From the IMG/VR virus record IMGVR_UViG_3300031949_001696: a stretch of DNA of 64,000 nucleotides; one strand, given 5' to 3'. The stretch is from a virus. Taxonomy: Duplodnaviria; Caudoviricetes. The notes beneath the pieces were generated by a model that saw nothing but the letters and a program-made list of their open reading frames with translations, had not been told where the DNA came from and ran no database searches. Positions within the stretch are counted from its first letter, which is position 1. Every line of letters begins with the position of its first letter. The position numbers and the translations under genes are program-made. Below are positions 1 through 64,000 of the stretch, one piece after another.

Positions 1-175
1 CACGTATCGCCACGACCTCTCGAGTTTCCGGTAGGGCACCAGAGAAGACCTAGGTGTCACCCCTCGCCGCCGCCGACTTATGTCGTTTTCGCTCGCTAGG
101 TCGCTAGGTCGCTAGGTTGCTAGGCTGAGCGGCGGGAAGGACTCTTCGTAAGGCTTCGTGGCCGAGGGCCGGAGG

Positions 176-691
176 TCAGAGCTTAACGAGCCAAGATCCG
201 TCGCTGAACCGCCACTGGGGCTTCCCGAGCAGCTCCTCGACTGCTCGCTCAACACCCGGGCAGTCACCTCCGTAGTCGTGACCCCCGAGGAACTTTCCCG
301 GCTTCACGAGCGGTTGGCAGGCTTTGATGTCTTGCACCACAGCCTCGTAGGAATGATCTCCGTCGATGTAGCAGAGATCGAATGTTCGATCGGCGACGGC
401 CGACAATGCCGACGGGCTGAAGCCCTCGATCATCTCAAGATGCGGATAGTGACTGCATCGCGCCAAGAATTCGCGGCGAATTGTGAAGTCAGGCCACGGA
501 TCAACCGCGGTGACTCGTGCGCAGTGCAGAAGCCAAACCTCGGTCGAAACTCCGCGATAGCACCCGATTTCGAGCACTGACATCGGCCGCACGACCTTGA
601 TGAGTTCAAACAGATCGGGTAGGCGTGCGGCCCCCCACTGCTCTGTTAGCAGTTCAGCGATGCGCGCCCCCTTGAACATCGAAAACAGCAT
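176..691 (-). CDS. Class I SAM-dependent methyltransferase (Methyltransf_24-like)
   Basis: Motifs VLEIGCYRGVST, FDLCYIDGDHSYE and GGHDY. Confidence 0.85.
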   Translation of the reverse strand: MLFSMFKGARIAELLTEQWGAARLPDLFELIKVVRPMSVLEIGCYRGVSTEVWLLHCARVTAVDPWPDFTIRREFLARCSHYPHLEMIEGFSPSALSAVADRTFDLCYIDGDHSYEAVVQDIKACQPLVKPGKFLGGHDYGGDCPGVERAVEELLGKPQWRFSDGSWLVKL

Positions 692-884
692 GCGTGCGTC
701 TCCTCGTATCTTTGTAGGTGTTGTACGTCCTAAGCCCCCTAAGTAGCCAAGCAGCGCTTGACTCCCTCTGTGCTATCAACTTGTTGACTGATCGGTGGAT
801 CACGCAGCGTGAGCATCACCATCTTAGATCTTAGATCTCTTCGCCATTGCACGCGCTTGTACCGCTGGCATATGAAGCTCGTCA

Positions 885-3800
885 ATGCGGAGCGAATTGT
901 GTGGCGAGCTGGAACCGCGCAGCAAGCGCGAAGCCATGGTTGCCGTCGTGACCGGATACGCGCAGATACCGGACTTTCCGCGAAGCCCTGAGGAGTACGA
1001 GTGCCTCGGCTTAAAGCTCAGCGATCTCCGGGCCGCACCAGTGCAGGTGTTTCGATCGGCGCTGGAGGACTGCTGGCTCTATGAACACGTCCGCGATCGT
1101 CACGTCGATCACGCTGTCGCCGACAATCCGAAGAAAAACTCGCTTGCCTACCATGTCGTTCAACACCAGAAGACTGCGTGGCTTGTCTCCGCATTGGCGA
1201 CCAATCCACTGGCGGATATTTTGGTGTGGATTGATTACGGGATCTTCCACGTACCTGGGGTCACCGCGGACGTGATCGACGATTTTTTGCGTCGTATCGT
1301 CGCGCGGCACGAGATTGCGATCCCAGGTTGCTACGCTTCCGCCTGCGCGTCGATCGACTGGCCCGATTGGCGCTTTTGCGGAGGGTTGTTCGTCGTGCCG
1401 CGCGAACTCGTGTGCCCCTTCCACGAGGCTGTGCGAGAGGTGACATTGGAACGTCTGGCGACAACGGGGCGCGTGACGTGGGAAGTGAACGACTGGGCAG
1501 AGGTCGAGCATCGGAAGCTCGTGCCAATCCGTTGGTACAAGGCCGACCATAACGCGACACTGTTCACAAACTACGAAGCCGAAAAGCCTCAGGAGGAGCA
1601 AACTATGACAGAAGCCATGTCACAGGAGCAGGTTCATGGAGAGGAGCCTTCGCCCGAGTCTCGTTTCGTATCGCCGAAGTTCCAGCTTTTTCGCCCGGCG
1701 TTCTCCCCTGGATCTTGCTACCTCCTCCGTGACGCCGCCGAGGAAGCCTACTTCGCGCGCCGCGGCGGCGCCCCCGAGGCTGCCTTGATCGCGTGGGCGA
1801 CGCAGTTCATCGCGCATGACGAGACCTTCGTCGACGTTGGCGCGCATGTCGGTACGTGGGCGCAACACTTCGCGCTGAAGTGCAAGCAGGTCCACGCGTT
1901 CGAGCCACAGCGATCGACGTACGATCGCCTGCTCGAAGGTGTCCGACTGGCCAAGCTCGGCAACGTAACTTGCCACGACGTGGCGCTCGGCGGTCAGGGC
2001 GAGGTCGATCTGCATGTCGTCTCGGCGGACGGCGTCGGCTCGACGCTGCGCCACCGGCAAGAGCTGGGCGCCGTGCTCGGCGTCGAGCGCGTCCGCTGCG
2101 CTCAGCTCGACGACTTCGATTTCGACAACCTCGGCGTCATCAAGATCGACGCGGAGGGCTTCGAGATCGATATCTTATACGGCGCGACAAAGACCTTGGA
2201 GAAGCACCGGCCGACGCTCCTTCTGGAGGCGTGGAACCACGAGTGGTACGCGCGCGAGCGCGCCGAGCTGATCACGCACGTCGTCGACCTCGGCTACGGC
2301 GTGGTGCCTGTTCAGGGCTGGCCGCAAATGTTTCTCGTGGAACCGAAAGTGAAGAGACGATCTTCCACGCTCGATCGTGGGCGCATCGTCGTGCCCAACG
2401 GAGGTGAGACACGGGTCGTCACCAAGAAGCCGACAGTGCCCTTAGATGTCGCATCGCTCGTGCAAGCACTTCGGACGACCGCGTCTCTCTCGCCCGAGCG
2501 GTCGTTGCTCGGCCTGGTGATGATCGTCAAGAACGAAGTGAAGCGCCTCGCAGCGGTGCTCGCGTCGTACCGACCCTATATCGACGCATGGACGATCCTT
2601 GACACTGGATCGACCGACGGCACCCAAGATCTGATCAAGCGCGAGCTGGCCGGCATTCCGGGCACCCTGCACGAGGAGCCCTTCGTCGACTTCGCGACGA
2701 GCAGAAACCGCGCGCTTGAGCTGCACGGCACGGCCACGATGTTCTCGATCATGCCCAACGGCGACGTGCTCGAAGGCGGTGCTGAGTTGGTCAGCTTCCT
2801 AGAGGCGCACCGTCGAGATCTCGCCGGCGCGTACCGTGTCCGCATCGCGCCTGGCCACTACTACCATCCGCTCGTCATGCGCACAGGCTTCGGGTGGCGC
2901 TACAAGTGGCGGACGCACGAGTGTGCGATGGGGCCCAACACGGGACCAGCGATCCCGGGGGTTACCGTGTTCCGTGATCGCGGCACGCGCACCGACGAAG
3001 AATGGCGCGTGCGCTGGATGCGTGATCTCGATCTGTTGAACCGCGATCGTACGGACGATCCCAAGGACCCCAGGCCCTATTTCTACTTGGGTCAGACGCA
3101 CGAATGTCTGGGAGAGCCCGCGCAGGCGCTCGAGATGTTCGAGCAGCGCGCGAAGATGGGTGGCTATTTCGACGAGGTGTACGAGGCGAAGTTTCGAATC
3201 GGCAAGATGATGCAGTTGCTCGATCGGCCCTGGGCCGAGATCCAGCAGGCATATCTGGAGGCGTTCGCTCACGATCCGCGACGTGCCGAGCCGCTCTACG
3301 CGATCTCCCAGCACTGGTACGACAAGGGGGTCCACGCGATCTCCCGCCTCTTTGCAGTCGCCGCGGCGGAGATGCCGAAGCCGCCGACGGACCTCTTCCT
3401 TGACGAGGACGTCTACACTTGGAAAGCGGCAGATCGCGCGGCGATCTCGTCGTTCTATTCAGGGCACAAGAAGGAAGGCCGCGACTTCGCCGAGCAGGCG
3501 GTGAGTTTTCATCCCCACGACGAGCGTCTGCGCTCGAATCGCGCGTTCTACTCGCCGAGCGCGGGCGAGCTGTTCGGCGCGACGGCGCACGCGATCGACT
3601 TCGCGCCCGAGCCGGGTTGGAACGCGAGCAATCCGTCGATTTACTTCGACGGCGATCGCACGCGCTGCATCGTCCGCACCGTGAACTACAAGCTCGTGAA
3701 CGGATCCTACGTCACGCCTCCCGGAGACATGGTCCGCGACGAGGGACCCTGGAAGGGATGGCAGATCATCCGAACGCGCAATTTCCTGCTCGACCTCGAC

Positions 3801-4529
3801 GCTGATTTCAAGACGACGCGCTCCGTCGAGATCGTGGACAAGACGGGTGACGAGCGGACGGGCTACCCGATCCACGGCTTCGAGGACGCCCGGCTCTTCG
3901 CGTGGAAAGGATCGTGGTGGGCGACCGCGACGGTCTGCGACTTCACCGAGGACGGCCGCCGCGAGATCGCGCTGCTCCAGCTTGACGACGACGGTGCGGT
4001 GGTCCGCGCACAAGCCCTGCGCGGTCCGTGGAGTCCGCACGCGCAGAAGAACTGGATGCCGCTCGTCGATGGGGATCAAGCCAAGTTCATCTATGCGACG
4101 AGCCTCGACGGTGACGTTGGATCAACGGTGATCTTCGATCTTGTTGAAGCTGAGGATCGCGAGGCACGCCCGTGCTACGTGATCCCGCCGCCTCCGACCG
4201 GCGCGGACTATGGCCATGGTCGTTTGCGCGGTGGCTCGCAGGCCGCGCGCGTCGAGGGTGGCTGGATCTTCGTCGTCCACGACGTGGCCTTTCCGGGCTC
4301 GGGGCGGATGTACCTTCATCGGTTCGTCTTCATCGATGATCAATGCCAGCTGGTATCGATGACCGATCCGTTCTACTTCGAGAAGCTGGGTATCGAGTTC
4401 TGTGCGGGTTTGGCGCTCGTGGACGGAAAGCTCGTCGCGAGCTACGCGGTCAACGATGGCTCGGCTCGCTTGGGGATCTTCGAGTGGTCGCGCATTCGAC
4501 GCGCGTTGCGCAAGGATTTCGTGATCTGA
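885..4529 (+). CDS. Multidomain glycan-modification protein: HtrL/WlaTC-like domain + FkbM methyltransferase + GT2-like glycosyltransferase/TPR + C-terminal glycosidase-like beta-propeller
   Basis: WIDYG and FCGGLF; FVDVGAHVG, AFEP, IKIDAEGFE; MIVKNE and LDTGSTDGT; TPR-like YFYLGQT; NPSI, FEDARLF, KNWMP, IEFCAGL. Start may be 937. Confidence 0.75.
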   Translation: MRSELCGELEPRSKREAMVAVVTGYAQIPDFPRSPEEYECLGLKLSDLRAAPVQVFRSALEDCWLYEHVRDRHVDHAVADNPKKNSLAYHVVQHQKTAWLVSALATNPLADILVWIDYGIFHVPGVTADVIDDFLRRIVARHEIAIPGCYASACASIDWPDWRFCGGLFVVPRELVCPFHEAVREVTLERLATTGRVTWEVNDWAEVEHRKLVPIRWYKADHNATLFTNYEAEKPQEEQTMTEAMSQEQVHGEEPSPESRFVSPKFQLFRPAFSPGSCYLLRDAAEEAYFARRGGAPEAALIAWATQFIAHDETFVDVGAHVGTWAQHFALKCKQVHAFEPQRSTYDRLLEGVRLAKLGNVTCHDVALGGQGEVDLHVVSADGVGSTLRHRQELGAVLGVERVRCAQLDDFDFDNLGVIKIDAEGFEIDILYGATKTLEKHRPTLLLEAWNHEWYARERAELITHVVDLGYGVVPVQGWPQMFLVEPKVKRRSSTLDRGRIVVPNGGETRVVTKKPTVPLDVASLVQALRTTASLSPERSLLGLVMIVKNEVKRLAAVLASYRPYIDAWTILDTGSTDGTQDLIKRELAGIPGTLHEEPFVDFATSRNRALELHGTATMFSIMPNGDVLEGGAELVSFLEAHRRDLAGAYRVRIAPGHYYHPLVMRTGFGWRYKWRTHECAMGPNTGPAIPGVTVFRDRGTRTDEEWRVRWMRDLDLLNRDRTDDPKDPRPYFYLGQTHECLGEPAQALEMFEQRAKMGGYFDEVYEAKFRIGKMMQLLDRPWAEIQQAYLEAFAHDPRRAEPLYAISQHWYDKGVHAISRLFAVAAAEMPKPPTDLFLDEDVYTWKAADRAAISSFYSGHKKEGRDFAEQAVSFHPHDERLRSNRAFYSPSAGELFGATAHAIDFAPEPGWNASNPSIYFDGDRTRCIVRTVNYKLVNGSYVTPPGDMVRDEGPWKGWQIIRTRNFLLDLDADFKTTRSVEIVDKTGDERTGYPIHGFEDARLFAWKGSWWATATVCDFTEDGRREIALLQLDDDGAVVRAQALRGPWSPHAQKNWMPLVDGDQAKFIYATSLDGDVGSTVIFDLVEAEDREARPCYVIPPPPTGADYGHGRLRGGSQAARVEGGWIFVVHDVAFPGSGRMYLHRFVFIDDQCQLVSMTDPFYFEKLGIEFCAGLALVDGKLVASYAVNDGSARLGIFEWSRIRRALRKDFVI

Positions 4530-4582
4530 GCGCAGCCTGGCCGGCCTTGGCGGCTCCGCGGCGTACATGCGATAACGATGTC

Positions 4583-5116
4583 ATGATCCAGGCAGCCGCG
4601 GCGACGACTCCTCTGGCGCAGATCTTGGCGCAGTGTCGCGCTGAACCGATCGTCTTCGACGGCGTACGGCCCGAGCTCTGCGCGCAGCTGGCAGAGATCA
4701 TCTTGCATCGAATGCAGAACGATCGTGGGCGCAGGACCGGATCGCTCAACGTCGGCGGGTGGAAGTCAGGGGAGGACTTCTTCTCGTGGTCTGACGCGGC
4801 GGTGCAGGAACTCCGGCAAGCGATCGTCGAGATGATCGGTGCGCGATCGCTGGTCGCCTGGGCCATGGTGAACCGCGCGGGGAGCCACCATCCGAGGCAC
4901 CAGCACCGAGTCGCGATCCTCACCGGGATCTACTACGTGGATGCCGGCAGCGAAGATGCGATCACGCCGACCGTCTTTGAGTGCCCGGGCGGCGAGCTGG
5001 AAATCGAGCCGCATCCCGGCCGGCTCGCGTTCTTTCGTGGTGAGATGTGGCACCGTGTACCGATCTACCGGGGCGATCTGCCGCGGATCACGATTGCCTT
5101 CGACGTAAGGCGCTAG
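4583..5116 (+). CDS. 2OG-Fe(II) oxygenase-like protein, paralogue 1
   Basis: HxH (HPRHQH), GIYYV, distal WHRV and RITIAFD. Confidence 0.7.
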   Translation: MIQAAAATTPLAQILAQCRAEPIVFDGVRPELCAQLAEIILHRMQNDRGRRTGSLNVGGWKSGEDFFSWSDAAVQELRQAIVEMIGARSLVAWAMVNRAGSHHPRHQHRVAILTGIYYVDAGSEDAITPTVFECPGGELEIEPHPGRLAFFRGEMWHRVPIYRGDLPRITIAFDVRR

Positions 5117-5181
5117 AGATATTCGTCGAGGGCATCGCTCCTGGCTGCTTCGTCGATTCGTCGATCGGATAGACTGTCGCG

Positions 5182-5739
5182 ATGGAGGCACCCGCGGCTA
5201 ATCCCATGATGCAGATCGCGGCGCAGTGTCGCTCCGAGCCGGTCGTCTTCGACGACCTTCGCCCCGAGCTCTGCCCTGCACTTGAGCAGGTTATTCTCGA
5301 TCGGATGCAGAACGATCGTGGTCGCAAGATCGGATCGCTCAACGTCGGCGGCTGGAAATCGGGTGAAGATTTCTTCGCGTGGCCCAACGTCGCGGTGCAG
5401 GAGCTGCGGCAATCGATCTTCGAGCTGGTTGGCGCGAGGTCGCCGATTGCGTGGGCCATGGTGAACCGTGCGGGCAGCCATCACCCTCGGCACCAGCACC
5501 GAGTCGCGATCCTCTCGGGCGTGTACTACGTGACGGCCGGCAGTGCCGACGCGATCACGCCGACCGTCTTCGAGTGCCCGTGTGACGGGCGCCCAGTGCG
5601 TGGACGCGATAGCTACGAGCTGGAGGTCGAGCCTCACCCTGGGCGTCTCGTGCTCTGCCGCGGCGAGACGTGGCACCGGCTTCCCGCCTATTTCGGTGAG
5701 CTGCCGCGGATCACGATCGCGTTCGACGTGCGACGCTGA
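5182..5739 (+). CDS. 2OG-Fe(II) oxygenase-like protein, paralogue 2 (tandem duplicate)
   Basis: Highly similar to 4583-5116, same motifs. Confidence 0.7.
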   Translation: MEAPAANPMMQIAAQCRSEPVVFDDLRPELCPALEQVILDRMQNDRGRKIGSLNVGGWKSGEDFFAWPNVAVQELRQSIFELVGARSPIAWAMVNRAGSHHPRHQHRVAILSGVYYVTAGSADAITPTVFECPCDGRPVRGRDSYELEVEPHPGRLVLCRGETWHRLPAYFGELPRITIAFDVRR

Positions 5740-5940
5740 AGAGGCGATCAGTCCCATTTCCCGATGAGTTGATTGATGCGCGCGTGGACCCAGCGCGCGC
5801 CGGCATCACCGCTCGGCAGAAAACCCGTTCGCTACGAGCCGAAGGTTCAAACGCATCTCGGCATCTCGGCATCTCGGCGTCTCGGCAATTGTGGCCGGCT
5901 CGGGATCGAGGCTGCGGTAACACGTAGGATCGCCGCTTTT

Positions 5941-5969
5941 TTGACCTGCTACGTGGAAGTGCCTAACGT
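5941..5969 (+). promoter_or_regulatory. Sigma70-type promoter, leaderless
   Basis: TTGACC-17 bp-TAACGT, ATG 6 nt downstream. Confidence 0.65.
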
Positions 5970-5975
5970 AGCTCA

Positions 5976-6944
5976 ATGGCCGACAGCACCAAGAGGCTCC
6001 CGGGCTGCGGTGAAGGGGCAAGCGGTGAGCGGGGGAAACGAGGACCTCGCGGTCATCGCGGTCCTGACGGCAACGACGGACAAGCTGGCGCGACCGGCCC
6101 CACGGGACCCACGGCTCCGACGAGTGATGACGCGGCGATCTTCGTCAGCGGATCTCCTGACGGTGTAGTCACGGGTCCGGTCGGACAAGTAGCTACGGAT
6201 GATGTGACCGGTGTGCGTTGGCAGAACACCAACGGCGGTACCGCGTGGGAAGTCCTCTCGATTCCACAACGTTGGGGAACCCGCTATTTCGACGATGCGC
6301 TCGGCTTTAATAGTTCGTGGGGACCGCAAACATCCGTCGGTGGAGGCGGATCGGTGGGTGAAGGGGTTGTCGTTAACAATAGCCCCGGCAACTTCGTCTA
6401 CACGGTTTCGACAGCTGGCACAGCCTTCGCCATATCTCGAACCGCAGGCTCGGCTGGTTTGGCTGGTCTGATATTTGGTGGCGGCGTGGTTCGTATGGAG
6501 CTTTCGTTCCGCATGGAAGCGCTCTCGAATGGCGTGGACAACGCCGTCGCGAGAATTGGCGCCCATGACTCGAACGCTTTCGCGGAGCCTACCGACGGCG
6601 TGTACTTCGAGTACGACTTCGCCGAGCACGGAGATCACAACTGGCGGCTTGTCGCTGCAAATGCCGGTGTCCGAACCAAAACCGACACCGGCATCGCAGC
6701 GACCGCAAGCGCGACAGTCTTTACTCGGTTCCGACTCGACGTCAATGCCGACGGTACTGTACTCACCGGATCGATCGATGGAGTGCCGGCAGCAGCTCCA
6801 GTTGTCACCAACATCCCGGTTACGGCAGCACAAGCCTGCGGGCCATTGTGGGTGCAATGGACCAAGCAGCTCGGAGCTGGACCGATGGTTGCGTCACTCG
6901 ATTGGGAACTGTTTTGGCAAATCCTTACAGTCCCTAGGAACTGA
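5976..6944 (+). CDS. Short collagen-like (Gly-X-Y) fibre/adhesin with beta-rich C-terminal domain
   Basis: GERGKRGPRGHRG and GPTGPT repeats; N-terminus related to 56835 and 57951. Confidence 0.6.
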   Translation: MADSTKRLPGCGEGASGERGKRGPRGHRGPDGNDGQAGATGPTGPTAPTSDDAAIFVSGSPDGVVTGPVGQVATDDVTGVRWQNTNGGTAWEVLSIPQRWGTRYFDDALGFNSSWGPQTSVGGGGSVGEGVVVNNSPGNFVYTVSTAGTAFAISRTAGSAGLAGLIFGGGVVRMELSFRMEALSNGVDNAVARIGAHDSNAFAEPTDGVYFEYDFAEHGDHNWRLVAANAGVRTKTDTGIAATASATVFTRFRLDVNADGTVLTGSIDGVPAAAPVVTNIPVTAAQACGPLWVQWTKQLGAGPMVASLDWELFWQILTVPRN

Positions 6945-6988
6945 GCGGTCGTGCTCGTTGCGCTCCCATCGCGAGCAAGCGCGACTGC

Positions 6989-7393
6989 TTAATTCTTGAT
7001 GAGTGCTCGAACCAGGCTCTCGCCCAAGATGTAGAGCGCCAGCGCGCGGTGATTGCCGTCGGTGATAGCGTAGCTCCGAAACGGCGTGCGCTTGATCTCG
7101 ATGCCCTTCTCATCGAGCGCGTAGATCCCGTCGCGGCCTTTGTCGATGAGCCATTGGATCGCCTCGCGTTGAGCGAGCCAGCCCTCATGTGAGGGGACGT
7201 CCTTGCCCTCATACGCGCGTTTGACCCTGCTCGCCAGGTGGACGAAGGGTAGGTTCAGGAGCGTAGGAAAACCGAAGACCGCACGGAATCCCCACCGTCG
7301 ATCCCGATGGCAGCCGATTTCGTGGTGGTTCAGGACCAGGCGCGTGAAGGGCACCTTGATCACCTTCGGCATCGTCGATGTATAGCTGATCAT
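6989..7393 (-). CDS. ParB/Srx-like N-terminal domain protein
   Basis: YAITDGNHRALA motif. Confidence 0.5.
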   Translation of the reverse strand: MISYTSTMPKVIKVPFTRLVLNHHEIGCHRDRRWGFRAVFGFPTLLNLPFVHLASRVKRAYEGKDVPSHEGWLAQREAIQWLIDKGRDGIYALDEKGIEIKRTPFRSYAITDGNHRALALYILGESLVRALIKN

Positions 7394-7493
7394 CGCGTGG
7401 GCACGCGTCGGTGCGGAGCGTGGAGATCTCCTGTTGCAGCCGCGGTCCGTTGAGTGCTTCTCTTTGGCGTAGCGCCTGCGGTAAAAACGCGAC

Positions 7494-7862
7494 GTGCATG
7501 AATCTACGGAGTTTCATCCCATGATCGTCGATAAGCCCTGGGGCCACGAGCTGATCTGGGCCAAGACTGATCGCTACGTCGGCAAGATCCTCCACGTGCG
7601 CGCAGGCGAAGCGCTCTCGCTCCAGTACCACCGCGTGAAGGACGAGACGATCATGGTGCTCTCCGGTCGGCTCAAATTCGAGTTTTTCGCCGAAGGTGAG
7701 TCGCCGGCCGTTCGCGAGTTGGGACCGCGCGAGCCGTTTCACGTCACGCCCGGCCTGCGCCATCGGATGATCGCGATCGAGGACACCGACGTGTTGGAGG
7801 TGTCGACGACCGAATTGGACGACGTTGTCCGGCTCGCAGATCGTTACGGCCGGATTTCCTGA
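7494..7862 (+). CDS. Cupin (mannose-6-phosphate isomerase-like)
   Basis: KPWG, LSLQYH, KDET, HRMIA, EVST. Confidence 0.8.
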   Translation: MHESTEFHPMIVDKPWGHELIWAKTDRYVGKILHVRAGEALSLQYHRVKDETIMVLSGRLKFEFFAEGESPAVRELGPREPFHVTPGLRHRMIAIEDTDVLEVSTTELDDVVRLADRYGRIS

Positions 7863-7917
7863 TCGCAGGAGATCTCGTCCAGGCATCTGCGATCGACGCG
7901 GTGTTAATATCGCGCCA

Positions 7918-8199
7918 ATGGCTCTCACCCTTCCCGCCGACGCCGGCGAGCCGATGTCGGACGTGCTTGTGGCCGCGGCCAAGGTGCAGCGTCACGAGTT
8001 CCCTACGCTCACGCGGCAGGTGTCGCTTCGCAACACGGGAACGAACACCTTGTGGCTCTCGCTCGACAAGAAGAAATGGTTCGACGTCGCGTGCGGCACG
8101 TCGTGGGACGATCGTGTGAGCGTCCGCGAGCTGTGGTACTGCACGCAGCTCGGCAAGACGCGTTTCGCATTGCTCGGCATCGCGCTCATCGGTCCGTGA
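7918..8199 (+). CDS. Hypothetical beta-rich protein
   Basis: Operon-like spacing, plausible composition. Confidence 0.45.
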   Translation: MALTLPADAGEPMSDVLVAAAKVQRHEFPTLTRQVSLRNTGTNTLWLSLDKKKWFDVACGTSWDDRVSVRELWYCTQLGKTRFALLGIALIGP

Positions 8200-8211
8200 G
8201 GAGACGAAGCC

Positions 8212-8688
8212 GTGCCTTATACTCACTATCCCAAGAATTCCGATAACTTAGTGTTCGCGTGGGTGCTGCCCGCGCCACCCGACGTTTCCGGCGATCACGA
8301 AGGGCCCGACTTCCTCGGACGCCCATTCTCGGAGATGAACCGCCTCAAGGAGGCGATCGCTCCCGGTGAGCTGGTTGTCGGCTACCACGACGCGCAGCCC
8401 TTCACTCGTTTCTACGGGACGTTCGCGTGCGACCAGGCACTCGAGATCACGATCTCGTTTTCGAATGAAGACGTCGCCTCCGACGGGCACGTGGTCAACG
8501 ATGACAACATCGACAAGCTGCATTACGACGGTGAGGCCCTGCGGCAAATCTACGACCCGAAGAAGCAGGGTCCGACAGGCAAGTTTTTCGTGACGATCTA
8601 CGGCCGCTTTTTGCGTGTCGAGATCAAGAACACTGGCGACGCGCCGACGAAGGAGTTGCGCGCATACGTGCGCGGCAGCGTCTTCTAG
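8212..8688 (+). CDS. Hypothetical protein
   Basis: GAGGAG RBS before GTG; operon context. Confidence 0.55.
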   Translation: MPYTHYPKNSDNLVFAWVLPAPPDVSGDHEGPDFLGRPFSEMNRLKEAIAPGELVVGYHDAQPFTRFYGTFACDQALEITISFSNEDVASDGHVVNDDNIDKLHYDGEALRQIYDPKKQGPTGKFFVTIYGRFLRVEIKNTGDAPTKELRAYVRGSVF

Positions 8689-8690
8689 CA

Positions 8691-8912
8691 ATGACCAAGC
8701 ACGAGATCAGGACGACCGTCGGAGGCAGCGTGTGGACCCATTCGGTGGGCGTGGGACAGCGCGTGTTCGCCGGTACGACGCTTCTCATCTGTGAGGTGAT
8801 GAAGTGCGAATTTCCGATCGAGACATTCGTCGATGGAATCGTCAGCTGGCTTCGGCCGTGCGGCGAGACCGTCGAGGCTGACGATGTCGTCGCGATCCTT
8901 GAAGTCGCGTGA
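8691..8912 (+). CDS. Stand-alone biotinyl/lipoyl carrier domain
   Basis: EVMKCE resembles the EAMKM biotinylation motif; G-x-V-x-x-D pattern. Confidence 0.6.
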   Translation: MTKHEIRTTVGGSVWTHSVGVGQRVFAGTTLLICEVMKCEFPIETFVDGIVSWLRPCGETVEADDVVAILEVA

Positions 8913-8958
8913 TCCGACGATAAGCATTCATGCGCCGATTCGTTCGCGCGCGTTCTCA

Positions 8959-9606
8959 CTAACCGACGATGGGCCGACACTTCAGGACCGCGGAAGCGGC
9001 CACTGGGCGGATCCGTCGCGCGGGGTCTTCATGGTCCTGGTAGCTACGGATAGTGCCCTCGCGCCGCAACTCCTCCCGCGCTTGGCTCAGGAGCTTCGAG
9101 CACAGTGCTTGCACGCGTCGGGTCTTGGGACCAAGGTTGTGAACCGCGTGTAAGGACCCAGCACCGAACTGACCCCCACTCCCCTGGAGACGGGTCCAGT
9201 AGCGCTGACCGTCGTGATCGACAAGAAACTCGAAGCCGATGATCTCGTTCTTCGTGGAGGCGGCGGTTGCGATCGTCGAGTGCCCCGACCTCTTACTCTT
9301 CTTGCTGTTCAGCGCTTCGGCGATCTCACGATCTAGTTGAGCGGATGACTTTTTCGCCGTCTTCTTCTGTGTCGAGTAGTCGACACGCGTTCCTTTGACC
9401 CGCGCTGTCTCGAGCCAGCGCGGATGCGACCAGTTCCCGGCGGCTTCAGGCAGCGCGCGGTTCCGAATATACGCGTTGATGGTGTCGTTCCACGCTTGGC
9501 GCCGTCTCGGCTTGTCGGGAAAGCCGACCCTCTCGTGCTCGGCTATGCGCGGGAGAATTTCCGCGCGGAACATCTCCTCGAACTGGCTCTTGGTCATCTT
9601 CGACAT
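8959..9606 (-). CDS. Two-domain hypothetical protein with internal [11 protein letters not shown] tag
   Basis: ATG at 9606; [15 protein letters not shown] followed by GHST. Confidence 0.6.
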   Translation of the reverse strand: MSKMTKSQFEEMFRAEILPRIAEHERVGFPDKPRRRQAWNDTINAYIRNRALPEAAGNWSHPRWLETARVKGTRVDYSTQKKTAKKSSAQLDREIAEALNSKKSKRSGHSTIATAASTKNEIIGFEFLVDHDGQRYWTRLQGSGGQFGAGSLHAVHNLGPKTRRVQALCSKLLSQAREELRREGTIRSYQDHEDPARRIRPVAASAVLKCRPIVG

Positions 9607-9760
9607 GGATTCTTCCGATACTACTTCGCGAGTGCGTGCTCGCGCCAGAATGCGGCACGCGCGGCGGGATCTTTGCAGCTCGGATCGCCGGGCTCCTACG
9701 GAGCCGCCGGGCCGCCAAACGCGATATAGAGGCGTCGCAGCATTCGCATTTCTCCTCGTG

Positions 9761-10351
9761 CTACGCGCCGCCGTGCATGGCCCTCGTCGACCAGTAGAGG
9801 ATCGCCTCCGCGAACTGCGCGGCGGTGTACTCCGCCTTGGTGCCGCCTGGCAGCGCCAGGAAGTTTCTGGCCATCGCCATCGGTGACATCGGCTCGGGCT
9901 CGGCGCTCGTGCGCGCGTTGATGCTGACGATCTCGTAGGCGGTGTCAGCATCCGGGGTCTCGCCCTCTTCGACGAGAAGCGCACGGCTGTAGAGGATGAT
10001 GTCGACGGCGACGGCCTCGGTTTTGCGACCGATCGCTTGGACCTCGACGAACGCCGCTTCACCGGGCCGCCGCGCCGCGAACCGAGCGCGCAGGGGCGTC
10101 GTTTCGGTCAGCACGGTGACCCCGCTGTAGAATCGGAAGCCGGCGAAGCCCAGCGGGATGCTCAGCACCACCACACCCGGCTTGTAACCGTCCTTGGCGA
10201 TCGCATCGAGCTTGGCCGGCTCTTCCATGCACTTCTCGACGTGGACTTCGAGGGTGCGCCAGTCGGCGGTTTTGCCGATCGGATCGGCGAGGAAGCTGAA
10301 GGGTGACTCGGCGGTCTGCCGCTTCACGAACGCGTTGCACTTGATTCTCAT
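9761..10351 (-). CDS. Hypothetical protein, DUF3228-like
   Basis: F-V-x-R-Q start and C-terminal PMSPMAMARNFL..GGT; family assignment from memory. Confidence 0.5.
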   Translation of the reverse strand: MRIKCNAFVKRQTAESPFSFLADPIGKTADWRTLEVHVEKCMEEPAKLDAIAKDGYKPGVVVLSIPLGFAGFRFYSGVTVLTETTPLRARFAARRPGEAAFVEVQAIGRKTEAVAVDIILYSRALLVEEGETPDADTAYEIVSINARTSAEPEPMSPMAMARNFLALPGGTKAEYTAAQFAEAILYWSTRAMHGGA

Positions 10352-10463
10352 GGACTCGTCTTGTTCCTTTGGTAGTTGTTTAATGGAGTCGAACGCGCCC
10401 GGGTATGCCCCCGGGCAGGCTCCACGAGCGGGATCGATCCCTCGTGGTTCTTGGGGGCCATCG

Positions 10464-10871
10464 TCAGCCCGTTCGCGAATCCCCAGCACGCTCTCGGTCG
10501 CGAACTGCCGAGTGGCGCGGTGAGGCGCCGGGGGAAACTTGTTTCTTTTGCTCTTGAGACGTCTGTGCGCGCGGTTTCTGACAGAGGAATTTCTGGGCAT
10601 CGCGGAGCGCTGCTCTCCAGCCGTCGTGGCTCTCCGCACGCGTGTTGTCCGCGAGCGCTGCTTCTGCTTTCGCGATGAAGACTTCGACGGCCTGCTCGGG
10701 CGTCGTGTAGTAGTAGCGTCCGGCGTTCAGCTCGGACTTGGGAAGGAGCATGGTGAAGATGCTCTGCGCGCGAGGCTGAATGACGATCCAGTCGCGGCGG
10801 TGTTCGATCACTGCATGCGCCTCGATGCCGCTTGCGGGCGAATACGAGTAGACGTGGCGCGGCTTTTTCAT
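10464..10871 (-). CDS. Hypothetical protein
   Basis: GGAGA RBS, ATG at 10871. Confidence 0.45.
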   Translation of the reverse strand: MKKPRHVYSYSPASGIEAHAVIEHRRDWIVIQPRAQSIFTMLLPKSELNAGRYYYTTPEQAVEVFIAKAEAALADNTRAESHDGWRAALRDAQKFLCQKPRAQTSQEQKKQVSPGASPRHSAVRDRERAGDSRTG

Positions 10872-11070
10872 GGCGTCATCTCCACTGTCATCGGATCGGT
10901 AGGACGCGCCGCCCGGATCGGACAGCCGTTTGCCATCTCCGCGGCCGATCTTGTCGATTTCAACTCTCGTCATCTGCGAGTACGACGGCGAAAGGGCAGC
11001 AGATCTGACAGCAGGTTGGCGGTGATCTCTGAAAGCCGCGTCGAGACAAGCTTTTCATGGTAAAGATCGG

Positions 11071-11511
11071 TTGATGCCGTCTCATCCGCGCGTCAACGGA
11101 GGCGTCACCAGTGGCGACTCCCACGCGGCTGCGCGCGGCCGGCAAAGGCTTAAAATCTCCGGGCTCGGCTACGCTGCTTCTCGACATGGCATCGATGCGA
11201 CCGTCGAATCAGCACAGGCGGCGCGCAAGTTCCTACGCCAGAACGCTATCGAGTTCGTGGGGGCGTTACCCGGCGATCTCTTGAAGGGTCGGCGACTCGA
11301 CCGGCCAGGCGATGACGAGATGCTCTGCATCATGGCGATGGCCTACTCGTGCGCGCGGCACGGCGTCGATGCCGACGTGGGGATGGCCCGCGAGGGACTC
11401 GCCCTTTTGTGTCAGGCAGCGATCGACTTCGTCGAATCGCTACCGAAGGAAGATCAGCCGTCGAAGCGGGCGGCCGATTCGCATTTTCAACTCGACGGCG
11501 GCGCAGGATGA
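11071..11511 (+). CDS. Hypothetical helical protein with internal repeat (RHGIDA/RHGVDA, AIEFV/AIDFV)
   Basis: ORF track; stop overlaps next start. Confidence 0.5.
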   Translation: MMPSHPRVNGGVTSGDSHAAARGRQRLKISGLGYAASRHGIDATVESAQAARKFLRQNAIEFVGALPGDLLKGRRLDRPGDDEMLCIMAMAYSCARHGVDADVGMAREGLALLCQAAIDFVESLPKEDQPSKRAADSHFQLDGGAG

Positions 11512-11870
11512 GCGCGAAGCTGCCGAAGTCGTGGCCTCCGACGGCACGCCGCATCCTTTTGGACGCCGCACAGTTCTTCTATCGCCAGATGAACGAGCCG
11601 TTCGCCGTCTACGACGTGCACATGGACGAGGCCGTCGAGTGGGCGAACAAAGAACTTGAGGTGCGGCAGCGCGAGATCTACGAGGAGGCATCTCCGCGGT
11701 GGATCGACAAGTGGGAAAGCGGCAAGCTCGACGCCGAGATGAAGAAGGCAATCGACGAGACGTACGGTAGGCTCCGCCGCGCAGAGCGCGCGATTCGATC
11801 GCATTCCACCGCGAAGAAGCGCCCGCGGCAGCTCGACGCCGAGATCGCCCAGGCGCTCTCGAAGAGGTAA
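11508..11870 (+). CDS. Hypothetical protein with C-terminal RQLDAEIAQAL tag
   Basis: ATGA overlap with upstream gene; HSTAKKRPRQLDAEIAQAL. Confidence 0.6.
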   Translation: MSAKLPKSWPPTARRILLDAAQFFYRQMNEPFAVYDVHMDEAVEWANKELEVRQREIYEEASPRWIDKWESGKLDAEMKKAIDETYGRLRRAERAIRSHSTAKKRPRQLDAEIAQALSKR

Positions 11871-11916
11871 GATTGCACATGGGTCCTTTGACGCTTTCGA
11901 TCCAGGAGAAGACCGC

Positions 11917-12384
11917 GTGAGGGCCGGGTACGGGCGCGGATACTACGGCGAAGGTCAGCTCGCGCGCAGCGCCCCGCGTCGTCGGAGCTGGTTCACTGTT
12001 GTTGCCGTCCTCGGTGTCGGCGCCGCGGTGGTGTGGCTCTTGTGGCCGCGTGGATCGTCGCCCGAGCCTATGTACGGGGGCAAGGAGTCCGAAGCTCCTC
12101 CGCCTCCGCCTCCGCCGTCAGGAGCCCAGATCCAGATCAGTCCTCCGACGTCGTTGCTGCTCCAGATCAGCGCGCCCGCCGAGGCTTCTCCGCCCGGTGT
12201 GGCGGTGGGTGCCTTCCTCAAGCAGCTCGAGGACGACGCGCTCTTGCGTGGTTTTTCGTCTACCAAGGAGTACGAGGACTCGGTGATCGCGATCGCCAAG
12301 GAGCTTGGGGCCACGGGCACGAAGGTCATGCTCGCTCCGCATCTACAGCACCTCGCCCCGCGCTTGGGGTCTTCGGCGCCGTGA
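11917..12384 (+). CDS. Membrane-anchored Pro-rich protein
   Basis: Gly/Tyr-rich N-terminus, one hydrophobic helix, poly-Pro; AGGAG RBS. Confidence 0.55.
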   Translation: MRAGYGRGYYGEGQLARSAPRRRSWFTVVAVLGVGAAVVWLLWPRGSSPEPMYGGKESEAPPPPPPPSGAQIQISPPTSLLLQISAPAEASPPGVAVGAFLKQLEDDALLRGFSSTKEYEDSVIAIAKELGATGTKVMLAPHLQHLAPRLGSSAP

Positions 12385-14426
12385 GCGATCCCGCTTCGTC
12401 TGCCCGCCGCTTTGTCTGCCGCGCATGCGGCCACAGGCATGCCACCTGGGCAGCACGCTGTTCGAGCTGCCGCGCGCTGGAGGGACTCACCGTCGAGTTG
12501 ATCGAGGTGCCGGTCTTGCTTCCGGCTCTTCCGCCGCAGACGCAGAGTGTTCCGCAGGTGGTGGCGCCGGAGCCGTCACGTCCGCGTCTCATGATCGCGC
12601 GCGCGCCCGAGCCTGCTCTCGAAGATCCGGCCGAGGAGCTGGTGGACGTTGCCTCGCCGGCGTCGGTGCCACTCTCCGATGTCTCCGAGACGACGTTCGC
12701 GCGCGATTTGACGGGATTGACGCCGCTCGACTACGTGCTCGGGGGCGGCCTCGTCGTGGCCTCCGTCATCTTGCTTGCGTCTCCGCGAGGGATCGGCAAA
12801 TGCCTCGGCGGCGGAACTCCCGTGCTCATGTTTGACGGGCGCTCGCTGCCTGTTGAGCAAATTTTACCGGGTGATCGTTTGATGGGTCCCGATGGCAAGT
12901 CACGTACGGTTCTCGCGACGACCGCTGGTATCGGAGAACTTTTCCGAATTGATCCGATTAAGGGTGAGCCCTGGATTTGCAACGGTGCGCATGTACTCAC
13001 GCTGGTCAACGGCCATACCGACGAAGTGATTGACGTGCCGCTTAGTGAGTGGCTCGCGAAGACACCGCACTCCGATCTGCGGCGCTATGGAAAGTTGTTC
13101 AGCACAGGCATCAACACGTTCGGAGATTCGACCGCAAACGAGCAGCATCTTTTGCCGATCGACCCTTATTTCCTTGGAGTTTGGTTCGGTGATGGAACGA
13201 AATGGCGCATCGAACGGACAACGGGCGAACAGCTCGCGAAGATTCAAATTACCAAACCCGATCCTGAGATTCTTGCGTTGTGTGAGGAACAGGGACGTTT
13301 GTGGGGTCTTCGTGTGCATACATACGAGTCCGCAACCAAGCGCGCTTCATATCAGCTTGTCGCGAATGAAGCTCCAGAAGGTGAAGGACGTTGGGCACCA
13401 AATCCATTGCTGCGTGCCCTTCGCGATATCGTTGGACCGGAGGTCAAAGTCCCCGACGCGTATCTCCGAGCCCCGCGGGGCCCGCGCCTTCAGTTTCTAG
13501 CAGGCTGGTGCGATACGGATGGCGAACTTGCGGGCACAACCTTCGTTATTTCGCAAAAGCGTGAAGACTGGGCGCGTACCATCTGGTGGCTCGCGCGCTC
13601 TCTCGGTTTCTGCGCGACCATTAAAACGCGAACCTCTCATTACACACGACCTGACGGTTCGCGCTTTGAAGGAACATACTGGGTCGTATTTATCAGCGGC
13701 GATACAGATCAAATCCCCACGCGACTACCGCGCAAGAAAGCGCCGCCTCGACGACAGAAAAAAGTCGCGACGCGGACCGGATTTACTGTGCATTCCTTGG
13801 GCGAGGGCGCTTATTACGGTTTTTCGCTCGACAGTGATGGGCGCTTCCTGCTCGGGGACTTCACTGTCACACACAATTCATCGCTAGCGCTCCAGATGCT
13901 CAACGGACTCGGGCATCGCTGTCTGTACGTATCGGGAGAGGAGACACTTGAGCAGGTGGCCATGACGGCTCGCCGTATCGGCGCGGCCTCGAAGAAGGTC
14001 AACATGCTGCCCGAGAGGAATCTCTCCATGATCTTCGCCGAGGCGCGCGCGATCCGGGCACAGACGATCGTGATCGATTCGATCCAGAAGATGCGCTGTG
14101 ATGACGTGGGCGGTCGCGCCGGTTCGCCGGGACAGCTCAAGGAGTGCACGGCGCAACTGGTCGACTACGCCAAGAACAACAGGACGGCTCTCTGGCTCAT
14201 TGGACACACGACTTCCGATGGCGACATCGCGGGGCCCATGACGATCGAGCACGAGGTCGACGTGGTGCTCGAACTGACGCAAGGCGCAAAGTTTGACGGC
14301 AATGAGCGGATCCTCACGTGCTTGGGCAAGAACAGGTTCGGACCGAGTAACCTGGTGGGACACTTCGAGCTGACCGCCAAGGGTTTTGTCTCCGTCGACG
14401 CCGACGGGTGGAACGAGGAGCTGTGA
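12381..14426 (+). CDS. radA: RadA/Sms-like ATPase with intein; lacks C-terminal Lon-like domain
   Basis: N-terminal C4 zinc finger (CRAC..CSSC), LDYVLGGG, Walker A split by intein, YVSGEE, VIDSIQ, KNRFG. Confidence 0.85.
   Translation: MSDPASSARRFVCRACGHRHATWAARCSSCRALEGLTVELIEVPVLLPALPPQTQSVPQVVAPEPSRPRLMIARAPEPALEDPAEELVDVASPASVPLSDVSETTFARDLTGLTPLDYVLGGGLVVASVILLASPRGIGKCLGGGTPVLMFDGRSLPVEQILPGDRLMGPDGKSRTVLATTAGIGELFRIDPIKGEPWICNGAHVLTLVNGHTDEVIDVPLSEWLAKTPHSDLRRYGKLFSTGINTFGDSTANEQHLLPIDPYFLGVWFGDGTKWRIERTTGEQLAKIQITKPDPEILALCEEQGRLWGLRVHTYESATKRASYQLVANEAPEGEGRWAPNPLLRALRDIVGPEVKVPDAYLRAPRGPRLQFLAGWCDTDGELAGTTFVISQKREDWARTIWWLARSLGFCATIKTRTSHYTRPDGSRFEGTYWVVFISGDTDQIPTRLPRKKAPPRRQKKVATRTGFTVHSLGEGAYYGFSLDSDGRFLLGDFTVTHNSSLALQMLNGLGHRCLYVSGEETLEQVAMTARRIGAASKKVNMLPERNLSMIFAEARAIRAQTIVIDSIQKMRCDDVGGRAGSPGQLKECTAQLVDYAKNNRTALWLIGHTTSDGDIAGPMTIEHEVDVVLELTQGAKFDGNERILTCLGKNRFGPSNLVGHFELTAKGFVSVDADGWNEEL
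12801..13877 (+). mobile_element. Intein (359 aa) with LAGLIDADG-type homing endonuclease, inserted in the Walker A motif
   Basis: GK|CLGGGT...VTHN|S junctions; YFLGVWFGDG and FLAGWCDTDG blocks; visibly lower GC. Confidence 0.92.
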
Positions 14427-14428
14427 CG

Positions 14429-15073
14429 ATGCTCGAGCGTATCTCGACAGGTCTGCGTTCGCTCGATCACGTGCTCGGTGGTGGTCTTGTTGAAGCGTCG
14501 GTGGTTTTGCTCGCGTCTCCTCCGAACATTGGCAAGTCGAGCCTGTCGCTCCAGATGCTCGCCGACCTGGGGCACAGATGTCTCTACGCTTCTGGCGAGG
14601 AGACACGCGCTCATCTCGAAGGGATGGCGCGCCGCCTCGGTGTGCTAACGCCACGCCTCTCCGTGCGCTCCGAGCGAAACCTTGCGACGATCTTCACCCA
14701 CGCGCGCGAGACGCGCGCGCAGACGATCGTGGTCGATTCGATCCAGACGATGATCTGCGAGGATGTGAACGGTCGCCGCGGATCGCCTGCTCAGGTCAAG
14801 GAGTGCGTCTCGCGCCTGGTCCATTACGCCAAGACGAACAACACGACGATCTGGATCATCGGGCATGTCACGAGCGACGGTGACGTCGCGAACAAGACGA
14901 TCGAGCACGACGTCGACGTCGTGCTCAAGCTGTCGCGGGGAGCGAAGTTCAACGGCAACGAGAGGATCCTGCGCTGTCCGAGCAAGAACCGCTATGGGCC
15001 GACCAACGCGGTGGGCCATTTCGAGCTGACCGCCAAAGGTTTCGTTCCCGTCGACGCCGATGGATGGAACTAG
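14429..15073 (+). CDS. RadA/Sms-like ATPase core paralogue, intein-free, no zinc finger
   Basis: SPPNIGKSS, YASGEE, VVDSIQ, KNRYG; colinear with the upstream exteins. Confidence 0.8.
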   Translation: MLERISTGLRSLDHVLGGGLVEASVVLLASPPNIGKSSLSLQMLADLGHRCLYASGEETRAHLEGMARRLGVLTPRLSVRSERNLATIFTHARETRAQTIVVDSIQTMICEDVNGRRGSPAQVKECVSRLVHYAKTNNTTIWIIGHVTSDGDVANKTIEHDVDVVLKLSRGAKFNGNERILRCPSKNRYGPTNAVGHFELTAKGFVPVDADGWN

Positions 15074-15946
15074 GAGCTGTGGGACTGTGAGCCAGACCAA
15101 GACGCTCGGACGCTTCAAGCTGAAGTCCTACGCGACTGCCCAGCCGCCGCTTCAGTATGCCGCGCTCGTGACCCATCGCGACACGGGCGATCAGTGGATG
15201 CTGGCGCTACATGTCGACAACCTCGACGCGTGCGAAGCAGCTCTCAACAAGTTGACGCGTGCCGAGATCGAACAATGGACGTCCACGACCCCACCACTGC
15301 AATTTCCAAAGGAGTCCTCCTGATGCGACTGCGCTGGTCTGGAGACGATCGGAAAATGTCAGGCAAGACGTCGCTCGACTGTCTGCGCATGCACTGCCAC
15401 GGCGACCACAGCGTCGAGGGCCAGCGCGGCGATGTCGATGGCGTGATGAAGCGGATCGCCACGACGTTTCAGATCGATCAGTCCTACGCAGCGCTTCCGA
15501 CCTTGGAGGAGCGCTGCGGCGCTTTTGTGAAGATCGCACTCGACTGCGGTCTGCTCGTCGACCTCGCGACCGGCCCCACGCGCCCGGAAGGCGAGCCACG
15601 TTGACGGACGCCGAGATCAAGCGACTGCGCGAGCGCTCCCACGTGCACGACGACTACTGCTACGGCCAGTACGAGCCGTGTGGCGAACATCATGGACACG
15701 ACGACAAGTGCGGCGGCCGTCCGCTCCTCTGTCGGCAGCGCGAGGACAAGGACCTGGTCGCACTGCTCGCGGAGTTCGATTGCATGCGTGATGAGCTGGC
15801 TCGCGGCGTCGAACGTGATCAGCGCGATCGCCGCGCGCGAGGGACATCGCGAACGATCGCGGCAACGCCGACCAGCGCGGTCGGTGACGCGCGATCATAA
15901 ACCACGAAACTCGCGTTTTTGCCTCTCACGGCAGTAGACTTTGGCC

Positions 15947-16249
15947 ATGTGGATCATCTTGGGAGGTCTCGCGATACTCGGAGCTCTCGTGGTTGCGCGC
16001 GCGAGCGGTTCTCCGCGAGAAGCCGCGCTGCCGAAGATCGTATACGAAGTTCACGGCTACCAAGCACGCGACGGCTATATGACGTCATCACGCTTTGAAG
16101 ACGAGCAGAAAGCGCGGCAGTACGCCCATCGCGAGCTGAAAGGACGTCCAGACATGAGCATCGCGGTCGCCACCATCATCGACGACCAGCGTCTGGGAAC
16201 TATCCTTATGGCGCATCCACCGAACTACAATCCCTGGAAGAGCATGTAA
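15947..16249 (+). CDS. Small N-terminally membrane-anchored protein
   Basis: Hydrophobic N-terminus; TAGACT 6 nt before ATG. Confidence 0.5.
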   Translation: MWIILGGLAILGALVVARASGSPREAALPKIVYEVHGYQARDGYMTSSRFEDEQKARQYAHRELKGRPDMSIAVATIIDDQRLGTILMAHPPNYNPWKSM

Positions 16250-16290
16250 TGATCGGGCGCCTTCCAACCAAGAACCGCCTCGGAATCAAG

Positions 16291-16770
16291 CTATAGCCGA
16301 CGTAACACTTTGCGGGACTGGAAGGGGACTGGAAGGTCTTCGATGTCGACGAGGACGAGCTTCACGGGATAGCCGTCGATCGAGGGCGGTAGCGCGGGTA
16401 CCGGGTAGCCGCGGAGCCAGCGCACCTCGTAGGCCGCGTTCCAGAAGGGCGGCGGGTCATGGGGATTCTGGAGGACGACGCCACGGCCGACGAGTCCCGG
16501 CAGGCGTACCTCTGCGGCGAGCTGATCCAGCGGGGTGGTGAGGAGTTTTGCGATGCCGTATGCGATGCCGTCGATCCGCGCGAAGTCCTCTGGCGAGAGC
16601 AGCGCATGCGACAGGCGCAGCAGTCGATCATCGGATAGCGCGCCGGCGCAATACAGGCGATCCGCTTCGTGACTGATCTGGTCCAGCTGTGCTTCCGAGA
16701 GCCGGCCAGCGCGACGCAGTTGATCCACGTCGTCGCAGAACTGGTTCCATGCGCCCGGGTTCGATCTCAT
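16291..16770 (-). CDS. Hypothetical protein
   Basis: ORF track, plausible composition. Confidence 0.45.
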   Translation of the reverse strand: MRSNPGAWNQFCDDVDQLRRAGRLSEAQLDQISHEADRLYCAGALSDDRLLRLSHALLSPEDFARIDGIAYGIAKLLTTPLDQLAAEVRLPGLVGRGVVLQNPHDPPPFWNAAYEVRWLRGYPVPALPPSIDGYPVKLVLVDIEDLPVPFQSRKVLRRL

Positions 16771-16809
16771 CGGCAGAACTGATGGTATCCCGTTCTTACT
16801 CTTGAAGCT

Positions 16810-17169
16810 TCAGTCGTAGTCGCAGAGCCAAATTAGCTGTCCATCAGGGAGCTTGATCGGTGGGTCGAGGGCCATGGCTGCTGCTTGGACAGTCCGCCAG
16901 GTCTCGGTAGCCTTCTCGATGTTTTTCGAGCCGATTTGTCGCTCGATAGCGGTGGCTAGATCTTCGATCGGCATCACGCCGCCCGGGATCTGATGCTCGT
17001 ATTTCCGTGCGATCGTGTTCAGGAGCGGAACAACCGCGTAGCTCGTCACTCCTTCGTAGGACGTTTGAATGCGGTGCTCGTCGAAGATCTCGTAGAGTGG
17101 GCCGTCGTCGCTGAGCGGAGGAAGCTCTACACAGCCAAAGCCGACGGCGTAGTAGGTCCCCGATCCCAT
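16810..17169 (-). CDS. Hypothetical protein
   Basis: Operon with 17173-17484. Confidence 0.5.
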   Translation of the reverse strand: MGSGTYYAVGFGCVELPPLSDDGPLYEIFDEHRIQTSYEGVTSYAVVPLLNTIARKYEHQIPGGVMPIEDLATAIERQIGSKNIEKATETWRTVQAAAMALDPPIKLPDGQLIWLCDYD

Positions 17170-17172
17170 AGG

Positions 17173-17484
17173 TCAATTACCTGACGTTTCGCGATCGCGC
17201 TCGGCCTGCTCGACGATCGCGCGGTAGTCAATGCGTTTCGCTTTGTTCATTTCCGCGTCGAGCTTTCGCACGTATTGGATCGCCGCCGTCTCGAGGTCGA
17301 GCCCGGCACCAGAGGCCGCGTCCGAGTTCTCGGCGACCGCGTTCGCGTAGCGGATTGCGACAGCTCGCAGCTCCTTGATCTCGGGAACGAGCTTCTCGAC
17401 GTCCACGCTGTCACGATTTACGGCTTTGGTCGCCGCAAGCGCGTCCAGCCACTTGGTGACATCGTCGTGCTCTTCGTCGCTCAT
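17173..17484 (-). CDS. Hypothetical helical protein
   Basis: GAGGT RBS. Confidence 0.5.
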   Translation of the reverse strand: MSDEEHDDVTKWLDALAATKAVNRDSVDVEKLVPEIKELRAVAIRYANAVAENSDAASGAGLDLETAAIQYVRKLDAEMNKAKRIDYRAIVEQAERDRETSGN

Positions 17485-17495
17485 CGCACCTCTTG

Positions 17496-19328
17496 CTAGC
17501 TGACGACGCGCAGGGTCTTTCGCCCGGCCGGTACCGGCGGACGACGAGCGTCGTCGTCGTCAACGCCGCTGATTTCCGGCGCGATCGTGACAACCGCCTT
17601 CTTCTTCGCGACACGATCCGCGGCTCTGCGCGCGACGTCGAGTAGGTTCTCGCGCACCCTCTCGCGCGCCTGGCTTTCCTTCTTCGTTGCGATTGCTATG
17701 ACGCGGTCACGGAGACGGCGCAGCCTGCCGCGTCGGTGCGTGCCGACCTCGTAGACGAGATCCGCCGCCGTGCAGCCGACCGTGTGGGGCGATCGATGGC
17801 GTGCATGCGTGAGGGCCGGGTGCTTCTTCAGGTAGGCGCGCACCTCGTCGATCGACATGCCTACGTCGATAAGGGCCTGCGCAACTTCGCGCTCGGCGAG
17901 CTGCTTGGCCTTGAACAGCTGCATCTGGACGCGACTGTAGACGTTGACGGCTCCGTCGCCGTTGGTCTCGATCGGCAGGAAGATGCCCTGCGGATAGAGC
18001 TCGGTGATCATCGACTGGATCCCGTCGGAGACCGATGAGGATGGCATGCAGCCGAACGGCTTCACCGAGAGTGTCATGTTGACCTTCTGGTACACGACGT
18101 TCTGGATGAGCTTGCCGACCTCCATGTGCCCCTCGCCGCCCCGCAGGTTGTTGTCGTAGAACGCGTGACTGATCTCGGCGATCTGGTCCATGTCGGGCAG
18201 GTGGTAGTCGGCAAGACCCATCGCGCGGGCGAATACCTGGAACAGCCCGCGCAACACTTTCTCGGCGGCCCACAGGGATGCGAGGTGCTTGCGCACGTCG
18301 ACGTCTTTGAGGCTGAACTTGCTGCCGCCCTCGGCCAGGGTGGGATCCGTGCCGCGCAGGTTCGCACGCTGTTTGGTGTCGTAGCGACTCTCCCACATCA
18401 TGTAGAGCAGCCACGCGGTGACGAGCTGGATCTCGGGCTCGGCTCCTTCTGCTTCGAGGAAGCGCTGAAGACCGTAGCTGCCGTCGCCCTCGGTCGTCAT
18501 GGCCCAGAATTCGCCGATGATGCCGACGCGCGGCTTCACTCGCGTGCGATCGACCTCCACCTTGCCGAGCACGCCCCGGACCTTCCACAGCGCGCGCGCG
18601 ATCAGCGTGTTGTGCTCGAGCGCGTCGGCGATGATCTTCTTGCTGGTTTCGATCGCGCGGTCACCTGCGCCCGGTTGCACTTCGTAGGGCCGGATGCGGT
18701 AGCCGATCGCGTTGAGCACGTCGCCGATGAGGATGGCCCGTACGAGCTGCCAGAAGAATTGCGGGTTCATTTCCAGGCCGACGCCCTCGCCAGTTGCCTG
18801 CTTGAGGCCGCCTGTTTGCTGGAACAGGAGTACGCGGAAGCCATCGAAGCCCGCGTCGCGGAGTGCCTTCCGGTATTCGGTGACGTACGTGCCGAATCGG
18901 CACGGGCCACACGCGCCGGCCGTGACGAACACGTGGTTCTTCACGATGTCGTCCTTGCTCATGCCGCGCTCGCGCAGCCCGTCGAGGTACTTCACGAGAT
19001 TGCCGACGGTGAAGTACGTCGGATTGCACTGGCCGCGGTTGCCGTACTCGCGGCCGTACTGGAGCGCGTCGGTGTCGGGGACGTCGAGCGCGAGCACCTT
19101 GTAACCGATGCCCCGCAGTGCCGCTTGGATGAAGAGGTCGTGCGCCATCGTGAGGCCGCAGACCAGGAGCGTCGTGTGCTCGCGCTGGCTCCTGGTGAAC
19201 GCGCGGGGCACTTCGTCGAACCAGTGCTTCGCGGGTTCGACCGGTAGGCCGAAGCGCCGCCGCTCCTCGATCTCGAACTGTCTGAGCTGCTTCTCGATCG
19301 CTTCAATGCTGTCGGGCTCGATAGTCAT
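17496..19328 (-). CDS. 2-hydroxyacyl-CoA dehydratase-related protein (CoA-activase-associated family)
   Basis: GQCNPTYFTVG, GACGPCRFG, IIGE, GGEGHMEVGK, KPFGCMP Cys motifs. Confidence 0.7.
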   Translation of the reverse strand: MTIEPDSIEAIEKQLRQFEIEERRRFGLPVEPAKHWFDEVPRAFTRSQREHTTLLVCGLTMAHDLFIQAALRGIGYKVLALDVPDTDALQYGREYGNRGQCNPTYFTVGNLVKYLDGLRERGMSKDDIVKNHVFVTAGACGPCRFGTYVTEYRKALRDAGFDGFRVLLFQQTGGLKQATGEGVGLEMNPQFFWQLVRAILIGDVLNAIGYRIRPYEVQPGAGDRAIETSKKIIADALEHNTLIARALWKVRGVLGKVEVDRTRVKPRVGIIGEFWAMTTEGDGSYGLQRFLEAEGAEPEIQLVTAWLLYMMWESRYDTKQRANLRGTDPTLAEGGSKFSLKDVDVRKHLASLWAAEKVLRGLFQVFARAMGLADYHLPDMDQIAEISHAFYDNNLRGGEGHMEVGKLIQNVVYQKVNMTLSVKPFGCMPSSSVSDGIQSMITELYPQGIFLPIETNGDGAVNVYSRVQMQLFKAKQLAEREVAQALIDVGMSIDEVRAYLKKHPALTHARHRSPHTVGCTAADLVYEVGTHRRGRLRRLRDRVIAIATKKESQARERVRENLLDVARRAADRVAKKKAVVTIAPEISGVDDDDARRPPVPAGRKTLRVVS

Positions 19329-19447
19329 GAGATTGCGCGTCAGTCTAACTGGTATCGGCGATCTCTCCGCGGCGCTGGGAGGCTGAATTCTTGCCTGAGA
19401 TCGGTAGGGATCTCGTGGTTGTCAGACCCCGGGCGTAGCTTTCGTTC

Positions 19448-19747
19448 ATGGCCAAGAAGCAGACACGTCGGAGCGTTTCTTTGAACCGGAACGACTACGA
19501 AGCCGCGAAGCAGGAGGCCGCTTGCCGCGGTCTGACCCTCGCGGCACTCGTTGAGTCCGGGCTCGCCGCGATCGGCGTTCCGGTCGTGCCGCACCCACAG
19601 CAACCAGTCGCCCTCGTGCAGGCGAGCCTCGCCCGCCGGGCCGAGAGCATGGCGGCACGGCATGCCCGCCAGGCCCAGCCGCAACGCCAGTCGCGCGCGC
19701 GCCAGATGCTCGGAGATCACGCCGTGGACGCTCACGGCTTTCAGTGA
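19448..19747 (+). CDS. Small basic protein, possible ribbon-helix-helix
   Basis: RRSVSL strand then two helices. Confidence 0.4.
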   Translation: MAKKQTRRSVSLNRNDYEAAKQEAACRGLTLAALVESGLAAIGVPVVPHPQQPVALVQASLARRAESMAARHARQAQPQRQSRARQMLGDHAVDAHGFQ

Positions 19748-20106
19748 CCCGTTGGAGAGATTGGCGGCAGTGGTGGTCGAGCCTGGATCGTGAGGATCGT
19801 CGTACCGTTCGTGCATGGCTCGACGAGCATCCGCCCCCTGATCGATGGGTCGAGGGAAAAACTGCATACGCCTTTACGGAGATGCCGTCAGTGGTGTTAT
19901 CCAGGAGGGGATCATGATGAGATCCCAGCAAGATCGGAACAAGCGCCGCGCGCTGATCGTCCGTCGATGGTCCGCGTACCGTATCGGACGGGCACAACGC
20001 GAGCACTGGCGCAGGAAACGGGAAGCTCAGCCCGACGACACCGACGAAGTCGTCGGTGACTCTGACTTGTTGGCGGAGCTGCCCGATGGCCTGGTAGGAT
20101 AGCTGC

Positions 20107-20613
20107 ATGAAGGATAAGCTGTCCGTACCGAAACCTGCGCACGCCCCTGCTGACGGATGGCTCGGTTTCGACAGCCGCGGGGGTCGCCTGCTAGCTGGTG
20201 AGGTGACTCGAACCGGGGATGTCGCGCCCGGGGGCTTCGTCGCAATCGCCTCCACGCCGCAGATGCCGTTTCGTGGAGAACGTCTGTTCGTTCACCAGCC
20301 GATCGCGTCCTCGTTCATCATCCATTCGCTGCGCGTCGGACAGATGGAGACGACGGTCGCGTGCATGCCGATTCCGGCCGACGCGTTCGCGACGCGCATG
20401 GATGCACTCGCACAGATCGACGAGATGTTCGCACGCGACAAGGTCATCGAGATCCAGGTGGGTAAGAGCGGCGCCGAGCTGCTCGGATCTCCGTGGACGC
20501 TGCCGATCGCGATGCACGGCATCATGATCACGCTCTCGATCGAGAACATCGGTGACCGTCCGCTGCGCTTCCTTGCAGGCATGCTCGGCAAGGTCCTGCC
20601 GGTGCCGGTGTAG
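20107..20613 (+). CDS. Beta-sandwich protein related to the repeated domain of 38949-39986
   Basis: PFRGERLFV..FIIHSLRVG..IPADAF pattern. Confidence 0.5.
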   Translation: MKDKLSVPKPAHAPADGWLGFDSRGGRLLAGEVTRTGDVAPGGFVAIASTPQMPFRGERLFVHQPIASSFIIHSLRVGQMETTVACMPIPADAFATRMDALAQIDEMFARDKVIEIQVGKSGAELLGSPWTLPIAMHGIMITLSIENIGDRPLRFLAGMLGKVLPVPV

Positions 20614-20617
20614 ATCG

Positions 20618-21274
20618 ATGCGCGGTCACTACGGCCTCCCGTCCTCTCGCATCGGCCTAAACCCAGCGGCGTACAACTACACGTACACGTTCCAGGACGA
20701 GCTTCAGCGACTCCACCGCGAGATCGTGCAGCTCTCGTCGGAAGTCACGACGGCGGTGAACAAGCGCGGCTACCGCACCTCCGATCCGCTGACGACTCCT
20801 TTGCCGCAGATCCAGCAGGAAGCGATCGCGCGCGCGACGAGTGGCAGGCCCGATCCCAAAGATCCGATCGTCGATTTCTTCAAGGAGCTGTGGCTTCCTT
20901 TCCTCGCGACCTGGAACAAGCTCTACACGTCGTACAATGGGTGGTTCTCGGCATCGACGAATGCTGCCGCGCCTGATCTTGAGCGGCACGAGCGGCAGCT
21001 CGCGCAGCTCCGCGCGACGCTGGACAAGCTCAAGCTCCGTCGCGAGGCTGCTCCAGCTCCCCGCGAGGCTGCTCCAGCTCGCGAAGCTGCTCCAGCTCGC
21101 GAAGCTGCTCCAGCTCCTCGGCGTCCCGACGTAGCACCGCCTTCTGACGACGCGCCGCGAACGGCACCTACGGCAGGGTTCGCGGTACCCAAAGTCGTGA
21201 TCGTCGGTGCAGTGGTGGTTGGTGTTTCGCTGCTCGGCGCGGTGGTGATCCGATCGCTCTCCGTTGGGCGGTGA
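20618..21274 (+). CDS. Helical protein with REAAPA repeats and C-terminal membrane anchor
   Basis: Four REAAPA repeats, hydrophobic C-terminus. Confidence 0.55.
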   Translation: MRGHYGLPSSRIGLNPAAYNYTYTFQDELQRLHREIVQLSSEVTTAVNKRGYRTSDPLTTPLPQIQQEAIARATSGRPDPKDPIVDFFKELWLPFLATWNKLYTSYNGWFSASTNAAAPDLERHERQLAQLRATLDKLKLRREAAPAPREAAPAREAAPAREAAPAPRRPDVAPPSDDAPRTAPTAGFAVPKVVIVGAVVVGVSLLGAVVIRSLSVGR

Positions 21275-21561
21275 AGACGACGAACTGGCCGACGCGCCTG
21301 AAGTCGGGTTAGACTAGATCTTGATGGACGAACCTCTGAGCACGGCGCCGTGAGCTTCGACTCGTGTCCCTGCTGCCTTCGTCGCGACGGGCTCACGTCC
21401 GGCGGATGTCTGTACTGCTCGGCGCGAACGTTCTGCGCGTGCGGGCAGCTCGTGGCATGCGGGTGCGGTTGGCAGATCTCGGAGCACGCGTGCCCGTGTG
21501 TCGTGTCCGTCGGTGTGTTCGAGCCGATTTCGACGTTGCCACTGGCGGAGGTCCAGCCTTC

Positions 21562-22056
21562 ATGAGCTTCCGCGAATCTGCCACCGCGATCGCACAGCGC
21601 ACCGCCGGCAACTTCATCGGTGTCGTGCTCTACGTCCCCGTGGGAGGGCAATCTACGGTGCCGTGGTGGAGCGCCGACGCATTCATGAATACTGCGGCTC
21701 TTGAAGAATGGTACGAGGGGATCGCGAACTCACCGCCGCTCTACTACTACATCGCCGCATTCGACAAGACGCGCGGCGCCATTCCCGTGGGTGAGGCGAT
21801 TGCTCCTCCCAAGCCTGGAATGTACGGCTTCGACGTTCATTCCAAATGGCGCCATCCCCCATTCAGACGCGCGACAATCTCCGGCGAAGCGCGCGGCAGT
21901 GGCCCGGTTGACTTCGCGAAGACCCTCGCGATCTTCGCGTTGTTCGCAGTTCCAGCGGGACTGCTCATCTCGAAGCTGCAAGAGCGAAAGCATCTCCGAG
22001 AAGAGGAGACGGCGTTTCGTCGGCTCGGCCTGGACTGGAATCTCAGGAGTCGGTAG
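21562..22056 (+). CDS. Hypothetical membrane protein
   Basis: Hydrophobic helix near the C-terminus. Confidence 0.5.
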   Translation: MSFRESATAIAQRTAGNFIGVVLYVPVGGQSTVPWWSADAFMNTAALEEWYEGIANSPPLYYYIAAFDKTRGAIPVGEAIAPPKPGMYGFDVHSKWRHPPFRRATISGEARGSGPVDFAKTLAIFALFAVPAGLLISKLQERKHLREEETAFRRLGLDWNLRSR

Positions 22057-22511
22057 TGAGCACGAGCGAGGTTGCGCCTGGGCTCTACGTCGGCAGTAAA
22101 CCCCCGCCGGGGCGGCACGAGGGTGTCGACGTGATCGTCTTGGCCGCGATGGAGTACCAGCCGCCCGCGCACCTGTTCCCGGGGATCGAGGTGATTCATG
22201 CACCGCTCGATGACGCTCCGGGTCGGCGGATGCGCGAAGACGAGATTGCGATCGCGACCAAGGCGGCCAAGCGTGTCGCGCAGCTACTGCGCTCGGGCCG
22301 CCGTGTGCTCAGTACATGCCAGTTGGGTCTCAATAGATCGTCGCTCGTCGCCGCGCTCGCGATGCACGACGTCTATGGCATGAGCGCGAACGAGCTTGTT
22401 ACGAGGCTTCGGCGAGCTCGTGGCGCGTGGGCACTATCGAATCCAAATTTCGAGAAGCTCTTACGCGTCGTGATCGACGTGCGGGACGGCGGCTCGCGCT
22501 GCTCTCCATAG
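22056..22511 (+). CDS. Dual-specificity (Cys-based) phosphatase
   Basis: GLYVGS, PLDD, CQLGLNRS (CX5R), NPNF. Confidence 0.8.
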   Translation: MSTSEVAPGLYVGSKPPPGRHEGVDVIVLAAMEYQPPAHLFPGIEVIHAPLDDAPGRRMREDEIAIATKAAKRVAQLLRSGRRVLSTCQLGLNRSSLVAALAMHDVYGMSANELVTRLRRARGAWALSNPNFEKLLRVVIDVRDGGSRCSP

Positions 22512-22722
22512 CGCCAGCGGGCGCGTGGTAAGCTCGTGTGCGGAGGGCAGGTCACGTCACGATGCGAATCCAGATCGCCCAGGGCGCACCGAACCTTCTC
22601 TCGCAGGAATAAGCCTCTACAATAGAGGAAGCCTTTCGCAATCTAGGCTTTGCGCCTTCAACACGACTGCGACGAACGGACGAACGAACGAACGAACGCG
22701 CAGCGCAGCGCCAGCGCACTAG

Positions 22723-23160
22723 CTACGGCTTCGTCTCGTGGGGCGGCTTCGGGATCGATTGATCGACGGGCGTGATCTCGTCATTGGACGCGACGCGTGT
22801 GTCGTCGTCGAGGTCGACCTTGACGACGTCTCGCGTGGTCGTCCGCGGGATCTCGTCGAGCGGGACGCGGACGAGCGGTGTCATTTCGCCGGTCGGGATT
22901 CGCGGCGGCGTGACGTCGTCTTCGTCGAGAAACGGCGCCATCACCAGGTGGAGCGCACGCTGCGGATGATCGGGGACGTCGACGAGGACGAACAAGTCGC
23001 GTCCGGCTCCCGGACGAAGGCCGGGGAGGCGTCCGAGGCGTCGCATGTCGTCGATCTCTTCCCAGATCTCGACGATCTCGTCGTGGGCGAGCACCGTCTC
23101 GGCCGTCGTCAGGAACTTGCCCGTCTGCCGGAAGTAGATCAGCTGGACCTTGTACGTCAC
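22723..23160 (-). CDS. Hypothetical protein
   Basis: YFRQTGKF motif, acidic tail. Confidence 0.5.
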   Translation of the reverse strand: MTYKVQLIYFRQTGKFLTTAETVLAHDEIVEIWEEIDDMRRLGRLPGLRPGAGRDLFVLVDVPDHPQRALHLVMAPFLDEDDVTPPRIPTGEMTPLVRVPLDEIPRTTTRDVVKVDLDDDTRVASNDEITPVDQSIPKPPHETKP

Positions 23161-23485
23161 CTACGCAGCACGGTATCGCGCGCCGTGAACGATCGCGAAT
23201 CTTCGGCCGCCACCGCGCGGACATGCGCGTTCGTTGACTTCGTAGCAGCGCCGCGCTAGCATCCTTCTCGTACCAGTCATGTCGATCGCATCCATATCCA
23301 CGAGAGTCACAAGGCGCCAAGGCGTCATGGGACGCGTGTGTGCTCGCCGCGATTGGGCCAAAGCTGCGAATTTCGCCGGCCACGGGACCGTCGAGGGTAT
23401 CAAGCGCCAGCCGCAGCCCACGACCTACGAAGGAAAGGCTCCAGACGCATAGACCGAGCTAGAAGATAGCCGAAGCGATCTGGAG

Positions 23486-23523
23486 CCGCCCTGGGAACAA
23501 ACCCTCGGCGGTTTTTTCGTTTT
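23486..23523 (+). terminator. Intrinsic terminator-like hairpin immediately before the tRNA array
   Basis: CCGCC..GGCGG stem followed by TTTTTTCGTTTT. Confidence 0.5.
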
Positions 23524-23524
23524 C

Positions 23525-23608
23525 GGGTGCGCAGACCGGCGTGGTCCCGGGCCTGACTGTAGATCAGGCGTGCTCTGCACCGTCTTGGTTCGATTCCAGG
23601 CGCGCCCA
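23525..23608 (+). tRNA. tRNA-Tyr(GTA)
   Basis: cctga-CTGTAGA-tcagg; long variable arm; T loop. Confidence 0.8.
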
Positions 23609-23669
23609 CGAAAGGAAAGGAGACGTGATGCAGAAGAAGCTCAAACGTTCGACCGCGGAAACCCATCCT

Positions 23670-23741
23670 GGGCCCGTGGCGCAACGGTAGCGCACTCGGC
23701 TTTTACCCGAATTGTTGGGGGTTCGAATCCCTCCGGGCTCA
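23670..23741 (+). tRNA. tRNA-Lys(TTT)
   Basis: Cloverleaf, loop CTTTTAC. Confidence 0.85.
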
Positions 23742-23753
23742 CGAACAGATTGA

Positions 23754-23824
23754 TCAGGGTTCGTCCAACGGTAGGACCTGCGCCTCTGGAGCGCATGACG
23801 AGAGTTCGAATCTTTCACCCTGAA
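23754..23824 (+). tRNA. tRNA-Gln(CTG)
   Basis: tgcgc-CTCTGGA-gcgca. Confidence 0.85.
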
Positions 23825-23935
23825 CCGCGGCCGACTGCATCGCGCGTGAATCGACGGTCCCCCGAGCAACAGCGCTCACAGCGGGACGACAGCGACACGG
23901 CGAGGACGGGGCATGAAAACAGAAGCTAGAACTGA

Positions 23936-24436
23936 GTGTCGGACGGTCTTGATACGATCGTCACGATGGGTAAGCAGTGCACTCAATGTCACAAGGTCAA
24001 AGCCGTTGCCGAATTTCAATACAGAACTGCGACGACGGCACGGTGTCGTGAATGCAACAAGGCAGCATGCCGTGCCTGGCATGCCAAGAACAAAGGCGTT
24101 TACAAAGAGAAACGAAAGGAGCAGTGGAAGAGTCGAAATCGACCCGCCATCGAATTCGTACTCGCCGCGAAGAGTAAGCCTTGCACAGACTGCGGGCGAA
24201 CCTTCCATCCTGTGGCGATGGACTTCGATCATGTGAAAGGAAAGAAGACCACTGAAATCTCGACACTGATGAGAAGTGGCTACAGCTTGGAGCGGATCAA
24301 GAAGGAAGTCGCCAAGTGTGAAGTGGTGTGCGCATGTTGCCATCGTGTACGAACGCTCAAGAGAATGGGCACCAGTTCAAGACCGTATTCCATGTACGAC
24401 GTGTTCACGGACAACGGAAAGCTTCTTGGCAATTGA
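23936..24436 (+). CDS. HNH-type endonuclease inserted in the tRNA array
   Basis: CxxC pairs, MDFDH, CACCHRVRT; lower GC. Confidence 0.75.
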   Translation: MSDGLDTIVTMGKQCTQCHKVKAVAEFQYRTATTARCRECNKAACRAWHAKNKGVYKEKRKEQWKSRNRPAIEFVLAAKSKPCTDCGRTFHPVAMDFDHVKGKKTTEISTLMRSGYSLERIKKEVAKCEVVCACCHRVRTLKRMGTSSRPYSMYDVFTDNGKLLGN

Positions 24437-24485
24437 ATAGTTGAATGACGATGACGCGATCGCGGCATGTAGCACGATCGCAAAT

Positions 24486-24558
24486 GCCCAGACAGCTTGC
24501 TTGGTGCAAGCGCCGTCCCGAAAAGTCGGAGATGATCGTTCGAACCGATCTCTGGGCA
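24486..24558 (+). tRNA. tRNA-Phe(GAA)
   Basis: Loop CCGAAAA (C33); one stem mismatch. Confidence 0.7.
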
Positions 24559-24560
24559 CT

Positions 24561-24632
24561 GCCTCCGTAGCTCCAATGTAGAGCAAGCGGTTCTTACCCG
24601 TGAGGCTGTTGGTTCAAGTCCAACCGGGGGCA
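24561..24632 (+). tRNA. tRNA-Lys(CTT)
   Basis: Loop TTCTTAC. Confidence 0.8.
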
Positions 24633-24787
24633 CTAGTTCTCGTTGCTGTCCTTCCAAAAGCTCACAAGCGCGGTGGGGATCAGCAGTAACAGAAACAGCA
24701 CGATGTCACGTAGACGCCAGCCGTCGCCGAAGTCACTCATACTAGAAAGATCGTTCCGCGCTGGGTTTCGTGACAGGAAAAGTTCAA

Positions 24788-24861
24788 CGGGGTGTAGCTC
24801 AGCTTGGTAGAGCGCGTGCCTTGGGCGCATGAGGTCGCAGGTTCAATTCCTGTCGCCCCGA
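24788..24861 (+). tRNA. tRNA-Pro(TGG)
   Basis: cgtgc-CTTGGGC-gcatg. Confidence 0.9.
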
Positions 24862-24947
24862 CGAGAAACATGGGTGCCTGAGGACCCTGTCGGCGTTGCC
24901 GACGAACGTTGAAGCACGGCGCCGTGCTGAGACGACCAGGAAAACTT

Positions 24948-25018
24948 GCAGGTCAGGCCGACTGGCGAGGCACCGCGTTGCCAACGCGGATAGACGGATT
25001 CGATTTCCGTGATCTGCT
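24948..25018 (+). tRNA. tRNA-Gly(GCC)
   Basis: ccgcg-TTGCCAA-cgcgg. Confidence 0.8.
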
Positions 25019-25024
25019 CTGAAG

Positions 25025-25096
25025 GCCCGTACAGCACGATGGTCGTGCAGCAGTTTCGTAAACTGCCGGTTGCCGGTTCAAGTCCGGCTGCGGGCT
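25025..25096 (+). tRNA. tRNA-Thr(CGT)
   Basis: gcagt-TTCGTAA-actgc. Confidence 0.85.
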
Positions 25097-25100
25097 CGAC

Positions 25101-25173
25101 GCTATCGTAGCTCAGCTGGCAGAGCACCTGACTTGTAATCAGGGGGTCCCGAGTTCGATTCTCGGTGGTAGCT
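25101..25173 (+). tRNA. tRNA-Thr(TGT)
   Basis: cctga-CTTGTAA-tcagg. Confidence 0.9.
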
Positions 25174-25183
25174 CGATGATCAT

Positions 25184-25266
25184 TCCGAGGTAGCCTAGCG
25201 GCAAGGCACGCGGCTGTTAACCGCGCGTGGGAAACCACATCGTTGGTTCGAATCCAACCTTCGGAG
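25184..25266 (+). tRNA. tRNA-Asn(GTT) with long variable arm
   Basis: cgcgg-CTGTTAA-ccgcg plus gtgg-gaaa-ccac extra arm. Confidence 0.8.
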
Positions 25267-25350
25267 CGTACGGTTCTCGCGCAGTTCCTTCAGGCGATTG
25301 GCTCCGGGCGTTCCCAGCTCGGTGCAGGCTCCGCGGCGCGTGAACCTTCT

Positions 25351-25422
25351 GCGGGTGAGGCCGACTGGCGAGGCACCGGGTTTCCACCCCGGCTAGGTAG
25401 GATTCGATTTCCACCATCCGCT
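25351..25422 (+). tRNA. tRNA-Gly(TCC)
   Basis: ccggg-TTTCCAC-cccgg. Confidence 0.75.
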
Positions 25423-25435
25423 CGAATGCGCGCAT

Positions 25436-25507
25436 GTGCACGTAGCTCAGCAGCAGAGCGCCGTCTCGACAAGGCGGATGCCGCAGGTGCAATCCCTGCC
25501 GTGCACA
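25436..25507 (+). tRNA. tRNA-Val(GAC)
   Basis: ccgtc-TCGACAA-ggcgg (C33). Confidence 0.8.
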
Positions 25508-25516
25508 CGATGACAC

Positions 25517-25668
25517 GTCGTGTTCGTCTAGCGGCCAAGGACGCTGGTCCCTGTGTCCGTCGCCCCATCGCGCGGTGCGGTGAGTCGTCGGACACTAGGT
25601 TCGGTCAGTGATGTCGTAACGCCACTTCCCTCAAACCGGCAACACGGGTTCGAGTCCCGTACACGACG
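25517..25668 (+). tRNA. tRNA-Glu(CTC) interrupted by a 79-nt insertion in the anticodon loop
   Basis: Intact acceptor (gtcgtgt/acacgac), D and T arms; removing 25553-25631 restores ctggt-CCCTCAA-accgg. Confidence 0.8.
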
Positions 25669-25681
25669 CGAAGAAGTTTCT

Positions 25682-25754
25682 GCCCCTGTAGCTCAGCAGA
25701 TAGAGCGCCTGGCTACGGACCAGGATGCCGGAGGTGCAAATCCTTTCAGGGGCG
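25682..25754 (+). tRNA. tRNA-Arg(ACG)
   Basis: cctgg-CTACGGA-ccagg. Confidence 0.85.
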
Positions 25755-25835
25755 CTAGGCGAACGTGCACGTGGGCAGCTCACAACGATGTCTCACCATC
25801 GTTGCGATGACTGGTGCACCGACGCCTCAATTTCT

Positions 25836-25902
25836 AGGCCGTGATCTGGGATCAGCTTGGTTTCCAAAACCGATCAGCGAGGTTCAATCCCTCGACGGCC
25901 TG
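25836..25902 (+). tRNA. tRNA-Trp(CCA), reduced D arm
   Basis: ttggt-TTCCAAA-accga. Confidence 0.7.
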
Positions 25903-25905
25903 CTA

Positions 25906-25981
25906 CGTGGTCTTGGCCTCGCGGACGGCGAACGCGAGGAGGAAGCTAAAGCACAGCTGGGTGAAAGTCCCGGAGACCACG
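25906..25981 (+). ncRNA. tRNA-like structured RNA without an anticodon arm
   Basis: cgtggtct/agaccacg closing stem, cctcgcg/cgcgagg hairpin, T-arm-like ctggg-TGAAAGT-cccgg. Confidence 0.45.
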
Positions 25982-25985
25982 CCTT

Positions 25986-26057
25986 CGCGGCGACTAGTGG
26001 ATCTAGACGGCGGTTTCATAAGCCGCTCGGAGTGCGGTTCGAGTCCGCCCGTCGCGA
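25986..26057 (+). tRNA. tRNA-Met(CAT)
   Basis: gcggt-TTCATAA-gccgc. Confidence 0.75.
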
Positions 26058-26061
26058 CTCA

Positions 26062-26133
26062 CGGGGTGTAGCTCAGGAGTAGAGCGCATGGTTCGGGACC
26101 ATGAAGCCGCTGGTGCGATTCCAGTCACCCCGA
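26062..26133 (+). tRNA. tRNA-Pro(CGG)
   Basis: catgg-TTCGGGA-ccatg. Confidence 0.85.
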
Positions 26134-26138
26134 CTCAC

Positions 26139-26212
26139 GGAGAGTAGTTCACCGGGCGGTGATGCCGATTTTACATGTCGGCTGCGCATGGGTTCGAGTC
26201 CCTGGCTCTCCA
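26139..26212 (+). tRNA. tRNA-Val(TAC)
   Basis: ccgat-TTTACAT-gtcgg. Confidence 0.7.
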
Positions 26213-26218
26213 CGATTT

Positions 26219-26290
26219 CCGCTCGTAGCTCAACGGTTGAGCGCGTGCTTGATAAGCGCGAGGCTGGTGGTTCGAGTCCACCCGAGCGGA
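26219..26290 (+). tRNA. tRNA-Ile(GAT)
   Basis: cgtgc-TTGATAA-gcgcg. Confidence 0.85.
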
Positions 26291-26303
26291 CGATGAGAAC
26301 GAC

Positions 26304-26375
26304 GGGCCTCTAGTTCAACAGTAGAACGCTCGGCCTATTACCGAGATGTTGAGGGTGCAAATCCTTCGGGGCCTA
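26304..26375 (+). tRNA. tRNA-Ile(TAT)
   Basis: ctcgg-CCTATTA-ccgag; atypical C33 and U37. Confidence 0.65.
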
Positions 26376-26382
26376 CGATCAC

Positions 26383-26459
26383 GGTGCATGGAGCCAGCTG
26401 GAGACGGCGCTCGGATGTGGCCCGAGTTTCGGCGAGTTCGATCCTCGTCATGCACCCCA
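26383..26459 (+). tRNA. tRNA-His(GTG)
   Basis: G-1:C73, ctcgg-ATGTGGC-ccgag, encoded CCA. Confidence 0.85.
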
Positions 26460-26463
26460 GTTT

Positions 26464-26535
26464 CGAGCAGTGGCGAAGTGGCATCGCGCCGGTTCGGGGA
26501 ACCGGAAATCGCAGGTTCGATCCCTGCCTGCTCGA
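26464..26535 (+). tRNA. tRNA-Pro(GGG)
   Basis: ccggt-TCGGGGA-accgg (C33). Confidence 0.8.
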
Positions 26536-26612
26536 CGAAAGGAGGTTGCGGCCGATCTACTGTCAGATCGTTCGTGCAGGAGCGTCTAGTCTATAGAAGG
26601 AGAACGAACGCC

Positions 26613-27149
26613 ATGGAGCCGACACATCAGACTCTGGTCCTTTCGCAAGGCTACGAACCGGTCAAGATCGTTTCGTGGCAGCGCGCCATCACGCTGCTCT
26701 TCCTCGGTAAGGTCGAAGTGGTCGAGGAGTACGACCGCGGCATCAAGACGACGTCGCTCGTGATCAAGATCCCGTCGGTGGTGCGGCTCCTCAAGGCATT
26801 CCGTCGGTACCCAAAGCCGGTGAAGTTCTCACGGATCAACATCTACGGGCGCGACAAGTACACCTGCCAGTATTGCGGGACGAAGAAGTCGATCGGCGAG
26901 CTGACGTACGACCACGTTGTGCCGCGTTCGCGGGGTGGAAAGACAACGTGGACCAACATCGCCACGTGCTGCTCGGACTGCAATCGCCGAAAGGCGAATC
27001 GCACACCGGAGCAGGCCGGCATGCGGCTGCTCAAGGAGCCCGTGCTGCCGACCGCCACGCCGGTGCTGGTAGTGGCCGTGAGCCGTGAGTCGGCACCCGA
27101 CGCGTGGCGCGATTACCTGTACTGGACGAGCGAGTTGGACGAAGACTGA
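26613..27149 (+). CDS. HNH endonuclease (McrA-like)
   Basis: RDKYTCQYCG, TYDHVVPRSRGG, CCSDCNRRK; AGGAG RBS. Confidence 0.9.
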   Translation: MEPTHQTLVLSQGYEPVKIVSWQRAITLLFLGKVEVVEEYDRGIKTTSLVIKIPSVVRLLKAFRRYPKPVKFSRINIYGRDKYTCQYCGTKKSIGELTYDHVVPRSRGGKTTWTNIATCCSDCNRRKANRTPEQAGMRLLKEPVLPTATPVLVVAVSRESAPDAWRDYLYWTSELDED

Positions 27150-27180
27150 TGTGCGAGCGCGCGGCAACGCGCTCGCATTT

Positions 27181-27255
27181 GGGGACGTAGGGGAGCTGGC
27201 CGTCCCCGCTGGCCTGTCACGCCGGAAATCGCGAGTTCGAATCTCGTCGTTCCCG
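27181..27255 (+). tRNA. tRNA-Asp(GTC)
   Basis: ctggc-CTGTCAC-gccgg. Confidence 0.85.
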
Positions 27256-27266
27256 CTTCGCGCTTT

Positions 27267-27335
27267 GGGGTGAGTACCGGGGTACAGCTGACCCTCGCAC
27301 GGTCGGCCCGCCGAGTTCAACTCTCGGTCGCTCCA
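27267..27335 (+). tRNA. tRNA-Ala(CGC), reduced D arm
   Basis: G3:U70, loop CTCGCAC. Confidence 0.7.
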
Positions 27336-27339
27336 CGAC

Positions 27340-27411
27340 GGGTCCATGGCTCAATGGGAGAGCGCTCGCATGGCATGCGAGAGATTGCGCGTTCGATTCG
27401 CGCTGGATCCA
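27340..27411 (+). tRNA. tRNA-Ala(GGC)
   Basis: G3:U70, ctcgc-ATGGCAT-gcgag. Confidence 0.8.
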
Positions 27412-27446
27412 CGATCGCTGCTCAACCGCGCGGTGCCCACACGCAC

Positions 27447-27515
27447 CATTGATGCCTCAAGGTGAGGCGTCGGCCTTCGGAGCCGAAAGTCTGGTTCAAT
27501 TCCAGATCATCCCCA
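27447..27515 (+). pseudogene. tRNA-Arg(TCG)-like with disrupted 5' acceptor strand
   Basis: D, anticodon (tcggc-CTTCGGA-gccga) and T arms intact; only 3 acceptor pairs. Confidence 0.55.
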
Positions 27516-27556
27516 AAAGGGATCGTGCACCGCGCACTCGAGCAGCGAACACTTTC

Positions 27557-27790
27557 TCAGTGCCCCTGGCAAGGTCCTTCGCAGATCTTGCAGTAGTCCT
27601 CGTCGAACGTATCGTCGATGGAGTGGTCGCCAGGCGGGTAGATCATTTCCTCTTCGAGGACGTCTCCGCTCGCAGTGCAGCTCGGACAAAGGAGGTCGTC
27701 GCCAGACCGTAGCCAGTTGTCGGGGAGTTGATCGATATCAGCGATCTCCTGAACCTTGCCGCACCGCGTGCACACGACGAACGTGGCCAT
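27557..27790 (-). CDS. Small Cys-rich zinc-binding protein
   Basis: CTRC, CPSC, CKICEGPC. Confidence 0.5.
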   Translation of the reverse strand: MATFVVCTRCGKVQEIADIDQLPDNWLRSGDDLLCPSCTASGDVLEEEMIYPPGDHSIDDTFDEDYCKICEGPCQGH

Positions 27791-27866
27791 GCTTCCAGGC
27801 TACGTGAACGACGACGGCACGGACAGTTTTTGGCTCTCGGGTAGGCGTGTTGTTTTTGCACGCTGG

Positions 27867-28433
27867 CTAGCGCAGGGTGATTCGAGCGATCGCCACGGCG
27901 TTCTCGCGCTCGAATGTCTCGCGATTGATCGAAAGCACGAGATCGTTGTCTTCGTCGGCGAACGCGCGCGCTTTCGATGAGGTGTCAAGGTCGAAGCCTA
28001 GCTTCTCGAACACGCGACATGACGCGACGTTCGCAGGGATCACCGATGCGTAGATCTGCGTGAGCCCCAAGCGCGCGAAGCCCGCGGCGCAGATCATCAA
28101 CGCGAAGCGCGTGCCGAGACCCTTACCTTGCTCGTTGGGATCTGCGATCAGGAATGCGAACTCGCAGGCACCGTCGTGCGACGTGCGCAGGTCGCCGTCG
28201 CCGACGAGGCACCCATCGCGGAACAACAGGAAGGGATGTCCACGGTCGGCGATCATGTTGACGTAGTGCTCGAGCACGTCGGCTTCATCGAGCGGCTCGG
28301 TGTGACCGAGCAGCGCCGCGTTCTTTGGGTCGTTGTAGGCAGCGGCGAACGTGGGGGCGTGCTTGTGCACGTCGTTCACCGTTGCCTCAACTGCGCTGAG
28401 ATCATTCCACTCCACGCGTAGCAGCTCCGTCAT
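27867..28433 (-). CDS. GNAT (RimJ/RimL-type) N-acetyltransferase
   Basis: QGKGLG, NVAS..VFEKLGF. Confidence 0.8.
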   Translation of the reverse strand: MTELLRVEWNDLSAVEATVNDVHKHAPTFAAAYNDPKNAALLGHTEPLDEADVLEHYVNMIADRGHPFLLFRDGCLVGDGDLRTSHDGACEFAFLIADPNEQGKGLGTRFALMICAAGFARLGLTQIYASVIPANVASCRVFEKLGFDLDTSSKARAFADEDNDLVLSINRETFERENAVAIARITLR

Positions 28434-28455
28434 CTATCTCCTCCGTAATGAGCAA

Positions 28456-28519
28456 GTCTAAGCACAGCTCGGTGGACGCTGGGGCTACGCGGTGTGTCTA
28501 AGCACAGCTCGGTGGACGC
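28456..28519. repeat. 24-bp direct repeat x2 in a divergent intergenic region
   Basis: GTCTAAGCACAGCTCGGTGGACGC at 28456 and 28496. Confidence 0.85.
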
Positions 28520-28654
28520 GGTGGTTGTGCGGTGTGTTCAGGGTCAACCAAGAGGAGAGACGTTGCTTAGGCAACCCTACGAAACTGGATAAATTGCAAT
28601 GTATTGAACCGAAGTTGCAGCCTGGTCGTAGGTTGCGCGACACTCGCACATCCG

Positions 28655-29134
28655 ATGAGACTCAAGCCGCCACGCACGCACTACCTTGGCAAGGTGGCCG
28701 GACTTTCCATCTACCTCGTCTCGGGTGTGGACGTTCGTAACACCACCGACATTGACTTCACGTGCGGCGGCAATGAGGCCGTCTACCCGAGCTACGTCCC
28801 GCCCGGCGAGATCTGGCTCGATGATGCCGCTGGGCCGTTCGATCGCACGGCGACAGCGCTGCATGAGATTGTCGAGCGCCATCAGATGATGACGTTCGGA
28901 AAGAACTACGAAGATGCGCACGAAGTCGCATCGGCGACGGAGCGGCCGTTCCGTCGTGAGCTGGCCAAAGCCCCGCCGAAGGCATTTGATCCGCGGCGCG
29001 TCGCGACGGCCTACCAGGCGTACCTGAAGAAACCCGGACGCCATCCCGTCGTTGACCGGCCGAACGATCCGCGGCGGGGAGCCAAGCAGATGGACCGCGA
29101 GATCGGGGAAGCGCTCGGGCGACGAGCGCGCTGA
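28655..29134 (+). CDS. Putative metal-binding (HExxE) protein with C-terminal QMDREIGEAL tag; paralogue of 36940-37407
   Basis: GEIWLD, ALHEIVERH, YEDAH. Confidence 0.6.
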   Translation: MRLKPPRTHYLGKVAGLSIYLVSGVDVRNTTDIDFTCGGNEAVYPSYVPPGEIWLDDAAGPFDRTATALHEIVERHQMMTFGKNYEDAHEVASATERPFRRELAKAPPKAFDPRRVATAYQAYLKKPGRHPVVDRPNDPRRGAKQMDREIGEALGRRAR

Positions 29135-29393
29135 CAAGTCGAGAGCACGGTGGGTTCGCCGCTGTGTCTCTATGCTTTCGACCGGGACGCACACCCGCGA
29201 TGTCGCCGTCCGAGCGTGCGGTCATGGCGCCGACACGGATAGTTTGTGGCTCTCGGGCAGGCATGTACCAAGGAGGCGAGCTGGATTTGCAATCCGGTTG
29301 CGGTCGGTTCGATCCCGATCCTGTCCACGCCACGCTAGACTGTCGCGATGACGAACACGGAGGTCCACATGATGACGTAGCCGCGCTTCCTTC

Positions 29394-29618
29394 ATGGAAG
29401 CGCTCATCGAGATCCGTCTCATCACCATCAACAAGCAGCCCACCGAGGAGAATCACGTAGAAGAGTTCGTCGAGCTGCTCGAAGCAGGTCGGCAGCTGCC
29501 GGCAATCAAGCTTCGCAAGATCACCGACGACGAGTACCGCCTCGTCGATGGTCGACACCGCCTTGAGGCGCGGCGACGTCTCGGCAAAACGCGCGTTCGC
29601 GCGCACATCACGTTGTAG
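29394..29618 (+). CDS. Small ParB/Srx-like domain protein
   Basis: LPAI..YRLVDGRHRLEA. Confidence 0.65.
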   Translation: MEALIEIRLITINKQPTEENHVEEFVELLEAGRQLPAIKLRKITDDEYRLVDGRHRLEARRRLGKTRVRAHITL

Positions 29619-29684
29619 CTGCCCCAAAGGTGACCGCAGATTTCGGCATGCTCGCCTGGTACGCGAGAGACTCCGAGTTGGGGC

Positions 29685-30056
29685 TCAAGGTTGTTTGAAG
29701 TAGCGGCGCGCGAGGTTCGCCGCGGTGCCGCTGTGCTTTCGCCCGGGGCGCACCCACGCGATGTCTCCGTTCGAGCGCGCGGTCATGGTCTCGTCCCGCG
29801 CTTCGTCGGTCGAGAAGCCTCCGACCGTCGGGAACCCTCCGACGTTGTTTCGCGGCGACGTGAACATGTGGAACACCTGCACGCGCAGAGCGCGCTCGTC
29901 GCGCAGGTAGAGCTGGGCCAGCAGGTCGCAGCCTCGCGCGTCTCCCACCACGAACGCGGCTTCTTCCGCGATCGCTGTCGCGATCCGTGGAGCGTAGTGC
30001 GCGCGGAACTCGTCGACCGTGAGGTCGAGATGTCCGCTGATGAAGTAGGTCTTCAT
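29685..30056 (-). CDS. Hypothetical protein, possibly SLOG/YspA-like nucleotide-binding fold
   Basis: FISGH, VVGDARGCD, RD..M, SGT. Confidence 0.5.
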   Translation of the reverse strand: MKTYFISGHLDLTVDEFRAHYAPRIATAIAEEAAFVVGDARGCDLLAQLYLRDERALRVQVFHMFTSPRNNVGGFPTVGGFSTDEARDETMTARSNGDIAWVRPGRKHSGTAANLARRYFKQP

Positions 30057-30073
30057 GTGGGTCGTTTACCTGA

Positions 30074-30144
30074 TCGGGGATCGTCTAACGGTAGGACGTG
30101 CGCCTTTGGAGCGCACTATCAAGGTTCGAATCCTTGTCCCCGAA
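30074..30144 (+). tRNA. tRNA-Gln(TTG)
   Basis: tgcgc-CTTTGGA-gcgca. Confidence 0.9.
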
Positions 30145-30273
30145 CTACACTGCACGCGTCTCCTCGCGCGCGGGGCCTGCGGAACGGCAGGCGGGCTGTG
30201 CAAGAGCCCGCGCGTAGATCACCGTGGTCAGCTCACTCCTACGGCTTCCAACGGGGCGAGCACTTTTCTTCTT

Positions 30274-30346
30274 GCGTCGGTAGCCAAGTGGCCAAGGCAC
30301 GCGCCTGCAAAGCGCGCAGTGACGGGTTCGATTCCCTCCCGACGCT
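30274..30346 (+). tRNA. tRNA-Cys(GCA)
   Basis: cgcgc-CTGCAAA-gcgcg, U73. Confidence 0.85.
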
Positions 30347-30366
30347 CGAAACTCTTCACGCTCCAC

Positions 30367-30439
30367 GCTCTCGTAGCTCAATGGATAGAGCAGACGGCTT
30401 CTACCCGTAAGATTGAAGGTCCGAGTCCTTCCGAGAGCA
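30367..30439 (+). tRNA. tRNA-Arg(TCT)
   Basis: Loop CTTCTAC. Confidence 0.8.
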
Positions 30440-30445
30440 CGTCCC

Positions 30446-30519
30446 GCCTTCGAAGCCGCATTGGAAGCGGCACCGAGTTCCTACCTCGGAGGTTGCAGGT
30501 TCGAGTCCTGTCGAAGGCA
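30446..30519 (+). tRNA. tRNA-Arg(CCT)
   Basis: ccgag-TTCCTAC-ctcgg. Confidence 0.85.
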
Positions 30520-30527
30520 CGCCTCCT

Positions 30528-30629
30528 GCGGGCATGCGGCAATGGCGCCGCGCCGGTCAAGCTTTCGTCGTCCGAGCGATCGGGCTGTCGCGAGACCGTT
30601 ATCAGGTTCGATCCCAGATGCCCGCTCCA
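30528..30629 (+). ncRNA. tRNA-Gly-like RNA with the anticodon loop replaced by a ~35-nt structured segment
   Basis: gcgggca/tgcccgc-T-CCA acceptor, D and T arms, cggtc/gaccg stem. Confidence 0.6.
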
Positions 30630-30667
30630 TCATCTAGTCCATCTAGTGGTACCTCTCGCCGACGGAA

Positions 30668-30868
30668 ATGCTGACCATCAAGCTCTTCGGAGACAAGCAA
30701 GCTGAGAGGTTTGTCTGGTCGATCGCGGTCATGGACAGTCGCGGCATGCACCTCGTTACGGACGGTACCGCCGACTCGGCAGAAAACGCCAAGGCGGGGA
30801 TGCGCACTGCTCTCGGAAAGCTCGTCGAGAAGTTGGAATTCCGGCCCGTCGCACCCACCGACGACTGA
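30668..30868 (+). CDS. Small hypothetical protein
   Basis: ORF between tRNA genes. Confidence 0.4.
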   Translation: MLTIKLFGDKQAERFVWSIAVMDSRGMHLVTDGTADSAENAKAGMRTALGKLVEKLEFRPVAPTDD

Positions 30869-30902
30869 TCGTCGGCCAAGTTTCGTCATCGTTGTTCACA
30901 GC

Positions 30903-30970
30903 GCCTCCGCACGTGGACGTGACCCGAGTTTCCGAAACTCGGTGAGCTGGTTCGACTCCAGCCGGAGGTA
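30903..30970 (+). tRNA. tRNA-Arg(CCG), reduced D arm
   Basis: cgagt-TTCCGAA-actcg. Confidence 0.7.
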
Positions 30971-30977
30971 CTACTTT

Positions 30978-31024
30978 GTCGGCGTTTCACAACGGAGATG
31001 CGGGTTTGACTCCCGTCGCCGATA
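30978..31024 (+). pseudogene. Internally deleted tRNA remnant (Val-CAC-like loop, no D arm)
   Basis: gtcggcg/cgccgat acceptor and T arm only. Confidence 0.5.
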
Positions 31025-31091
31025 CGATCTCCACGCACTTGCATCCGAGTGCTTCTGATGTACAACGCGTGGCTTAACCAGGAGAACGCAC

Positions 31092-32750
31092 ATGTCGATC
31101 GACTATCTGATGGACGCCGTTGCGTCGCCGACGCAGCGAGAGAAGGCCGACCCTCGGCAGGTCATGAACAATGCAGGAGGCTACACGTTCGTCGTCGACG
31201 ACTGGGCACGCCTGCGCCGCTTCCTGGTGCTCGGCGCCGAGGGCGGCACGTACTATGCGTCCGAGAAGAAGCTCGCGCGCGAGAACGCCGCGTGCGTCGA
31301 GCGGCTGATCCAGCTCGATGGTCCACGCCTCGTTCGCGAGGTGGCCGAGCTGTCGGAGAGCGGTCGCGCGCCCAAGAACGATCCGGCGATCCTCGCGCTC
31401 GCGCTCGCCGCCAAGCTCGGCGACCTGCCGACCAAGCGGGCCGCGTACGCGGCGCTGCCGCGCGTCTGCCGCATCGGCACGCACCTCTACCACTTCGCCG
31501 CGTTCACGAGCGCAATCGCGGGTGGCGGCTGGGGCGCCGGCATGCGCCGCGCAATCGGCGACTGGTTCAACGCCCGATCGGTCGACGACACCGCGCACCA
31601 GGTCGTGAAGTACCAGTCGCGCGACGGCTGGTCGGCCAAGGACGTCCTTTGCCTCGCGCGTCCGAACCCGAAGAAGGCGTACCGCTTCGACAAGGAAGCA
31701 GGGCGTGTCGTCGCGGCCGACGACTTCGCCGCGCGCGACGCGCTCTACCGCTGGGTGACGTACGGCGTCGAGGGCCTCGACGTCGATCAGCGCGCGAAGC
31801 TGCCGGCGATCGTCGATGCGTTCGAGCAGCTCAAGGGCCTGACCGACGGCAAGAAGGTCGTCGCGCTGATCCGCGAGCACTCGCTGCCGCGCGAGGCCGT
31901 GCCGACGCAGCACCTGACGCTTCCCGAGGTATGGGAGGCGCTCCTGCCGCACATGGGCCTGTCCGCTCTCGTCCGTAACCTCGCGACGATGACGCGCGTC
32001 GGCGTGATCGCGCCGCTCGGCGCGCACGTGCCGGCGATCTGCGCGCGCCTCACGGATGCTGCGCAGCTCTCCAAGGCGCGCGTGCATCCGATCCAGATGC
32101 TGTCGGCGCTCAAGACGTATCAGCAGGGGCACGGCGCGCGCGGCAAGTCGACGTGGACTGCGGTCCAGCCGATCGTCGACGCGCTCGACGCAGGTTTCTA
32201 CGCGGCGTTCGCGACGGTCGAGCCGACGAACCAGGCGACGCTGATCGCGCTCGATGTCTCGGCGTCGATGTGCTCGGGCACGATCGCGGGCTGCCCTGGC
32301 CTGTCGCCGCGCGTGGCGTCGGCGGCGATGGCGCTCGTGACGGCGGCGCGCGAGCCGAACCACCACATCATGGGGTTCTCGGACACGCTCGTCGACGTGC
32401 CGATCTCGCCGAAGATGCGTCTCGATCAGGCGATCGCTGCGATCGATCGCGTTCGGATGGGCGGCACGGACTGTGCGCTGCCGATGGTCTGGGCCGAGAA
32501 GTCGAAGGCGAAGGTCGACGCGATCGCGATCTACACCGACAACGAGACGTGGGCCGGCCCGGGGCATCCGCACAAGGCGCTCCAGAGCTACCGCAAGAGC
32601 TCGGGGCGGCCGACCAAGCTCGCGGTTGTCGGCTTGACCGCGACGCAGTTCACGATCGCCGATCCGACGGACGCAGGCATGATGGACTTCGTCGGGTTCG
32701 ACGCGGCGGCGCCGCAACTCATGGCGGACTTCTTTCGCGAGGGAGCATGA
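31092..32750 (+). CDS. rsr: Ro60/TROVE-domain RNA-binding protein (Rsr) with vWA domain
   Basis: NNAGGY, RFLVLG.EGGTYY, KYQSRDGWS, ALVRNL, MIDAS DVSASM, GGTDC, TDNET, GFD; AGGAG RBS. Confidence 0.95.
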   Translation: MSIDYLMDAVASPTQREKADPRQVMNNAGGYTFVVDDWARLRRFLVLGAEGGTYYASEKKLARENAACVERLIQLDGPRLVREVAELSESGRAPKNDPAILALALAAKLGDLPTKRAAYAALPRVCRIGTHLYHFAAFTSAIAGGGWGAGMRRAIGDWFNARSVDDTAHQVVKYQSRDGWSAKDVLCLARPNPKKAYRFDKEAGRVVAADDFAARDALYRWVTYGVEGLDVDQRAKLPAIVDAFEQLKGLTDGKKVVALIREHSLPREAVPTQHLTLPEVWEALLPHMGLSALVRNLATMTRVGVIAPLGAHVPAICARLTDAAQLSKARVHPIQMLSALKTYQQGHGARGKSTWTAVQPIVDALDAGFYAAFATVEPTNQATLIALDVSASMCSGTIAGCPGLSPRVASAAMALVTAAREPNHHIMGFSDTLVDVPISPKMRLDQAIAAIDRVRMGGTDCALPMVWAEKSKAKVDAIAIYTDNETWAGPGHPHKALQSYRKSSGRPTKLAVVGLTATQFTIADPTDAGMMDFVGFDAAAPQLMADFFREGA

Positions 32751-32753
32751 CCC

Positions 32754-33617
32754 GTGGGGTATTTGCACATTGCCAACCTCTACAAGGAGCCTGATCTCCT
32801 TTTGTTCCGACGCTGCTACGCGCTCGAGAAGGTGCACGGCACTTCCGCTCATATCGCCTGGGGCCCCGCTGGAGTCACGTTCTTCTCCGGTGGTGAGTCT
32901 CACACGCGCTTCGTCGGGCTGTTCGACGCTGCCGCGCTGAAAGATCAGTTCAGCGCGCTGGGACACGCCGAGGTGACGATCTACGGTGAGGCGTACGGCG
33001 GCAGTCAGCAGGGCATGAGGCTCGTCTACGGCGCGGAGCTGCGCTTCATCGCGTTCGACGTGCAGGTGGGCTCGTGCTGGCTGTCTGTGAAGGATGCCGA
33101 GCAGGTATGCCAGGCGCTCGACATCGAGTTCGTGCCTTACGAAGAGATCGCGACCGAGCTGGTCGAGATCGATCGCGTGCGCGATCAGCCGTCAGCGGTG
33201 GCCGTGCGTCGCGGCACGGGAGCCGACAAGCCGCGCGAGGGAGTGGTCCTGCGCCCGCTCGTCGAGGTGACCAAGAACAACGGATCGCGCATCATTGCCA
33301 AGCACAAGGCCGACACGTTCGCCGAGCGTGCCACGCCACCCAAGGTGGTGGATGTGGCCAAGCTCGAAGTGCTGGCGGCGGCAGAGGCGATCGCGCAGGA
33401 GTGGGTGACGCCGATGCGCCTGACTCACGTGCTCGATAAGCTCGGCACGACCGACATCAGCGAGATGTCCAAGATCATTCACGCCATGGTCGAGGACGTG
33501 TTCCGCGAGGCCAAGGGCGAGATCGTCGAATCGAAGGATGCCCGGACAGCGATCGGCAAACGCACGGCGCGGCTATTCAAGGAGCGTCTTGACCAGGTGA
33601 TGCGCACCGCGGGCTGA
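32754..33617 (+). CDS. ATP-dependent RNA ligase, Rnl2-like
   Basis: Nucleotidyltransferase motifs EKVHG, YGE, FIAFDV, EGVV, AKHK. Confidence 0.8.
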   Translation: MGYLHIANLYKEPDLLLFRRCYALEKVHGTSAHIAWGPAGVTFFSGGESHTRFVGLFDAAALKDQFSALGHAEVTIYGEAYGGSQQGMRLVYGAELRFIAFDVQVGSCWLSVKDAEQVCQALDIEFVPYEEIATELVEIDRVRDQPSAVAVRRGTGADKPREGVVLRPLVEVTKNNGSRIIAKHKADTFAERATPPKVVDVAKLEVLAAAEAIAQEWVTPMRLTHVLDKLGTTDISEMSKIIHAMVEDVFREAKGEIVESKDARTAIGKRTARLFKERLDQVMRTAG

Positions 33618-33640
33618 GTCATCTGAAGTGCTACGATGGC

Positions 33641-33726
33641 TGCGCGTCGGGTTGTCCGCTGCGCGCGTTATCGTCGGCCTATTAAGCCGAAAGGAAGCCG
33701 CTCTCGCGACCTCTTCATCCGTCGCA
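33641..33726 (+). ncRNA. Y-RNA-like unit 1
   Basis: GTCGGGTTGT...CTCTTCATCCG terminal motif; internal tcggc-CTATTAA-gccga hairpin. Confidence 0.6.
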
Positions 33727-33763
33727 CCTTGACGTCACGATCGTCTTCGGGCAGGTTCTCTTC

Positions 33764-33825
33764 GTCGGGTTGTAGCGGCACTGTTCTCATCAACAGAAAA
33801 GCGGTGCCGCAGCTCTTCATCCGAC
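33764..33825 (+). ncRNA. Y-RNA-like unit 2
   Basis: GTCGGGTTGT..CTCTTCATCCGAC; gcggcactg/cggtgccgc stem. Confidence 0.65.
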
Positions 33826-33874
33826 ACCATTTCCGCCGTTGACGGTTCGTGCGTCTTCAGGCATCTTCTTCTTC

Positions 33875-33933
33875 GTCGGGTTGTAGTGGCAGTGTTCTCT
33901 GGTTGAAACCGCTGCCACGCCTCTTCATCCGAC
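33875..33933 (+). ncRNA. Y-RNA-like unit 3
   Basis: Same termini; gtggcagt/gctgccac stem. Confidence 0.65.
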
Positions 33934-33982
33934 TCTCTATTCGCCCTGGCGTTCCTTCGCGGATGTCAGGAGTTTCATTTTT

Positions 33983-34044
33983 GCCGGGTTGTCGCCGGAG
34001 TGTTCTCTCGAACAGAACCACGCTCCAGCACCCCTTCATCCGGC
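33983..34044 (+). ncRNA. Y-RNA-like unit 4
   Basis: GCCGGGTTGT..CTTCATCCGGC (covarying ends); gttct-CTCGAAC-agaac hairpin. Confidence 0.65.
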
Positions 34045-34075
34045 ACCATTCCCAGCAGCACTGTTCTCTCGTTTT

Positions 34076-34153
34076 GCCGGGTTGTCGCGAGATCGTTACC
34101 TGACTTGTAATCAGGCCCTCACGGGCTTCGCGGTCTTGCACTCTTCATCCGGC
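34076..34153 (+). ncRNA. Y-RNA-like unit 5 carrying a tRNA-Thr(TGT) anticodon arm
   Basis: Same termini; cctga-CTTGTAA-tcagg at 34099-34115. Confidence 0.7.
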
Positions 34154-34162
34154 GTCATTTTC

Positions 34163-34285
34163 GGCGGGTTGTAGATCCAGGGTTACCACGTAGGACATCG
34201 AGGTCGCGGGTTCGACTCCCGTCGTATCGGCGCGAGCCGATGAAGTGGAATGGTGTCATGTGGGGTCCTTGGCTGTCACGTCGTC
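34163..34285 (+). ncRNA. YrlA-type Y RNA with a tRNA-like T-arm module (unit 6)
   Basis: GGCGGGTTGT start; long stem (ccaggg/ccttgg, ccacgt/atgtgg, gacatc/ggtgtc) enclosing gcggg-TTCGACT-cccgt and a closed atcggc-gcga-gccgat hairpin. Confidence 0.7.
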
Positions 34286-34608
34286 ACTTTTCGCGCCGTC
34301 GACAGCAGGTACGACGGATAGCCCTTCTTCTTGTAGTACGCGTCGAAGGCGCGATCCTGCTCTTCCGCGGTCATGCCTGACTTGAGGCCGACGTCGGCGG
34401 CGAGCTTACGCGCCTCGGCCAAGCGGCGATCGCCTGCCTTGATCGATGGGCGAACAAGCGCGAGGTAGCCGACACCCAGAGCAGCGGCGCCGATCGCGAT
34501 CTTTACCCACGGTATGCCGGATGACCGCGGCGCTGATTGCAGCGCTGCTTGTGCCGGCTTGTTGACGCCGTTGCCGACGTACGATCGACCATATTCGCCG
34601 CGACCCAT
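34276..34608 (-). CDS. Small membrane-anchored protein
   Basis: MGRGEYGRSYVG N-terminus, one hydrophobic helix. Confidence 0.55.
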   Translation of the reverse strand: MGRGEYGRSYVGNGVNKPAQAALQSAPRSSGIPWVKIAIGAAALGVGYLALVRPSIKAGDRRLAEARKLAADVGLKSGMTAEEQDRAFDAYYKKKGYPSYLLSTARKVTT

Positions 34609-35026
34609 CTGGCAACGGTAGCACGGGCTTCGGAAGCCCCGAGCGCGGTATGCTCGTTCGCATGGACGGGCACACGCTCCTTGGCCACATCGCTCTCTGC
34701 TCGGAGGTCGTCGGCGACGGCGGTCCGCGCCACTACCGGCGCCGCGGCAAGCCACTGCCGGAGAAGTATCTGCCGGGGCGCTTTCTCGCGAGCATGCTTC
34801 CCGAGGCGCGCGCGGACATCGTGAGCGTGGTGAGCGCGCGGACATCACCAGCTCTGTGGTTTCTGCGGCTCGTCGTCGACGAGGAGGAGCCGATCGCGCG
34901 CCTACCGTCACCGCCGGTCGATCGGCGCTGGACCTGCCGCGGTCGGTGGTCGACACCGCCGACGTCGGCCCCGTGCAAGATAGCCAGCAGGTGAAACGCT
35001 CGAACGTTTCGGCGTAGAATCGAGTC

Positions 35027-35422
35027 ATGTCGCAAGCAGGCTCCAGGGGCGCAAGGAAGAAGAGTCCTGCGCAGCTCGACCGCGAGATCGCCGAGACGCT
35101 GCACGGCAAGTCGAAGAGCGGGCCTACCTATCTCTATGTTGAAGGCGTCGGACATCGCCTTCCGCATGGCTACGAGATCCACTGGAATTGGATCGCTCGT
35201 CGCGACGGTAAGAAGATCGACGGCGGGGCACTCACGGGGGGCGATCTTCCCGAGTTCTACGAGACGTGGCCTGATGCCCGTGGAGTAGCGGCTATCGTCG
35301 AGCAGATGACGAAGATCTTGCGAGAGTGGATTCCGTCTGGCGAGTTCGGTCGCGATCTCTCATCGAAGGTCAGCGTATCGCTCAGGAAATCGAGCAGCGA
35401 AGTGCCGATCCGGGGACGTTAG
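35027..35422 (+). CDS. Hypothetical protein with N-terminal [11 protein letters not shown] tag
   Basis: [15 protein letters not shown]; TAGAAT 6 nt before ATG. Confidence 0.6.
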   Translation: MSQAGSRGARKKSPAQLDREIAETLHGKSKSGPTYLYVEGVGHRLPHGYEIHWNWIARRDGKKIDGGALTGGDLPEFYETWPDARGVAAIVEQMTKILREWIPSGEFGRDLSSKVSVSLRKSSSEVPIRGR

Positions 35423-35456
35423 CGGGTTCCGAGGCAGCGCGTAGCACTCATGGCGC

Positions 35457-36128
35457 TTACGACAGGAACCGCTCCTCGGAGACGATCTCGGCGTCGATCA
35501 CGTCGAGGTGCGCGCTGCGCCACACGGGCGCAACGAGCGCTTGGCTGGAAGCGCGACGAGCGGCGGGACGGCGATCCGTCGTGACAGTCGGCGTGCGGTG
35601 CGGCGCGGGGGCCTCGACCGCCGCGCTGGTGCGGCTACGCGCACGGGTCGCGACGCGCCGCGCGTCCGCCTCGCGGCGCTTGTTCGTCGCGTCGCGCGCG
35701 AGCGCGATCACCGATCCGTTCGCGACTGCGTTGATCAGGATCAAGACTGCGAGCGCGATCGCACTCACCGCGCCCGTGGCCACCAGCATCACGCCCTCCA
35801 GGGCGAGTACGAAGCCGAGGGCCTTGCGCGAGTCGCCGAACGCCGCCTTGCCGAACTTGTAGACCGAGATCGCCGAGAAGCACGCACAGCCGAGCACGAC
35901 CGCGACCATCACCATCGCGAGTGACGTGTTCCCAGCGGACCAGGCTGCCGGGACCTGATCGTGGGCGAGGGTACGGCCGAACCACGGGACGAGGCCGCCG
36001 ATCAGGGCACCGATCAGCGCGGCGTGAGGATTGCGGATGGCGCATTCGAGCTGCGTGACGACGTCGGTGGTGGCCGACCGATCGACGACCTTGCGGGACC
36101 GCTTGCTACGCTTGCTGGCCTTGCTCAT
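35457..36128 (-). CDS. Multi-pass membrane protein with basic tails
   Basis: About four hydrophobic helices. Confidence 0.6.
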   Translation of the reverse strand: MSKASKRSKRSRKVVDRSATTDVVTQLECAIRNPHAALIGALIGGLVPWFGRTLAHDQVPAAWSAGNTSLAMVMVAVVLGCACFSAISVYKFGKAAFGDSRKALGFVLALEGVMLVATGAVSAIALAVLILINAVANGSVIALARDATNKRREADARRVATRARSRTSAAVEAPAPHRTPTVTTDRRPAARRASSQALVAPVWRSAHLDVIDAEIVSEERFLS

Positions 36129-36269
36129 AGGCAGCGAGATAGAGCAGTTTGCGTGCCGGCCGTGCTTACTTGCAAGTAGGCGTCTGCGATTGCTGGGTAG
36201 CAGCGCACCCGGCGTTTGCGAGCCACTGTCGCGTAGTGCTCGAGATACGGGTAGCGGTATACCCGGGGC

Positions 36270-36614
36270 ATGAAGCTCGAAACGCATGCTGGGATCTACG
36301 CCGATCCCGCCACGATCGAGGACGTCGCGCGGGCTGTCGCGAGCCTCACCGAGATCGGCGAGGCGTACGTCATACTGAACGATGATCGCGACGCAGAGAC
36401 GTACGTCCAGGCTGCCGGCACTGTCGGTGAGGACTTCATCGTCGAGCGTCGCGACGGCTGCGCGGGTGAGCACTACCGGGGTGATCGCCGCGTGTCGGCC
36501 GACGAGCTGGTCGCGATGCTCGTTGGTTGTCTGAGTGGGACGACGGACTGGAGCCACGGCATCTCGTGGCATCACGTGCGCGTCGACTTCGGTGCGGCTA
36601 ACGCGAACTCCTAG
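36270..36614 (+). CDS. Hypothetical protein
   Basis: ORF track, plausible composition. Confidence 0.5.
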   Translation: MKLETHAGIYADPATIEDVARAVASLTEIGEAYVILNDDRDAETYVQAAGTVGEDFIVERRDGCAGEHYRGDRRVSADELVAMLVGCLSGTTDWSHGISWHHVRVDFGAANANS

Positions 36615-36679
36615 TTGCAGCCGCTGGTTCGCGCGATTGTTCAAATCGCAGCCGCGTAGCGGTATGCTCGATCGCTCGC

Positions 36680-36937
36680 ATGGCAGATCTTTCTTGGAAC
36701 GACCTCCGCACGCTCTCGGTGCTTGCCGCCGAGAAGGCTGACGATCCGAACCTGTCGATGCCTGATCGTGAGCGCTGGGCAGACGTGGCCTCGCGCATCT
36801 TCGACAGCGTGGCGACGGCTAGTGACCTGCGTGCCGTTGCCGAGCTGGCCGAGCTGGACGCAGCGCTGCAACGTGACGCCAAGGTCCGCCAACGCTACCT
36901 CGATCTTGCGAATCGCGCGGTCGCGGCAGCGGGTTAG
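36680..36937 (+). CDS. Hypothetical helical protein
   Basis: Operon with 36940. Confidence 0.45.
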   Translation: MADLSWNDLRTLSVLAAEKADDPNLSMPDRERWADVASRIFDSVATASDLRAVAELAELDAALQRDAKVRQRYLDLANRAVAAAG

Positions 36938-36939
36938 CG

Positions 36940-37407
36940 ATGCCCAAGCCAAGACTGCCGCGTTTTCGTCTCTTGGGTAAGGTTGCCGGGCTCTCCGTCT
37001 ACCTCGTCTCCGGCGAACATGTCCGTGATCAGATCGACGTCGACTTCACCATGGGTGGCAACGAAGGCGCGTACCCGCACTATGTTCCGCCCGGCGAGAT
37101 CTGGATCGACGATGCCATGCATCCACTCGATCGCACCGCGACCGCGCTGCACGAGATCGTCGAGCGCGATCTCATGCTCCATCACGACATGAGTTACGAC
37201 CGCGCGCATGACGCGGCGAACGTGCGAGAGCGCGCGTTTCGGCAAGGGCTCGTCCACCATCACCCGAAGACGTTTGATGGGCGTCGTGTGGCCTTCGCGT
37301 ACCGCGTGTATCTGCGCTCTCGATCGTTGGGCGCATCGGGCGCATCGGGCAAGTCGTCACGACAGCTCGATCATGAGATTGCCGAGACGCTCGGACGTCG
37401 TCGTTAG
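36940..37407 (+). CDS. HExxE protein with C-terminal RQLDHEIAETL tag; paralogue of 28655-29134
   Basis: GEIWID, ALHEIVERD, YDRAH. Confidence 0.6.
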   Translation: MPKPRLPRFRLLGKVAGLSVYLVSGEHVRDQIDVDFTMGGNEGAYPHYVPPGEIWIDDAMHPLDRTATALHEIVERDLMLHHDMSYDRAHDAANVRERAFRQGLVHHHPKTFDGRRVAFAYRVYLRSRSLGASGASGKSSRQLDHEIAETLGRRR

Positions 37408-38164
37408 CCCAGCACGCGTCGCAGCACGCGCAGCTTTCGATAGGCGACGCGAAAGCTATCGAGCGCGGATTGCGGATTCGTAGTAGCCGCAGGTGTGGCA
37501 GCACGGACAGGTACCGATCGCAGCGCAGGCTTCGCGATCGGGCGCCGGTCGCGTTCGCATTCGGGCGTGAAGATGCCGCTCACCAGCGACCGCGCCAGAA
37601 TGGGTAGAACTGCCGCTGGGTGCCGCTGCCGATCACGGTCAGCCCCTTGGACTGAAACCACTCGCTCGCCGCGGCGTGTGGATCGGCCGCGATCGTGACT
37701 TCCATCTCGCGATGAACCTCGGGATCGATCTCGCCGCCGCGCTCAAGGTGCCGGGCGCGGAGTTGGATGCGGACGAGGCGGCGACGGCGCTGGTGCTCGG
37801 TCATGCACCCATTATCGGATCGCCGATCGGCCGATCTGACAGGATCCCGAAAATAGTTGCGCGCCGTCTGAAGTGACGGTGCGCTGGAAGAATTCGTCGA
37901 GACTGCATTACCGCGGAGGATCTCGGCTCCGAAGGTTGGAGGGTTGGCCGCGGCTGGATCTGACGAGCCATCTACACGCGGGCCGATTGGGCGGCTCACG
38001 CCGCCCAGAATCGATCGGCGTGATGATGCGGAAGCAGCAGCACCTTTCCGGGTCGCTCTTCGCAGTAGGCGCCCACCGCGGCGCTGCACGTCGGACACGG
38101 AACGGCGAGAAGCTGCTCTCGTGTGCATGCAGGCGTTCGCGCGTCGGCGATCACGTGGTCTGGC

Positions 38165-38641
38165 TCATTTCGCCGCCGCCGATCGGGCTTCTTCCAGCTC
38201 GCGGCAAAGCATCGCGTTCTCGGCGGTGAGCGTCGAGATTTGCTGGCCGAGCGTGCGGATCGCGCTCTCTAACATCTGCGTGTTGATGCACGTCAACTGA
38301 CCTGCGTGATTTGCAATCACCTGTTGATCAGGGTCCGCAGCGGTCGATGCCGCGTCTGGATCGGCGAGCCACTTCCGAGCGACGGTGGCTCCCGCGCCGA
38401 GCGCCTCCTGTAGATCGTCGAACGTATCGATCAGCTCCTGATTGGCCACCGCGCCCTTGATGATCTCGAAGCCACCGGACACGACGACCGACTTCGTTAC
38501 CATCCATTTGCTACCGACCTGGCTGCAATGGACCAGAAGTGCACGATTGCCGTTCGGCCTGCGGACCACCAGCATCAGCGTGCTGGTAGCGGTCCACGCG
38601 ATCTTGTCGTCGATGGAGGAGATGTCGAGTGCCGTGCTCAT
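38165..38641 (-). CDS. Hypothetical protein with C-terminal coiled coil
   Basis: ORF track. Confidence 0.45.
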   Translation of the reverse strand: MSTALDISSIDDKIAWTATSTLMLVVRRPNGNRALLVHCSQVGSKWMVTKSVVVSGGFEIIKGAVANQELIDTFDDLQEALGAGATVARKWLADPDAASTAADPDQQVIANHAGQLTCINTQMLESAIRTLGQQISTLTAENAMLCRELEEARSAAAK

Positions 38642-38808
38642 CCGCTACAGCTTATCACCGACACGCCTTTGCGTTCGCGGTTGACGTTCGCTCGCGATCA
38701 CGCTACATGGCGATCGTCCCCGATGCGCACGTTCCGGTTATCCGCTCGACTTCGCTCGCTACGCTTGCCGGCCTAGGCTAGGCAGGCGTAGCTCGCAGCT
38801 TGTCTTGA

Positions 38809-38883
38809 GCCGGCATAGCCCAACGGAGAGAGGCCGCGCACCTAAAATGCGCTCCAGTGCGCGTTCGACTCGCGCTGTCGGCA
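38809..38883 (+). tRNA. tRNA-Leu(TAA) with short variable region
   Basis: gcgca-CCTAAAA-tgcgc (C33), A73. Confidence 0.75.
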
Positions 38884-38887
38884 TGAC

Positions 38888-38936
38888 GTCGCGGTAGCCC
38901 AACCTTGGTAGAGGCGGAGCGTTAAGCGCGCACGAC
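38888..38936 (+). pseudogene. Truncated tRNA-Leu-like remnant (no T arm)
   Basis: gtcgcgg-tagcccaaccttggtagaggc D arm resembling the adjacent tRNA-Leu. Confidence 0.4.
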
Positions 38937-38948
38937 ATTCTACAGATT

Positions 38949-39986
38949 CTACGGAGAGCTGTTGCTCGGCGCGGGCGCGCGCCAGGCGCAGGTCGCGATC
39001 ACGATGTTCCTGGGACCCTGGCCAGACGTCTCGACGATCACGTTCAGATCCGGTGGCACGACGTCGTAATCGTCACGTACGACGGTTCCTTCGAGGCGTC
39101 CCGTGAAGCTCGCGCCGCTTTCGTTCTGACCTCTGTAGTTCACGTCGATCTCGATCGCGTTGCCGGCTTCGCAAGCCTCCATCGCGACAAAGCTCTCGAT
39201 CGCGGTCGTCGAGAACATGTCCCCGGGGATAGGGCCCGGCTGAGCGAACTGGGATCGACCGTTGATGCGCAGATCTTCGATGATCCAGTCAGCTGCTCCA
39301 CCCGAGGTATCGCCATCGTCGATCTCGAGCAGGTGCATCTGGAAGGGAGCGTTCTGCACCCGGGCGGTGATCGTCACTTTCGTCATTGGCGGAAGCAGAG
39401 CCTTGGATGCGATCGGCAATACGGTCGGGCGTTGCGGCGGCGGAGAGCCGACCGCGGATGCGAAGAAGGGAACACCCTCAGGGTTTGGACCGATGTAGGT
39501 CACGATGATGGTGAAGTCGCGGTCGTGCTCTACGGGATCGAAGCCCTGTATCGAGAATGCCGTTGTCGCTTTTCGGTTTGCGGCGATGCCGCGAGTTCCG
39601 AACATGGCCCCCGACAGATCCTTCAGTGCGAGCTGCGAGCGACCGTCGACTTCGATGTCGTTTACGATCCAGTCAGCTGGGCCGCCTGCGGTGCCCGCAC
39701 CTGAGATGAAGAGGCGCTCGATGTCGATCGCTTCCTTCGCTTGGACCGTGACGCGCGTCGGCTGGCGCGGCAGTACCCGAGGTAGGTGGAGTGAAAGGAC
39801 GAGACGCGGGGTGAATGGGTAGTGATCGGGGCTCGCCGCATCGGCCGCATCGGGATCGATGGGCGTCGGCGTGTCGTCGCTATCAGTTAGCTGCCTCCAC
39901 GCGGCTTGGTAGCTCTCGCCGGTCTTGGCTTGGCGCTCGCGCACACGTCGCTGCAACGCACGATCACGTTTCTCTTTGTCGCTCAT
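38949..39986 (-). CDS. Protein with two tandem beta-sandwich domains
   Basis: Internal repeat GG.ADWI..D....GRSQ.......G.MF. Confidence 0.65.
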   Translation of the reverse strand: MSDKEKRDRALQRRVRERQAKTGESYQAAWRQLTDSDDTPTPIDPDAADAASPDHYPFTPRLVLSLHLPRVLPRQPTRVTVQAKEAIDIERLFISGAGTAGGPADWIVNDIEVDGRSQLALKDLSGAMFGTRGIAANRKATTAFSIQGFDPVEHDRDFTIIVTYIGPNPEGVPFFASAVGSPPPQRPTVLPIASKALLPPMTKVTITARVQNAPFQMHLLEIDDGDTSGGAADWIIEDLRINGRSQFAQPGPIPGDMFSTTAIESFVAMEACEAGNAIEIDVNYRGQNESGASFTGRLEGTVVRDDYDVVPPDLNVIVETSGQGPRNIVIATCAWRAPAPSNSSP

Positions 39987-40346
39987 TGGGAACCTCTCGT
40001 CTCGTACGAGCTGTTCCACACCAACGACTCGTCCGAGCGAAGAGATCCAAGAACGGTATCTCAGTGAGTCGTCCTCTTCATCCCCGTGAGGTGGCCAAGG
40101 TGTGGTTGGCCAGTGGGGCTCAGGCATCTGAGTGGTGCCGAGATCAAAAGTACCGTCTTGCCACGAGCGTTACAAGATCCCGGCCCTCTCGGCCCTCTTG
40201 GAGCACTTTCCCCTCACTGATGCCGCGATCGTTCGGCTAGAGTCCTAGCGCGTAGAACTTGCTCGATCCGTTGACGATCGAGACAGCGACAAGATCGCAA
40301 GGCTCGACATCGAGCGCGACAAGCACTCTTAGAAAGAGGAGAAACA

Positions 40347-40799
40347 GTGAGTGATAAAATCGCGAGGCTCGGCATCGAGCGCGACAACAACCTGATGTAC
40401 TACATCAAGAACGACGGTAATGTCTGGGCCACTCCCCGCAAGCAGAAGGGACAGCCCAAGGGCAAGGCCCAGAAGGTCGCAGAGACGGGGCTCGAGCTGG
40501 ACTACAGCCGCTATCTGTACTTCCTCGATGGCGACGGCGACGTCGCGCGCAAGGAGCGCGCCCTGGGCGGTGGTCGTAAAGCGAAGGCCAAGGCGGCCAA
40601 GCCGACCAAGGCGGCGACCGCAGCTCCAGCGACTCCGAAGAAGACGGGAACGAAGACCGAGGCAGAACTCGACGCCGATATCGCCGAGTGCCTCGCTCAG
40701 GCGAAGAAGAAGGCTGGGAACGGCAACGGCACCAAGCCCGCCAGCAAGCCTGTAACGAAGACGAAGAAGGCGAAGACGCCGAAGAAGAAGCGCCGCTAG
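40347..40799 (+). CDS. CC1-like chromatin/DNA-binding protein with Lys/Ala-rich histone-H1-like tail
   Basis: Two repeats of K[IV]A..G[IL]E.D...YY/YF...DG.V; AGGAG RBS; tag AELDADIAECL. Confidence 0.65.
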   Translation: MSDKIARLGIERDNNLMYYIKNDGNVWATPRKQKGQPKGKAQKVAETGLELDYSRYLYFLDGDGDVARKERALGGGRKAKAKAAKPTKAATAAPATPKKTGTKTEAELDADIAECLAQAKKKAGNGNGTKPASKPVTKTKKAKTPKKKRR

Positions 40800-41127
40800 T
40801 CGCAACGTCGTTGCTTCAGAACCGGTAAAGCGCAAGCCCGGAGGTCTTCACGATGATCAAAGGACCGTGGCCGCTGTCCTCCGACAAGATGCGGTACGAG
40901 ATCCAGCTTGAGGGTCCTATCCTCACGCCAATGTTTCATGGTGAGCGCGTCGCGCTTCGGGTGAGCGCGTCGGACCACGAAATATTGCGACGGGGCCCCG
41001 GCACCTACGGCGTCATCACGGATCTCGACACCACGACTGGAAGCACTAGTCGCAACGAAGTTGCAGCGATGGCGCTGCCAGGTGACACTCGGGTGATGCA
41101 GTCTAACGGTCACGCGGAGACTTCGAG

Positions 41128-41514
41128 ATGAAGTGGAAGACGCTGCTCGCAGATCTCGATGAGTCCACGACACGCAAGCAGCTTCGCGCGCGCATCCAGC
41201 GACTGCTCGACAAGTGGCAGCCGATCTTGGGCGTCCAGATCGACGACTGGGATCTGCGGAAGATGAAGTTGTACTGGGGATCGTCGCGGCGTGCGGGCTG
41301 CGACGCGTTCGCCTGCCGAGACGGGCACATCACGTTCAACACCGAGCTCGCGAAGCTACCGGCGCGCTATGTCGAGTACCTCGTGGTCCACGAGCTGGTG
41401 CACCACTTGACCGACGGCCATGACGCGAAGTTCTACAAACTGATGGATCAGCATCTGCCGGGCTGGCGACAGTTGCAGGCGCGGATCGAGGAACCGCTCA
41501 AGCGATACAGCTGA
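41128..41514 (+). CDS. YgjP/DUF45-like zinc metallo-hydrolase
   Basis: WGS, EYLVVHELVH, HDAKFY. Confidence 0.75.
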   Translation: MKWKTLLADLDESTTRKQLRARIQRLLDKWQPILGVQIDDWDLRKMKLYWGSSRRAGCDAFACRDGHITFNTELAKLPARYVEYLVVHELVHHLTDGHDAKFYKLMDQHLPGWRQLQARIEEPLKRYS

Positions 41515-41945
41515 TGAGACTTGTGCCCGATCTGGAGGCGCGTTTCATTCGGCACGAGGTCCGCGTCGAGATGCGGCGGTTCGTCAAGCCCGAGGCATTC
41601 GCAGAGAGGCCGAGCGGTCCTTACACTGAAAGCGACTTCGAGGAGCGGACAGGACCTGTCGTGTACATTCCCGTCGTCGAGACGCTCGCGGAGGCTGACG
41701 GTGTGTGGTTGCTGTGCCCGAAGTGCTACGCGGAGAACGGAGGCTGCGTCGGCACGCACGCGGTGATCTGCTGGTTCGTCGGCAAGGTCGATGACGACGT
41801 CGACCCCAAGCCCGGACGGTGGACGCCGGCCGGGACGGGCCTTTCCGACCTGACGTTCGTGCCGAGCGCGGGCCGCAGCCATTCCGTGTTGCTCACGGGC
41901 GGGTGCATGGCGCACTTCTTCGTGAATAATGGAGATGCTCTATGA
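41514..41945 (+). CDS. Cys/His-rich hypothetical protein
   Basis: LCPKC..H, LTFVPS, C.AHFFV. Confidence 0.5.
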   Translation: MRLVPDLEARFIRHEVRVEMRRFVKPEAFAERPSGPYTESDFEERTGPVVYIPVVETLAEADGVWLLCPKCYAENGGCVGTHAVICWFVGKVDDDVDPKPGRWTPAGTGLSDLTFVPSAGRSHSVLLTGGCMAHFFVNNGDAL

Positions 41946-42619
41946 GGTGTGGTCTCTATAAGATCCTTGGGCCAGGCGGAAGATTCTATGTAGGCCAATC
42001 AATCGACATTTCAGCGCGTTGGCATTATCACCGCACGCAGCTTCGGTGTGGAACGCACGGGAATGCAAAACTACAAAACGCCTGGAACAAGTATGGCGAG
42101 AGCGCCTTCATCTTTGGGGTGATCGCTTTTTATCCTGTCGAGGACCTCGATCGTCACGAGCAGATCTGGCTTGACACCACTGATGCCGTCTCGCATGGAT
42201 ACAACATCGTGGCATTCGCCTCATCGAACCGAGGCTTTGCAAATCCAAAGGTGTCTGAGCGAAATCGACGAACACGAGGCAAGGATCATCCATCGTTCGG
42301 AAAGCCACGGCCTGATCTTGCAGCACGTAACCGCACGGAGCCTAATCCCATGAAGGGTAAGAAGCTGCCTGAGACAAGCGCTGTAAGAGTACGTGCACGT
42401 CTACGAGGACCACTGCATTTCAACTATGGCAAGAAGCGCGTGCATCCGCAGCATCTGTTTGGTCCGCAGAAACTGCGCGCACATATTGATGTCATTCAGC
42501 AGCGGCTACGCGCGGGTGAAACCGTCGCGGCGTTGGCGATCGAATTCGGGGTAAACTGGAAGACCGTCGACAAGATCAAGCGCTGGCACGGCCACGTGGT
42601 CAACGGGGTCGCGAGTTGA
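41942..42619 (+). CDS. GIY-YIG homing endonuclease with NUMOD-like repeats and C-terminal HTH
   Basis: GLY..FYVGQS, RW..H, LQNAWNKYG, GYN; lower GC. Confidence 0.8.
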   Translation: MRCGLYKILGPGGRFYVGQSIDISARWHYHRTQLRCGTHGNAKLQNAWNKYGESAFIFGVIAFYPVEDLDRHEQIWLDTTDAVSHGYNIVAFASSNRGFANPKVSERNRRTRGKDHPSFGKPRPDLAARNRTEPNPMKGKKLPETSAVRVRARLRGPLHFNYGKKRVHPQHLFGPQKLRAHIDVIQQRLRAGETVAALAIEFGVNWKTVDKIKRWHGHVVNGVAS

Positions 42620-42694
42620 CGTGGTGGTGTGCTTGGCAGCGATGAACCAGTGCGGCGAATACGGACGCGTGTTGTTCGGCCGCAACGGGGTTCA

Positions 42695-43285
42695 ATGAAG
42701 TTGAAAGTTCCAAAGCTGGATTGGAAGGGAAAGACGCTCAAGCTTCGCTCGATCGTTCTCTCGGGCGCACCGCTCGTCGAGATTGATCGTGAGGTGCTCG
42801 ACATGTTTGACTTCATGCGCAAGACGCTGCGTGGTGATCACAACGCTGAAGAAGCTAATCTTCCCATGATGCAAGCATCGCCAGCATCGATGCAGTGTCT
42901 TATGCGCTTTATGTGGGAGCCTTACTCCGATGGTAAGGGCGCCGTCGAGTCCATCTACGGCTGGATCCTGGACGCCACGACGTACTGCGTAGACGGAAAG
43001 CCTTGGTGGCTCGTTCGCGCGAACAACAAGCTGGATGAACCACCGGCGAGATCGATCCTCAAGATCGAACGTGTCGACTGTCTTGGCGCAGATGTACAAC
43101 GCGATCGGATCATGAACTGCTCGTTCGGTGGCGGTCGCGGATACTCGATGTGGTGGACGTGGATCAATCAGCTTCCGATGCTGGAGATGCAGGTACGGAA
43201 GAAGCCCTTCGACATGCGTATTGTGGAGGAAGGATCTCCCTTGCCGGTTGGATACGAGCGAATGCCGCGTGCGATGTCAGCCTAG
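42695..43285 (+). CDS. Hypothetical protein
   Basis: ORF track. Confidence 0.45.
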   Translation: MKLKVPKLDWKGKTLKLRSIVLSGAPLVEIDREVLDMFDFMRKTLRGDHNAEEANLPMMQASPASMQCLMRFMWEPYSDGKGAVESIYGWILDATTYCVDGKPWWLVRANNKLDEPPARSILKIERVDCLGADVQRDRIMNCSFGGGRGYSMWWTWINQLPMLEMQVRKKPFDMRIVEEGSPLPVGYERMPRAMSA

Positions 43286-43307
43286 TCGCGCGCCGTCTTG
43301 CTGCCGA

Positions 43308-43634
43308 CTAAATTTCGACATCGTCAACGCACGGCGCGTCGAGCCAGTGCCGAACGATCCGCCGGCCGGCGATCCGCTCGACGACGGCGGGACGCCACTT
43401 GTCGTCACCGCGCTTGCACATGCCGCACGCGATCTTCGGGTTGCCGAACAGGCGCCCGCGGCACTTGTCGCAGCCGAGCCCTTTGCGCTTCGCGAACCAC
43501 CAGACCGATTGTTCGCAGACGCAGTCGATGTTGCCAGTGGGATGGATGCGCGCGAGGTGATCGCGGCGGCGCCGCGCTCCCTTACGGTACGTACGATCTC
43601 GACGAGCCTCTCGCTTCTTCACGTGAACCTCCAA
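43308..43634 (-). CDS. Small basic Cys-rich protein
   Basis: CxC and CxxC motifs, Arg-rich. Confidence 0.45.
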   Translation of the reverse strand: MEVHVKKREARRDRTYRKGARRRRDHLARIHPTGNIDCVCEQSVWWFAKRKGLGCDKCRGRLFGNPKIACGMCKRGDDKWRPAVVERIAGRRIVRHWLDAPCVDDVEI

Positions 43635-43704
43635 GCGCGCCCGCGAGGCGCGCGATAGTGAGGTCCAAGCTCGTCACGTTTTTACTGTACCAGTTTCGAT
43701 TGAG

Positions 43705-43780
43705 AGAGCCCGGCGGGAGTCGAACCCGCGACCAACGATTTCATCACTTCGCTGCTCTAACCAACCTGAGCTACGGGCCC
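43705..43780 (-). tRNA. tRNA-Ile-like gene with aberrant ~10-nt anticodon loop
   Basis: gggcccg-tagctcaggttggttagagc, canonical T arm; loop AGTGATGAAA. Confidence 0.6.
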
Positions 43781-43852
43781 GAACGGGTCGCGCTTCGCCA
43801 CGTCTGAGGTGGCGACGAAGGCGATGGATTCCGAGCCCACCACAAGCGCTAG

Positions 43853-43926
43853 CGGATCCCACCGGAGTCGAACCGGCCATGGCGAGGTCATTATTCTCGC
43901 TGCTTCTCCTCGAAGACTTGAGATCC
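43853..43926 (-). ncRNA. tRNA-like gene with 9-nt anticodon loop
   Basis: ggatctc/gggatcc acceptor; gcgag-AATAATGAC-ctcgc; T arm. Confidence 0.55.
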
Positions 43927-43931
43927 ATACG

Positions 43932-44007
43932 TGCAGGGAGGTGGGATCGAACCGACCGACCTCCGGCCATGTGATGTACCGGTGCTCTACCACTGAGCTA
44001 TTCCTGC
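43932..44007 (-). ncRNA. tRNA-like gene with 10-nt anticodon loop
   Basis: Canonical D arm; ccggt-ACATCACATG-gccgg; T loop. Confidence 0.6.
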
Positions 44008-44010
44008 AAG

Positions 44011-44082
44011 AGCCTTCGCACGGAGTTGAACCGCGGGTCGCCTCGTTAGAAACGAGGTGCTCTGACGTTGAGCTACGAAGGC
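44011..44082 (-). tRNA. tRNA-Arg(TCT), second copy
   Basis: cctcg-TTTCTAA-cgagg. Confidence 0.8.
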
Positions 44083-44154
44083 ATGGCGGAGGCGCCACCT
44101 CCGGCGTCCAGCTCGCGCTGTGCGCCGGTTGATCCGGTAACGCCTCCATAAGCG

Positions 44155-44613
44155 TTAGCGAACGAGCCGCAAGCTCGACACCGCCTTTCCGACCGTCTTG
44201 CGATCATGTGTGGGGTGAACTCCGATCGCGGTCGCCTGTTCGTCAAACGGACCGGCGTTTTCGCGGATCAAGACGTGCGGAACGCCGCGCGCGGTGAGAC
44301 GCGCAGCGATCGCGAGCAGCTCGGCCTCGTTCGGGACGCCGAGCACCACGGCGATGGATCCCGGCGGAGCGGGACCACTCTCGCCGGCGGCGTGTGCGAC
44401 GTGGGCGGCGAGGACGCCTTTCGGCAGGTCTTCGCGGACGACCACGTAGTGTGTCTTCGGAGGGTCCGAGGACGGGGTCTTGGGGACGCTGCTCGACGAG
44501 GAACTCGGAGCGGCATCATCGGCCTGGGGAAACGCAGAGAACGCTCGAAGGCGCTCACGGTCAATGGCTTTGCGACATGCAGCTATCCTGCGGCGCCGTT
44601 CGCGGGATGTCAA
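44155..44613 (-). CDS. Peptidyl-tRNA hydrolase, Pth2-like
   Basis: YVVVREDL..G..AAHVAHA, VVL, TAIG..P, L.L; start uncertain. Confidence 0.75.
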   Translation of the reverse strand: MTSRERRRRIAACRKAIDRERLRAFSAFPQADDAAPSSSSSSVPKTPSSDPPKTHYVVVREDLPKGVLAAHVAHAAGESGPAPPGSIAVVLGVPNEAELLAIAARLTARGVPHVLIRENAGPFDEQATAIGVHPTHDRKTVGKAVSSLRLVR

Positions 44614-44818
44614 GTGGGGTTGTGATCATGAAGCACCCGCTCCTCGCGCGGAGCGGGTGAAAGAACCGAGCCTGCGCGGGCTCACCAGCTCGTGTCCGAT
44701 CGTCATCGGGCGTTGCGGGACGCCGAGAGATGGCGTGCCTTGCGGCAGAGGCCCGGCGGGTGTGTTGTGGCGACTCTAGCACTTGATCGTGATCGACTCG
44801 CTCGCGCGATCGAAATTG

Positions 44819-44847
44819 TTGACGATCGCGCGGCTCACGAGTAGTTT
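44819..44847 (+). promoter_or_regulatory. Sigma70-type promoter for the tRNA/release factor operon
   Basis: TTGACG-17 bp-TAGTTT. Confidence 0.65.
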
Positions 44848-44852
44848 CTTCG

Positions 44853-44925
44853 TGCGGGGAGAGTGCTGGTTCTCAGAGTGGTCTCATAAGCCTCTTGACG
44901 TCGGTTCGATTCCGACCCCACGCAA
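44853..44925 (+). tRNA. tRNA-Met(CAT), initiator-like
   Basis: Loop CTCATAA; gcgggg...cgcaa ends. Confidence 0.65.
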
Positions 44926-45003
44926 CGAAGTGTTCCGATGACGTCGCACCTCTCATCTCTGTCTAGTCGCAGTCGCTCGTAGCGTCGCTACGTGCTGACT
45001 CCT

Positions 45004-45089
45004 GGAAGGTGAGGTGGGGGCTGGTCCCCACGCCCGTCTCGAAAACGGGATGCCCCGAAAGGGGCCGGGTTCAATTCCTACTCCTTCCG
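45004..45089 (+). tRNA. tRNA-Ser(CGA)
   Basis: cccgt-CTCGAAA-acggg, long variable arm, G73. Confidence 0.8.
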
Positions 45090-45100
45090 CTGCGAAAAAT

Positions 45101-45185
45101 GGAAGGCGAGTCCGAGCAGGTGCTGGAGGCCGGTTGCTAACCGGTTAGTCGCGTGAGCGACCGGGTTCGAGTCCCCCGTCTTCCG
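45101..45185 (+). tRNA. tRNA-Ser(GCT)
   Basis: gccgg-TTGCTAA-ccggt, long variable arm, G73. Confidence 0.8.
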
Positions 45186-45194
45186 CGGAGGAAA

Positions 45195-45882
45195 ATGATC
45201 ATGAACGCTTCATCCGATTCCGTTGTCGTCGAGGTCCGTGCTGCGGAAGGCGGCAACGATGCCAAGCTCCTCGTACTCGAGCAAGTGAAGATCTACGTGC
45301 GGCTCTGCGGCCGGAGGTCTCTTTGACGTCGAACTCGTAGAGGATCGCCCCGGCATCGCCGTGCTCTGCGTCTCGGGCCGCGGCGCCACGGCGCTGTTCG
45401 CGGGCGAAGCGGGCGGGCACCGATGGCAACGCGTGCCCGAGACTGAGAAGCGCGGTCGTGTACATACGAGCACGATCACCGTCGCCGTGCTCGAAGAGCC
45501 GCGTCACGTCGACCAGACGATCCGGCCCGAGGACGTCGACGTCGAGACGATGCGCGGATCAGGTGCCGGCGGCCAGCACCGAAACAAGACCGACTCGGCC
45601 GTGCGCGCGCGCCACCGGCCGACCGGCATCGAGGTCCGCTGCGAGGCGGAACGATCGCAGCATCGGAATCGTGAGCTGGCGATGCTCGTGCTCTCCGCGC
45701 GTGTCGCGGAGCTGACGCGATCGGCCGTGCAGGGAGCGCGCGACGCTGATCGACGACAGCAGTTAGGATCGGGGATGCGCGGCTGCAAGATAAGAACGAT
45801 TCGTGTGCAGCACGACGTAGTGGTAGACCATCAGACAGGTCGACAGTGGGCGCTGAAACAATACCTTCGCGGCGACTGGTGA
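45195..45882 (+). CDS. Class I peptide chain release factor homologue (RF1-type PxT, GGQ; no domain 1), about 228 aa via +1 frameshift at 45321-45327
   Basis: Frame 0 EVRAAEGG; GGAGG-TCT-CTT-TGA-C; +1 frame EAGGHRWQRVPETEKRGRVHTS and GAGGQHRNKT. Confidence 0.85.
45313..45327 (+). promoter_or_regulatory. prfB-type programmed +1 ribosomal frameshift site
   Basis: Internal SD GGAGG, 3-nt spacer, CTT TGA C. Confidence 0.88.
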
Positions 45883-46799
45883 TGGACGACGATGAGATGG
45901 CGAGTGCTTACCTTTCCGGCGCGTCTCTACCGCAGATCGCAGCTGTCAACGGACGTCCTTACGACTTCGCACGTCGTCACGTATTGCGAGCCGGCGCTAC
46001 GCCGCGGAGTTCCGCGGAAGGTGTCCATCTCGCCAAGCGCGTACAGCAGGACGTTGAGGTGACAGAAGAGCTGACCGAACTGATCGACGGCCTTCTTCTT
46101 GGTGACGGCCATCTAGAAGCTACGCAGTGGAGCGCGCGTCTGACACTTGGACAAACAGCAGCCCATCTTCCATGGCTACAGCAAGTACACGGCATTCTTA
46201 CGCGGAGTGGCGTTGCGTCGACAATACAAGTTCACGGGCGCGCAGGTCAGATGAGCGTGCACGGAAAGCGATTTCGCCGTCGACGATCACGCGCGTTGCG
46301 TACAGCGCGCTATGTGTTTCTGAAAGCAGTGCATGCGCGTTGGTATCCGAATGGCGTAAAGCGGGTACCGCAAGATGTTCGCCTAACGCCGCTTTCGATC
46401 GCGCATTGGTATTTTGGCGACGGTACTGTTGGGTGTCGTGGTTACCACGCAAAATTCTGCACTGATGGGTTCTCGGCGGCTGATGTGCGCAGGCTCATGC
46501 AGGCGCTCACGGAGCGGTTTGCATGGGCGCCTGTTCTTGAGCAACGAAACCGAATCTTACTTTGCAAGACGTGCGATCGAGCTTCTCTCGTCAAAATGCT
46601 ACGAAGCTCACAGGTCCCGCGCTGCTTCCGTCACAAGCTTCGGCTGCGACTTCAAGATCGTAGATTCGTCGTTATAGGAACCAAGGAAGAGCGCCTGCGC
46701 GACTTGCGCCTGCGCGAGCTGAGCTACGGCAGGATCGCGATGGAATTGAAATTGTCGAAGAGTGGCGTCTTCAGCGCCTGTCAGCGTTTAGGCGTTTAG
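45882..46799 (+). CDS. Free-standing LAGLIDADG homing endonuclease
   Basis: LIDGLLLGDG and IAHWYFGDG; HTH-like termini. Confidence 0.85.
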   Translation: MDDDEMASAYLSGASLPQIAAVNGRPYDFARRHVLRAGATPRSSAEGVHLAKRVQQDVEVTEELTELIDGLLLGDGHLEATQWSARLTLGQTAAHLPWLQQVHGILTRSGVASTIQVHGRAGQMSVHGKRFRRRRSRALRTARYVFLKAVHARWYPNGVKRVPQDVRLTPLSIAHWYFGDGTVGCRGYHAKFCTDGFSAADVRRLMQALTERFAWAPVLEQRNRILLCKTCDRASLVKMLRSSQVPRCFRHKLRLRLQDRRFVVIGTKEERLRDLRLRELSYGRIAMELKLSKSGVFSACQRLGV

Positions 46800-47299
46800 G
46801 GATCTGAGTCCACGCGGCGACAAGCGCCATCCGCACGCAAGGAAGCGGCCTGTTGTTTTCATGCAGGCACTCTACCCGGGTTCGCCTCGTCGCAGTCGGT
46901 GAGTGCCAACTGACCGTGGGGCCCCGCGCAGTTGGAGATCTTGCCACGGGTCCGCGGCCCCCGATCACGTCGACGGCCGGACGTGGCGCTACAAGGCGTA
47001 CGCACGCGGCGACTGGTGAGGCTCAGCCGTCTTCCGCTTCACACGTTCGTTTGCGGTCGAGAGACTCGATCGCCGCGATCGCGAGCGCGGCGATCACGAC
47101 CAGCTCGTGCCGATACTCGTCGTCGCCCGCTCCATGCCGCGTGGCGCGGATGCGGTGCTCGTCGAGCAGGCGCAGCCACGTCAGGCGATCGAGACGATCG
47201 TCGGCGGACGCACCGCCCCATTTCTCCGCCGCGCTCTCAAGCTCGGCTTCGACCTGCGCGAGCACATCGGATCTTTTCACGTGTGGCGATGCCCTCGCG

Positions 47300-47773
47300 C
47301 TACTCGACGCCGATCGTCGCGGTTACGACGAACACGTTCCCTGCCATGTTCAGGATGGTGAGCCGCAGGTCGAAGAAGTCGTCTCGCGAGAGCTTCAGCC
47401 CGTCGGTCTTGACCGACTTGAGGCCGGTCGTCTCGCCGGGAACCCACGTGACGACGAAGTCGGGGACCGCGACTCCGTTCTTGAACAACTGGACGGTGAC
47501 TAAACCCGTGCCCGGCACGAGTACGGGCGGGGCGATGTTGACGGCCAGGTCCTTCAGCTTGCCGCGACGGGCGACGGGGTACGACACGACCGCGACCGTG
47601 CTGTCACTGAGGATGACGGGGCCGGCGTCGCCGAGGTACGTCGTCTGCGACGCGAGGAGAACCGGGACGATCCCAGAAAACTTGAGGTAGGAGCTGTTCT
47701 CCTTGTGCTTCTTGTCGCACCCGCATTTGGAGCCGCCGCAACAAGGATCGCAACCGCAACAGGTGGAGCCCAT
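47300..47773 (-). CDS. Beta-rich protein with Cys-rich N-terminus
   Basis: MGSTCCGCDPCCGGSKCGC then beta strands. Confidence 0.55.
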   Translation of the reverse strand: MGSTCCGCDPCCGGSKCGCDKKHKENSSYLKFSGIVPVLLASQTTYLGDAGPVILSDSTVAVVSYPVARRGKLKDLAVNIAPPVLVPGTGLVTVQLFKNGVAVPDFVVTWVPGETTGLKSVKTDGLKLSRDDFFDLRLTILNMAGNVFVVTATIGVE

Positions 47774-48008
47774 ATGGCGATCATGGCGTCTGCCCGTCGA
47801 GAGGACAAGAAATCGGCATTCGCGCCGTGTGAGACCCCAGCTATCCTTTGACGACTAACGGGGTTTTAAGGCGGCATCGGGCCCAGCCATTTGCCCCCGC
47901 GCAGAAATTCGCGCACTAGCTTCGGAGGCGCGAAACCAGGATCTTCGCTGGATCACCACCGGTTCTCCTAAACTTGGCGCGACCACCGGTCGAGCTAGTT
48001 TCGCGTTA

Positions 48009-48986
48009 TCAGCCCCAGCCTGCGATCCCGGTCGACTCCGGCCAGCCGTACCAACTGCCTGCGATTTGAGATCTCCGCATCAGGGCGAACTGGTCGTACA
48101 AAGGAGCGCCGCGGTTCTTCGTGAAGTCGAACGCGGCGATGTACGTGTAGCGATCGGGCTGATCGAGGAGCCAGGAATACTGTGTGTCGAGGTTGTACCG
48201 GTGAGGAAACTCCTGATGGACCAGAGATCCGTCGCGCCGTTCGATGACGAGGACGTATGGTGTCACGGTCTCGTTGAGCGCGCGCTGGGCGAGGTCCGTT
48301 GCGCGCTGGCGCCGCCGCTTGATGTCCTCGTAGATCTGGAGCCAGATCTTGGACATCTCGCGATCTTTTGGATCGTGCATGTCGAGATGTTGGCCGGGCT
48401 TGTACTTCGTGATCGCCCAGAATGTCGCGTTGGTCGTGTTGGTCAGGACGCGGTCGGTCACGGGGCGATGCGGTGGCGCGTAGGCTTCGCGCCTCCGTTC
48501 GGTGAGTTTTTCTCCCGATAGATCGGCGACCAGGCGCGCGTAGCCTTTGTGAGCCCGCTCGGCGAGCTTCGTGCCCGATGCCTCGGCGACTGGGATGAAA
48601 TCGGTCCACGATGCGAGGTGACCACTGTTGATCGTGAGCAGCCAGAGCGAGATCTGGTAGCCGACGACAGGTGCTGCGCGCTGCGATCTGCGATCGATCC
48701 GTCCGTACAGCAGGTAGTTGGCGTTGAGCGCGCGACCGATCTTGGTCAGGCACTCCTTCCGATCGTCCGGACAGTTGTGCATTACCTTCTGGTCGAGTAG
48801 TTCCTTGTCGCTGTTCGGCGCGATCGCGTACGGCCCGTTGGCCGCGCGTGAACGTAGAGCAGCTGTCAGCTCTCGTGCGATTCGCAATGATGCCAGATCG
48901 ATCGCTCCCACAACCTCAAGGCCGAGGATCGCGATCGTCGCCGCGGCGCGCGGATCTTGACCGACGTAGTAGTAGGGGGGAAGCAT
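48009..48986 (-). CDS. Hypothetical protein; N-terminal domain resembles myxobacterial C...C alpha/beta domains
   Basis: IAILGLE, C....ECL..IGR.L.A.YLLYG. Confidence 0.5.
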   Translation of the reverse strand: MLPPYYYVGQDPRAAATIAILGLEVVGAIDLASLRIARELTAALRSRAANGPYAIAPNSDKELLDQKVMHNCPDDRKECLTKIGRALNANYLLYGRIDRRSQRAAPVVGYQISLWLLTINSGHLASWTDFIPVAEASGTKLAERAHKGYARLVADLSGEKLTERRREAYAPPHRPVTDRVLTNTTNATFWAITKYKPGQHLDMHDPKDREMSKIWLQIYEDIKRRRQRATDLAQRALNETVTPYVLVIERRDGSLVHQEFPHRYNLDTQYSWLLDQPDRYTYIAAFDFTKNRGAPLYDQFALMRRSQIAGSWYGWPESTGIAGWG

Positions 48987-49059
48987 CGGATCTCCGTTTT
49001 GGAGCAGCTACGAGGATAGCATTCGCGCGGGGGCCGACGCGAGATAGTCGCGGGACTGG

Positions 49060-49836
49060 CTACTCGAGCTCGTGCGCAAAGAGGACGATACCCTGCCCCG
49101 CATCGTTGTATTCGCGCGCCCGGCGTTTCATGGCGTTCCAGATCGCGTTCGACAGCTTCGCGTCGTAGCCGGTTCCGAAGCCTTTGGGAGGATCGACATG
49201 GACTCCCTCGTCGAACCAGCCAACGCCGTGACCGAGCGACTGCATCGCTCCATAGTACCCGGCGAGTTCCGCGGAGAACTTGGCGGCGATCTCGTTCAGC
49301 TCCGCATCCGTGAGTTTCTTCTTCGCAGCCGTGGTGAACTTCTTGCCGACCGCACGAGCCGCTGCCGGTGGATCTGGCAGGACGTTTTCCCACGAGCCTC
49401 CGGCGCGCGGCGACAGCGCTCGTCGAGCATCGTCAGATTCGAGGTTCTCGACTTCGGTGGCGTAGCCATCGCCCCAGAACGCGTTCGTCGCCCCTTCGGT
49501 GAAGGAATCCCAGTCGTAGCTGTGCGTGCTTACCAGGCCTGCTTGCTTGTCGAAGACGATGCGTACGGACTTTGGCACCTTGCGGATGGCCTTCGAGAAG
49601 TCGTCCGGCATCTCCGCAGATCCGTGCTCTTTGCGGATGTCGCGCACGAGTGCCGCGGCCGTCGCCGGATCGTGTTCGAGAAGCGCGTCCCTCGCGACGT
49701 CCCACGATGCTTCTGCCGGAACCGTCGCGACCATCGTGGCGTGGTGGCGCTGTCGCGGTTGGCGTCGTCGTTCGAGCGCCTGGGCAATCTCTTTGTCGAG
49801 CTGGGCTCGCGACTTTCTTTGAGAGCTGCGCTTCAC
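49060..49836 (-). CDS. Hypothetical protein with N-terminal AQLDKEIAQAL tag
   Basis: RKSRAQLDKEIAQAL..HHATM; GHGVGWFD. Confidence 0.6.
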   Translation of the reverse strand: MKRSSQRKSRAQLDKEIAQALERRRQPRQRHHATMVATVPAEASWDVARDALLEHDPATAAALVRDIRKEHGSAEMPDDFSKAIRKVPKSVRIVFDKQAGLVSTHSYDWDSFTEGATNAFWGDGYATEVENLESDDARRALSPRAGGSWENVLPDPPAAARAVGKKFTTAAKKKLTDAELNEIAAKFSAELAGYYGAMQSLGHGVGWFDEGVHVDPPKGFGTGYDAKLSNAIWNAMKRRAREYNDAGQGIVLFAHELE

Positions 49837-50385
49837 GGTTAGTTCCTTGCCTGTCCGGTTAGAGTCATGTTCGCCACTTGTTCCAAATAGCTAGCGCTTC
49901 CGGTGTTTGCGGGGGCACATCTTCGGCTGGGCAGTCTAGATCGTGTGCGCCGAATGCTTCGACGTAAGGCGTGTCGCCATCGCCGTCGCCGGGGGCGGTA
50001 CCGCAAGTGCAGGCCGGAATCACGTGAGCTTCCTCGCCGAATGGCGAGCGAAGCGCAGTCTCGATGTCGTCCGTTATGTCGTCCGTTATTCCGACGTCGG
50101 GCGCCTTGGGTGTCAACCGGATAAGCATGGTTAGTTCCGTTCCCGAGGCGAGGGCTTTTTGTTTGTGCCGACGATCGCCCCGACGGCTACGCTGACGACG
50201 AAGACTCCGATCAAGAAGATCCAGTTCATGCGACATGTTTCTTCCGCGATCGCCCGCAGAGGAAGCACCCCGTGTACGCGCGATCACCGCTCGCATACGG
50301 GGTGTCACCGGCGCTGAGGTAGGCGTGATCGAGGACCACGGCGCGAGGGTCAGCCTTCTTGGACGTGTCCTTCTCGCGCTGCACG

Positions 50386-50934
50386 CTAGTTTCCTTCCTC
50401 GGCGCGACGATCGCGTTCCTGTCGCGCGATGTCGAGAGCTGTTTCGAGCCCCGTGTCGCAGAGCGTGCCGAACAGATCGGTGAGGTGCTCGCGGAGCTCT
50501 GCGTGATACGTGTCGTTGTGCTCGACGTGCTGAGGCGTCACGACGAAGCCTTGCTCTGGTTCGATGACCGTAGGCTGCTCGACGACGATCGTAGTCCGTG
50601 CGGGCTGCGCGCTAGGAGCAACGCGCTTGATGAGCGCGCTCAGCTCTTCGCCGATCTCGGCGATCGCGTCGTTGGCGACCGCGATCCGAAGGCGCAGGGT
50701 CTTGCCGCGGCGGATCTCGAAGTGAGTGAGGCGGCCCCGCGGACCGCGGGGCTTCTTGCGCGAAGGGGGCACGACTCCGCCTTTATACTCGTCGTAGGGA
50801 CGTGTCTCCTTCGAACCTCGGAGAGACTCCGGGGCCCTACTCCGAAGAGACTCCGGGGCCCTACTCCGAAGAGACTCCGGTGCCCTACCCCGAAGAGACT
50901 CCTGCGCCCTGCCTCGAAGAGACTTGCGCGTCAT
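50386..50934 (-). CDS. Basic protein with ESLRxRAP octapeptide repeats
   Basis: 24-bp tandem repeats at about 50815-50930; GGAG RBS. Confidence 0.5.
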   Translation of the reverse strand: MTRKSLRGRAQESLRGRAPESLRSRAPESLRSRAPESLRGSKETRPYDEYKGGVVPPSRKKPRGPRGRLTHFEIRRGKTLRLRIAVANDAIAEIGEELSALIKRVAPSAQPARTTIVVEQPTVIEPEQGFVVTPQHVEHNDTYHAELREHLTDLFGTLCDTGLETALDIARQERDRRAEEGN

Positions 50935-51185
50935 CGACGTCTCCCGCCGCCGCGCTGGATGCCGAGTAGCTCGTAGATGTAGCCGCGCGTGAGACCCGAG
51001 TTGGCCGCCGGCCAGCCATACCGCGCGCGCCAGTCGTCGATCGTCTTCAGGATGCCGGGGTAGCGCTTGTCCTTCACGAGTTTCATCGCCTCGGGAAGTG
51101 TCAGACCAAACTTCGTCATGTCGAACTTCGCGGCCAGCCGGAAGTCGGCTTCGGTGAGGACGTCGCCCATCTCGTTTCGCTTCAT
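50931..51185 (-). CDS. Hypothetical protein
   Basis: ATGA overlaps at both ends. Confidence 0.5.
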   Translation of the reverse strand: MKRNEMGDVLTEADFRLAAKFDMTKFGLTLPEAMKLVKDKRYPGILKTIDDWRARYGWPAANSGLTRGYIYELLGIQRGGGRRR

Positions 51186-51691
51186 CGGTACTTCCAGAGG
51201 TCTGCCAGGTCGGTCGTCGCGCCGACGCCCTTGTAGCCTTCGATCGATCGGATCTTCGCACGATCACCCTCGATCGCAACGACGACGAAGGTGCCTCCGT
51301 AGCCGTCTTTGTAGCGGACGAGGTCTCCCACCTGGATCTTTGTGCTGCGCCCCGCGATCGACTTCTTCATCGTCGCGTGCGCGCGCGATGTCGGCGAGGA
51401 TTTCTTTGAGCGCGGCGACCGACGAATCAAGAAGCCCGTCAGGTCCTCGTCGTACTCCGCCTCGTCGCTGATTCCGCCGATCTCGTGATCGGCGAACGCG
51501 AGCGCGCTCGACGCGACTTCGTCGTACGCCTTGGGCGAATCGTACGCGATGCCGGGCCCGAAGCCGGCATACGCGGGATTCACGATGCCTCGCCACAGGA
51601 GCTTGCCGCCACGGCTCACGGCTGTGCGGTAGTGGTTCCTGTCGTCGTAGACGATGCTGATCTGGAGGCTGCCTGAGTAACGCTTGGCCAT
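51182..51691 (-). CDS. Two-domain hypothetical protein (C-terminal SH3/KOW-like) joined by a HATMKK linker
   Basis: IQVGDLVRY. Confidence 0.55.
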   Translation of the reverse strand: MAKRYSGSLQISIVYDDRNHYRTAVSRGGKLLWRGIVNPAYAGFGPGIAYDSPKAYDEVASSALAFADHEIGGISDEAEYDEDLTGFLIRRSPRSKKSSPTSRAHATMKKSIAGRSTKIQVGDLVRYKDGYGGTFVVVAIEGDRAKIRSIEGYKGVGATTDLADLWKYR

Positions 51692-52685
51692 TGCTTGGAT
51701 CCTATCGGTGCGTACCCCAGCCGGCGAACTTCTTTACAAGCTTTCGCTCTCGGTGCAGCTCTCATGCGCGATCTGGAAGTCGCGCTTCCAGGCGTAGAGC
51801 TTGGCGTCGAAGTCGGGAGGCGCATGGCTCGCGAGCGCGTCACCGCGCGTCCCTCGGTGGTATGCGATCACCATCGCGGCCGGCATCTCCAGCACGTCCT
51901 CCGCGCCGCAGCGCGTGCACTTCTGGAGTAGCTTCGCGCCGCCGTTGAGCGGCTTGGTGCCGATCCACCGCGCCGCCGGTGATCGTCCCAGCTCCTCCGC
52001 CGCTCGAGTAGCTTCGTCGCGGTTCATTGCGCCACTAGATCCGCGAGCGTGTCGCGCAGGTTCCACAGCGCGCGCAGAGCGCGGCGGCGCGGCGGCCAGT
52101 CCTTCAAGAGGTAGCGCCGCGGCGTCAGCGCGTCGTGGTGGTGCTTCGTGCGGCTCACGGTGGGCTCTCGCTCACGTGGCGTGGCGGTACGGTCGGGCAG
52201 CTCGCACGGATCTCCTTGAGCTGTTGCTCGATCCCCTCCAGCGCGTGGGCCTGTCGGTAGCTGAACGATTGTCCGACACACGACATGACCGACGCTCCGA
52301 GGCCGATGCCGGCGATCAGTCCCGCGATGAGGAGCTTCTTTCGCAGGGTGCTCTTGCTTGATGGAGGTTCGGGCAACGGCATCCCGGAGGCCACGAGCAG
52401 CCGCTCGAAATCCTCGGGGGATATGTCCGGCGCGACCTGTGGTGGTCCTTGCGACGCGTCGCTCACGCGCGGACTTCCTTGGCGATGCGCTCCCAGCGGC
52501 GGAGCAGATCGTCCGACGAGGTAAGGCGCTTCTGAAGATCGCGCGCGACGAAGTCGGTGGACGCGGGATGCTTGGCAGTACGGGACGCATGGTCGGTCGC
52601 GGGGTTCACGGGGGCATCCTACCTGACGGAATCGACGACCGACTAGTGAAGAGAGATCTCCCCCGTCGCGATAAGCTCTCGGCGC

Positions 52686-53045
52686 ATGAGCGCCTGGAGC
52701 AAGATCGACGAGCTTTGCCGTAGCGTGGCCGACCGTCCCGTCATCGAGATCGAGGCCGGTCCGATCAAGACGGTCAAGGACGCGCAGGCCGCTCTCAAGG
52801 ACATCGACTTCAAGCCGGATCGTCGCGTCGTCATGGGCTGGGAGATCCTTTTGTCGCGGCGCAAGCAAGATGGCGTCGTGCTCTGGCACTTCTCGGCCAA
52901 GCTTCATCCGCACGGCAGATCGTCGACGGAGAACGACTGGAAGGTCCTCGGCAAGATCGCCGCCCGCGTCAAAGCTCCTCGTGATCCGGTGCTCACACCA
53001 GAGGATCCGAGCGCGGTGATCCACTGGTCGTGGACCGAGCAGTGA
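52686..53045 (+). CDS. Hypothetical protein
   Basis: ORF track. Confidence 0.45.
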   Translation: MSAWSKIDELCRSVADRPVIEIEAGPIKTVKDAQAALKDIDFKPDRRVVMGWEILLSRRKQDGVVLWHFSAKLHPHGRSSTENDWKVLGKIAARVKAPRDPVLTPEDPSAVIHWSWTEQ

Positions 53046-53049
53046 TGCC

Positions 53050-53403
53050 ATGCGCGCCGTCGATCAGACGACCTACGGATCCGCCGATGGCAACTGTTTC
53101 AGCGCGTGCGTCGCGTCGATCCTGGAGATTCCGCTCGAAGAGGTCCCGCGTTTTATGGGTGTCAGCTGGCCGTTTTTGCGATGGCTCGCGGACCGCGGCT
53201 TGTCGGCGTCGCGCTACAAGCGTGTCGACTACGTACCGTTGGGCTACTCGATCGCGACTGGGTCTTCGATGCGCTTTGCGGGCAAGATGCACGCGTGCGT
53301 CGCGCTCGATGGAATCGTCGTCCATGATCCACATCCCAGCCGCGAGGGTCTTCCCTTCGGTGTCGTGGACTACATCGTGATCCACGAATTCCGCGGCCTC
53401 TGA
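53050..53403 (+). CDS. Phage protein with papain-like Cys/His/Asp pattern
   Basis: GNCFSACVASIL, HACV, HDPHP. Confidence 0.55.
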   Translation: MRAVDQTTYGSADGNCFSACVASILEIPLEEVPRFMGVSWPFLRWLADRGLSASRYKRVDYVPLGYSIATGSSMRFAGKMHACVALDGIVVHDPHPSREGLPFGVVDYIVIHEFRGL

Positions 53404-53501
53404 CCCGTCGACCCGTCGGGGCCGTCGGGGATCGGCATAACTGCACGTCGGCGAGAGGAAGGGACTGCTCGCGGCCAGGCTTCTTGAGGTAAACCTGCGG
53501 C

Positions 53502-54059
53502 ATGCAGATGCGGATGACCGACGTCGATCACCTGGCCACGTCTACCGACATGGTGGATGTCTTGAAGCAGCTCACGAAGATCATGCGCGACGTCGAGTCG
53601 CTGCCCGACAACGCGCAAACGCGCTTCTGGGACGACACGCAGCAAGATATCGGCGAGGTTTCTGTCGAGGATCTTCGCGTCGGTCAAATGAGCACGCGCT
53701 CGGTCACCGTGCTCTACAACATCCTCGCCAACATGTGCGGCCCCAAGCTCGCCGAGATGGTGAACGGACAGATCACCGAATACTACGAGCGCATGCTGGA
53801 GCAGCTGAAGACGGTCTCCCAGTGGGACACGTTCCTCGACGAGCAGTTCGAGGAGGCCAAGAGTGCGGGACGTGAAGAAAGCCTCGTGGCAGAGGTGACG
53901 CTACACGGTGCCCGTACAATCGGACAGGGCACCGTGCGACGTGTCGGCGGCAACTCGAAGCTCCTGACGTTGACGACGCCGGATCGTACGGTGCGTCACT
54001 TCTCGAGCAAGGATGTCAGCATGATGGTGATCACGCCGACAGCGGACGCGACGCTCTGA
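53502..54059 (+). CDS. Hypothetical protein
   Basis: ORF track. Confidence 0.5.
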   Translation: MQMRMTDVDHLATSTDMVDVLKQLTKIMRDVESLPDNAQTRFWDDTQQDIGEVSVEDLRVGQMSTRSVTVLYNILANMCGPKLAEMVNGQITEYYERMLEQLKTVSQWDTFLDEQFEEAKSAGREESLVAEVTLHGARTIGQGTVRRVGGNSKLLTLTTPDRTVRHFSSKDVSMMVITPTADATL

Positions 54060-54122
54060 TCGTCCTGATCACGTGGCGCCGCAGATCGTTCGCGGTGCAA
54101 CACCGGTGTTGGATGTAAGCTG

Positions 54123-54506
54123 TTGCACGTGTCGAGGCGCTACGTCGCGGTGATCATCGAAGACGCACATGGACGCGTGCTGCTTCTCCTACGCGGACCT
54201 ACGGCGCCGTGGATGCCGAACCGCTGGAACTTGCCCGGCGGCGGAGTCGAGCACGGCGAATCGACCTTCGATGCCGCGCGGCGTGAGACGCTCGAAGAGA
54301 CGGCGCTGCGCGTTTATTCGCTCTCGCCGATCACGCGGATCGGCGAGCTCGACGTGTTCCGCGCCGATGATTGGGAAGGCCGCGTGCGCCTGGTCGACCG
54401 CGAGCACACGCGTTCGGCGTGGGTGCCCAGAGAGATCGCGTGGACGTGGGACCTGATCCCGCCGCAGCGCGAAGCGTTGCGCTACTACGCGCGCGCCTCA
54501 GCGTAG
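54123..54506 (+). CDS. NUDIX hydrolase
   Basis: Nudix box [21 protein letters not shown]. Confidence 0.85.
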
Positions 54507-54938
54507 CGTCTTGAGCGCCGCGGCGACGGTCTTGACGCGGTGCTGCTTCTCGACGCTCGGGACTAGCTCTTTCAGGCGCTCTCCGTTACTGCCCTGGAGG
54601 ATCAGATCGACGGCCACGCGCTCTGCGTCTTCTAGTTGATCGAGCAGGTCGCGCGGCGGCTTGGTGAAGCGGACGGCTTCGTACGAGTACCAGATCGCGC
54701 CGCTCCGACCGTCTGACGTCCGCGAGACGAGGAAGGCGACCTCGCCGGGTTCGGACGGGCGCTCCTTGTCGAAGAAGTGCATGCCACCGGACGTGTTCAC
54801 GCCGACGACGTAGCCGAAGCGTTTGCCGCGTGTGTTGTCTCCTCGCGTCTTGAACAAGATCTCGACGCGCTTGCCGGGCTTGGTCCAGCTCGTCGTTCCA
54901 GGCGCCTTAGACATCTCGCGTACGGAGGGTCCGCTCAT
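54498..54938 (-). CDS. Hypothetical protein
   Basis: ORF track, overlaps with neighbours. Confidence 0.45.
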
Positions 54939-55397
54939 AGGGGTACCAAGCTCGTCGCGTCGAGCCAGCCGCTCACGTCGCGTTGGCTCCGCAAGTGTGC
55001 TCGCCAGTACGGATTGCCACGCGTCCCGAGGTTCTTGACCTCGTCGACGATCAGCGTCGCATCTTTGTAGAAGGGCGGCATGCGGAAGTCGGATACGACG
55101 ACGTCGCCGGGCGAGAGTGGCGGTATTCCACGAGGTCCACGAGGCACGGCTCTTGGACTTTAGCCTCGCATAGCCAGTTTCTTGAAGCCACTTCCCGCGA
55201 TCAGCTACGCTAGATCCATGCTCAAGCGCACCCAGATCATCGTGCCGATGGGCGCGTGTCCCTACAATCCGCCCGTCATTCCGACGAGCACCGTTGTTCT
55301 CTTGAGCATCGATACGGGGCCGCTGCCGATCTGCCAGGCGCTGCCGTGCTTCTCGGGTCGGCGACGGCGATGCCGGTAGATCTGATAGGCTGACCTC

Positions 55398-55847
55398 GTG
55401 ACCAAGTCCACCAAGCAGCTTGAGGATGACATCGCGGAGTCACTCGCAACCGCGAAGGCTCGCGAGATCTCAGAGCGGCGCATCGCGGCCCTGATCGCGA
55501 AGGGGGAAGACGTTCGCAATACGCCGGCGTGGCGCGACGCGATGTCCGAAAGCCGGATGATTCGCTTTCGATCGGGACCAACTCGGCCCGGTATTGACCG
55601 CTCCAAGCACACGCGTGTCGACATCCGCTGGTACGCGATCCCCAACGAGAACAAGGCATCTGGCGGGTTCCTCCCCGTGATCGAAGAGGACGGCAAGGTC
55701 CGCGGCGATACGTGGTCTGGCCGCGGTTACGGCAAGGCCGAAGCCGAAGCGATGGCAGAAGCGAAGGCTCACGAAGCCGCATCGCGGTTCACTGGAGATT
55801 GGAACGTTACCGTCAGGAAGGGCCGAGCCAAGGAGCACGCCCGGTGA
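55398..55847 (+). CDS. Hypothetical protein with N-terminal KQLEDDIAESL tag
   Basis: TAGGCT 6 nt before GTG. Confidence 0.55.
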   Translation: MTKSTKQLEDDIAESLATAKAREISERRIAALIAKGEDVRNTPAWRDAMSESRMIRFRSGPTRPGIDRSKHTRVDIRWYAIPNENKASGGFLPVIEEDGKVRGDTWSGRGYGKAEAEAMAEAKAHEAASRFTGDWNVTVRKGRAKEHAR

Positions 55848-56455
55848 AGCGCAAGTACGGCAAGAAGGCATCCGAGAAGGTCGAGCGCGCGCTGCACGAG
55901 ATGAAGCGCGGCACGCTACGGAGCGGTCGATCGGGTAGGAAGGTCACGAGTCGCGCGCAGGCGATCGCGATTGGTCTTTCGCAAGCGCGCCGCGCGGGCG
56001 GCAAGGTACCGCCTGCGCCTGGGCACGCCACGAAGTATCGGCCAAAGTACGGTGATGAGGCGGGTGCCTGGGAGAGTGGCTTCCAGTACGGATCGGAGGC
56101 CGCCCGCCACGAGACGCGCGCGACCGCGCGTGCGATCTTGGGCCAGCTTCGAGCGCAGGCGCGTACGGATTTCGATCGTGGTCAGGTCGCGGCGTACGAG
56201 CGCATGCTCGGTGATCATGGCTCCACGTCGCGTCACCACGCCAGCCGGAAGAAGTACCCGTACATCGCGTACTGGGTTCGCACCCGCGGCGGTCCGCGCA
56301 GCTCGTGGGACATCATGCCCATCTACGTCCTCGGTACGACGACGCGCGCTGACGAGGGCATCGTCGGTCATGATCTGCGCGTCCGCCCGCTCCATCTTGG
56401 CAAGGGTCCCTACACGGTGGTCATCTCGCCCGATGACGTGGAAGATCGGCCGTGA
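55844..56455 (+). CDS. Modular protein: DUF6496-like basic N-terminal domain plus two further modules
   Basis: KVERALHEMKRGTLRSG..KVTSRAQAIAIGLS; GHATK and HHASRKK junctions. Confidence 0.6.
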   Translation: MKRKYGKKASEKVERALHEMKRGTLRSGRSGRKVTSRAQAIAIGLSQARRAGGKVPPAPGHATKYRPKYGDEAGAWESGFQYGSEAARHETRATARAILGQLRAQARTDFDRGQVAAYERMLGDHGSTSRHHASRKKYPYIAYWVRTRGGPRSSWDIMPIYVLGTTTRADEGIVGHDLRVRPLHLGKGPYTVVISPDDVEDRP

Positions 56456-56775
56456 AGACGATCGGACAGACGAGCAGCGGCAAGCCGATCTATGCCGCTT
56501 TCCAGTTGCATCGGAACTTCGACGGTTGGACGGCTGACGATCACGCCGATGCCGCCGAGGTGCATCGCGGCGCGGTTCGCAGTGACATCAAGACGAACGT
56601 GTCCATGCACGAGAACTCTGCGGCGCTCCACGGCGAAGAGATGCAGCGGATCTACAGGGCGGTCGAGAAGCTGGGCTTGGCGCCCGCCGCGGGCAAGAAG
56701 AAGAGTCACGCGCAGCTCGACCGCGAGATCGCCAAAGCGCTAGCTGGCCGTCGGACAGCTAGTAGCAGACGCTGA
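56452..56775 (+). CDS. His-rich hypothetical protein with C-terminal [11 protein letters not shown] tag
   Basis: [17 protein letters not shown]. Confidence 0.6.
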
Positions 56776-56782
56776 TCGCCGT

Positions 56783-56913
56783 TCCGAAAAGCACTTTTCT
56801 TGCCCTGTTCGCACGAGATCTCTACCGTCGTCGTATGACCGAAGTGCAACGTCTTCCTGCCATTTGCCCCCCCGACGACTGCGAGGGCGAGCGCGGCGAG
56901 CGAGGCAAGCGCG
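56783..56913 (+). repeat. ~130-bp duplicated promoter + N-terminal coding cassette (second copy about 57899-58030)
   Basis: Near-identical; includes TTGCCC-17 bp-TACCGT-6 nt-ATG. Confidence 0.9.
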
Positions 56914-57638
56914 GTCACCGCGGACATGACGGTCCGACAGGTCCGACAGGTCCGACAGGTCCGACAGGAACGACGGGCGTCGGCAGTACGGGTCCGACGG
57001 GTCCGACAGGTCCGACGGGCCCAACAGGATCAATCGGCTTGACGGGACCGACCGGCACAACTGGCGTCGGTACGACCGGACCCACAGGACCGACGGGGCC
57101 GAGCGACGGACCGACAGGCCCGACGGGCCCAACAGGATCGATCGGCCTCACGGGACCGACCGGCGCGACCGGTAGCGGCAGCACCGGTCCCACCGGTCCC
57201 ACAGGACCGACGGGGCCGAGCGACGGACCGACGGGCCCGACGGGGTCCACAGGACCGACGGGGCCGAGCGACGGACCGACGGGCCCGACGGGGTCCACAG
57301 GGCCCATAGGGCCCACAGGGCCCGCCGAAGCCGTCGCTCCACTGATTGCCGCCGCACGGGTCAATGCTGATGGCACCTTCGTCGCGCAGCAGGGTTTCGT
57401 CGGACCTATCACGCACGTTCCCGGATCCGGCGTGTACGAAATCACGCTGGTGACTCTTCCGGTAGACACTGACAATCTCGCGATCAACGTCACGCAAGTG
57501 GCCAATGGCTCACCTGGCGTCGGCGGCGAAGAGACCGCTGGTTTCGTTGCTCCAGGCGTCATCGCGGTCGTTACCTTCGATTCGACAGGTACGGCAGCAG
57601 ACCGTGGCTTCATGATCACTGTCTACGACCTGAATTGA
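56835..57638 (+). CDS. Collagen-like (GPT repeat) fibre protein
   Basis: Long GPT triplet tract; beta-rich C-terminal head. Confidence 0.8.
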
Positions 57639-57768
57639 CTCGACGGTTGGCGGTTGGCGTCGACTAGCAAACTTTGGATCTGGGCGGATCGGTCACGTCC
57701 GGCCCTGTCGTTGACGGCTAAGACCGTGGCTTCATGATCACTGTCTTCGACCTGAATTGACCCGACGG
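57599..57768 (+). repeat. ~48-bp duplication of the 3' end of the collagen gene (57599-57646 and 57721-57768)
   Basis: agaccgtggcttcatgatcactgtct..gacctgaattgac x2. Confidence 0.85.
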
Positions 57769-57950
57769 CGTTTTTGATCGCGGTCAGCTGCGTCAGCTGC
57801 GTGATCGCGCTCCCTCCATCGTTGTCGTGGACGCCGTCTTACGCGGTCGCCAGTACGCCAGTGCGCGGATCGTTGATCACTGCTCATCGCGTGCCCGGTC
57901 CGAAAAGCACTTTTCTTGCCCTGTTCGCACGAGATCTCTACCGTCGTCGT

Positions 57951-58751
57951 ATGACCGAAGTGCAACGTCTTCCTGCCATTTGCCCCCCTGACGACTGCGA
58001 GGGCGAGCGCGGCGAGCGTGGCAAGCGCGGACATCGAGGAGCCACGGGACCGACGGGCCCGGCGGGCCCCGAATCAGGAGCGTTGCTCGGTCGCCAGGTG
58101 TTCAACGTGGCTGGCAACGGCACGTACACACCTACGCCAGGTGCGCGCTCGGCGATCGTACGCGGCTGCGGCGGCGGTGGTGGGGGTGGCGGCGTCGGAC
58201 CGTCTGGTGCGAACGACGCGGCTGGCGTCTCGGGTGGGAACTCTGGGACTGCCATCGAGGTCGAGGTAGTGGCGCCGCTTAACACGCTTCTGACTGGTGG
58301 ACCCATCACGGTCGGGGCCGGCGCTCCGGGCATGGTGGGCAATAGCTCTGTCCAGACCGGGGGTGATTCGACGCTCGTGATTGGTGGCGTGACGCTGACG
58401 GCTCCTGGTGGAGTTGGAGGCAACTCGGGTGGTAATGGTTTCCTCATTCCCAACGTCGTCGGGTCGCCGCCTCCGAACGCGCCAGCCATCGGAGTTGACT
58501 ATCAGGCTGCTGATCCGGGTGGGTATGGCTTTGCAAACACGCTCAACAACGTCGCTCTCCGTGGCGGCGACGGTGGAAGTGGCGACTTCGGTATCGGTGG
58601 GCTCGGTAGCAATGGCCTCGTCAGTAACGGCAACAACGCGAGCGGCAACGGTGCAGGGGGTGGCGGAGCGTCGCAGCGGGGTGGTCAGCTCGCTGACGTC
58701 ACCGGCGGCGCCGGTACGCCGGGCCTCTGGATCATCGAAGAATACGCGTGA
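57951..58751 (+). CDS. Fibre protein with shared N-terminus and glycine-rich C-terminal domain
   Basis: [18 protein letters not shown] identical to 56835; GGGGGGGG and G.PG.WIIEEY. Confidence 0.75.
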   Translation: MTEVQRLPAICPPDDCEGERGERGKRGHRGATGPTGPAGPESGALLGRQVFNVAGNGTYTPTPGARSAIVRGCGGGGGGGGVGPSGANDAAGVSGGNSGTAIEVEVVAPLNTLLTGGPITVGAGAPGMVGNSSVQTGGDSTLVIGGVTLTAPGGVGGNSGGNGFLIPNVVGSPPPNAPAIGVDYQAADPGGYGFANTLNNVALRGGDGGSGDFGIGGLGSNGLVSNGNNASGNGAGGGGASQRGGQLADVTGGAGTPGLWIIEEYA

Positions 58752-58819
58752 GCATGCCCCTCGGTGAAGATCCCGGAGCACAACACCTCGCGTGAACATC
58801 ACACGCGTGTGATAGGCAC

Positions 58820-59377
58820 ATGGGCATGTTACTCGACCTCATCGTCTCCTTCGTTGCGATGTTCGTGACCCCGGACGCCGCGCGGGGACTCTCCTCGACG
58901 GCACCCGCATACATCGACGAGGACTCCGCCCGCCAGCACCTGGCGGCCGCCGTGGTCGCGGGCGTGATGACCAAGACCAAACCCGAGACGCTGCTCGCGA
59001 TCGCGTGGCACGAGTCGCGTTACAAGTACGACGCGATCACGCGAGAACCGCCGGATCCGGTCACGCGACAGGCGCGATGGAGCTGTGGCGTGCTAACGCC
59101 CGAGCCGATCACGGACCGAAGAGCCTGTGAAGTGATCGCGGGCAGTCTCGCGAGGGGCTATCTCGCCGGCGCGCGCCACCTGCGCGCCTGGCTCGACGCT
59201 TGCGGCGATCACTCCGGGTGCGCGCTCTTGGGCTTCGCAGGGGCCGCGACCCACGACTGCGCAAACTCGCCGACGCGTGCCTGCGTCGCGGCCCGAGACT
59301 TCGCCGTGCGGTCGATGTGGATCACGCGCGTGCTCCGTCCCGCGAAGTCCCGGCGGGAGAAGCCGCCGCTTAGCTGA
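58820..59377 (+). CDS. Lytic transglycosylase/lysozyme-like protein, divergent
   Basis: LLAIAWHESRY catalytic Glu motif; hydrophobic N-terminus. Confidence 0.5.
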   Translation: MGMLLDLIVSFVAMFVTPDAARGLSSTAPAYIDEDSARQHLAAAVVAGVMTKTKPETLLAIAWHESRYKYDAITREPPDPVTRQARWSCGVLTPEPITDRRACEVIAGSLARGYLAGARHLRAWLDACGDHSGCALLGFAGAATHDCANSPTRACVAARDFAVRSMWITRVLRPAKSRREKPPLS

Positions 59378-60366
59378 TCACGACTGGTTCCCCTAGTCGT
59401 GGCGACGCTCTCGAAGCAATGGGCGATCAAGGCTCGATCGGAGCATCGCGAGGTGCTGCCGGCAGAATCGGATCTTGTAGCTGCCGAGCACGAAGACGTG
59501 GATGTCGTCGCCTCGATCGTCGTTGGGATCGATCCTCCGTGCGCTGCGGCGGTCACCGGACCCAAGATGTCGATCACGGCGTCGCCTCTGGGATCTCGTG
59601 ATTGGCGTAGATCTTCCCGTACTGGAGGATGCTCGCGACCATCCAGTCGTAGCCCTCGAAGCCATCGGACGGCGTGCTCGGCGCATCGTCACGGACGATG
59701 CGCGCGGAAACTTCGGCGCGCCAGCCGTCGGACCAGCCGTAGGACCACGACCGGCCGTCGAGCTGAGCAGCGCGCGTGTCGTCGACCTCGCGCAGGAGCA
59801 CGTAGTTTCGGCGCTCGCCGGACCAGCCGCCGTTCCAGCTGGCTCGGCCGGGCATGGCGAGGCGGAACTCGACTCGGATCATGGGGACCTCACGAGCTTG
59901 CGGTACGCGCCGTAGCTGCTCTCGGGCGGGACGACCACGTACTTGAGGTGTGCCTTGCAGTACGGACACGTGATCGTGCCGATCGGGCGCACGAACGACG
60001 TGATCTCGCGTCGGCACGTCGGACAGTCGTCGAATCTCACCGGGTCCTCCTTCGCTTCGCAGTGCGCCGCGGCGGCGCGAGGATCTTGGCGACTTCGTCG
60101 GCCAGCTCGGCCACGAACGGTCGCCAGTCGGGCGGACTTGAGTGCCCGTCGTAGGCGGCGAGGTGCCGTGCGTCGTCCGCGAGCTTCCTCACGCGTGCGA
60201 GGGCTTCCTTGCGATCTGTTTCAGTCACGTGACCTCCTCCACTTCTCGCGGTACGCGCGAGCGAGCTTGATGGCACCTTCTGTTCGCGTGACGATGCGCC
60301 GTGTAATCGCGCGGATCTCGCCCACCAAGCGCTCGATCTCGGTGTCGAGATTGTGATCTTCCTTCG

Positions 60367-60852
60367 TCACAGCAGCGGCTCCGTCTGGGAGATGCCGATT
60401 TTCTCGGCGGCGTCGCGCGCGAACCTCGCGAGCGCGTTGTCGAGCGCGCGCCACGACGCCTTATCGTAGCCCTCCTTGCCGACCGCGGCTGTCCACAGGC
60501 GATGGAGCGTGGCGTGAGCTTCACGAAACGCAGTCAAGAACTCCTCGCGCGGGTAGGCGGCGACGTACTCCTGCCATCCAGTTGCTTGCATCGGCTTCCT
60601 CTCGTCGGTGAAGTTGTCGACGGGCGGCTCCAAGACAGATCGGCACTCGTCGACCGCGCCGACCAGCGCGAAGTGGTCGTCGAAGGGTACCGGGGACGTC
60701 CGCAGGCGCGCGGCGACCACGTAGACCTTGATCAGAGCCTCGTACTCGACGCGCAGGCGATGGATCGTCTCGCGGTTGTGGAGACACGCGGGGCACAAAG
60801 TCTGCACGCCGGATTTCGAAGCGCAGCTCGTGCATTCGGCGAATTCGTTCAC
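60367..60852 (-). CDS. Hypothetical protein with N-terminal C4 zinc finger
   Basis: CTSC..LCPAC. Confidence 0.45.
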   Translation of the reverse strand: MNEFAECTSCASKSGVQTLCPACLHNRETIHRLRVEYEALIKVYVVAARLRTSPVPFDDHFALVGAVDECRSVLEPPVDNFTDERKPMQATGWQEYVAAYPREEFLTAFREAHATLHRLWTAAVGKEGYDKASWRALDNALARFARDAAEKIGISQTEPLL

Positions 60853-61664
60853 GGGCGCGTACCCCCGCGCTCGGCCACGAGGATCGTGATTTCTTGCGCG
60901 AGGTCGAACGCGAGCTGCTCGACTTGTTCGCGCACGGTGCCGACGCGCGCGTCGAAGTCGACGGGGATCGGCAGATCCTCGTCGCAGCGCACGGCCTCGA
61001 CGATGGCGGCGGCGAGCTGTCGGCGCTTCTCGCGTTCGGCTTCGGTGGGTTCAGCAGGTTCTCCCATCTAGGACTCCTTCTGTTTCTTCGTGACGGCGCG
61101 CGTCGCAGCTCGCGAAGCTGATCATCGGTGATCGTATCGGCGGTCAGCCTTTGATCCATGCTTGTCCGGTTGTCACCCAACGCTCCCATTGATAGCGCCA
61201 GGATCCGCAACTACACTCGATGTCTCGCCGCATTGAGCGCACACCAGCGACGCCCTCCTGGCCGCGAGCGATCCGATCTGGGCCCACGTCCAGGTGTTGA
61301 AGAACCCATCCTTCGGGTTTTGATGCAAGTCGCCGCAATGCGGACACGACAATCGGCCTGCCACCGGCTTTACCACGCGCCCAGAGGGATCGACGGCGGG
61401 GAGAAACATGGCGCCAAGAATTGGTTTCATAGTCGCCTCCTTGTTTTGGGCGTTAACCGGATAGGCATGCTTGGTAGTGTCCGTTGGCAGGCCGCTCGTG
61501 CTTGTGCTCGGGGCAGAGGTCGTGGGGAACGAAATCGTGACCGTTCCAGCGGTGTCCGGTCAGCCAGCGGTGTCGATCTGCATCGGTCGGCCAGTCGCTG
61601 TAGGGCAGTTCGATCCATCACACGCAGCCTGCGGGGTGGTCGCACGTGATCCGAACTTGCTTGC

Positions 61665-62087
61665 TCACAAGACTCCTTCCAGCTTGGCGAGCTCGTAGAG
61701 ATCTTCCTGCGCGGAGTCTCGCTCGTTGTAGCTGTACTTAACGGCATCGCGTGCGAGGTCGATCGCGCGCCGGAGGCGCGTCTTCAGATCGGCGACCTGC
61801 GCACGCAGGACCTCGCGTGCCATCTTCTTGGCTTCGTCGAAGTTCTTGGTCATCGATTCGCCGTAGAGGTGATCGAGCCAGCTCTCTTCGATCTTGATCA
61901 TCTGGGGCGGCTTGTCCCGTACACGCGCCTCTTCGCGTTTGGCACGCACGTGGGCGTTCGCTTGTTCCTCGCTCGTGTCGACGGCGACGAGGTACGGCCG
62001 GCCGCCGTCGGATGCGGCCTCCCAGACGATCCAGCACGGCTCCATGCCGGCCTCGGCCTTGAATTGCAGGGCTTCTTTTTCCTTCAC
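61665..62087 (-). CDS. Hypothetical protein
   Basis: Minus-strand operon. Confidence 0.5.
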   Translation of the reverse strand: MKEKEALQFKAEAGMEPCWIVWEAASDGGRPYLVAVDTSEEQANAHVRAKREEARVRDKPPQMIKIEESWLDHLYGESMTKNFDEAKKMAREVLRAQVADLKTRLRRAIDLARDAVKYSYNERDSAQEDLYELAKLEGVL

Positions 62088-62092
62088 GGCTC

Positions 62093-62560
62093 TTAGAACC
62101 CGAGGAACTTCAGCTCGACTGCCGTCAGCTCGTGGCCCTGCATGTATTCCTTGCCGTCGGGCGCGTAGCGGCGAAGGTCCTTCAGGTTGCGGACGATCAT
62201 GTCGAGCTTCTCGACCTGCGACTTTTCTCCCTCGATGTGGTCGCGCTCGGTGAGCAGCATGTTGACGACACCGGCGCCGATCGTGACGTCTTCTTCGCGC
62301 AGGCCGTCGTCGGACCGGACCTTCGAGTTGTAGACGAGGGCCATGGCACCGCGCTGCATCTGATCGCGTGCCTGCGCCATGATGTCGACGAGAGCCGCGT
62401 CGCTGATCTTGTACTCCTCGCGGACGCGCTTGATGCGGACTTCGCGCTCCTCGATCTTGCGACGGGTCGTGACCGCCTTGTCCTTGGCACGTTCCACGAT
62501 CTCGGCGGCGGGTTTTTCGAAGGTGAAGTTGAAGAGGCTGTCGATTCGCTGAACTTGCAT
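62093..62560 (-). CDS. Hypothetical coiled-coil protein
   Basis: AGGAG RBS. Confidence 0.55.
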   Translation of the reverse strand: MQVQRIDSLFNFTFEKPAAEIVERAKDKAVTTRRKIEEREVRIKRVREEYKISDAALVDIMAQARDQMQRGAMALVYNSKVRSDDGLREEDVTIGAGVVNMLLTERDHIEGEKSQVEKLDMIVRNLKDLRRYAPDGKEYMQGHELTAVELKFLGF

Positions 62561-62771
62561 GGTTTTTCGATCTCCTGGTTGTGGTGTTAGTTAGCTTTTC
62601 GTTGCCGTCGTTCGTATTCCTCGACGGTGATCATCATGACGCTGCATACCCAGTCCGATACCGGTACGCAGCAGATCGGTGGCGTCGCCGGGTTCGCGGT
62701 TTCGCGGATCTCCGCGTGCTCCGGCCACGAGCACCTCCACCGCAGGGTCTTCGGGACCGTGACCTTGATGT

Positions 62772-63540
62772 TCACGCGTCACCTCGGTACGGCAGCTCGA
62801 TGCGCTCGCGCTTGATCTCCTTCGAGGTCGGCTCGCACGGCCCGGCGTGATCGCGTCGGAGCCGGCACTGCCGGTTCGCGTAGTATCCGATCGTGCAGAT
62901 CGGATCTGTATCGCCGCCGAGGGCTTCGTACGGCATCCGTCGCGTGGTCACGCGGTAGACGCAGCCGTGCTGGAGACTCTTCCATGAGTCGTCCATGTAG
63001 ACGGAGTTGTGCTGGGACCAGATCGCGGTGGTCTCGATCGGGGTGCACACGAGGCACCGGAGGCGATCGTAGCCGTATGGAGGATTCTCTTTCTCGTAGC
63101 CCCAGTAGCACTCCTTGAACGCGTTGCAGGCTGGGCAGCGGGGCTCTCGCGCGAACGTGCTCTCGCAGGCGGTCTTGGATTCTTCGTAGCGGCGCTCGGC
63201 GGAGCCGTCGTGGTCGAGTAGGGCATGCTTGGCCGTGTTGAGCGCGTACGGCCACAGCCACGAGCTGCCGTCGACGTAGAGCCTCGGGAAGTCCCACGCG
63301 TTGTCGCCCGGGCGAAGCGCGACGCGGTCGAGGGGCAGGCCCGGCATGTCCACTTCCGTCGTGCGGATCCCGCGGTGGATCACGTAGCTGTATCGGCCGT
63401 CGGAGTTGTCGTTCGTGCGCCGCTCGATGCGGACGTGCGGAGGCCCGAGCAAAAGCTCGCGGCAGAACGCGCCGATGTTGTGCCGCGCGTCGCGGACGGA
63501 GCTTCCGTCGACAGGACCGGCGCCGGGGTTAATGATCATG
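62772..63540 (-). CDS. Hypothetical protein
   Basis: INPG.GP, MPG.PL..V, FPRLYVDGSSWLW; Cys-rich C-terminus; start uncertain. Confidence 0.5.
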
Positions 63541-63556
63541 ACGGCCTCGACGTCTC

Positions 63557-63976
63557 TCACGGTTCCTCCGGCGATCGCGGCTGGGGTGGCTCGGGACACG
63601 TGTGCTTGGTCCGTGCCGCGTCGTCCGTCAGGCGTGCAGCGAACGTCTGCGCGGCGCATGCGCGGCAGGGATCGAGATCTTTGTCGAGACGGTGGGCTTC
63701 CAGTTCTTCGATCAGAAGAGGGAGGTTCGATCGGCGCACGATCGCCATGTGGCTGCGAAAGTGACCGGGCTCCCCGTCTGGGACGATCACGCGAATCTCG
63801 ACGGCGTCGTGTTCGTCGCCGTGCGGCGTCGACGCGATCTCGACCCTGTGCGTCGGTGATCCGGCGACGGCCGGGACCGTGGTGAGTCGCCGCGGCGTGT
63901 GCGCGATCGAGCGCTCGTCGTGTGTGATGGGCTTCCTGCCCAACTCGGGGCCGAAACCATGCTGCTCGATGGTCAT
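63557..63976 (-). CDS. Hypothetical protein
   Basis: GAAGGT RBS. Confidence 0.4.
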   Translation of the reverse strand: MTIEQHGFGPELGRKPITHDERSIAHTPRRLTTVPAVAGSPTHRVEIASTPHGDEHDAVEIRVIVPDGEPGHFRSHMAIVRRSNLPLLIEELEAHRLDKDLDPCRACAAQTFAARLTDDAARTKHTCPEPPQPRSPEEP

Positions 63977-64000
63977 GATTTCACCTTCTTTCGCTTCGGT

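Follow-up and report, generated by a model that had tools for sequence, protein, structure and literature searches.

A portable helical peptide that behaves like an address label on small proteins of huge soil phages

Nine small proteins encoded in the window (the whole 64,000-nucleotide stretch of the Caudoviricetes record IMGVR_UViG_3300031949_001696 that was analysed) carry a tag of 15 residues that behaves like an address label and has not been described before. The explanation that we prefer, with a probability of roughly 0.55, is that the tag is a portable docking helix read by one lineage-specific partner. The tag is present throughout a group of related phages, is conserved as a peptide on proteins that are otherwise dissimilar, and is bordered by a second short element, H-[AS]-T.

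We located the tags with a profile HMM run against the six-frame translation of the window, and all cores reported here are in frame within real ORFs. Four tags lie at the C end of their carriers: KKRPRQLDAEIAQAL at 11814..11858 (+) in the 120-aa protein of gene 11508-11870 (33.7 bits), RRGAKQMDREIGEAL at 29072..29116 (+) in the 159-aa protein of gene 28655-29134 (36.9 bits), GKSSRQLDHEIAETL at 37348..37392 (+) in the 155-aa protein of the paralogous gene 36940-37407 (36.9 bits), and a 15-residue copy at 56698..56742 (+) in the 107-aa protein of gene 56452-56775 (41.5 bits). Three are N-terminal, namely a 15-residue copy at 35057..35101 (+), near the start of the 131-aa protein of gene 35027-35422 (43.7 bits), RKSRAQLDKEIAQAL at 49774..49818 (-) in the 258-aa protein of gene 49060-49836 (37.4 bits), and a divergent copy, TKSTKQLEDDIAESL, at 55401..55445 (+), at the very N end of the 149-aa protein of gene 55398-55847 (33.4 bits). 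The remaining two are internal: a 15-residue copy at 9310..9354 (-) in the 215-aa two-domain protein of gene 8959-9606 (40.3 bits), and the divergent TKTEAELDADIAECL at 40650..40694 (+), which sits within the Lys/Ala/Pro-rich tail of the 150-aa protein of gene 40347-40799 (37.2 bits). An earlier note on this DNA had assigned the nine peptides to the N end (35056, 49800 and 55404), the C end (11815, 29081, 37351 and 56698) or the interior (9330 and 40653) of their carriers, and each was found in frame and placed as described; at 40653 only a Lys-rich tail follows the tag. The note had also called the carriers unrelated apart from one paralogue pair, and masking the tag left a relationship between just these two, 28655 and 36940. 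The phage itself is an uncultivated soil phage of roughly 268 kb in which about one gene in ten is tagged.

The tag separates cleanly from background. The profile gave exactly nine matches in the window, at 33-44 bits, with none between 8 and 33 bits, and the highest score among reversed or shuffled ORFs was 6.5 bits. Across 649 kb of the window and related loci, 195 matches scored 14 bits or higher; reversed or shuffled controls gave none, and profile scores are sharply bimodal. A 12-residue tag pattern that occurs three times in the window gave no match when 596 Gb of prokaryote genomes and IMG/VR were searched, and QLDREIAEAL, searched as a check on how common the peptide is in unrelated proteomes, has 7 matches in the same 596 Gb, none with a basic flank. 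The earlier note had named two outcomes that would refute a peptide reading, equal frequency in unrelated high-GC proteomes and conservation as a DNA repeat, and neither refuted it. Identity between copies is 0.66, 0.74 and 0.48 at codon positions 1, 2 and 3, so that the third position is the most variable; serine is encoded by both TCN and AGY codons, and in 115 of 305 comparisons identical residues are encoded by differing codons. Since identical residues use different codons and third-position identity is low, the tag is not a DNA repeat, and it is selected as a peptide. The codon comparison, the pattern counts in genomes, and the profile and shuffled controls together refute the reading of the tag as repeated DNA or as low-complexity similarity arising by chance at high GC; nothing was found in its favour, and we give it next to no weight.

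A profile search of 1.84 billion representatives recovered the tag from at least 737 protein clusters at E ≤ 0.001, all of them metagenomic, and many matches lie on contigs of 160-461 kb. The observation of the earlier note is confirmed, and the note had understated the feature in three respects: the tag is clade-wide, it has a second element in its flanks, and C-terminal placement, the most frequent in the window, is the rarest across the clade (142 database representatives: 49 N-terminal, 93 internal and 5 C-terminal tags). The tag is confined to one lineage of huge soil phages. Among 185,579 species genomes none contains the motif, IMG/VR has next to no copies of it, and pattern matches in cellular genomes were not confirmed as relatives. 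GenBank phages yielded no match either to 10 kb of the window in a near-identity DNA search or to a conserved carrier of 186 aa in a tblastn search.

On related contigs, tagged genes lie in extended series of very small, overlapping ORFan genes, the majority of them beginning with the tag, and these runs resemble early or accessory regions and not structural modules. No promoter common to the regions upstream of the nine window carriers was obvious. Such early-like runs of small accessory genes, together with the sigma region 4 or HTH proteins found among the carriers, would suit a host-takeover handle, in which the tag docks small early proteins on a conserved host protein such as RNA polymerase, a chaperone or a protease. 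The absence of the 12-residue pattern from cellular genomes speaks against that explanation, as it means that no host protein uses the same handle, and we regard host docking as unlikely. The same absence favours a reader encoded by the phage.

The consensus reads (H-[AS])-T-K-K-[ST], followed by 12 residues and a short basic stretch, after which H-[AS]-T often recurs. Neither in the nine carriers of the window nor in 293 relatives does a Pfam, PHROG or Atlas family match over the tag, and a full-text literature search for the peptide returned no relevant paper; we found no printed description of it. The flanking H-[AS]-T motifs are a second element of the tag system: counted from the first Leu of 158 tags, they are enriched at -10/-9 (23 cases) and at +14 to +21 (~30 cases), where 0.16 would be expected per position. 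In the window, HST lies 14 residues past the final Leu of the tag at 9310..9354 (9274-9282, -) and directly before the tag at 11814..11858 (11802-11810, +), and HAT follows the tag at 49774..49818 (49735-49743, -). Such motifs also occur as linkers on their own. An HAT-MKKS linker lacking the helix (51371..51379, -) lies between two domains of the 169-aa protein 51182-51691, in which the basic half of the cassette is used alone, and an HAT-K linker (56024..56032, +) lies past the DUF6496 domain of gene 55712-56455, with a second linker, RHHASRKK, further along the same protein. The end of this gene is overlapped by the tagged gene 56452-56775.

Carriers are short (median length ~185 aa) and diverse: 175 distinct carrier ORFs gave ~175 clusters of flanking segments, and ~94% of 293 scanned carriers have no Pfam family. 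Among them are regulators (Sigma70_r4, HTH_8, UPF0175), while ART-PolyVal/PARP and ParB_N were each found in 1 of 47 carriers. The tag sits at a protein end or at the junction between shuffled domains, and some proteins have two or three copies. Relatives of the 11508-11870 protein have the same domain and tag, then an H-A-T motif and an added C-terminal domain; relatives of the 55398-55847 protein combine its C-terminal domain with different N-terminal ones, the tag lying where the two meet; and DUF6496 and the tag, which belong to separate genes in the window (55712-56455 and 56452-56775), are found within one protein in relatives. In the family of 36940, one relative (L047:2923-3411, family alignment A9) is tagged at its N end instead of its C end, and in some families only part of the members are tagged. 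The tag is therefore portable and independent of position, as the earlier note had proposed.

Tags at the junctions of shuffled modules, and the many arrays of genes that all start with one, could be read as traces of the shuffling itself, that is, a leader or junction peptide that spread with cassettes, or a translation-start context, in either case with no function of its own. Conservation at the amino-acid level with free synonymous change speaks against such a scar, as do C-terminal tags kept across diverged orthologues and the 186-aa carrier family, in which conservation is 0.85 in the tag, 0.68 in the adjacent indel-rich linker and 0.79 in the domain. C-terminal and internal copies mean that start-codon context cannot explain the tag, and we consider a functionless peptide highly improbable.

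The same modules being found both fused and split also bears on a processing or turnover signal, in which a protease or unfoldase would read the helix and cut at H-[AS]-T, freeing fused domains or timing their destruction. The strong enrichment of H-[AS]-T at fixed distances on both sides of the tag and its solitary use between domains would fit, and cleavage into units has been proposed for polyvalent phage proteins (PMC5512222). Yet no protease is linked to the tag, N-terminal tags start right after Met with no upstream H-[AS] motif, and the metallopeptidase-like paralogue pair, 28655 and 36940, gave no significant match in fold and family searches. That family shows weak zincin-type matches (BepA, and lugdulysin at Z 4.8) and Atlas leads to M78 and SprT-like families at 0.79; for want of a significant match, the metallopeptidase reading stays a lead only. 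We judge a processing signal unlikely as an explanation of the whole cassette, and the idea that H-[AS]-T motifs are sites at which cargo is released is speculative.

Structure models are consistent with the amphipathic helix and basic flanks that the earlier note had described. In the AlphaFold2 model of the 28655-29134 protein, a confident domain (residues 1-125) is followed by a linker (126-142) and a tag helix (143-158) at pLDDT ~50, and a second, unrelated carrier is modelled with a separate tag helix at residues 6-18, also at pLDDT ~50; in both, the low-confidence helix stands beside domains with pLDDT above 90. The models depict a detached helix on a flexible, variable linker, not packed against its carrier. 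Fold searches with the 186-aa carrier family returned generic helical-bundle matches only (Z ≤ 7.5). Conserved positions of the tag (Q, L, D, E, I, A and the final L) account for roughly two thirds of the surface of the helix, a pattern that points to insertion into the groove of a common reader. Substitutions one helical turn apart are coupled, Asp2 to Gln being accompanied by Ala6 to Asp in 6 of 6 tags as against 3 of 156 others, and this covariation may stem from one variant that spread by duplication.

We envisage that a basic, Ser/Pro-capped start leads into a helix of ~13 residues, which would insert into a groove of one common reader protein. Such docking would bury the hydrophobic stripe L-I-L and pair the flanking Asp and Glu with basic residues. 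Every tagged protein or domain would thereby be brought to the same partner or place, and the tag could be freely gained, lost and moved between genes. That there is a single reader is our inference. An amphipathic helix with oppositely charged flanks, present two or three times in some proteins, might alternatively act as a self-association or condensate 'sticker', with tagged proteins binding each other and no separate reader. A helix of 13 residues is short for a stable bundle, and its conserved residues, which take up about two thirds of the surface and include Asp, Glu and a small Ala, suit a folded groove better; we hold such self-association to be very unlikely. Co-folding of four copies of the 32-residue cassette scored 0.11 (mark 0.42), a result that counts neither way.

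We also compared the tag with known short peptides. The Pup helix, PIP box, MIT-interacting motif, paxillin LD motif and ParA-stimulating peptides were rejected on spacing or sequence, and the bacterial sliding-clamp motif QL[SD]LF was rejected because in the tag R-E, and never L-F, follows Q-L-D. In several related loci, the gene immediately upstream of the 186-aa carrier encodes a member of a membrane-protein family, which we considered as a candidate reader and rejected, as only synteny links it to the tag; proteins of this family share a conserved C-terminal peptide of their own, ..DAEIVSEQKLLA, that is not picked up by the tag profile.

The encapsulation peptides of microcompartments and the cargo-loading peptides of encapsulins are amphipathic helices of ~15-18 residues on poorly conserved linkers, which lie at either protein end or between domains and direct unrelated cargo to one shell. 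The tag resembles them as a predicted helix on a variable, indel-rich linker, at an end or between domains. In contrast, its carriers are phage ORFans rather than enzymes, it has no likeness to the GSL-type peptides of encapsulins, and no shell proteins (BMC-H/BMC-P) were found among the window proteins scanned with Pfam or in precomputed gene tables.

In phage T4, diverse defence proteins can have only the capsid targeting sequence (CTS) in common (PMC3012670). The CTS of IPI-III and Alt is like the tag in being a short peptide that is the sole common feature of diverse, fast-changing small accessory or defence proteins (PMC3012670), and in being movable to other proteins. However, the CTS is strictly N-terminal, has ~10 residues and is cut off after Glu by the prohead protease, whereas the tag is longer, occurs at the N end, internally or at the C end, and has H-[AS]-T flanks. 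The two have no demonstrated sequence relationship, and extreme N-terminal placement is not a consistent property of the tag. As for the protease site (L/I)-x-E, I-A-E is common, but only 103 of 162 distinct tags have the Glu, the others having Gln, Ala, Asp, Lys and other residues there.

Polyvalent proteins, for which delivery with DNA and proteolytic release have been proposed (Iyer et al. 2017, PMC5512222), share with the carriers effector modules shuffled in variable order, including ART-PolyVal and ParB-type domains. They differ in being large, with 2-15 conflict domains (MPTase, ART, DdrB-ParB, MuF and others) where carriers mostly have one or two small domains, largely without a Pfam family, and no conserved linker peptide is described for them.

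The earlier note had suggested virion cargo, a viral compartment or binding to one hub protein, all of which stay tentative as purposes. If the tag is a docking helix, the favoured purpose, at slightly under even odds, would be loading into the virion for co-delivery with DNA, as the T4 CTS does. The carriers with ART-PolyVal/PARP and ParB_N domains would fit it, such domain types occurring in packaged, injected phage proteins (PMC5512222). Counting against it, ~9 tagged of roughly 100 window genes is a large set for virion cargo, and the position of tagged runs in early- or accessory-like regions weighs against docking for this end; the regulator carriers fit cytoplasmic action as well as injection. 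Less probable is that carriers are recruited to a hub or factory of host or virus, and some other destination is slightly less probable again.

A broader and doubtful proposal is that the clade has a sorting code, in which the QLDREIAEAL helix cassette with cleavable H-[AS]-T borders on soluble proteins, and one or more further tags, among them R-G-x-Y-G on single-pass membrane proteins, jointly mark about a tenth of the proteome for a virus-built destination (the virion interior for injection, or a viral compartment), and new effector genes would join by acquiring a tag. If there is one reader, the tag would mark a functional class of hundreds of otherwise unannotatable ORFan proteins, spanning an uncultivated clade of soil phages of 200-460 kb, and their common destination could be tested with one peptide. 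It would also offer a compact tag with which foreign proteins could be loaded or recruited, wherever in the carrier it is placed. Through the H-[AS]-T flanks and the modules that occur both fused and split, protein shuffling and perhaps processing can be studied, and a single reader would reveal by what means huge phages attach new accessory genes to a delivery or assembly route already in place.

Regular-expression scanning of all six frames, together with translation from stop to stop, recovered in frame all nine copies of the ~15-residue tag that the earlier note listed in this soil phage. They lie in ORFs with coding-type GC3, and 9 of the ~100 putative genes of the window carry the tag. 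A looser pattern added a single window match, at 4074, which is unrelated and due to chance. A profile HMM trained on these nine and one metagenomic copy scored the nine at 33–44 bits and the rest of the window at ≤8 bits. Across the window and all fetched loci, 195 real matches reached ≥14 bits vs. 6.5 bits for the best decoy (reversed or residue-shuffled ORFs). With the tag masked, the only BLAST similarity among the nine carriers was that between the paralogues starting at 28655 and 36940, and none of the nine has a significant Pfam family.

A DNA repeat could produce such a pattern irrespective of reading frame, and the codons argue against it. Compared in pairs, the nine sites have identities of 0.66 (codon position 1), 0.74 (position 2), and 0.48 (position 3), and the codon differs at identical residues in 115 of 305 comparisons: serine is encoded by both TCN and AGY, and leucine by CTA, CTC, CTG, and CTT. 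Since third positions vary most and identical residues differ in codon, conservation acts at the protein level, with amino acids kept while synonymous codons vary freely. The sites lie on both strands.

The full consensus extends beyond the peptide first described: (R/H)-H-[AS]-T-K-K-[ST] leads into 12 residues that are followed by 5–12 mostly basic or small residues and, after these, often by R-x-H-[AS]-T. Of 158 tags, 23 have H-[AS]-[TIV] at −10/−9 relative to the first leucine and ~30 have it at +14 to +21, an enrichment over the ~0.16 expected per position. More speculatively, the H-[AS]-T borders may serve as processing sites. H-A-T-K-K-S, the basic half, is also used without the helix, as an interdomain linker (e.g., window 51371–51379 and 56024–56032). 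A minority flavour, L-Q-R-E-I-D-E-V-L, is found on the same contigs as the main one. Tags with Gln2 carry Asp6, one turn away, in 6 of 6 distinct tags vs. 3 of 156 others (Fisher p = 4e-9, although the events are possibly non-independent).

The helix proposed in the earlier note was predicted by AlphaFold2 in both carriers modelled. The most widespread carrier is a family of 185–189 aa (61 sequences compared, with a member encoded on the contig from which the window comes), in which mean conservation is 0.85 for the tag (residues 3–17), 0.68 for the indel-rich linker that follows, and 0.79 for the domain. In its model the domain has pLDDT >90, and residues 6–18 form a helix of their own with pLDDT ~50. 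The model of the window protein encoded at 28655–29131 is confident for the domain (1–125) and of low confidence for the linker; residues 143–158 are helical, again with pLDDT ~50. Whether the tag is N-terminal, as in the first carrier, or C-terminal, as in the second, the model thus predicts a helix that stands apart from the domain and is flexibly tethered to it. Projected onto a helical wheel, the conserved residues (Q, L, D, E, I, A, and the last L) span ~240 degrees and only three positions vary freely; so broad a face would suit a helix buried in the groove of a folded partner.

Position independence, also claimed earlier, holds for N-terminal, internal, and C-terminal copies and is borne out by domain swaps around the tag in relatives. 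In three metagenomic proteins (P0021, P0104, and P0113), the same N-terminal domain and the tag precede three different C-terminal domains, while P0009, P0021, and window gene 55398 share a C-terminal domain behind differing N-terminal parts. Relatives of window gene 11508 retain its domain and tag and add an H-A-T motif and a further domain. In the 28655/36940 family the tag is at the C end in five members and at the N end in one (L047:2923–3411), and in several families only part of the members have it. In the window, a DUF6496 gene (55712–56455, +) and a tagged 107-aa gene (56452–56775, +) are adjacent with a 4-nt overlap; the relatives P0095 and P0107 each combine DUF6496 with a middle domain, the tag, and a C-terminal domain in one polypeptide. 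The arrangements resemble a series of gene fusions or fissions.

A word-indexed search with the tag profile, run over 5.8 billion proteins, gave 435 matches at E ≤ 10 (~120 at E ≤ 0.001). All are unnamed metagenomic proteins, and many lie on contigs of 160–461 kb, one of which is that of the window itself (267,828 bp). With a 66-sequence profile, an exhaustive search over 1.84 billion 50%-identity representatives found, at E ≤ 0.001, at least 737 clusters. The 142 best new representatives have a median length of 185.5 aa; their tags comprise 93 internal, 49 N-terminal, and 5 C-terminal copies, and 5 of the proteins have two or more tags. Scanning of JGI metagenome contigs gave 59 tag loci; together with the window these hold 175 distinct tagged ORFs, whose flanking segments fall into ~175 BLAST clusters, and therefore well over 100 unrelated domains bear the tag. 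Tagged genes are embedded in long stretches of compactly arranged small ORFans, and some related contigs carry arrays of successive small genes that mostly have the tag at their start: L037 has 10 tags in 5.9 kb, L049 9 in 9.5 kb, L042 9 in 11.3 kb, and L060 8 in 16 kb. A 159-aa tagged protein (L054:7550–8026, +) is identical on at least 24 contigs of up to 302 kb from many samples, so at least one tag-bearing phage is widespread.

Most carriers resist annotation: ~94% of 293 relatives had no Pfam family, and the remainder matched DUF6496 (8), HTH_8 (2), PARP/ART-PolyVal (1), ParB_N (1), UPF0175 (1), SPOR (1), and EFP_N (1). One Sigma70_r4 protein bears two tags, and further ParB/Srx-like motifs were seen by eye in arrays L037 and L049. 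In the 28655/36940 pair, H-E-x-x-E, H, and E are invariant and the core consists of a sheet and two helices. These features suggest a putative small metal-dependent hydrolase; the pair matched nothing significantly in fold and feature searches. In the carrier at 40347–40799 (+), a long Lys/Ala/Pro-rich, histone H1-like tail surrounds a divergent tag and suggests, from its composition, nucleic-acid binding. No recognisable enzyme among the window proteins scanned is tagged; untagged neighbours include an HNH endonuclease (26346–27149, +), a KaiC/RecA-like ATPase downstream of a DnaB-like gene (14408–15073, +), and a DUF3228 protein (9761–10639, −).

A second short peptide, R-G-x-Y-G, lies close to the start of small window ORFs at 11935 (+), 20621 (+), and 34602 (−), followed in those at 11935 and 34602 by a hydrophobic TM-like stretch; the genome seems to have more than one tag. 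A conserved four-TM membrane-protein family (window 35460–36113, −; relatives include L009:6069–6836, L017:2654–3304, and L071:5023–5820) has its own conserved C-terminal peptide (..DDVIDAEIVSEQKLLA) behind a variable Pro-rich linker, and the tag profile does not recognise this tail. Its gene lies just upstream of the 186-aa tagged family in L009, L010, L011, and L017, and upstream within ~700 bp in L001, L024, and L071. On L001, the sole IMG/VR contig with the tag, this module is near two paralogues of ~750 aa with pectate-lyase-like beta-helix domains (PF12708; 573–2804, −, and 2811–5090, −), which may be receptor-binding or depolymerase proteins.

The tag might also have been common in unrelated high-GC proteomes, and this was checked. 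A degenerate DNA pattern for QLDREIAEAL matched 7 times in 596 Gb (185,579 prokaryote species genomes), mostly within long ORFs (≤880 aa) and without the basic flank, and once in IMG/VR, where a 10.8-kb contig has an N-terminal copy. A 12-residue pattern had no match in the same 596 Gb or in IMG/VR vs. 3 in the 64-kb window. With looser peptide patterns, no relative was confirmed among the species genomes, and IMG/VR again gave just that one contig. Because these scans confirm no relative among the species genomes, the tag is not a general trait of GC-rich proteomes and is absent from sequenced cellular genomes, prophages included. It is a portable peptide module of one lineage, accepted at any position, kept under purifying selection, and displayed on a flexible tether.

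In the simplest mechanism, all carriers would dock on one putative reader. Because cellular genomes lack the motif, a phage-encoded reader is likelier than mimicry of a host ligand, and a host protein is the less likely target. The case for virion loading as the destination is circumstantial. Functionally, the nearest precedent is the capsid targeting sequence of T4, which alone is conserved among diverse internal defence proteins (PMC3012670), and the ART-PolyVal and ParB-type modules among carriers, like the fused and split module architectures, recall polyvalent proteins, which phages package and inject (PMC5512222). However, the carriers are very numerous, their neighbourhoods are early-region-like, and some are of regulator type. 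The tag differs from the T4 sequence in position and at the Glu cut site and belongs with it on neither count, and its likeness to microcompartment encapsulation peptides is architectural only. Our searches turned up no paper with the peptide, nor a model for it in Pfam or PHROG. The tag is an undescribed form of a known kind of signal, the shared targeting peptide, and stands out by its unusual freedom of position, its composite cassette, and its very large set of carriers.

Follow-up and report, generated by a model that had tools for sequence, protein, structure and literature searches.

Positions 25517-25668 of the window analysed here, a 64-kb stretch of a 267,828-bp soil-metagenome contig, hold a complete tRNA-Glu(CUC) gene with 79 extra bases in its anticodon loop. 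These bases lack the features of known introns, and we conclude with high confidence that they are a genuine and recent DNA insertion accompanied by a 5-nt duplication. The explanation that we favour, to which we give roughly even credence, is that this recent insertion disabled decoding by tRNA-Glu(CUC).

The source genome of the window looks like that of a huge phage. The window has a GC content of ~62% and contains an array of >30 tRNA genes together with homing-endonuclease genes, an intein, Ro60, and an RNA ligase; no close relative was found among the cultured phages compared with it. Loci of relatives were collected through Ro60 and through an HNH endonuclease gene (26613-27149) that lies within the tRNA array, between tRNA-Pro(GGG) and tRNA-Asp. 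Eight distinct syntenic relatives were obtained, i.e. L052, L053, L132 (the same as L133), L135, L136 (the same as L137), L138, L173, and L174, and the same tRNA array and gene order are present in all of them (8/8). L050 and the window come from one and the same contig, and L050 hence does not provide an independent assembly. The HNH gene occupies the same place in all relatives collected and has >5,500 homologues at E<=1e-10, indicating that members of this phage clade abound in soil metagenomes. In the more remote huge phages G001-G005, matches were confined to the T arm and the tRNA-Glu genes are too diverged to be informative, and a search of IMG/VR with the exon pattern of the split tRNA-Glu gave no match.

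The 5' part of the gene (25517-25552, plus strand), delimited by alignment to the eight uninterrupted orthologues, comprises the 5' strand of the acceptor stem, the D arm, the 5' strand of the anticodon stem, and loop positions 32-35. The 3' part (25632-25668, plus strand) supplies loop positions 36-38, the 3' strand of the anticodon stem, a 4-nt variable loop, the T arm, the 3' strand of the acceptor stem, and the discriminator G. When joined, the halves form an acceptor stem of 7/7 bp, a D stem of 4 bp, an anticodon stem of 5 bp (CTGGT/ACCGG), and a T stem of 5 bp with a TTCGAGT loop. As the initial annotation had stated, both halves are undegraded: all of the stem pairs (21/21) are preserved, and the sequences of both the D loop and the T loop are compatible with a normal tRNA. 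The split gene was not called by ARAGORN at default settings or by the Rfam tRNA model. With introns allowed, ARAGORN reported a gene at 25517-25669 with an 81-nt intron, labelled as Arg(CCT) through a shifted stem; this identity was ruled out by the eight aligned orthologues, which are all Glu(CUC). Membership in tRNA-Glu is also seen in the Glu-type body, in the 4-nt variable loop and D arm, which match those of the orthologues, and in the slot between Val(GAC) and Arg(ACG). On tRNA arrays, ARAGORN with forced introns generates chimeras of adjacent tRNAs and is unusable for counting split genes; a dedicated scan for T arms whose acceptor partner lies far away identified no further anticodon-loop insert in the close relatives.

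In all eight relatives, an ordinary, uninterrupted tRNA-Glu(CUC) gene of 73-78 nt is present between Val(GAC) and Arg(ACG). The anticodon arm of the L174 gene, CTGGT-CCCTCAA-ACCGG, equals the two halves of the window's gene joined together and is an exact empty site; in the pairwise alignment of the window with L174, a clean 79-nt gap is bordered by identical flanks. Differences between the two genes preserve structure and include one compensated T-stem pair. The sequence TCCCT, which covers tRNA positions 31-35, is found once in L174 and twice in the window, at 25548-25552 (copy 1) and 25627-25631 (copy 2; both on the plus strand), and the event thus consisted of 74 new bases (25553-25626, plus strand) and a 5-nt duplication. 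The direct repeat initially reported to bound the insert therefore exists, but it is 5 nt long (TCCCT) rather than 4 nt (CCCT). By chance, a 5-mer repeat would flank an insert in about 1 in 1000 cases. The position of the insert is ambiguous over six registers, from tRNA positions 30/31 to 35/36, and the canonical 37/38 site is thus ruled out.

A chimeric join within the metagenome contig is a highly improbable source of this structure. Only one assembly spans the site, and no clean spanning piece was present in the contigs compared. When the contigs of four DNA runs were matched at 80% likeness, mostly unrelated tRNAs were recruited and no joint skipping the 79 nt was obtained; in the same comparison, one relative's contig carried 497 different letters in place of window positions 25424-25903. 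However, all of the 31-mers sampled from 24400-26600 (242/242) are present in one soil sequencing run, which is probably the source of the contig, so that the junctions are supported by reads at the 31-mer level; no RNA run was listed among those containing this stretch. Moreover, a 5-nt repeat cannot mislead an assembler at k=141, and both flanks are collinear with the relatives on either side of the clean gap.

The insert is predicted to fold into two hairpins. Hairpin 1 (25553-25595) is closed by a 7-bp stem (GTGTCCG/CGGACAC) and can be extended by pairing of the exon bases CCU (25550-25552) with AGG (25596-25598), and hairpin 2 (AGTG/CACT) spans 25603-25629, its 3' end lying within repeat copy 2. 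Both are part of the minimum-energy fold, in agreement with the earlier description of a structured 79-nt insert, but the significance of this fold is weak (z-score of -1.9; 7 of 200 shuffled sequences fold equally well). When the cloverleaf was enforced, the insert kept the same two hairpins at -60.7 kcal/mol, compared with -62.5 kcal/mol for the free fold (1.8 kcal/mol apart), and the anticodon bases CUCAA were left unpaired beside the stem. According to this model, the insert need not block end-processing of the tRNA.

The 74 inserted bases are an orphan sequence for which nothing similar was found. No copy of them was detected in the window or in 1.75 Mb of related loci (BLAST and nhmmer), and no copy of the insert was detected in cultured phages or plasmids. 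For two 18-base pieces of the insert, IMG/VR contained no exact match. A third 18-mer gave 33 matches in 185,579 species genomes, none of which extends past 18-25 nt, as expected of chance. The search for the insert outside its own site, which the initial annotation had suggested, thus yielded no second copy in any of these collections. Rfam searches over 23400-30800 at E<=5 found no family matching the insert, no promoter or terminator was found within it, and its ends (GTGTCCG... and ...GCCACT) do not form terminal inverted repeats. The site shares its pair of filled and empty alleles and its 5-nt direct target duplication with the footprints of IS elements and MITEs and with filler DNA at repaired staggered breaks, whereas it differs from IS elements and MITEs in that terminal inverted repeats, another copy, and an identifiable source of the 74 bases are all absent. 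Even so, a small insertion with target duplication is the best fit of the three origins first proposed, given the empty site in L174 and the duplication.

Group I introns have a conserved P1-P9 core and a length of ~200 nt or more (roughly 200 nt for the smallest ones in anticodon loops); the exon upstream of them ends in U, and the intron itself ends in G. Those of tRNA-Leu(UAA) and Azoarcus tRNA-Ile lie, like the insert, in the anticodon loop, and the insert is located within their position range. However, at 79 nt the insert is too small, it has no Rfam match at E<=5, and its boundary nucleotides differ: U precedes the 5' junction only in the register 25552/25553, in which the last base of the insert is U25631 instead of G. 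Group II introns begin with GUGYG, end with AY, and contain a domain V hairpin; in the register 25552/25553, the insert starts with GUGUC and ends with CU, and it has no Rfam group II match and is far too short. The view that the insert is too short for group I or group II self-splicing is thus borne out. Archaeal and eukaryal tRNA introns, which are likewise short, lie in the anticodon region, and would need an endonuclease and a ligase, are marked by a 3-4-3 bulge-helix-bulge (BHB) at their junctions and by the canonical position 37/38. In an enumeration that permitted G-U pairs, neither arrangement of this motif was present around either junction, in line with the earlier remark that no clear BHB is visible; with position 37/38 excluded as well, a BHB intron was rejected. 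No splicing-endonuclease (EndA-like) Pfam domain was identified in the 40 window ORFs scanned. A remnant of a trans-spliced intron, another of the origins first proposed, is not supported, the two halves being collinear and merely 79 nt apart.

The window also contains a damaged tRNA-Glu(UUC) gene. This gene is intact directly upstream of Ro60 in 8/8 relatives, and comparison with these orthologues showed that the window retains only a truncated remnant (30978-31024, plus strand), in which the 5' strand of the acceptor stem is fused to the loop TTTCAC and approximately positions 8-32 (the D arm and the 5' strand of the anticodon stem) are deleted. C56 is near-universal in the tRNA T-loop consensus. 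The T loop of the remnant, TTTGACT, departs from C56, which is kept in 6/6 relatives read among the eight with an intact gene. Apart from the split CUC gene and the UUC remnant, no Glu gene occurs in the 64-kb window. The split gene, introduced as the only tRNA-Glu of the window, is thus the only complete one, and a second intact tRNA-Glu, which had been named together with the lack of a spliced product as evidence against the initial reading, was not found within these 64 kb. That the damage to both Glu genes of one genome reflects independent accidents is unlikely. The simplest reading is that phage-encoded Glu tRNAs became dispensable in this lineage, a view with which the truncation of the second gene is consistent; escape from an agent targeting Glu tRNA genes would be a more speculative reading.

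Among the Glu codons of 20 window ORFs, 74% are GAG, and tRNA-Glu(CUC) would thus be the more useful Glu tRNA to keep. C33 was considered as a sign of decay and rejected, since it is widespread in the clade and the empty-site allele also has it. It is found in Val(GAC) in 7/7 of the arrays compared, in Pro(GGG) in 6/7, and sporadically in Phe, Ile, Glu, and other tRNAs (window positions 24486-26536 and relatives), i.e. in 3-8 tRNAs per array. The intact Glu gene of L174 also carries C33, which therefore predates the insertion.

Ro60 (31092-32750; TROVE plus vWA domains by Pfam) is followed directly by a gene for an Rnl2-like RNA ligase (32754-33617, plus strand; Pfam RNA_ligase, E=2.9e-12), which lies 7 kb from the split tRNA-Glu(CUC). 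The ligase is 92% identical in L052, in which tRNA-Glu(CUC) is uninterrupted, and is thus not tied to the insert; a role in RNA repair or in Ro60/Y-RNA biology appears more natural. In more distant phages, Ro60 is adjoined by RNAs of 100-144 nt whose acceptor, D, and T arms are open and in which a long CCGA...GTTATC module replaces the anticodon arm (L016 9618-9736; L043 7354-7768; L059 769-892; L071 2954-3223; L081 8896-9737; and L121 9491-9619). These RNAs look like tRNA-like Y RNAs, but with the connectivity of a tRNA instead of a permuted one. At the site of the insert, no Rfam match to YrlA was obtained, and the insert does not contain the CCGA...GTTATC module.

Several other elements of the array and the window were recorded. 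A 514-nt segment between tRNA-Gln and tRNA-Phe (23913-24426) is absent from L136, L052, and L053. It carries an ORF (23936-24436) whose product combines Cys pairs with a DFDH...CACCH motif, as is typical of HNH nucleases; its Pfam score is below threshold, and it probably encodes a free-standing homing endonuclease. An 80-nt spacer (25268-25347) separates tRNA-Asn from tRNA-Gly(UCC), which are 3-4 nt apart in L052 and L053; this spacer is unrelated to the Glu insert. Between tRNA-Arg(CCU) and tRNA-Arg(CCG), a tRNA-like element of 102 nt that encodes its CCA end (30528-30629), followed by a 66-codon ORF (30668-30868), has been inserted, and no counterpart is present in the relatives. Conversely, tRNA-like genes of 127-129 nt that follow tRNA-Phe in L132 (815-941) and L135 (771-898 and 941-1068) are absent from the window; their acceptor, D, anticodon, and T arms are normal, and a conserved hairpin of ~60 nt flanked by AAGC repeats lies in the variable region. 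A tRNA on the minus strand (43704-43780) has an 8-nt anticodon loop, in which ARAGORN reads the four-base anticodon GATG. Further signs of mobile elements are a KaiC/DnaB-like ATPase gene interrupted by a Hint plus homing-endonuclease intein (12033-14426), a weak GIY-YIG/NUMOD3 ORF (41942-42619), and a release-factor fragment (RF-1 domain) that overlaps a LAGLIDADG endonuclease ORF (45361-46799). The window-specific insertions suggest that the array is an active site of DNA-level rearrangement.

Optional, 'enigmatic' tRNA introns with an unexplained mechanism have been described in the Lak megaphages (Devoto et al. 2019, PMC6784885); we found no mechanism in the literature on short phage tRNA introns. 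Like the insert, the Lak introns are short, fall outside the known self-splicing classes, occur in very large phages, and are absent from the same gene in relatives, and because optional tRNA-gene inserts are on record in huge phages (PMC6784885), lineage-specific presence alone is no proof of disruption. It is possible, and we put it forward tentatively, that the insert is likewise an optional mini-intron spliced by proteins: nucleases of the host or the phage would cut at its two edges, and the exons would be joined by the Rnl2-like ligase of the phage or by a host enzyme. The product would be a working tRNA-Glu(CUC) with the loop CCCUCAA, and the joined molecule would read CTGGTCCCTCAAACCGG. 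The undecayed exons with their structure-preserving differences, the fact that precise removal would recreate exactly the tRNA of L174, and the predominance of GAG among the Glu codons all favour splicing and count against disruption; disruption is further weakened by C33 being no defect in this clade and by the cloverleaf-plus-insert fold lying so close to the energy minimum. Splicing is also favoured by the status of the gene as the sole complete Glu gene in a private set of >30 tRNAs, by the predicted folding of the insert as an independent domain, and by the RNA ligase encoded nearby. However, across cohorts the Lak introns show conservation and in many cases identity, and one of them resembles a tRNA (PMC6784885), whereas the insert is confined to one genome, lacks relatives and conservation, and is not tRNA-shaped, and its flanking 5-nt target duplication points to an accident at the DNA level, not to an RNA-level element. 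In addition to the absence of a BHB and the exclusion of position 37/38, the 5' junction lies within a continuous predicted helix and a symmetric cleavage motif is absent. Splicing through the Rnl2-type ligase, as first suggested, is thus unsupported, the ligase being conserved in the insert-free L052 and a splicing-endonuclease domain being absent from the ORFs scanned.

A related and rather unlikely scenario is that the newly acquired insert is nonetheless removed, by a generic, structure-guided excision of extra anticodon-loop domains and resealing by the phage or the host. To our knowledge, no protein-dependent tRNA splicing route of this kind is known in bacteria. It is also improbable, and more so, that the transcript acts unspliced as a tRNA-like non-coding RNA, either as a decoy that draws off host nucleases directed at tRNA-Glu or as a client or partner of Ro60. 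The acceptor, D, and T arms are intact, so processing and recognition as a tRNA-like molecule would be possible, CUCAA is unpaired beside a stem in the constrained fold, Ro60 and the ligase are encoded nearby, and other Ro60-encoding phage loci contain tRNA-like RNAs with a long module in place of the anticodon arm. Against this, the insert has neither the CCGA...GTTATC motifs nor a YrlA match, it occupies an ordinary tRNA-gene slot that does not adjoin Ro60, and it is an orphan of one genome with no sign of selection.

Disruption of the gene by a recent insertion is favoured because the gene is uninterrupted in 8/8 relatives and L174 provides a clean empty site; a function of the insert is not argued for, since it is an orphan without conservation and the significance of its fold is weak. 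The lack of an Rfam match and of a BHB, the absence of a promoter or terminator from the insert, the truncation of the second Glu gene, the other window-specific insertions in the array, and the presence of the ligase in the insert-free L052 count in the same direction. The evidence for this reading covers 64 kb, whereas the genome spans at least 268 kb. According to it, 74 foreign bases would have entered at TCCCT (positions 31-35) and duplicated these 5 bases, through the filling-in of a staggered break around a captured fragment, a transposition-like event, or a microhomology-guided template switch. The cloverleaf would still form in the modelled transcript, with the insert as a separate two-hairpin domain, and the transcript ends would probably be trimmed as in the neighbouring tRNAs. 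The anticodon loop would become a three-way junction, and decoding would most likely be lost. The phage would then probably have no Glu decoding of its own and rely on the host tRNA-Glu.

If the insert merely disrupts the gene, the consequences would be small: both phage Glu tRNAs have probably been lost, and small DNA insertions and deletions bring about turnover in the large tRNA sets private to giant soil phages. If the insert is spliced, the gene would be a natural test case for short introns in the tRNA genes of large phages, in which the insert is young and exactly delimited, an uninterrupted relative is available for comparison, and the genome also encodes an RNA ligase, and it would bear on protein-based tRNA splicing in bacteria or their viruses.

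What the first reader, a model, noticed from the sequence alone, without database searches (positions are those of the whole stretch)
31092..34285. Candidate new system: Ro60 + Rnl2-type RNA ligase + tandem array of six Y-RNA-like units
Seen: Ro60/TROVE is followed 3 nt later by an ATP-dependent RNA ligase, then by a ~650-bp non-coding tract. Six units begin with G[TCG]CGGGTTGT (33646, 33764, 33875, 33983, 34076, 34163), and five end with CTTCATCCG. The two ends base-pair and covary (GTCGG/CCGAC in units 2-3, GCCGG/CCGGC in units 4-5) around a constant TGT/CTTC internal loop, while the inner stems differ in sequence. Pyrimidine-rich spacers separate the units. Known: bacterial Ro60 (Rsr) binds Y RNAs through a terminal helix, is usually encoded next to one or two Y RNAs and often near the RtcB ligase. 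Inference: a virus-encoded Ro60 RNP family with one constant Ro-binding handle and six interchangeable payloads, paired with an Rnl2-type rather than RtcB ligase, acting in tRNA protection or repair.
Basis: partly seen in the sequence, partly recalled or inferred. Interest (0 to 1): 0.95.

Follow-up and report, generated by a model that had tools for sequence, protein, structure and literature searches.

The report
Phage Ro60 with six-gene Y-RNA array
A huge soil phage carries, right after its Ro60 RNA-binding protein gene, a row of six small RNA genes that share one conserved docking stem but carry different tips, one tip being an exact copy of a tRNA anticodon arm; this enlarges a known kind of system rather than founding a new one.

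Summary
All six CGGGTTGT words in the 64-kb window lie at 33648-34172, and five CTTCATCCG words close units 1-5.

The units fold as a 7-bp terminal helix (GNCGGGU/AUCCGNC), an asymmetric pyrimidine-rich internal loop and a variable inner hairpin.

The same array follows Ro60 in all 12 related metagenomic contigs I fetched (Ro60 62-84% identical). It contains recognisable orthologous unit types. Across 43 distinct sequences the two helices are 97% paired, and 13 of 16 pairs show compensatory changes.

In relatives the last, long unit is a YrlA-type Y RNA with the same handle: Rfam YrlA scores 38.6 bits, like known phage YrlAs. The short units are therefore best read as YrlB-like Y RNAs.

In the window itself unit 6 is a degenerate YrlA (D arm lost, 3' handle altered) and unit 1 has a damaged second stem.

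Two findings are new here:
- A conserved promoter-like element (TTGAC, about 18 nt, CATCYT/TANNNT) sits 35-37 nt before the leading units.
- Unit 5 carries an 18/18 copy of the phage tRNA-Thr(UGU) anticodon arm.

The ligase is Rnl2-like but accessory, adjacent to Ro60 in only 4 of 13 loci. Phage Ro60 with Y RNAs is already published, so this is a new variant of a known kind. Ro60 binding, expression and function remain untested.

The parts
31092..32750 (+). Ro60/Rsr orthologue (552 aa; TROVE ring + vWA domain)
   Evidence: Pfam PF05731 1.6e-42 and PF25045 1.7e-60. NCBIfam Rsr 530 bits, below its cut-off of 900. PHROG 850. Relatives at 62-84% identity sit on contigs up to 291 kb.
32754..33617 (+). 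Rnl2-like ATP-dependent RNA ligase (287 aa), an accessory neighbour of Ro60
   Evidence: PF09414 2.9e-12. TIGR02307 Rnl2 1.4e-12, below its cut-off. T4 Rnl2 2HVQ 1e-4, covering motif IV, motif V and the C-terminal domain. PHROG 548 5e-26. Motifs EKVHGT, EGVVLRP and IAKHK read. T4-like RnlB at 24-28% identity over 90% of the length. Orthologues at 91% (L162) and 83% (L169) identity, and one in L172.
33646..33723 (+). Unit 1 (type A): handle plus a 5-bp hairpin with the 7-nt loop CUAUUAA; second stem damaged in this window
   Evidence: Model R1 gives 21.4 bits, E 0.006. Fold z -0.35. Intact orthologues are L165 5638-5714 and L173 5795-5876.
33729..33763 (+). Promoter-like element before unit 2 (TTGAC, 18 nt, CAGGTT, 6 nt, then the first G of the unit)
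   Evidence: TTGAC lies 35-37 nt upstream of 17 of 19 leading units in 12 loci plus the window. Its function is inferred.
33764..33825 (+). Unit 2 (type B): short Y RNA, a long hairpin with the pyrimidine-rich loop UGUUCUC
   Evidence: Fold z -4.8. R1 79 bits. Orthologues in 10 loci.
33839..33874 (+). Promoter-like element before unit 3 (TTGAC, 18 nt, CATCTT, 7 nt)
   Evidence: Its function is inferred.
33875..33933 (+). Unit 3 (type C): short Y RNA
   Evidence: Fold z -3.5. R1 79.4 bits.
33945..33982 (+). Terminator-like hairpin plus T run between units 3 and 4
   Evidence: Consensus scan only; 4 such sites found against 2.6 expected, so weak evidence.
33983..34044 (+). Unit 4 (type D): short Y RNA
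   Evidence: Fold z -2.7. R1 68.6 bits.
34076..34153 (+). Unit 5 (type E): handle, a 10-bp stem and a three-way junction carrying an anticodon-arm copy (34098-34115) and a small hairpin
   Evidence: Fold z -3.2. R1 39.6 bits. The 18/18 identity to tRNA-Thr(UGU) at 25126-25143 is the only match longer than 13 nt between the array and the rest of the window. The arm is invariant in 7 loci; L168 has U34C.
34163..34299 (+). Unit 6 (type F): degenerate YrlA. The 5' handle, V region, T arm and GNRA 'acceptor' hairpin are kept; the D arm is lost, there is a 10-nt insertion and the 3' handle is altered
   Evidence: Alignment A2 with six orthologues. The orthologue L165 6276-6391 hits Rfam YrlA at 38.6 bits, E 8e-7. 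No YrlA hit in the window.
25101..25174 (+). Phage tRNA-Thr(UGU) gene, whose anticodon arm is copied in unit 5
   Evidence: ARAGORN; sequence.

Best explanation
The 650-bp tract is a cluster of Y-RNA genes serving the adjacent phage Ro60.

Each unit is a small RNA whose 5' and 3' ends form a 7-bp helix (GNCGGGU/AUCCGNC), followed by an asymmetric internal loop (UGU on one side, C/U-rich on the other). This handle is a diverged version of the canonical bacterial Ro60-binding helix (GNCGAA), and Ro60 is inferred to dock on it.

The inner parts differ by unit type:
- Units 2-4 are long hairpins with a pyrimidine-rich loop, like YrlB/Yrn2.
- Units 1 and 5 display anticodon-arm-shaped hairpins; unit 5's is an exact copy of the tRNA-Thr(UGU) arm.
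- The last unit is a YrlA tRNA-elbow mimic, intact in relatives and decayed here.

The leading units appear to have their own sigma-A-type promoters that start transcription at the first G of the handle. The following units are separated only by 8-16 nt U-rich spacers, so they are probably co-transcribed and then trimmed, or terminated, at the U runs.

By analogy with characterised Ro60-Y RNPs, the handles load Ro60 and the payloads tether it to different partners (PNPase, tRNA-binding enzymes). This would shape RNA decay or protect the phage's large tRNA set during infection. The Rnl2-like ligase is an optional add-on that could reseal nicked, duplex-held RNAs.

Shown here: the repeat anatomy, helix covariation, conservation next to Ro60, YrlA identity of the terminal unit in relatives, the anticodon-arm identity, and conservation of the promoter-like element. 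Inferred: transcription, processing, Ro60 binding, partners and biological role.
For: - Motif clustering is far above chance, and units 2-5 are thermodynamically stable.
- Covariation in 19 short units from 9 loci: 98.7% of cells paired, 7 of 16 pairs with compensatory changes, sliding controls 29-51%.
- Covariation in 43 distinct model matches: 97.4% paired, 13 of 16 pairs compensatory, 5 of 7 of them in the terminal helix (UA/CG/GC at pair 2, CG/UA at 3, GC/AU at 5, UA/CG at 7), slides 32-45%.
- Model R1 finds + strand matches in the window only in the array. It also finds matches directly beside Ro60 in all 12 close relatives and in IMG/VR loci L006, L044 and L009.
- The terminal long unit of relatives shares the handle and matches Rfam YrlA at 38.6 bits. 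Known phage YrlAs score the same: ET08 37.4, Cashline 42.2, L007 43.
- Handle variants GNCGAGC/GUUCGNC in L169, L170 and L044 bridge to the published GNCGAA motif (PMC4201824).
- Multi-Y, polycistronic loci and hairpins with pyrimidine-rich loops are described for Deinococcus, Salmonella and M. smegmatis (PMC4201824).
- Phage Ro60 binds two phage Yrls and host PNPase in vitro (PMC12135203).
- TTGAC sits at a fixed 35-37 nt in 17 of 19 leading units.
- The anticodon arm is identical over 18/18 nt and invariant across loci whose Ro60 differs by 16-27%.
Against: - There is no direct evidence of transcription, processing or Ro60 binding.
- The window's handle lacks the published GNCGAA motif (it reads GNCGGG).
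- Units are 59-78 nt, shorter than the 80-130 nt of characterised Y RNAs.
- No unit of the window reaches any Rfam Y-RNA model, even at E 10. In relatives the YrlA match is below the family's gathering score (38.6 against 69).
- Units 1 and 6 are degenerate here, so the full set may not be functional in this phage.
- Related sequences share ancestry, so the shuffle controls overstate significance; the sliding control is the fairer one.
Confidence: 0.8

Rival explanations
1. The units are small structured RNAs that act without Ro60, for example tRNA-anticodon decoys or sponges against host tRNA-cleaving defence nucleases. They lie beside Ro60 only because this genome region collects tRNA-related genes.
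For: - Unit 5 copies the tRNA-Thr(UGU) anticodon arm exactly, and that arm is under strong sequence constraint.
- Type A units show anticodon-arm-shaped hairpins.
- The locus sits in a tRNA-rich region, with 25 tRNA genes upstream in the window.
Against: - The same handle closes a YrlA-type RNA in relatives.
- The array follows Ro60 in 13 of 13 clade loci, even though the flanks differ through ligase, endonuclease VII, SNase-like ORF or IS1595 insertions.
- A constant handle shared by otherwise unrelated payloads implies a common binding partner.
- Decoy action and Ro60 binding are not mutually exclusive.
Confidence: 0.1
2. The tract consists of decayed tRNA or Y-RNA gene remnants and repeat debris with no present function.
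For: - Units 1 and 6 of the window are degenerate.
- An orphan half-payload lies in the spacer at 34058-34073.
- Truncated tRNA-like pieces lie upstream of Ro60.
Against: - Units 2-5 keep perfect helices.
- Compensatory changes and orthologous unit types persist across loci whose Ro60 differs by up to 38%.
- Promoter-like elements are kept at a fixed distance.
Confidence: 0.04
3. The hairpins are cis-acting elements of the Ro60-ligase mRNA (3' stabilisers, terminators or processing sites), not independent RNA genes.
For: - The array is on the same strand, directly downstream of the coding genes.
- U-rich runs follow each unit.
- One terminator-like site was found.
Against: - Six differing units with one conserved closing helix are not what a terminator needs.
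- Internal promoter-like elements precede units 2 and 3.
- In L162, L165, L166 and L172 the array is separated from Ro60 by ORFs or up to 2.6 kb, yet it is kept.
Confidence: 0.04

Closest known systems
Bacterial Ro60 (Rsr) loci with YrlA/YrlB or Yrn1/Yrn2 (Salmonella rsr-yrlBA-rtcBA, M. smegmatis, D. radiodurans; PMC4201824)
   Same: - Several Y RNAs lie on the same strand within a few kb of Ro60.
[quoted passage not shown]
- The termini pair into the Ro60-binding stem.
- Expression is polycistronic.
- An RNA ligase is a neighbour in some loci.
   Different: - There are five to six units instead of two to five.
- The handle reads GNCGGGU/AUCCGNC instead of GNCGAA.
- The short units are 59-78 nt.
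- Two unit types display anticodon-arm hairpins.
- The ligase is ATP-dependent and Rnl2-like, not RtcB; no RtcA or RtcR lies nearby.
- The array lies downstream of Ro60 and carries its own promoter-like elements.
Phage Ro60 with Y-like RNAs: mycobacteriophage ET08/Bxz1-type YrlA (PMC4201824) and Thermus phage phiLo phiRo60 with Yrl1/Yrl2 (PMC12135203)
   Same: The Ro60 is virus-encoded and Y RNAs are encoded beside it. ET08 and Cashline YrlAs score 37-42 bits against Rfam YrlA, like the terminal unit of this clade.
   Different: Known cases have one or two Y RNAs upstream of Ro60 with the CGAA motif. Here there is a downstream array of up to six with a different handle, on a phage contig of about 333 kb whose Ro60 is at most 46% identical to any isolate phage's.
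T4 RNA ligase 2 (Rnl2/RnlB)
   Same: Nucleotidyltransferase motifs I, IV and V are present. The C-terminal domain aligns to T4 Rnl2 residues 203-317. T4-like RnlB proteins match over 90% of the length.
   Different: - Identity is only 24-28%, and the protein is 287 aa against 334.
- It scores below the TIGR02307 cut-off.
- It is placed directly after Ro60.
- Its closest isolate-collection homologue (56%, in a 485-kb uncultured phage) has no Ro60 or Y unit nearby.
tRNA mimicry by Y RNAs (the YrlA tRNA-like domain; the Yrn1 'anticodon arm' with a 6-nt loop, PMC4201824)
   Same: Y RNA payloads imitate parts of tRNA.
   Different: Here a separate short Y RNA carries a canonical 5-bp stem with a 7-nt loop that is identical over 18 nt to a co-encoded tRNA-Thr(UGU). 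The known YrlA mimic covers the elbow and acceptor part instead.

Membership tests
Bacterial/phage Y RNA (Ro60-associated ncRNA; YrlA/YrlB class) | Encoded within about 4 kb of a Ro60 orthologue, on the same strand | tested here: met
   The array starts 29 nt after the ligase and 896 nt after Ro60, on the + strand. The same holds in 12 of 12 relatives.
Bacterial/phage Y RNA (Ro60-associated ncRNA; YrlA/YrlB class) | [quoted passage not shown] | tested here: met
   7-bp helix, 98.6-100% paired, 5 of 7 pairs with compensatory changes; sliding controls collapse.
Bacterial/phage Y RNA (Ro60-associated ncRNA; YrlA/YrlB class) | GNCGAAN0-1G motif near the 5' end (proposed Ro60 contact) | tested here: not met
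   The window units read G[UCG]CGGGUUG. Relatives L169, L170 and L044 read GNCGAGCCG. The A-to-G change is compensated on the 3' strand, so the helix looks homologous, but the literal motif is absent.
Bacterial/phage Y RNA (Ro60-associated ncRNA; YrlA/YrlB class) | At least one RNA of the locus has a tRNA-like module (T arm, acceptor-like hairpin, D arm) | tested here: inconclusive
   Met in relatives (L165 at 38.6 bits to RF02553; canonical D arm in six orthologues). In the window, unit 6 keeps the T arm and GNRA hairpin but has lost the D arm.
Bacterial/phage Y RNA (Ro60-associated ncRNA; YrlA/YrlB class) | Reaches the Rfam YrlA (RF02553) gathering score of 69 bits | tested here: not met
   No hit in the window at E up to 10; 38.6 bits in L165. 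Published phage YrlAs also fail this cut-off (37-43 bits).
Bacterial/phage Y RNA (Ro60-associated ncRNA; YrlA/YrlB class) | Bound and stabilised by Ro60 in vivo | not testable with these tools
   Needs co-immunoprecipitation or EMSA.
Rnl2 family of ATP-dependent RNA ligases | Covalent nucleotidyltransferase motifs with the motif I lysine, plus motifs IV and V | tested here: met
   EKVHGT (K26), EGVVLRP and IAKHK read in the translation. PF09414 2.9e-12.
Rnl2 family of ATP-dependent RNA ligases | Rnl2-specific C-terminal domain | tested here: met
   phmmer aligns residues 160-270 to T4 Rnl2 203-317 (E 1e-4). The match is weak but covers the domain.
Rnl2 family of ATP-dependent RNA ligases | Scores above the TIGR02307 equivalog cut-off | tested here: not met
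   47.8 bits against a cut-off of 197, so this is a divergent member or sister group.
rsr-yrlBA-rtcBA RNA repair operon | RtcB ligase, RtcA cyclase and the RtcR regulator linked to rsr | tested here: not met
   Pfam scans of the neighbouring ORFs show none. The called genes of the 12 relatives list no RtcB or RtcA.
Ro60/Rsr | TROVE HEAT-repeat ring plus a vWA domain | tested here: met
   PF05731 and PF25045 cover residues 25-547.

The most novel reading that the evidence does not exclude
Some Y RNAs of this phage clade act as Ro60-mounted displays of tRNA anticodon arms: an exact tRNA-Thr(UGU) arm in unit E and variable 'anticodons' in unit A. They would capture, titrate or report host proteins that attack or modify tRNA anticodon loops, such as anticodon nucleases of defence systems. 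The optional Rnl2-like ligase would reseal the nicked arms. On this reading the array is a modular counter-defence that guards the phage's own tRNA pool.
Probability: 0.2. Interest if true: 0.85.

Novelty: new variant of a known kind. Interest (0 to 1): 0.58.

Why it matters
What Ro60-Y RNA particles do in bacteria and phages is still largely open. This clade offers an unusually readable case for four reasons:
- One protein is served by up to six RNAs that share a docking stem but carry distinct, conserved payloads.
- The handle differs from the published motif, which widens the search space for Y RNAs. The published searches were built on YrlA-like sequences and the tRNA-like module, so I would expect them to miss short units like these.
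- The exact anticodon-arm copy points to a concrete and testable class of partners, namely proteins that recognise the tRNA-Thr anticodon loop.
- Similar unannotated multi-unit arrays appear next to Ro60 in other phage groups (L007, the L018 group), so Y-RNA arrays may be a general feature of tRNA-rich phages.

Tried and rejected
- **Rfam on the window.** Searches of 30500-35500 and 33620-34320 at E up to 10 gave only chance-level hits and no Y RNA or YrlA.
- **blastn of the array** against 50,697 phage records: no match.
- **Exact pattern scan of IMG/VR** for the two handle words: more than 112 single matches, none of them arrays, about what chance gives for 17 specified bases. One (L101) lies on the same contig as Ro60 locus L010 but does not overlap it. 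Not pursued.
- **The window's own genome, and the full records behind the relatives,** are not held. I therefore could not ask whether ligase-less relatives carry the ligase elsewhere.
- **Public sequencing runs:** no RNA holder listed. The only full holder is a soil metagenome that may be the source of this DNA.
- **tblastn of the ligase** against 48 other phage and IMG/VR Ro60 loci: no hit.
- **The best isolate-collection ligase homologue** (56%, LR745208) has no Ro60 or Y unit nearby.
- **A strict promoter word search** (TTGAC N16-19 CAYYYT) finds only the unit 3 site in the window, so the element is not a general promoter motif of this region.
- **The 11-nt match of unit 1 to tRNA-Ile(UAU)** is at chance level, since many 11-mers match, and was rejected as evidence of mimicry.
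- **Rfam at gathering threshold on ten relatives** returned only tRNAs.
- **Two review papers** on bacterial Y RNAs were not held.


Full report
**What is there**

The window is a 63% GC, tRNA-rich stretch (31 ARAGORN calls) of a metagenomic contig of 332,853 bp. No whole genome is held for it. Other notes of this scan call it a huge soil phage; I did not verify that.

ORF 31092-32750(+) is a full Ro60/Rsr orthologue with TROVE and vWA_Ro60 domains. Three nucleotides later, ORF 32754-33617(+) is an ATP-dependent RNA ligase (PF09414). The next 658 bp, up to the stop codon of a convergent orphan ORF (34276-35109, no family match), hold the repeats.

**Checking the observation**

All six CGGGTTGT words of the 64-kb window fall at 33648-34172 on the + strand (1.7 expected in the whole window). 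Five of the seven CTTCATCCG words close units 1-5 (0.7 expected).

Units 2-5 fold with their ends paired into a 7-bp helix (GYCGGGU with AUCCGRC). Next comes an asymmetric internal loop (UGU[A/C] opposite a C/U-rich strand), then an inner stem. Their z-scores are -2.7 to -4.8. Units 1 and 6 do not fold significantly better than shuffles.

**Is it conserved?**

Isolate phages and IMG/VR hold only distant Ro60s: at most 46% and 50% identity over the full length, plus partial matches of 52% and 86%. The array has no blastn match among phage records.

The large protein collection, however, holds about 40 Ro60s at 59-84% identity, several on contigs of 160-291 kb. I fetched twelve of these loci. 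All share the same layout: tRNA arrays and an HNH gene upstream of Ro60. Every one has units with the same handle just downstream of Ro60.

The units fall into orthologous types.
- Type A (window unit 1) has an anticodon-arm-shaped hairpin.
- Types B, C and D (units 2-4) have a long hairpin with a conserved UGUUCUC loop.
- Type E is unit 5.
- Type F is a long unit of about 131 nt at the end of the array (unit 6 in the window).

**Structure test**

On 19 short units from nine loci, my two-helix structure is 98.7% paired. Seven of 16 pairs show changes on both sides. Sliding the partners by 1-3 columns drops pairing to 29-51%.

A covariance model built from these units (R1) finds + strand matches in the window only in units 1-5, and it finds units in all the relatives. 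It also finds units next to Ro60 in IMG/VR loci L006 (Ro60 48% identical), L044 and L009.

On the 43 distinct matches, 97.4% of cells pair and 13 of 16 pairs have compensatory changes. In the terminal helix these are UA/CG/GC at pair 2, CG/UA at pair 3, GC/AU at pair 5 and UA/CG at pair 7. The sequences are related, and this alignment was fitted to the model, so the shuffle figures are generous. The sliding control and the first MAFFT-based count are the sounder evidence.

**Why Y RNAs?**

Published work places YrlA-type Y RNAs within 4 kb of Ro60, on the same strand, in 254 bacteria and 22 phages. [quoted passage not shown] A Thermus phage Ro60 binds two phage-encoded Yrls and host PNPase in vitro (PMC12135203).

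In this clade the type F unit of relatives has four features:
- the common handle;
- a T arm;
- a GNRA-capped 'acceptor' hairpin;
- a canonical D arm (alignment A2).

L165 6276-6391 matches Rfam YrlA at 38.6 bits, E 8e-7. That is the level reached by the known phage YrlAs of ET08 (37.4) and Cashline (42.2). All of these lie below the family's gathering score of 69.

So the handle shared by all units is the closing helix of a YrlA. Its variants in L169, L170 and L044 (GNCGAGC with GUUCGNC) connect it by compensatory changes to the published GNCGAA motif. The literal motif is absent from the window.

**State of the window's own copies**

Unit 6 is the orthologue of type F. It has lost the 5' half of the D arm, carries a 10-nt insertion, and its 3' handle reads UUUUCGCGCCGUC instead of UUUUCAUCCGUC. 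It also runs into the orphan ORF, which has no counterpart in the relatives. This explains the missing Rfam hit.

L172 also has a type F unit without a D arm.

Unit 1 keeps the handle and apical hairpin, but its second stem no longer pairs well (21 bits). Units 2-5 look intact.

**New details**

1. TTGAC lies 35-37 nt before the first G of 17 of 19 leading units, in the window and 12 other loci. About 18 nt later comes CATCYT (or TANNNT in the more distant loci), with 6-7 nt left to the unit (TTGAC background 7.6e-4 per base). This looks like a sigma-A-type promoter that starts transcription at the base of the handle. The later units follow after only 8-16 nt U-rich spacers. That fits co-transcription with trimming, or termination at the U runs. 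Both are inferences.

2. Unit 5 contains an 18/18 copy (34098-34115) of position 26 plus the anticodon stem-loop of the phage's own tRNA-Thr(UGU) at 25126-25143. This is the only array match longer than 13 nt elsewhere in the window. The arm is invariant in seven loci whose Ro60s differ by 16-27%, and L168 has only the wobble change U34C, which still reads as a Thr anticodon. The neighbouring small hairpin and stems, by contrast, change with compensation. That pattern indicates sequence-specific constraint on the arm.

3. Type A hairpins have 5-bp stems and 7-nt loops of the form CU-NNN-(A/U)A, with differing middle triplets.

**The ligase**

It has motifs I (EKVHGT), IV (EGVVLRP) and V (IAKHK). 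It aligns to T4 Rnl2, including the C-terminal domain. It matches T4-like RnlB proteins at 24-28% over 90% of its length, and it hits TIGR02307 below the cut-off. I read it as a divergent Rnl2-type ligase.

It directly follows Ro60 in the window, L162 (91% identical), L169 (83%) and L172. It is absent from the other nine clade loci and from 48 other phage Ro60 loci. Its best isolate-collection homologue (56%) sits in a 485-kb uncultured phage without Ro60 nearby. It is therefore an accessory neighbour, not a fixed component.

Comparative work on jumbo phages has already discussed TROVE proteins among the RNA-repair genes that include ligases (PMC7824862).

**Context in other phages**

L007 has four short units plus a YrlA (43 bits), all with the canonical GGGCCGAAGG handle, just upstream of Ro60. 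A group of phage contigs of about 130 kb (L018, L020, L023, L035, L039) has five GGGUCGGA-type units among tRNA genes. Multi-unit Y-RNA arrays thus seem common next to phage Ro60. I found no paper that describes them; the library is incomplete, and two relevant reviews were not held.

**Verdict**

The Y-RNA reading is well supported by comparative evidence. The 'new system' claim is not supported.

This is a new variant of the known Ro60-Y RNA kind. What sets it apart is its size (up to six units), its non-canonical handle, its own promoter-like elements and its anticodon-arm payloads. Transcription, Ro60 binding and biological role remain untested. No RNA data were available.

Noticed in passing
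window 30903-30975 (+) and 30980-31027 (+): Two tRNA-like elements just upstream of Ro60 that ARAGORN did not call. One is a cloverleaf-like sequence with a 9-nt 'anticodon' loop (UUUCCGAAA) and a good T arm. The other is a 48-nt acceptor-plus-T-arm minihelix. Relatives have a full tRNA at this position.
   Followed up: partly
window 43704-43780 (-), 38809-38883 (+), 43852-43926 (-): Unusual ARAGORN calls: a tRNA with a 4-nt anticodon (gatg), and tRNAs with A34 anticodons, Phe(aaa) and Ile(aat).
   Followed up: no
window 33729-33763 and 33839-33874; same positions in L161-L170, L172, L173, L044: A conserved promoter-like element (TTGAC, about 18 nt, CATCYT or TANNNT) sits at a fixed 35-37 nt before the leading Y-RNA units. 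It was not found elsewhere in the window with a strict pattern.
   Followed up: yes
window 34058-34073: The spacer between units 4 and 5 holds GCACTGTTCTCTCGTT, an orphan 5' half of a B/C/D-type payload. It is probably the remnant of a deleted unit.
   Followed up: no
window 34276-35109 (-): A convergent 277-aa ORF with no Pfam, NCBIfam or PHROG match and no homologue in the flanks of the ten clade loci fetched by then (L161-L170). Its stop codon overlaps the degenerate 3' end of unit 6.
   Followed up: partly
L007 3387-3981: An IMG/VR phage contig with four short Y RNAs plus one YrlA (43 bits to RF02553) directly upstream of Ro60. All share the canonical GGGCCGAAGG / CACUUGCUC handle with a bulged C.
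   Followed up: partly
L018 1975-3290 (also L020, L023, L035, L039): Phage contigs of about 130 kb with five GGGUCGGA...AUAUCCG units interleaved with tRNA genes upstream of Ro60. Three of the units carry T arms. The handle resembles the window's.
   Followed up: partly
L172 6585-7604: An IS1595-family transposase is inserted between the ligase and the Y-RNA array. The array is intact beyond it, and its type F unit lacks a D arm, like the window's.
   Followed up: no
L162 8639-8797: A second YrlA-like unit with the same handle lies about 1.3 kb downstream of the main array.
   Followed up: no

What the first reader, a model, noticed from the sequence alone, without database searches (positions are those of the whole stretch)
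33674..34115. The Y-RNA-like units display tRNA anticodon stem-loops (possible anticodon-nuclease decoys)
Seen: unit 5 contains ACCTGACTTGTAATCAGG (34098-34115), identical over 18 nt to the anticodon arm of tRNA-Thr(TGT) at 25126-25143. Unit 1 has tcggc-CTATTAA-gccga, sharing TCGGCCTATTA with the tRNA-Ile(TAT) arm. Unit 4 has gttct-CTCGAAC-agaac (the tRNA-Ser(CGA) loop is CTCGAAA). Weaker cases: unit 2 can expose CTCAT (Met-like) and unit 3 TTGAAA (Phe-like). Known: anti-phage and toxin ribonucleases (PrrC, RloC, VapC, colicin D/E5, PARIS AriB) cut anticodon loops. Inference: Ro60-held anticodon mimics act as decoys or baits, possibly resealed by the adjacent ligase, with payloads captured from tRNA genes.
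Basis: partly seen in the sequence, partly recalled or inferred. Interest (0 to 1): 0.9.

Follow-up and report, generated by a model that had tools for sequence, protein, structure and literature searches.

The report
Phage Y RNAs displaying anticodon arms
A giant soil phage encodes, after its Ro60 RNA-binding protein, a row of small Y-type RNAs, three of which end in a hairpin built like a tRNA anticodon arm (one is letter-identical to a common bacterial threonine-tRNA arm); related phages keep this design, so it is probably a bait for proteins that read tRNA anticodons.

Summary
Window 33646-34245 holds six Y-RNA-like units after Ro60 and an Rnl2-type RNA ligase.

- **Unit 5:** it carries an 18-nt copy of the tRNA-Thr(UGU) anticodon arm (none expected by chance).
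- **Units 1 and 4:** each ends in a 5-bp stem with a 7-nt loop, CUAUUAA and CUCGAAC.
- **Units 2 and 3:** the "Met-like" and "Phe-like" readings fail. These units are YrlB-like long hairpins, and relatives keep no such hairpin.

I compared 14 related phage arrays (Ro60 69-84% identical).
- The Thr arm is identical in seven phages. One more has CUCAUAA, and one variant has CUCGUAA.
- The phages' own tRNA-Thr(UGU) arms mostly differ from it, so this is not a recent copy of the neighbouring gene.
- The same 18-mer is a widespread bacterial tRNA-Thr(UGU) arm.
- The unit-1 hairpin matches the bacterial tRNA-Arg(UCU) arm except at anticodon positions 34 and 35, which vary between phages.
- Two arrays that lack the unit-5 class carry CUUGUA on the unit-4 scaffold instead.

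The anticodon-arm display is therefore real and under selection. The decoy function is untested. The ligase sits beside Ro60 in only 4 of 15 loci.

I rate it a new variant of Y RNAs. Earlier notes of this scan (e1-5378724) describe a similar design in another phage family; I did not check them.

The parts
31092..32750 (+). Ro60 (TROVE + vWA) protein gene
   Evidence: Pfam vWA_Ro60 at 1.7e-60 and TROVE at 1.6e-42. Homologues at 69-84% identity lie on jumbo-phage-size contigs, and the window's own contig is 332,853 nt.
32754..33617 (+). Rnl2-type ATP-dependent RNA ligase gene
   Evidence: Pfam RNA_ligase PF09414 at 2.9e-12, with a weak T4_Rnl2_C match. It sits next to Ro60 also in L046, L247 and L257, but in none of the other 11 related loci.
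33646..33723 (+). Unit 1: Y-RNA-like unit with an apical anticodon-arm-like hairpin at 33674-33690 (UCGGC / CUAUUAA / GCCGA)
   Evidence: The fold is. Homologues in L251, L252 and L253 keep a 5-bp stem (95% of cells paired, one pair changed on both sides) and a 7-nt loop: CUCUUAA, CUCAUUA and CUCCUAA. In bacteria this stem with a CU..UAA loop is the tRNA-Arg(UCU) arm in 108 of 120 hits.
33729..33757 (+). Promoter-like motif before unit 2: TTGACG, 17 nt, CAGGTT
   Evidence: TTGAC(G/T), about 17 nt, then (C/G)AT-type hexamer is conserved upstream of the first two small units in most related arrays. The sigma-70 consensus scan did not call it, so this is an inference.
33764..33825 (+). Unit 2: YrlB-like long hairpin with a GUUCUC...GAAA apex and no conserved anticodon-like hairpin
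   Evidence: Fold z-score -4.3. The apical sequence differs in length and letters among homologues.
33839..33867 (+). Promoter-like motif before unit 3: TTGACG, 17 nt, CATCTT
   Evidence: Conserved in the related arrays. This is an inference.
33875..33933 (+). Unit 3: YrlB-like long hairpin with a conserved apex GUUCUCUGGUUGAA, which is not anticodon-like
   Evidence: Fold z-score -4.0. The apical 14-mer is the same in the window, L046, L247, L248, L250 and L255.
33983..34044 (+). Unit 4: Y-RNA-like unit whose apex can form GUUCU / CUCGAAC / AGAAC (34002-34018)
   Evidence: L247 is identical at the apex, and L251 has a 9-nt loop. L253 has CUUGUAA and L255 has CUUGUAC on the same scaffold. The GUUCU strand is part of the family-wide GUUCUC motif.
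34076..34153 (+). Unit 5: Y-RNA-like unit with a three-way junction. It joins a 10-bp middle stem, an anticodon arm (34099-34115, plus A at 34098) and a small hairpin (34116-34125).
   Evidence: The 18-nt identity to tRNA-Thr(TGT) is. Over nine homologues, 99.5% of cells are paired and five pairs show changes on both sides. The arm is identical in seven phages. L046 has CUCAUAA, and the L249 variant has CUCGUAA. Further metagenome contigs show no change in the loop.
34163..34245 (+). Unit 6: decayed YrlA-type tRNA mimic. The basal 5' strand, the T arm (34206-34222) and the GCGA-closed acceptor-like hairpin (34226-34241) remain. The D arm and the basal 3' strand are lost.
   Evidence: It aligns with the complete 126-134-nt units of relatives up to the acceptor hairpin and then diverges. 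The L251 homologue scores 38.6 bits against Rfam YrlA RF02553 (E = 8e-7 for that stretch), below the gathering score of 69. The window unit itself gave no YrlA match.
25101..25174 (+). tRNA-Thr(TGT) gene whose anticodon arm (25126-25143) is identical to the unit-5 arm
   Evidence: ARAGORN and Rfam both call it.

Best explanation
The tract is an array of Ro60-partner (Y-type) small RNA genes.

**Architecture**
- Every unit has the same basal helix: 5' NNCGGGUUGU pairs with CUUCAUCCGNN 3'. This is the presumed Ro60 docking site.
- Next comes a variable middle stem, then a conserved GUU(A/C)YC motif, then an apical module.
- In three unit classes (window units 1, 4 and 5) the apical module copies or imitates a tRNA anticodon arm, with 5 bp and a 7-nt loop C-U-N-N-(U/A)-A-(A/C).
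- In unit 5 the arm is the exact arm of a common bacterial tRNA-Thr(UGU).

**Proposed mechanism**
- I think these RNAs hold an isolated anticodon arm on Ro60 as a bait for a protein that recognises tRNA anticodon arms.
- The most likely action is as a competitive inhibitor or sink for a host tRNA-targeting defence or toxin nuclease during infection.
- The phage's own roughly 30 tRNA genes, whose arms differ, would meanwhile keep translation going.

**Shown**
- The architecture, its conservation, the covariation of the helices, the identity to real tRNA arms, and the pattern of variation.

**Inferred**
- Transcription, Ro60 binding, and above all the identity of the protein that is baited.

My confidence that these are Y-type RNAs displaying anticodon-arm mimics is about 0.85. 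The figure in the confidence field is for the decoy/competitor mechanism.
For: **Y-RNA context**
- The units lie directly after Ro60 on the same strand.
- The basal helix covaries: GUCGG/CCGAC against GCCGG/CCGGC and GCUGG/CCAGC.
- The last unit of related arrays is a full YrlA-type tRNA mimic, with a sub-threshold but significant Rfam YrlA match.

**Real tRNA arm**
- Unit 5 shares 18 of 18 letters with tRNA-Thr(UGU).
- The same 18-mer is the tRNA-Thr(UGU) arm in more than 119 bacterial genomes, and 119 of the 134 occurrences counted follow the D-arm end TAGAGC.
- The unit-1 stem and flanking loop letters equal the bacterial tRNA-Arg(UCU) arm in 108 of 120 hits.

**Selection**
- The unit-5 arm is invariant in seven phages and in extra metagenome contigs. 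Its middle stem changes freely while keeping its pairs.
- The phages' own tRNA-Thr(UGU) arms are diverse.
- Differences between phages fall on positions 34 and 35. Unit-1 loops carry AU, CU, CC or CA there. Unit-5 loops carry UG, CA or CG.
- The two arrays without a unit-5 class carry CUUGUA on the unit-4 scaffold. No array has two UGU loops.

**Link to tRNA damage and repair**
- The locus sits inside the tRNA gene island.
- An Rnl2-type ligase follows Ro60 in 4 of 15 loci, and RtcB lies nearby in L250.
- In Salmonella, Ro60 and Y RNAs are in the operon induced by cleaved tRNAs. Its authors proposed YrlA as a competitive inhibitor of an anticodon nuclease (PMC7790460).
Against: - There is no evidence of transcription, Ro60 binding or cleavage.
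- I know of no anticodon nuclease specific for tRNA-Thr (own knowledge).
- Many anticodon nucleases need modified bases, which an isolated arm may lack.
- The unit-1 triplet in the window (AUU) matches no normal bacterial tRNA. Its variation at positions 34 and 35 could be relaxed constraint rather than tuning.
- The unit-4 hairpin re-uses the family-wide GUUCUC motif and has no compensatory support.
- Lower variability in the unit-5 arm than in the rest of the unit is only a trend: 2 of 17 variable columns against 15 of 40, Fisher p = 0.06.
- More distant Ro60 phage arrays have small units without anticodon-like hairpins, so the display is specific to this clade.
- The ligase is not consistently linked.
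Confidence: 0.4

Rival explanations
1. Tether rather than decoy. As with Yrn1 and PNPase, the anticodon arm would recruit a tRNA-handling enzyme to Ro60. Candidates are threonyl-tRNA synthetase, the t6A37 machinery (which acts on tRNAs with U36-A37), or another modification or processing enzyme. The result would be a specialised Ro60 particle for tRNA quality control or turnover during infection.
For: - Y RNAs are known tethers (Chen 2014, PMC4201824; phiLo Ro60-Yrl-PNPase, PMC12135203).
- 15 of the 18 displayed loops have U36, and all but one of those also have A37-A38. That is the signature of tRNAs decoding ANN codons.
- ThrRS is known to bind isolated anticodon-arm mimics in the thrS operator (own knowledge).
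- The unit-5 stem letters are invariant, which fits sequence-specific protein recognition.
Against: - There is no evidence for any partner.
- The unit-4 loop CUCGAAC lacks U36.
- It is unclear why a phage would need several different arms on one scaffold for quality control.
Confidence: 0.25
2. Cleave-and-reseal substrate. Host anticodon nucleases would cut the arms, and the phage Rnl2-type ligase would rejoin them while they are held on Ro60, so that the bait is recycled.
For: - The ligase follows Ro60 by 3 nt in the window. It is adjacent in L046 (92% identical), L247 and L257, and all four of these arrays contain a unit-5 class RNA.
- Jumbo phages carry several RNA ligases thought to repair nuclease damage (PMC7824862).
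Against: - 11 of 15 related loci have no ligase within 6 kb. Five of them still have the unit-5 class.
- No end-healing kinase/phosphatase was seen beside it in the neighbours I scanned.
- Rnl2-type enzymes prefer nicks in duplex RNA (own knowledge).
Confidence: 0.1
3. Structural cap only. The 7-nt U-turn loops on 5-bp stems would simply be stable hairpin ends inherited from an old tRNA-derived ancestor of these Y RNAs, and nothing would read them as tRNA arms. The identity to tRNA-Thr would reflect that ancestry, or occasional gene conversion with phage tRNA genes.
For: - Bacterial Y RNAs are thought to derive from tRNAs (PMC4201824).
- The window, L046 and L253 do have tRNA-Thr(UGU) genes with the same or nearly the same arm.
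- Variation at positions 34 and 35 is what neutral drift in a U-turn loop would give.
Against: - Ten stem letters and five loop letters are invariant in seven phages whose Ro60 proteins differ by about 20%, while the neighbouring middle stem changes.
- CUUGUA reappears on a different scaffold exactly where the unit-5 class is missing.
- The arm equals the most common bacterial tRNA-Thr(UGU) arm, not the arms of most of the phages' own genes.
Confidence: 0.2
4. Chance resemblance, or mis-read coding or terminator sequence.
For: ORFs of 60-94 aa can be drawn across the tract. One terminator-like hairpin lies at 33945-33970.
Against: - Neither the 18-mer nor the 11-mer found a chance match in shuffles.
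- The repeated unit architecture has covarying helices.
- It is conserved in 14 other phage loci while the putative ORFs are not.
Confidence: 0.02

Closest known systems
YrlA, the tRNA-like Y RNA of bacteria and mycobacteriophages (Rfam RF02553; Chen et al. 2014, PMC4201824)
   Same: It is encoded beside Ro60 on the same strand. Its 5' and 3' ends form the Ro60-binding helix, and its interior imitates tRNA. The last unit of the related arrays is of this type.
   Different: YrlA imitates the T arm, D arm and acceptor stem, and the Ro60 helix takes the place of the anticodon stem, so it has no anticodon loop. Units 1, 4 and 5 do the opposite: they present only an anticodon arm. Their 5' motif is GGGUUGU rather than GNCGAAN0-1G.
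[quoted passage not shown]
   Same: Units 2 and 3 are long hairpins with a pyrimidine-rich GUUCUC apex. They sit beside a YrlA-type RNA, and several Y RNAs occur per locus.
   Different: There are three to six units per array, some with their own promoter-like motif. Three classes replace the simple loop with an anticodon-arm hairpin.
Deinococcus radiodurans Yrn1, modelled with an 'anticodon arm' (PMC4201824, Fig. 2E text)
   Same: It is a Y RNA with a 5-bp stem-loop in the position of a tRNA anticodon arm.
   Different: The Yrn1 loop has 6 nt and was not reported to match a particular tRNA. Here the loops have 7 nt, and one arm is letter-identical to tRNA-Thr(UGU).
Proposal that YrlA competitively inhibits an SOS-induced anticodon nuclease in Salmonella (Hughes et al. 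2020, PMC7790460)
   Same: The functional idea is the same: a Ro60-bound tRNA mimic competes with tRNAs for a nuclease, in a locus tied to RNA ligases.
   Different: That proposal concerns a mimic without an anticodon loop, in a bacterium. Here a phage carries true anticodon-arm copies. Neither has been tested.
Phage answers to anticodon nucleases: the T4 Pnkp + Rnl1 repair of tRNA-Lys cut by PrrC, and phage tRNAs that replace or evade cleaved host tRNAs (own knowledge; T4 reference listed in PMC7790460)
   Same: A phage-encoded RNA ligase sits next to a large tRNA gene set, so the likely context is a conflict over host tRNA anticodon loops.
   Different: Those systems repair or replace functional tRNAs. 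The units here cannot decode and are not tRNAs (no ARAGORN or Rfam tRNA call).
thrS operator of E. coli, an mRNA mimic of the tRNA-Thr anticodon arm bound by ThrRS (own knowledge)
   Same: An isolated stem-loop that imitates the tRNA-Thr anticodon arm is enough for specific protein recognition.
   Different: That is a cis-acting mRNA leader for autoregulation, not a Ro60-scaffolded small RNA of a phage.

Membership tests
Bacterial/phage Y RNAs (Ro60 partner RNAs) | Encoded within a few kb of the Ro60 gene, on the same strand | tested here: met
   The units start 29 nt after the ligase, which follows Ro60 by 3 nt, all on the + strand. Arrays lie after Ro60 on its strand in 13 of the 14 related loci, from about 15 nt to 2.6 kb downstream; L254's contig ends 457 nt after Ro60 and shows no unit.
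Bacterial/phage Y RNAs (Ro60 partner RNAs) | 5' and 3' ends pair into a helix that carries the conserved 5'-strand motif (GNCGAAN0-1G, like the vertebrate GGUCCGA) | tested here: inconclusive
   The helix is present and covaries. The motif here is GGGUUGU(A/C)G. More distant arrays have GGGUCGAAG, which fits the published motif. The window's version is therefore a diverged form.
Bacterial/phage Y RNAs (Ro60 partner RNAs) | Bound by Ro60 in vivo or in vitro | not testable with these tools
   This needs RNA immunoprecipitation or a gel-shift assay.
Bacterial/phage Y RNAs (Ro60 partner RNAs) | Expressed as a discrete small RNA | not testable with these tools
   No RNA run is listed for this DNA. 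Only promoter-like motifs and U-rich spacers are seen.
YrlA (Rfam RF02553) | Reaches the family's covariance-model gathering score | tested here: not met
   Window unit 6 gave no YrlA hit at E <= 10. The complete L251 homologue scores 38.6 bits against a gathering score of 69, with E = 8e-7 on the 821-nt stretch. Six related loci gave none at gathering.
YrlA (Rfam RF02553) | Order of parts: Ro60 helix, then T arm, loop-closed acceptor stem, D arm, then back to the helix | tested here: met
   This is met for the last unit of 10 related arrays. An eleventh, in L257, is a shorter 107-nt unit without the D-arm motif. Window unit 6 keeps only the first half. Units 1-5 do not have this layout.
tRNA | Cloverleaf recognised by ARAGORN or Rfam RF00005 | tested here: not met
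   No tRNA is called inside 33646-34160. Units 1, 4 and 5 contain only an anticodon-arm-like hairpin.
tRNA anticodon arm (as a motif) | 5-bp stem, 7-nt loop, pyrimidine 32, U33, purine 37 | tested here: met
   Unit 5 class: 8 of 9, and the L249 variant has an interrupted 4-bp stem. Unit 1 class: L252 has U37, and L253's stem pairs at only 4 of 5 positions. Unit 4 class: 4 of 5 under the GUUCU/NGAAC pairing, and L251 has a 9-nt loop.

The most novel reading that the evidence does not exclude
These phages run a modular 'scaffold plus cargo' system. A constant Ro60-docking handle would carry exchangeable anticodon arms that copy the host's own tRNAs: Thr-UGU almost always, and Arg/Lys/Met-type arms variably. 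Together with the YrlA-type unit, which supplies the other half of the tRNA shape, the array would disarm or report host nucleases that attack tRNA anticodon loops. The displayed anticodons would then record which host tRNAs are under attack in that phage's host range.
Probability: 0.25. Interest if true: 0.85.

Novelty: new variant of a known kind. Interest (0 to 1): 0.66.

Why it matters
What bacterial and phage Y RNAs do is still largely unknown, and so is why they imitate tRNA. YrlA copies the elbow and acceptor end of tRNA but lacks an anticodon. The RNAs here supply exactly the missing part, on the same Ro60 handle and in the same array.

One of them is letter-identical to a real and widespread tRNA arm. 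That gives a concrete, testable ligand: find what binds the tRNA-Thr(UGU) arm when it is held on Ro60. It also links Ro60 particles directly to the conflict between phages and hosts over tRNA anticodon loops.

If the bait reading holds, the arrays would be a new kind of phage counter-defence. They would also be a natural read-out of which tRNAs host defences target.

Tried and rejected
- **Cultured phages:** blastn of the array against 50,697 phage records found no match. Ro60 by tblastn reaches at most 46% identity there, so no cultured relative is available.
- **IMG/VR:** Ro60 relatives reach at most 50% identity. Their loci lack this unit type under my pattern scans.
- **Handle pattern in IMG/VR:** scanning for GGGTTGT...CTTCATCCG gave 119 single, evidently chance hits. 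I rejected it as uninformative.
- **Unit-5 pattern in IMG/VR:** it hit only an ordinary tRNA in an AT-rich phage.
- **Unit-5 pattern in 185,579 species genomes:** no hit.
- **Whole genome:** none is held for this window.
- **RNA runs:** no RNA holder is listed, so I have no expression data. Contigs laid on the tract came from DNA runs only.
- **Rfam:** no meaningful family matches the window tract.
- **Promoters:** the sigma-70 consensus scan found none. The conserved TTGACG-N17-CATCTT motif is my own reading.
- **Arm versus rest of unit 5:** the Fisher test on variability was not significant, p = 0.06-0.13.
- **Ro60 tree:** it is star-like inside the clade. I cannot say whether CUUGUA on the unit-4 scaffold in L253 and L255 arose once or twice.
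- **tRNA-Ile(TAT) link for unit 1:** I considered it and rejected it, because it is out of register and is not kept in relatives.
- **Unit 4's CGAA as the published Y-RNA 'CGAA' motif:** I considered it and rejected it. That motif lies in the 5' strand of the basal helix.
- **Reviews:** two by the Wolin group (PMC10870794, PMC6047535) are not held.
Full report
**What is at the coordinates**

The window comes from a 332,853-nt contig of a tRNA-rich giant phage (31 tRNA genes in the window). The gene at 31092-32750 encodes Ro60, with TROVE and Ro60-vWA domains. Three bases later, 32754-33617 encodes an RNA ligase of the Rnl2 family. The next 650 bases are non-coding and repetitive.

Six units begin with N-N-C-GGGUUGU. 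Five of them end with CUUCAUCC-G-N-N. The two ends pair, and they covary between units: GUCGG/CCGAC against GCCGG/CCGGC. Units 2-5 fold well below shuffled controls, with z-scores of -2.6 to -4.3.

**Checking the observation**

- **Unit 5.** The 18-mer ACCTGACTTGTAATCAGG occurs twice in the window, in unit 5 (34098-34115) and in the anticodon arm of tRNA-Thr(TGT). No match was found in shuffles.
- **Unit 1.** It shares the 11-mer TCGGCCTATTA with tRNA-Ile(TAT). In that tRNA the stem is CUCGG/CCGAG, so the shared letters are one base out of register. Two of the eleven letters differ in every relative. I treat this particular link as coincidental.
- **Unit 4.** It can form GUUCU/CUCGAAC/AGAAC (34002-34018). 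A tRNA-Ser(CGA)-like gene near 45005-45092, which neither ARAGORN nor Rfam calls, does have the loop CTCGAAA.
- **Units 2 and 3.** I could not support the weaker claims, as the relatives below show.

**Relatives**

Cultured phages and IMG/VR hold only distant Ro60 homologues, at 50% identity or less. A metagenome scan and the large protein collection gave about 38 Ro60 proteins at 69-84% identity. I fetched 14 of their loci: L046, L047 and L246-L257. All lie in tRNA gene islands of 20-35 tRNA genes per locus. All but L254, whose contig ends soon after Ro60, carry an array of the same units after Ro60 on its strand, from about 15 nt to 2.6 kb downstream.

The units fall into five classes.

1. 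**Units 2 and 3 type (25 units).** These are long hairpins with an apex GUUCUC...GAAAC.
   - The middle of the apex varies in length and letters.
   - The hairpin that RNAfold draws in window unit 2 is absent from the L046, L246, L247 and L248 homologues.
   - Unit 3 has its own conserved apex, GUUCUCUGGUUGAA, which is not anticodon-like.
2. **Unit 5 type (9 units).** This is a three-way junction of a 10-bp middle stem, the anticodon arm and a small hairpin.
   - Over the nine sequences, 99.5% of cells are paired and five pairs change on both sides. No slid control comes close.
   - The arm is letter-identical in the window, L246, L247, L248, L250, L251 and L257.
   - L046 differs only at the two letters that correspond to anticodon positions 34 and 35, giving CUCAUAA.
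   - L249 has a different, interrupted stem with the loop CUCGUAA.
   - Contigs from four further metagenomes cover unit 5 with up to ten differences, and none lies in the loop.
3. **Unit 1 type (4 units).** A 5-bp stem (95% of cells paired, one pair changed on both sides) carries a 7-nt loop. The loops are CUAUUAA, CUCUUAA, CUCCUAA and CUCAUUA.
4. **Unit 4 type (5 units).** The GUUCU/NGAAC stem carries CUCGAAC (window, L247), a 9-nt version (L251), CUUGUAA (L253) and CUUGUAC (L255).
5. **YrlA type.**
   - Ten arrays end in a complete 123-134-nt tRNA mimic: T arm, loop-closed acceptor stem, then D arm. L257 has a shorter 107-nt unit without the D-arm motif.
   - The L251 copy scores 38.6 bits against Rfam YrlA (E = 8e-7 on the stretch searched), below the gathering score of 69.
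   - Window unit 6 is a decayed copy that has lost the D arm and the closing strand.

**What the arms resemble**

The unit-5 18-mer is a very common natural tRNA-Thr(UGU) arm. In 119 of the 134 occurrences counted there, the 18-mer follows the D-arm end TAGAGC. Hits include Myxococcota, Oxalobacteraceae, Neisseriaceae and Brevibacillus.

The phages' own tRNA-Thr(UGU) genes behave differently. Only the window and L046 have this arm, and L253 differs by one letter. Eleven others share just 10-13 of the 18 letters with it, and together carry nine different arm sequences. The Y-unit arm is more constant across these phages than their own tRNA-Thr(UGU) arms. This fits a copy of a fixed outside molecule, such as the host tRNA, or an arm under sequence-specific selection.

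For unit 1, I fixed the stem and the flanking loop letters (TCGGCCT..TAAGCCGA) and scanned the same genomes. The scan returned tRNA arms, of which 108 of 120 were tRNA-Arg(UCU). The phage units carry AU, CU, CC or CA at the two free positions, and never UC.

**Pattern of variation**

Across 18 hairpins in three scaffold classes the loop reads C32, U33, N, N, U/A36, A37 (one U), A/C38. Nearly all differences between phages lie at positions 34 and 35.

Nine of the 14 arrays display exactly one UGU loop, and none displays two. The two arrays that lack the unit-5 class (L253, L255) carry CUUGUA on the unit-4 scaffold. The three arrays that have both classes carry CUCGAAC, or its 9-nt form, on unit 4.

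The Ro60 tree is unresolved inside the clade, so I cannot count how many independent events this represents. Lower variability in the arm than in the rest of unit 5 is only a trend, p = 0.06. More distant Ro60 phage arrays have small units with the same GUU(A/C)YC motif but no anticodon-like hairpin. The display is therefore a feature of this clade and not of all phage Y RNAs.

**How it most likely works**

The handle, the position beside Ro60 and the YrlA-type companion make these Y-type RNAs (confidence about 0.85). Y RNAs are known to bind Ro60 through the terminal helix and to present their other end to a second protein (PMC4201824; PMC12135203).

An isolated, exact tRNA-Thr(UGU) arm on that handle is best read as a bait for something that recognises anticodon arms. 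I favour a competitor or sink for a host tRNA-cutting nuclease (0.4), for four reasons.
- The locus sits in the phage's tRNA island.
- Ro60 and Y-RNA loci are tied to RNA-repair ligases and, in Salmonella, to a response to cut tRNAs. In that system YrlA has already been proposed as a competitive inhibitor of an anticodon nuclease (PMC7790460; PMC7824862).
- The arm copies a common bacterial tRNA rather than most of the phages' own.
- The phages' own arms are diverse.

The main rival is tethering of a tRNA enzyme such as ThrRS or the t6A machinery (0.25). The U36-A37-A38 signature of most loops favours it. The cleave-and-reseal idea is weakened because the ligase accompanies Ro60 in only four of fifteen loci. 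A purely structural cap (0.2) does not explain why the stem letters are invariant, or why CUUGUA reappears on a second scaffold. None of the functional readings has been tested.

**Novelty**

Y RNAs that mimic tRNA are known, and a decoy role has been suggested for them. I found no paper that describes Y RNAs carrying true anticodon-arm copies, or arrays of such units in phages. The nearest is the 6-nt-loop 'anticodon arm' modelled in Deinococcus Yrn1.

Earlier AI notes of this scan report a similar design, with Lys(UUU) and Asn(GUU) arms on a different handle, in a freshwater phage family (e1-5378724). I did not check that claim, and it is not independent evidence. I class the finding as a new variant of a known kind.

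Noticed in passing
window 34163-34300: The terminal YrlA-type unit is decayed in this phage. It aligns with complete units of relatives through the T arm and the GCGA-closed acceptor hairpin, then loses the D arm and the closing CUUCAUCC strand. L046 keeps only an orphan closing strand (about L046:9288-9303), and L248 has none.
   Followed up: partly
window 33729-33757 and 33839-33867; same position in L046, L246-L253, L255, L257: A conserved promoter-like motif, TTGAC(G/T), about 17 nt, then CATCTT or GGCAT, ends about 7 nt before the first two small units. Later units are separated only by 8-15-nt U-rich spacers. This suggests a mix of separate promoters and co-transcription or termination at each unit.
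   Followed up: partly
all units, e.g. window 33666-33671, 33784-33789, 34094-34099, 34182-34187: A motif GUU(A/C)YC follows the middle stem in every unit class, including the YrlA type, and in distant Ro60 phage arrays (L006, L047, L051, L053, L067). In unit 5 its last two or three letters are also the first letters of the anticodon arm. I do not know its role.
   Followed up: no
window about 45005-45092 (+): A tRNA-Ser(CGA)-like gene has the arm CCCGU/CUCGAAA/ACGGG, a long variable arm and a T arm. Neither ARAGORN nor Rfam calls it, and its D region looks unusual.
   Followed up: partly
window 26304-26376: tRNA-Ile(TAT) has the anticodon loop CCUAUUA, with C at position 33 and U at 37.
   Followed up: no
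L006 5657-6130 (= L058): In a more distant Ro60 phage, the Y-RNA-like units (handle GGGUCGNNGU ... CUUAYCC) are interleaved with tRNA genes. One tRNA-like gene at about 5723-5842 carries an insertion of roughly 50 nt after the anticodon region.
   Followed up: no
L001 2100-2460, L003 2560-2930, L005 2550-2930: A conserved, apparently structured non-coding element of about 350 nt lies 1-1.5 kb upstream of Ro60 in a group of 400-kb-class phages. It begins GTGACTGGG.TGTGTGCTGACACATAAAGG. I did not identify it.
   Followed up: no
L257 8585-9604: An IS1595-family transposase gene sits between the Ro60-ligase pair and the Y-RNA array in one relative. The array is displaced by about 1.7 kb but remains intact.
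   Followed up: no
window 33945-33970: A terminator-like hairpin followed by a T run lies between units 3 and 4. One relative's contig (run X4) joins 33917 to 34072 with 13 other letters in between, so it lacks unit 4, as does L046.
   Followed up: partly
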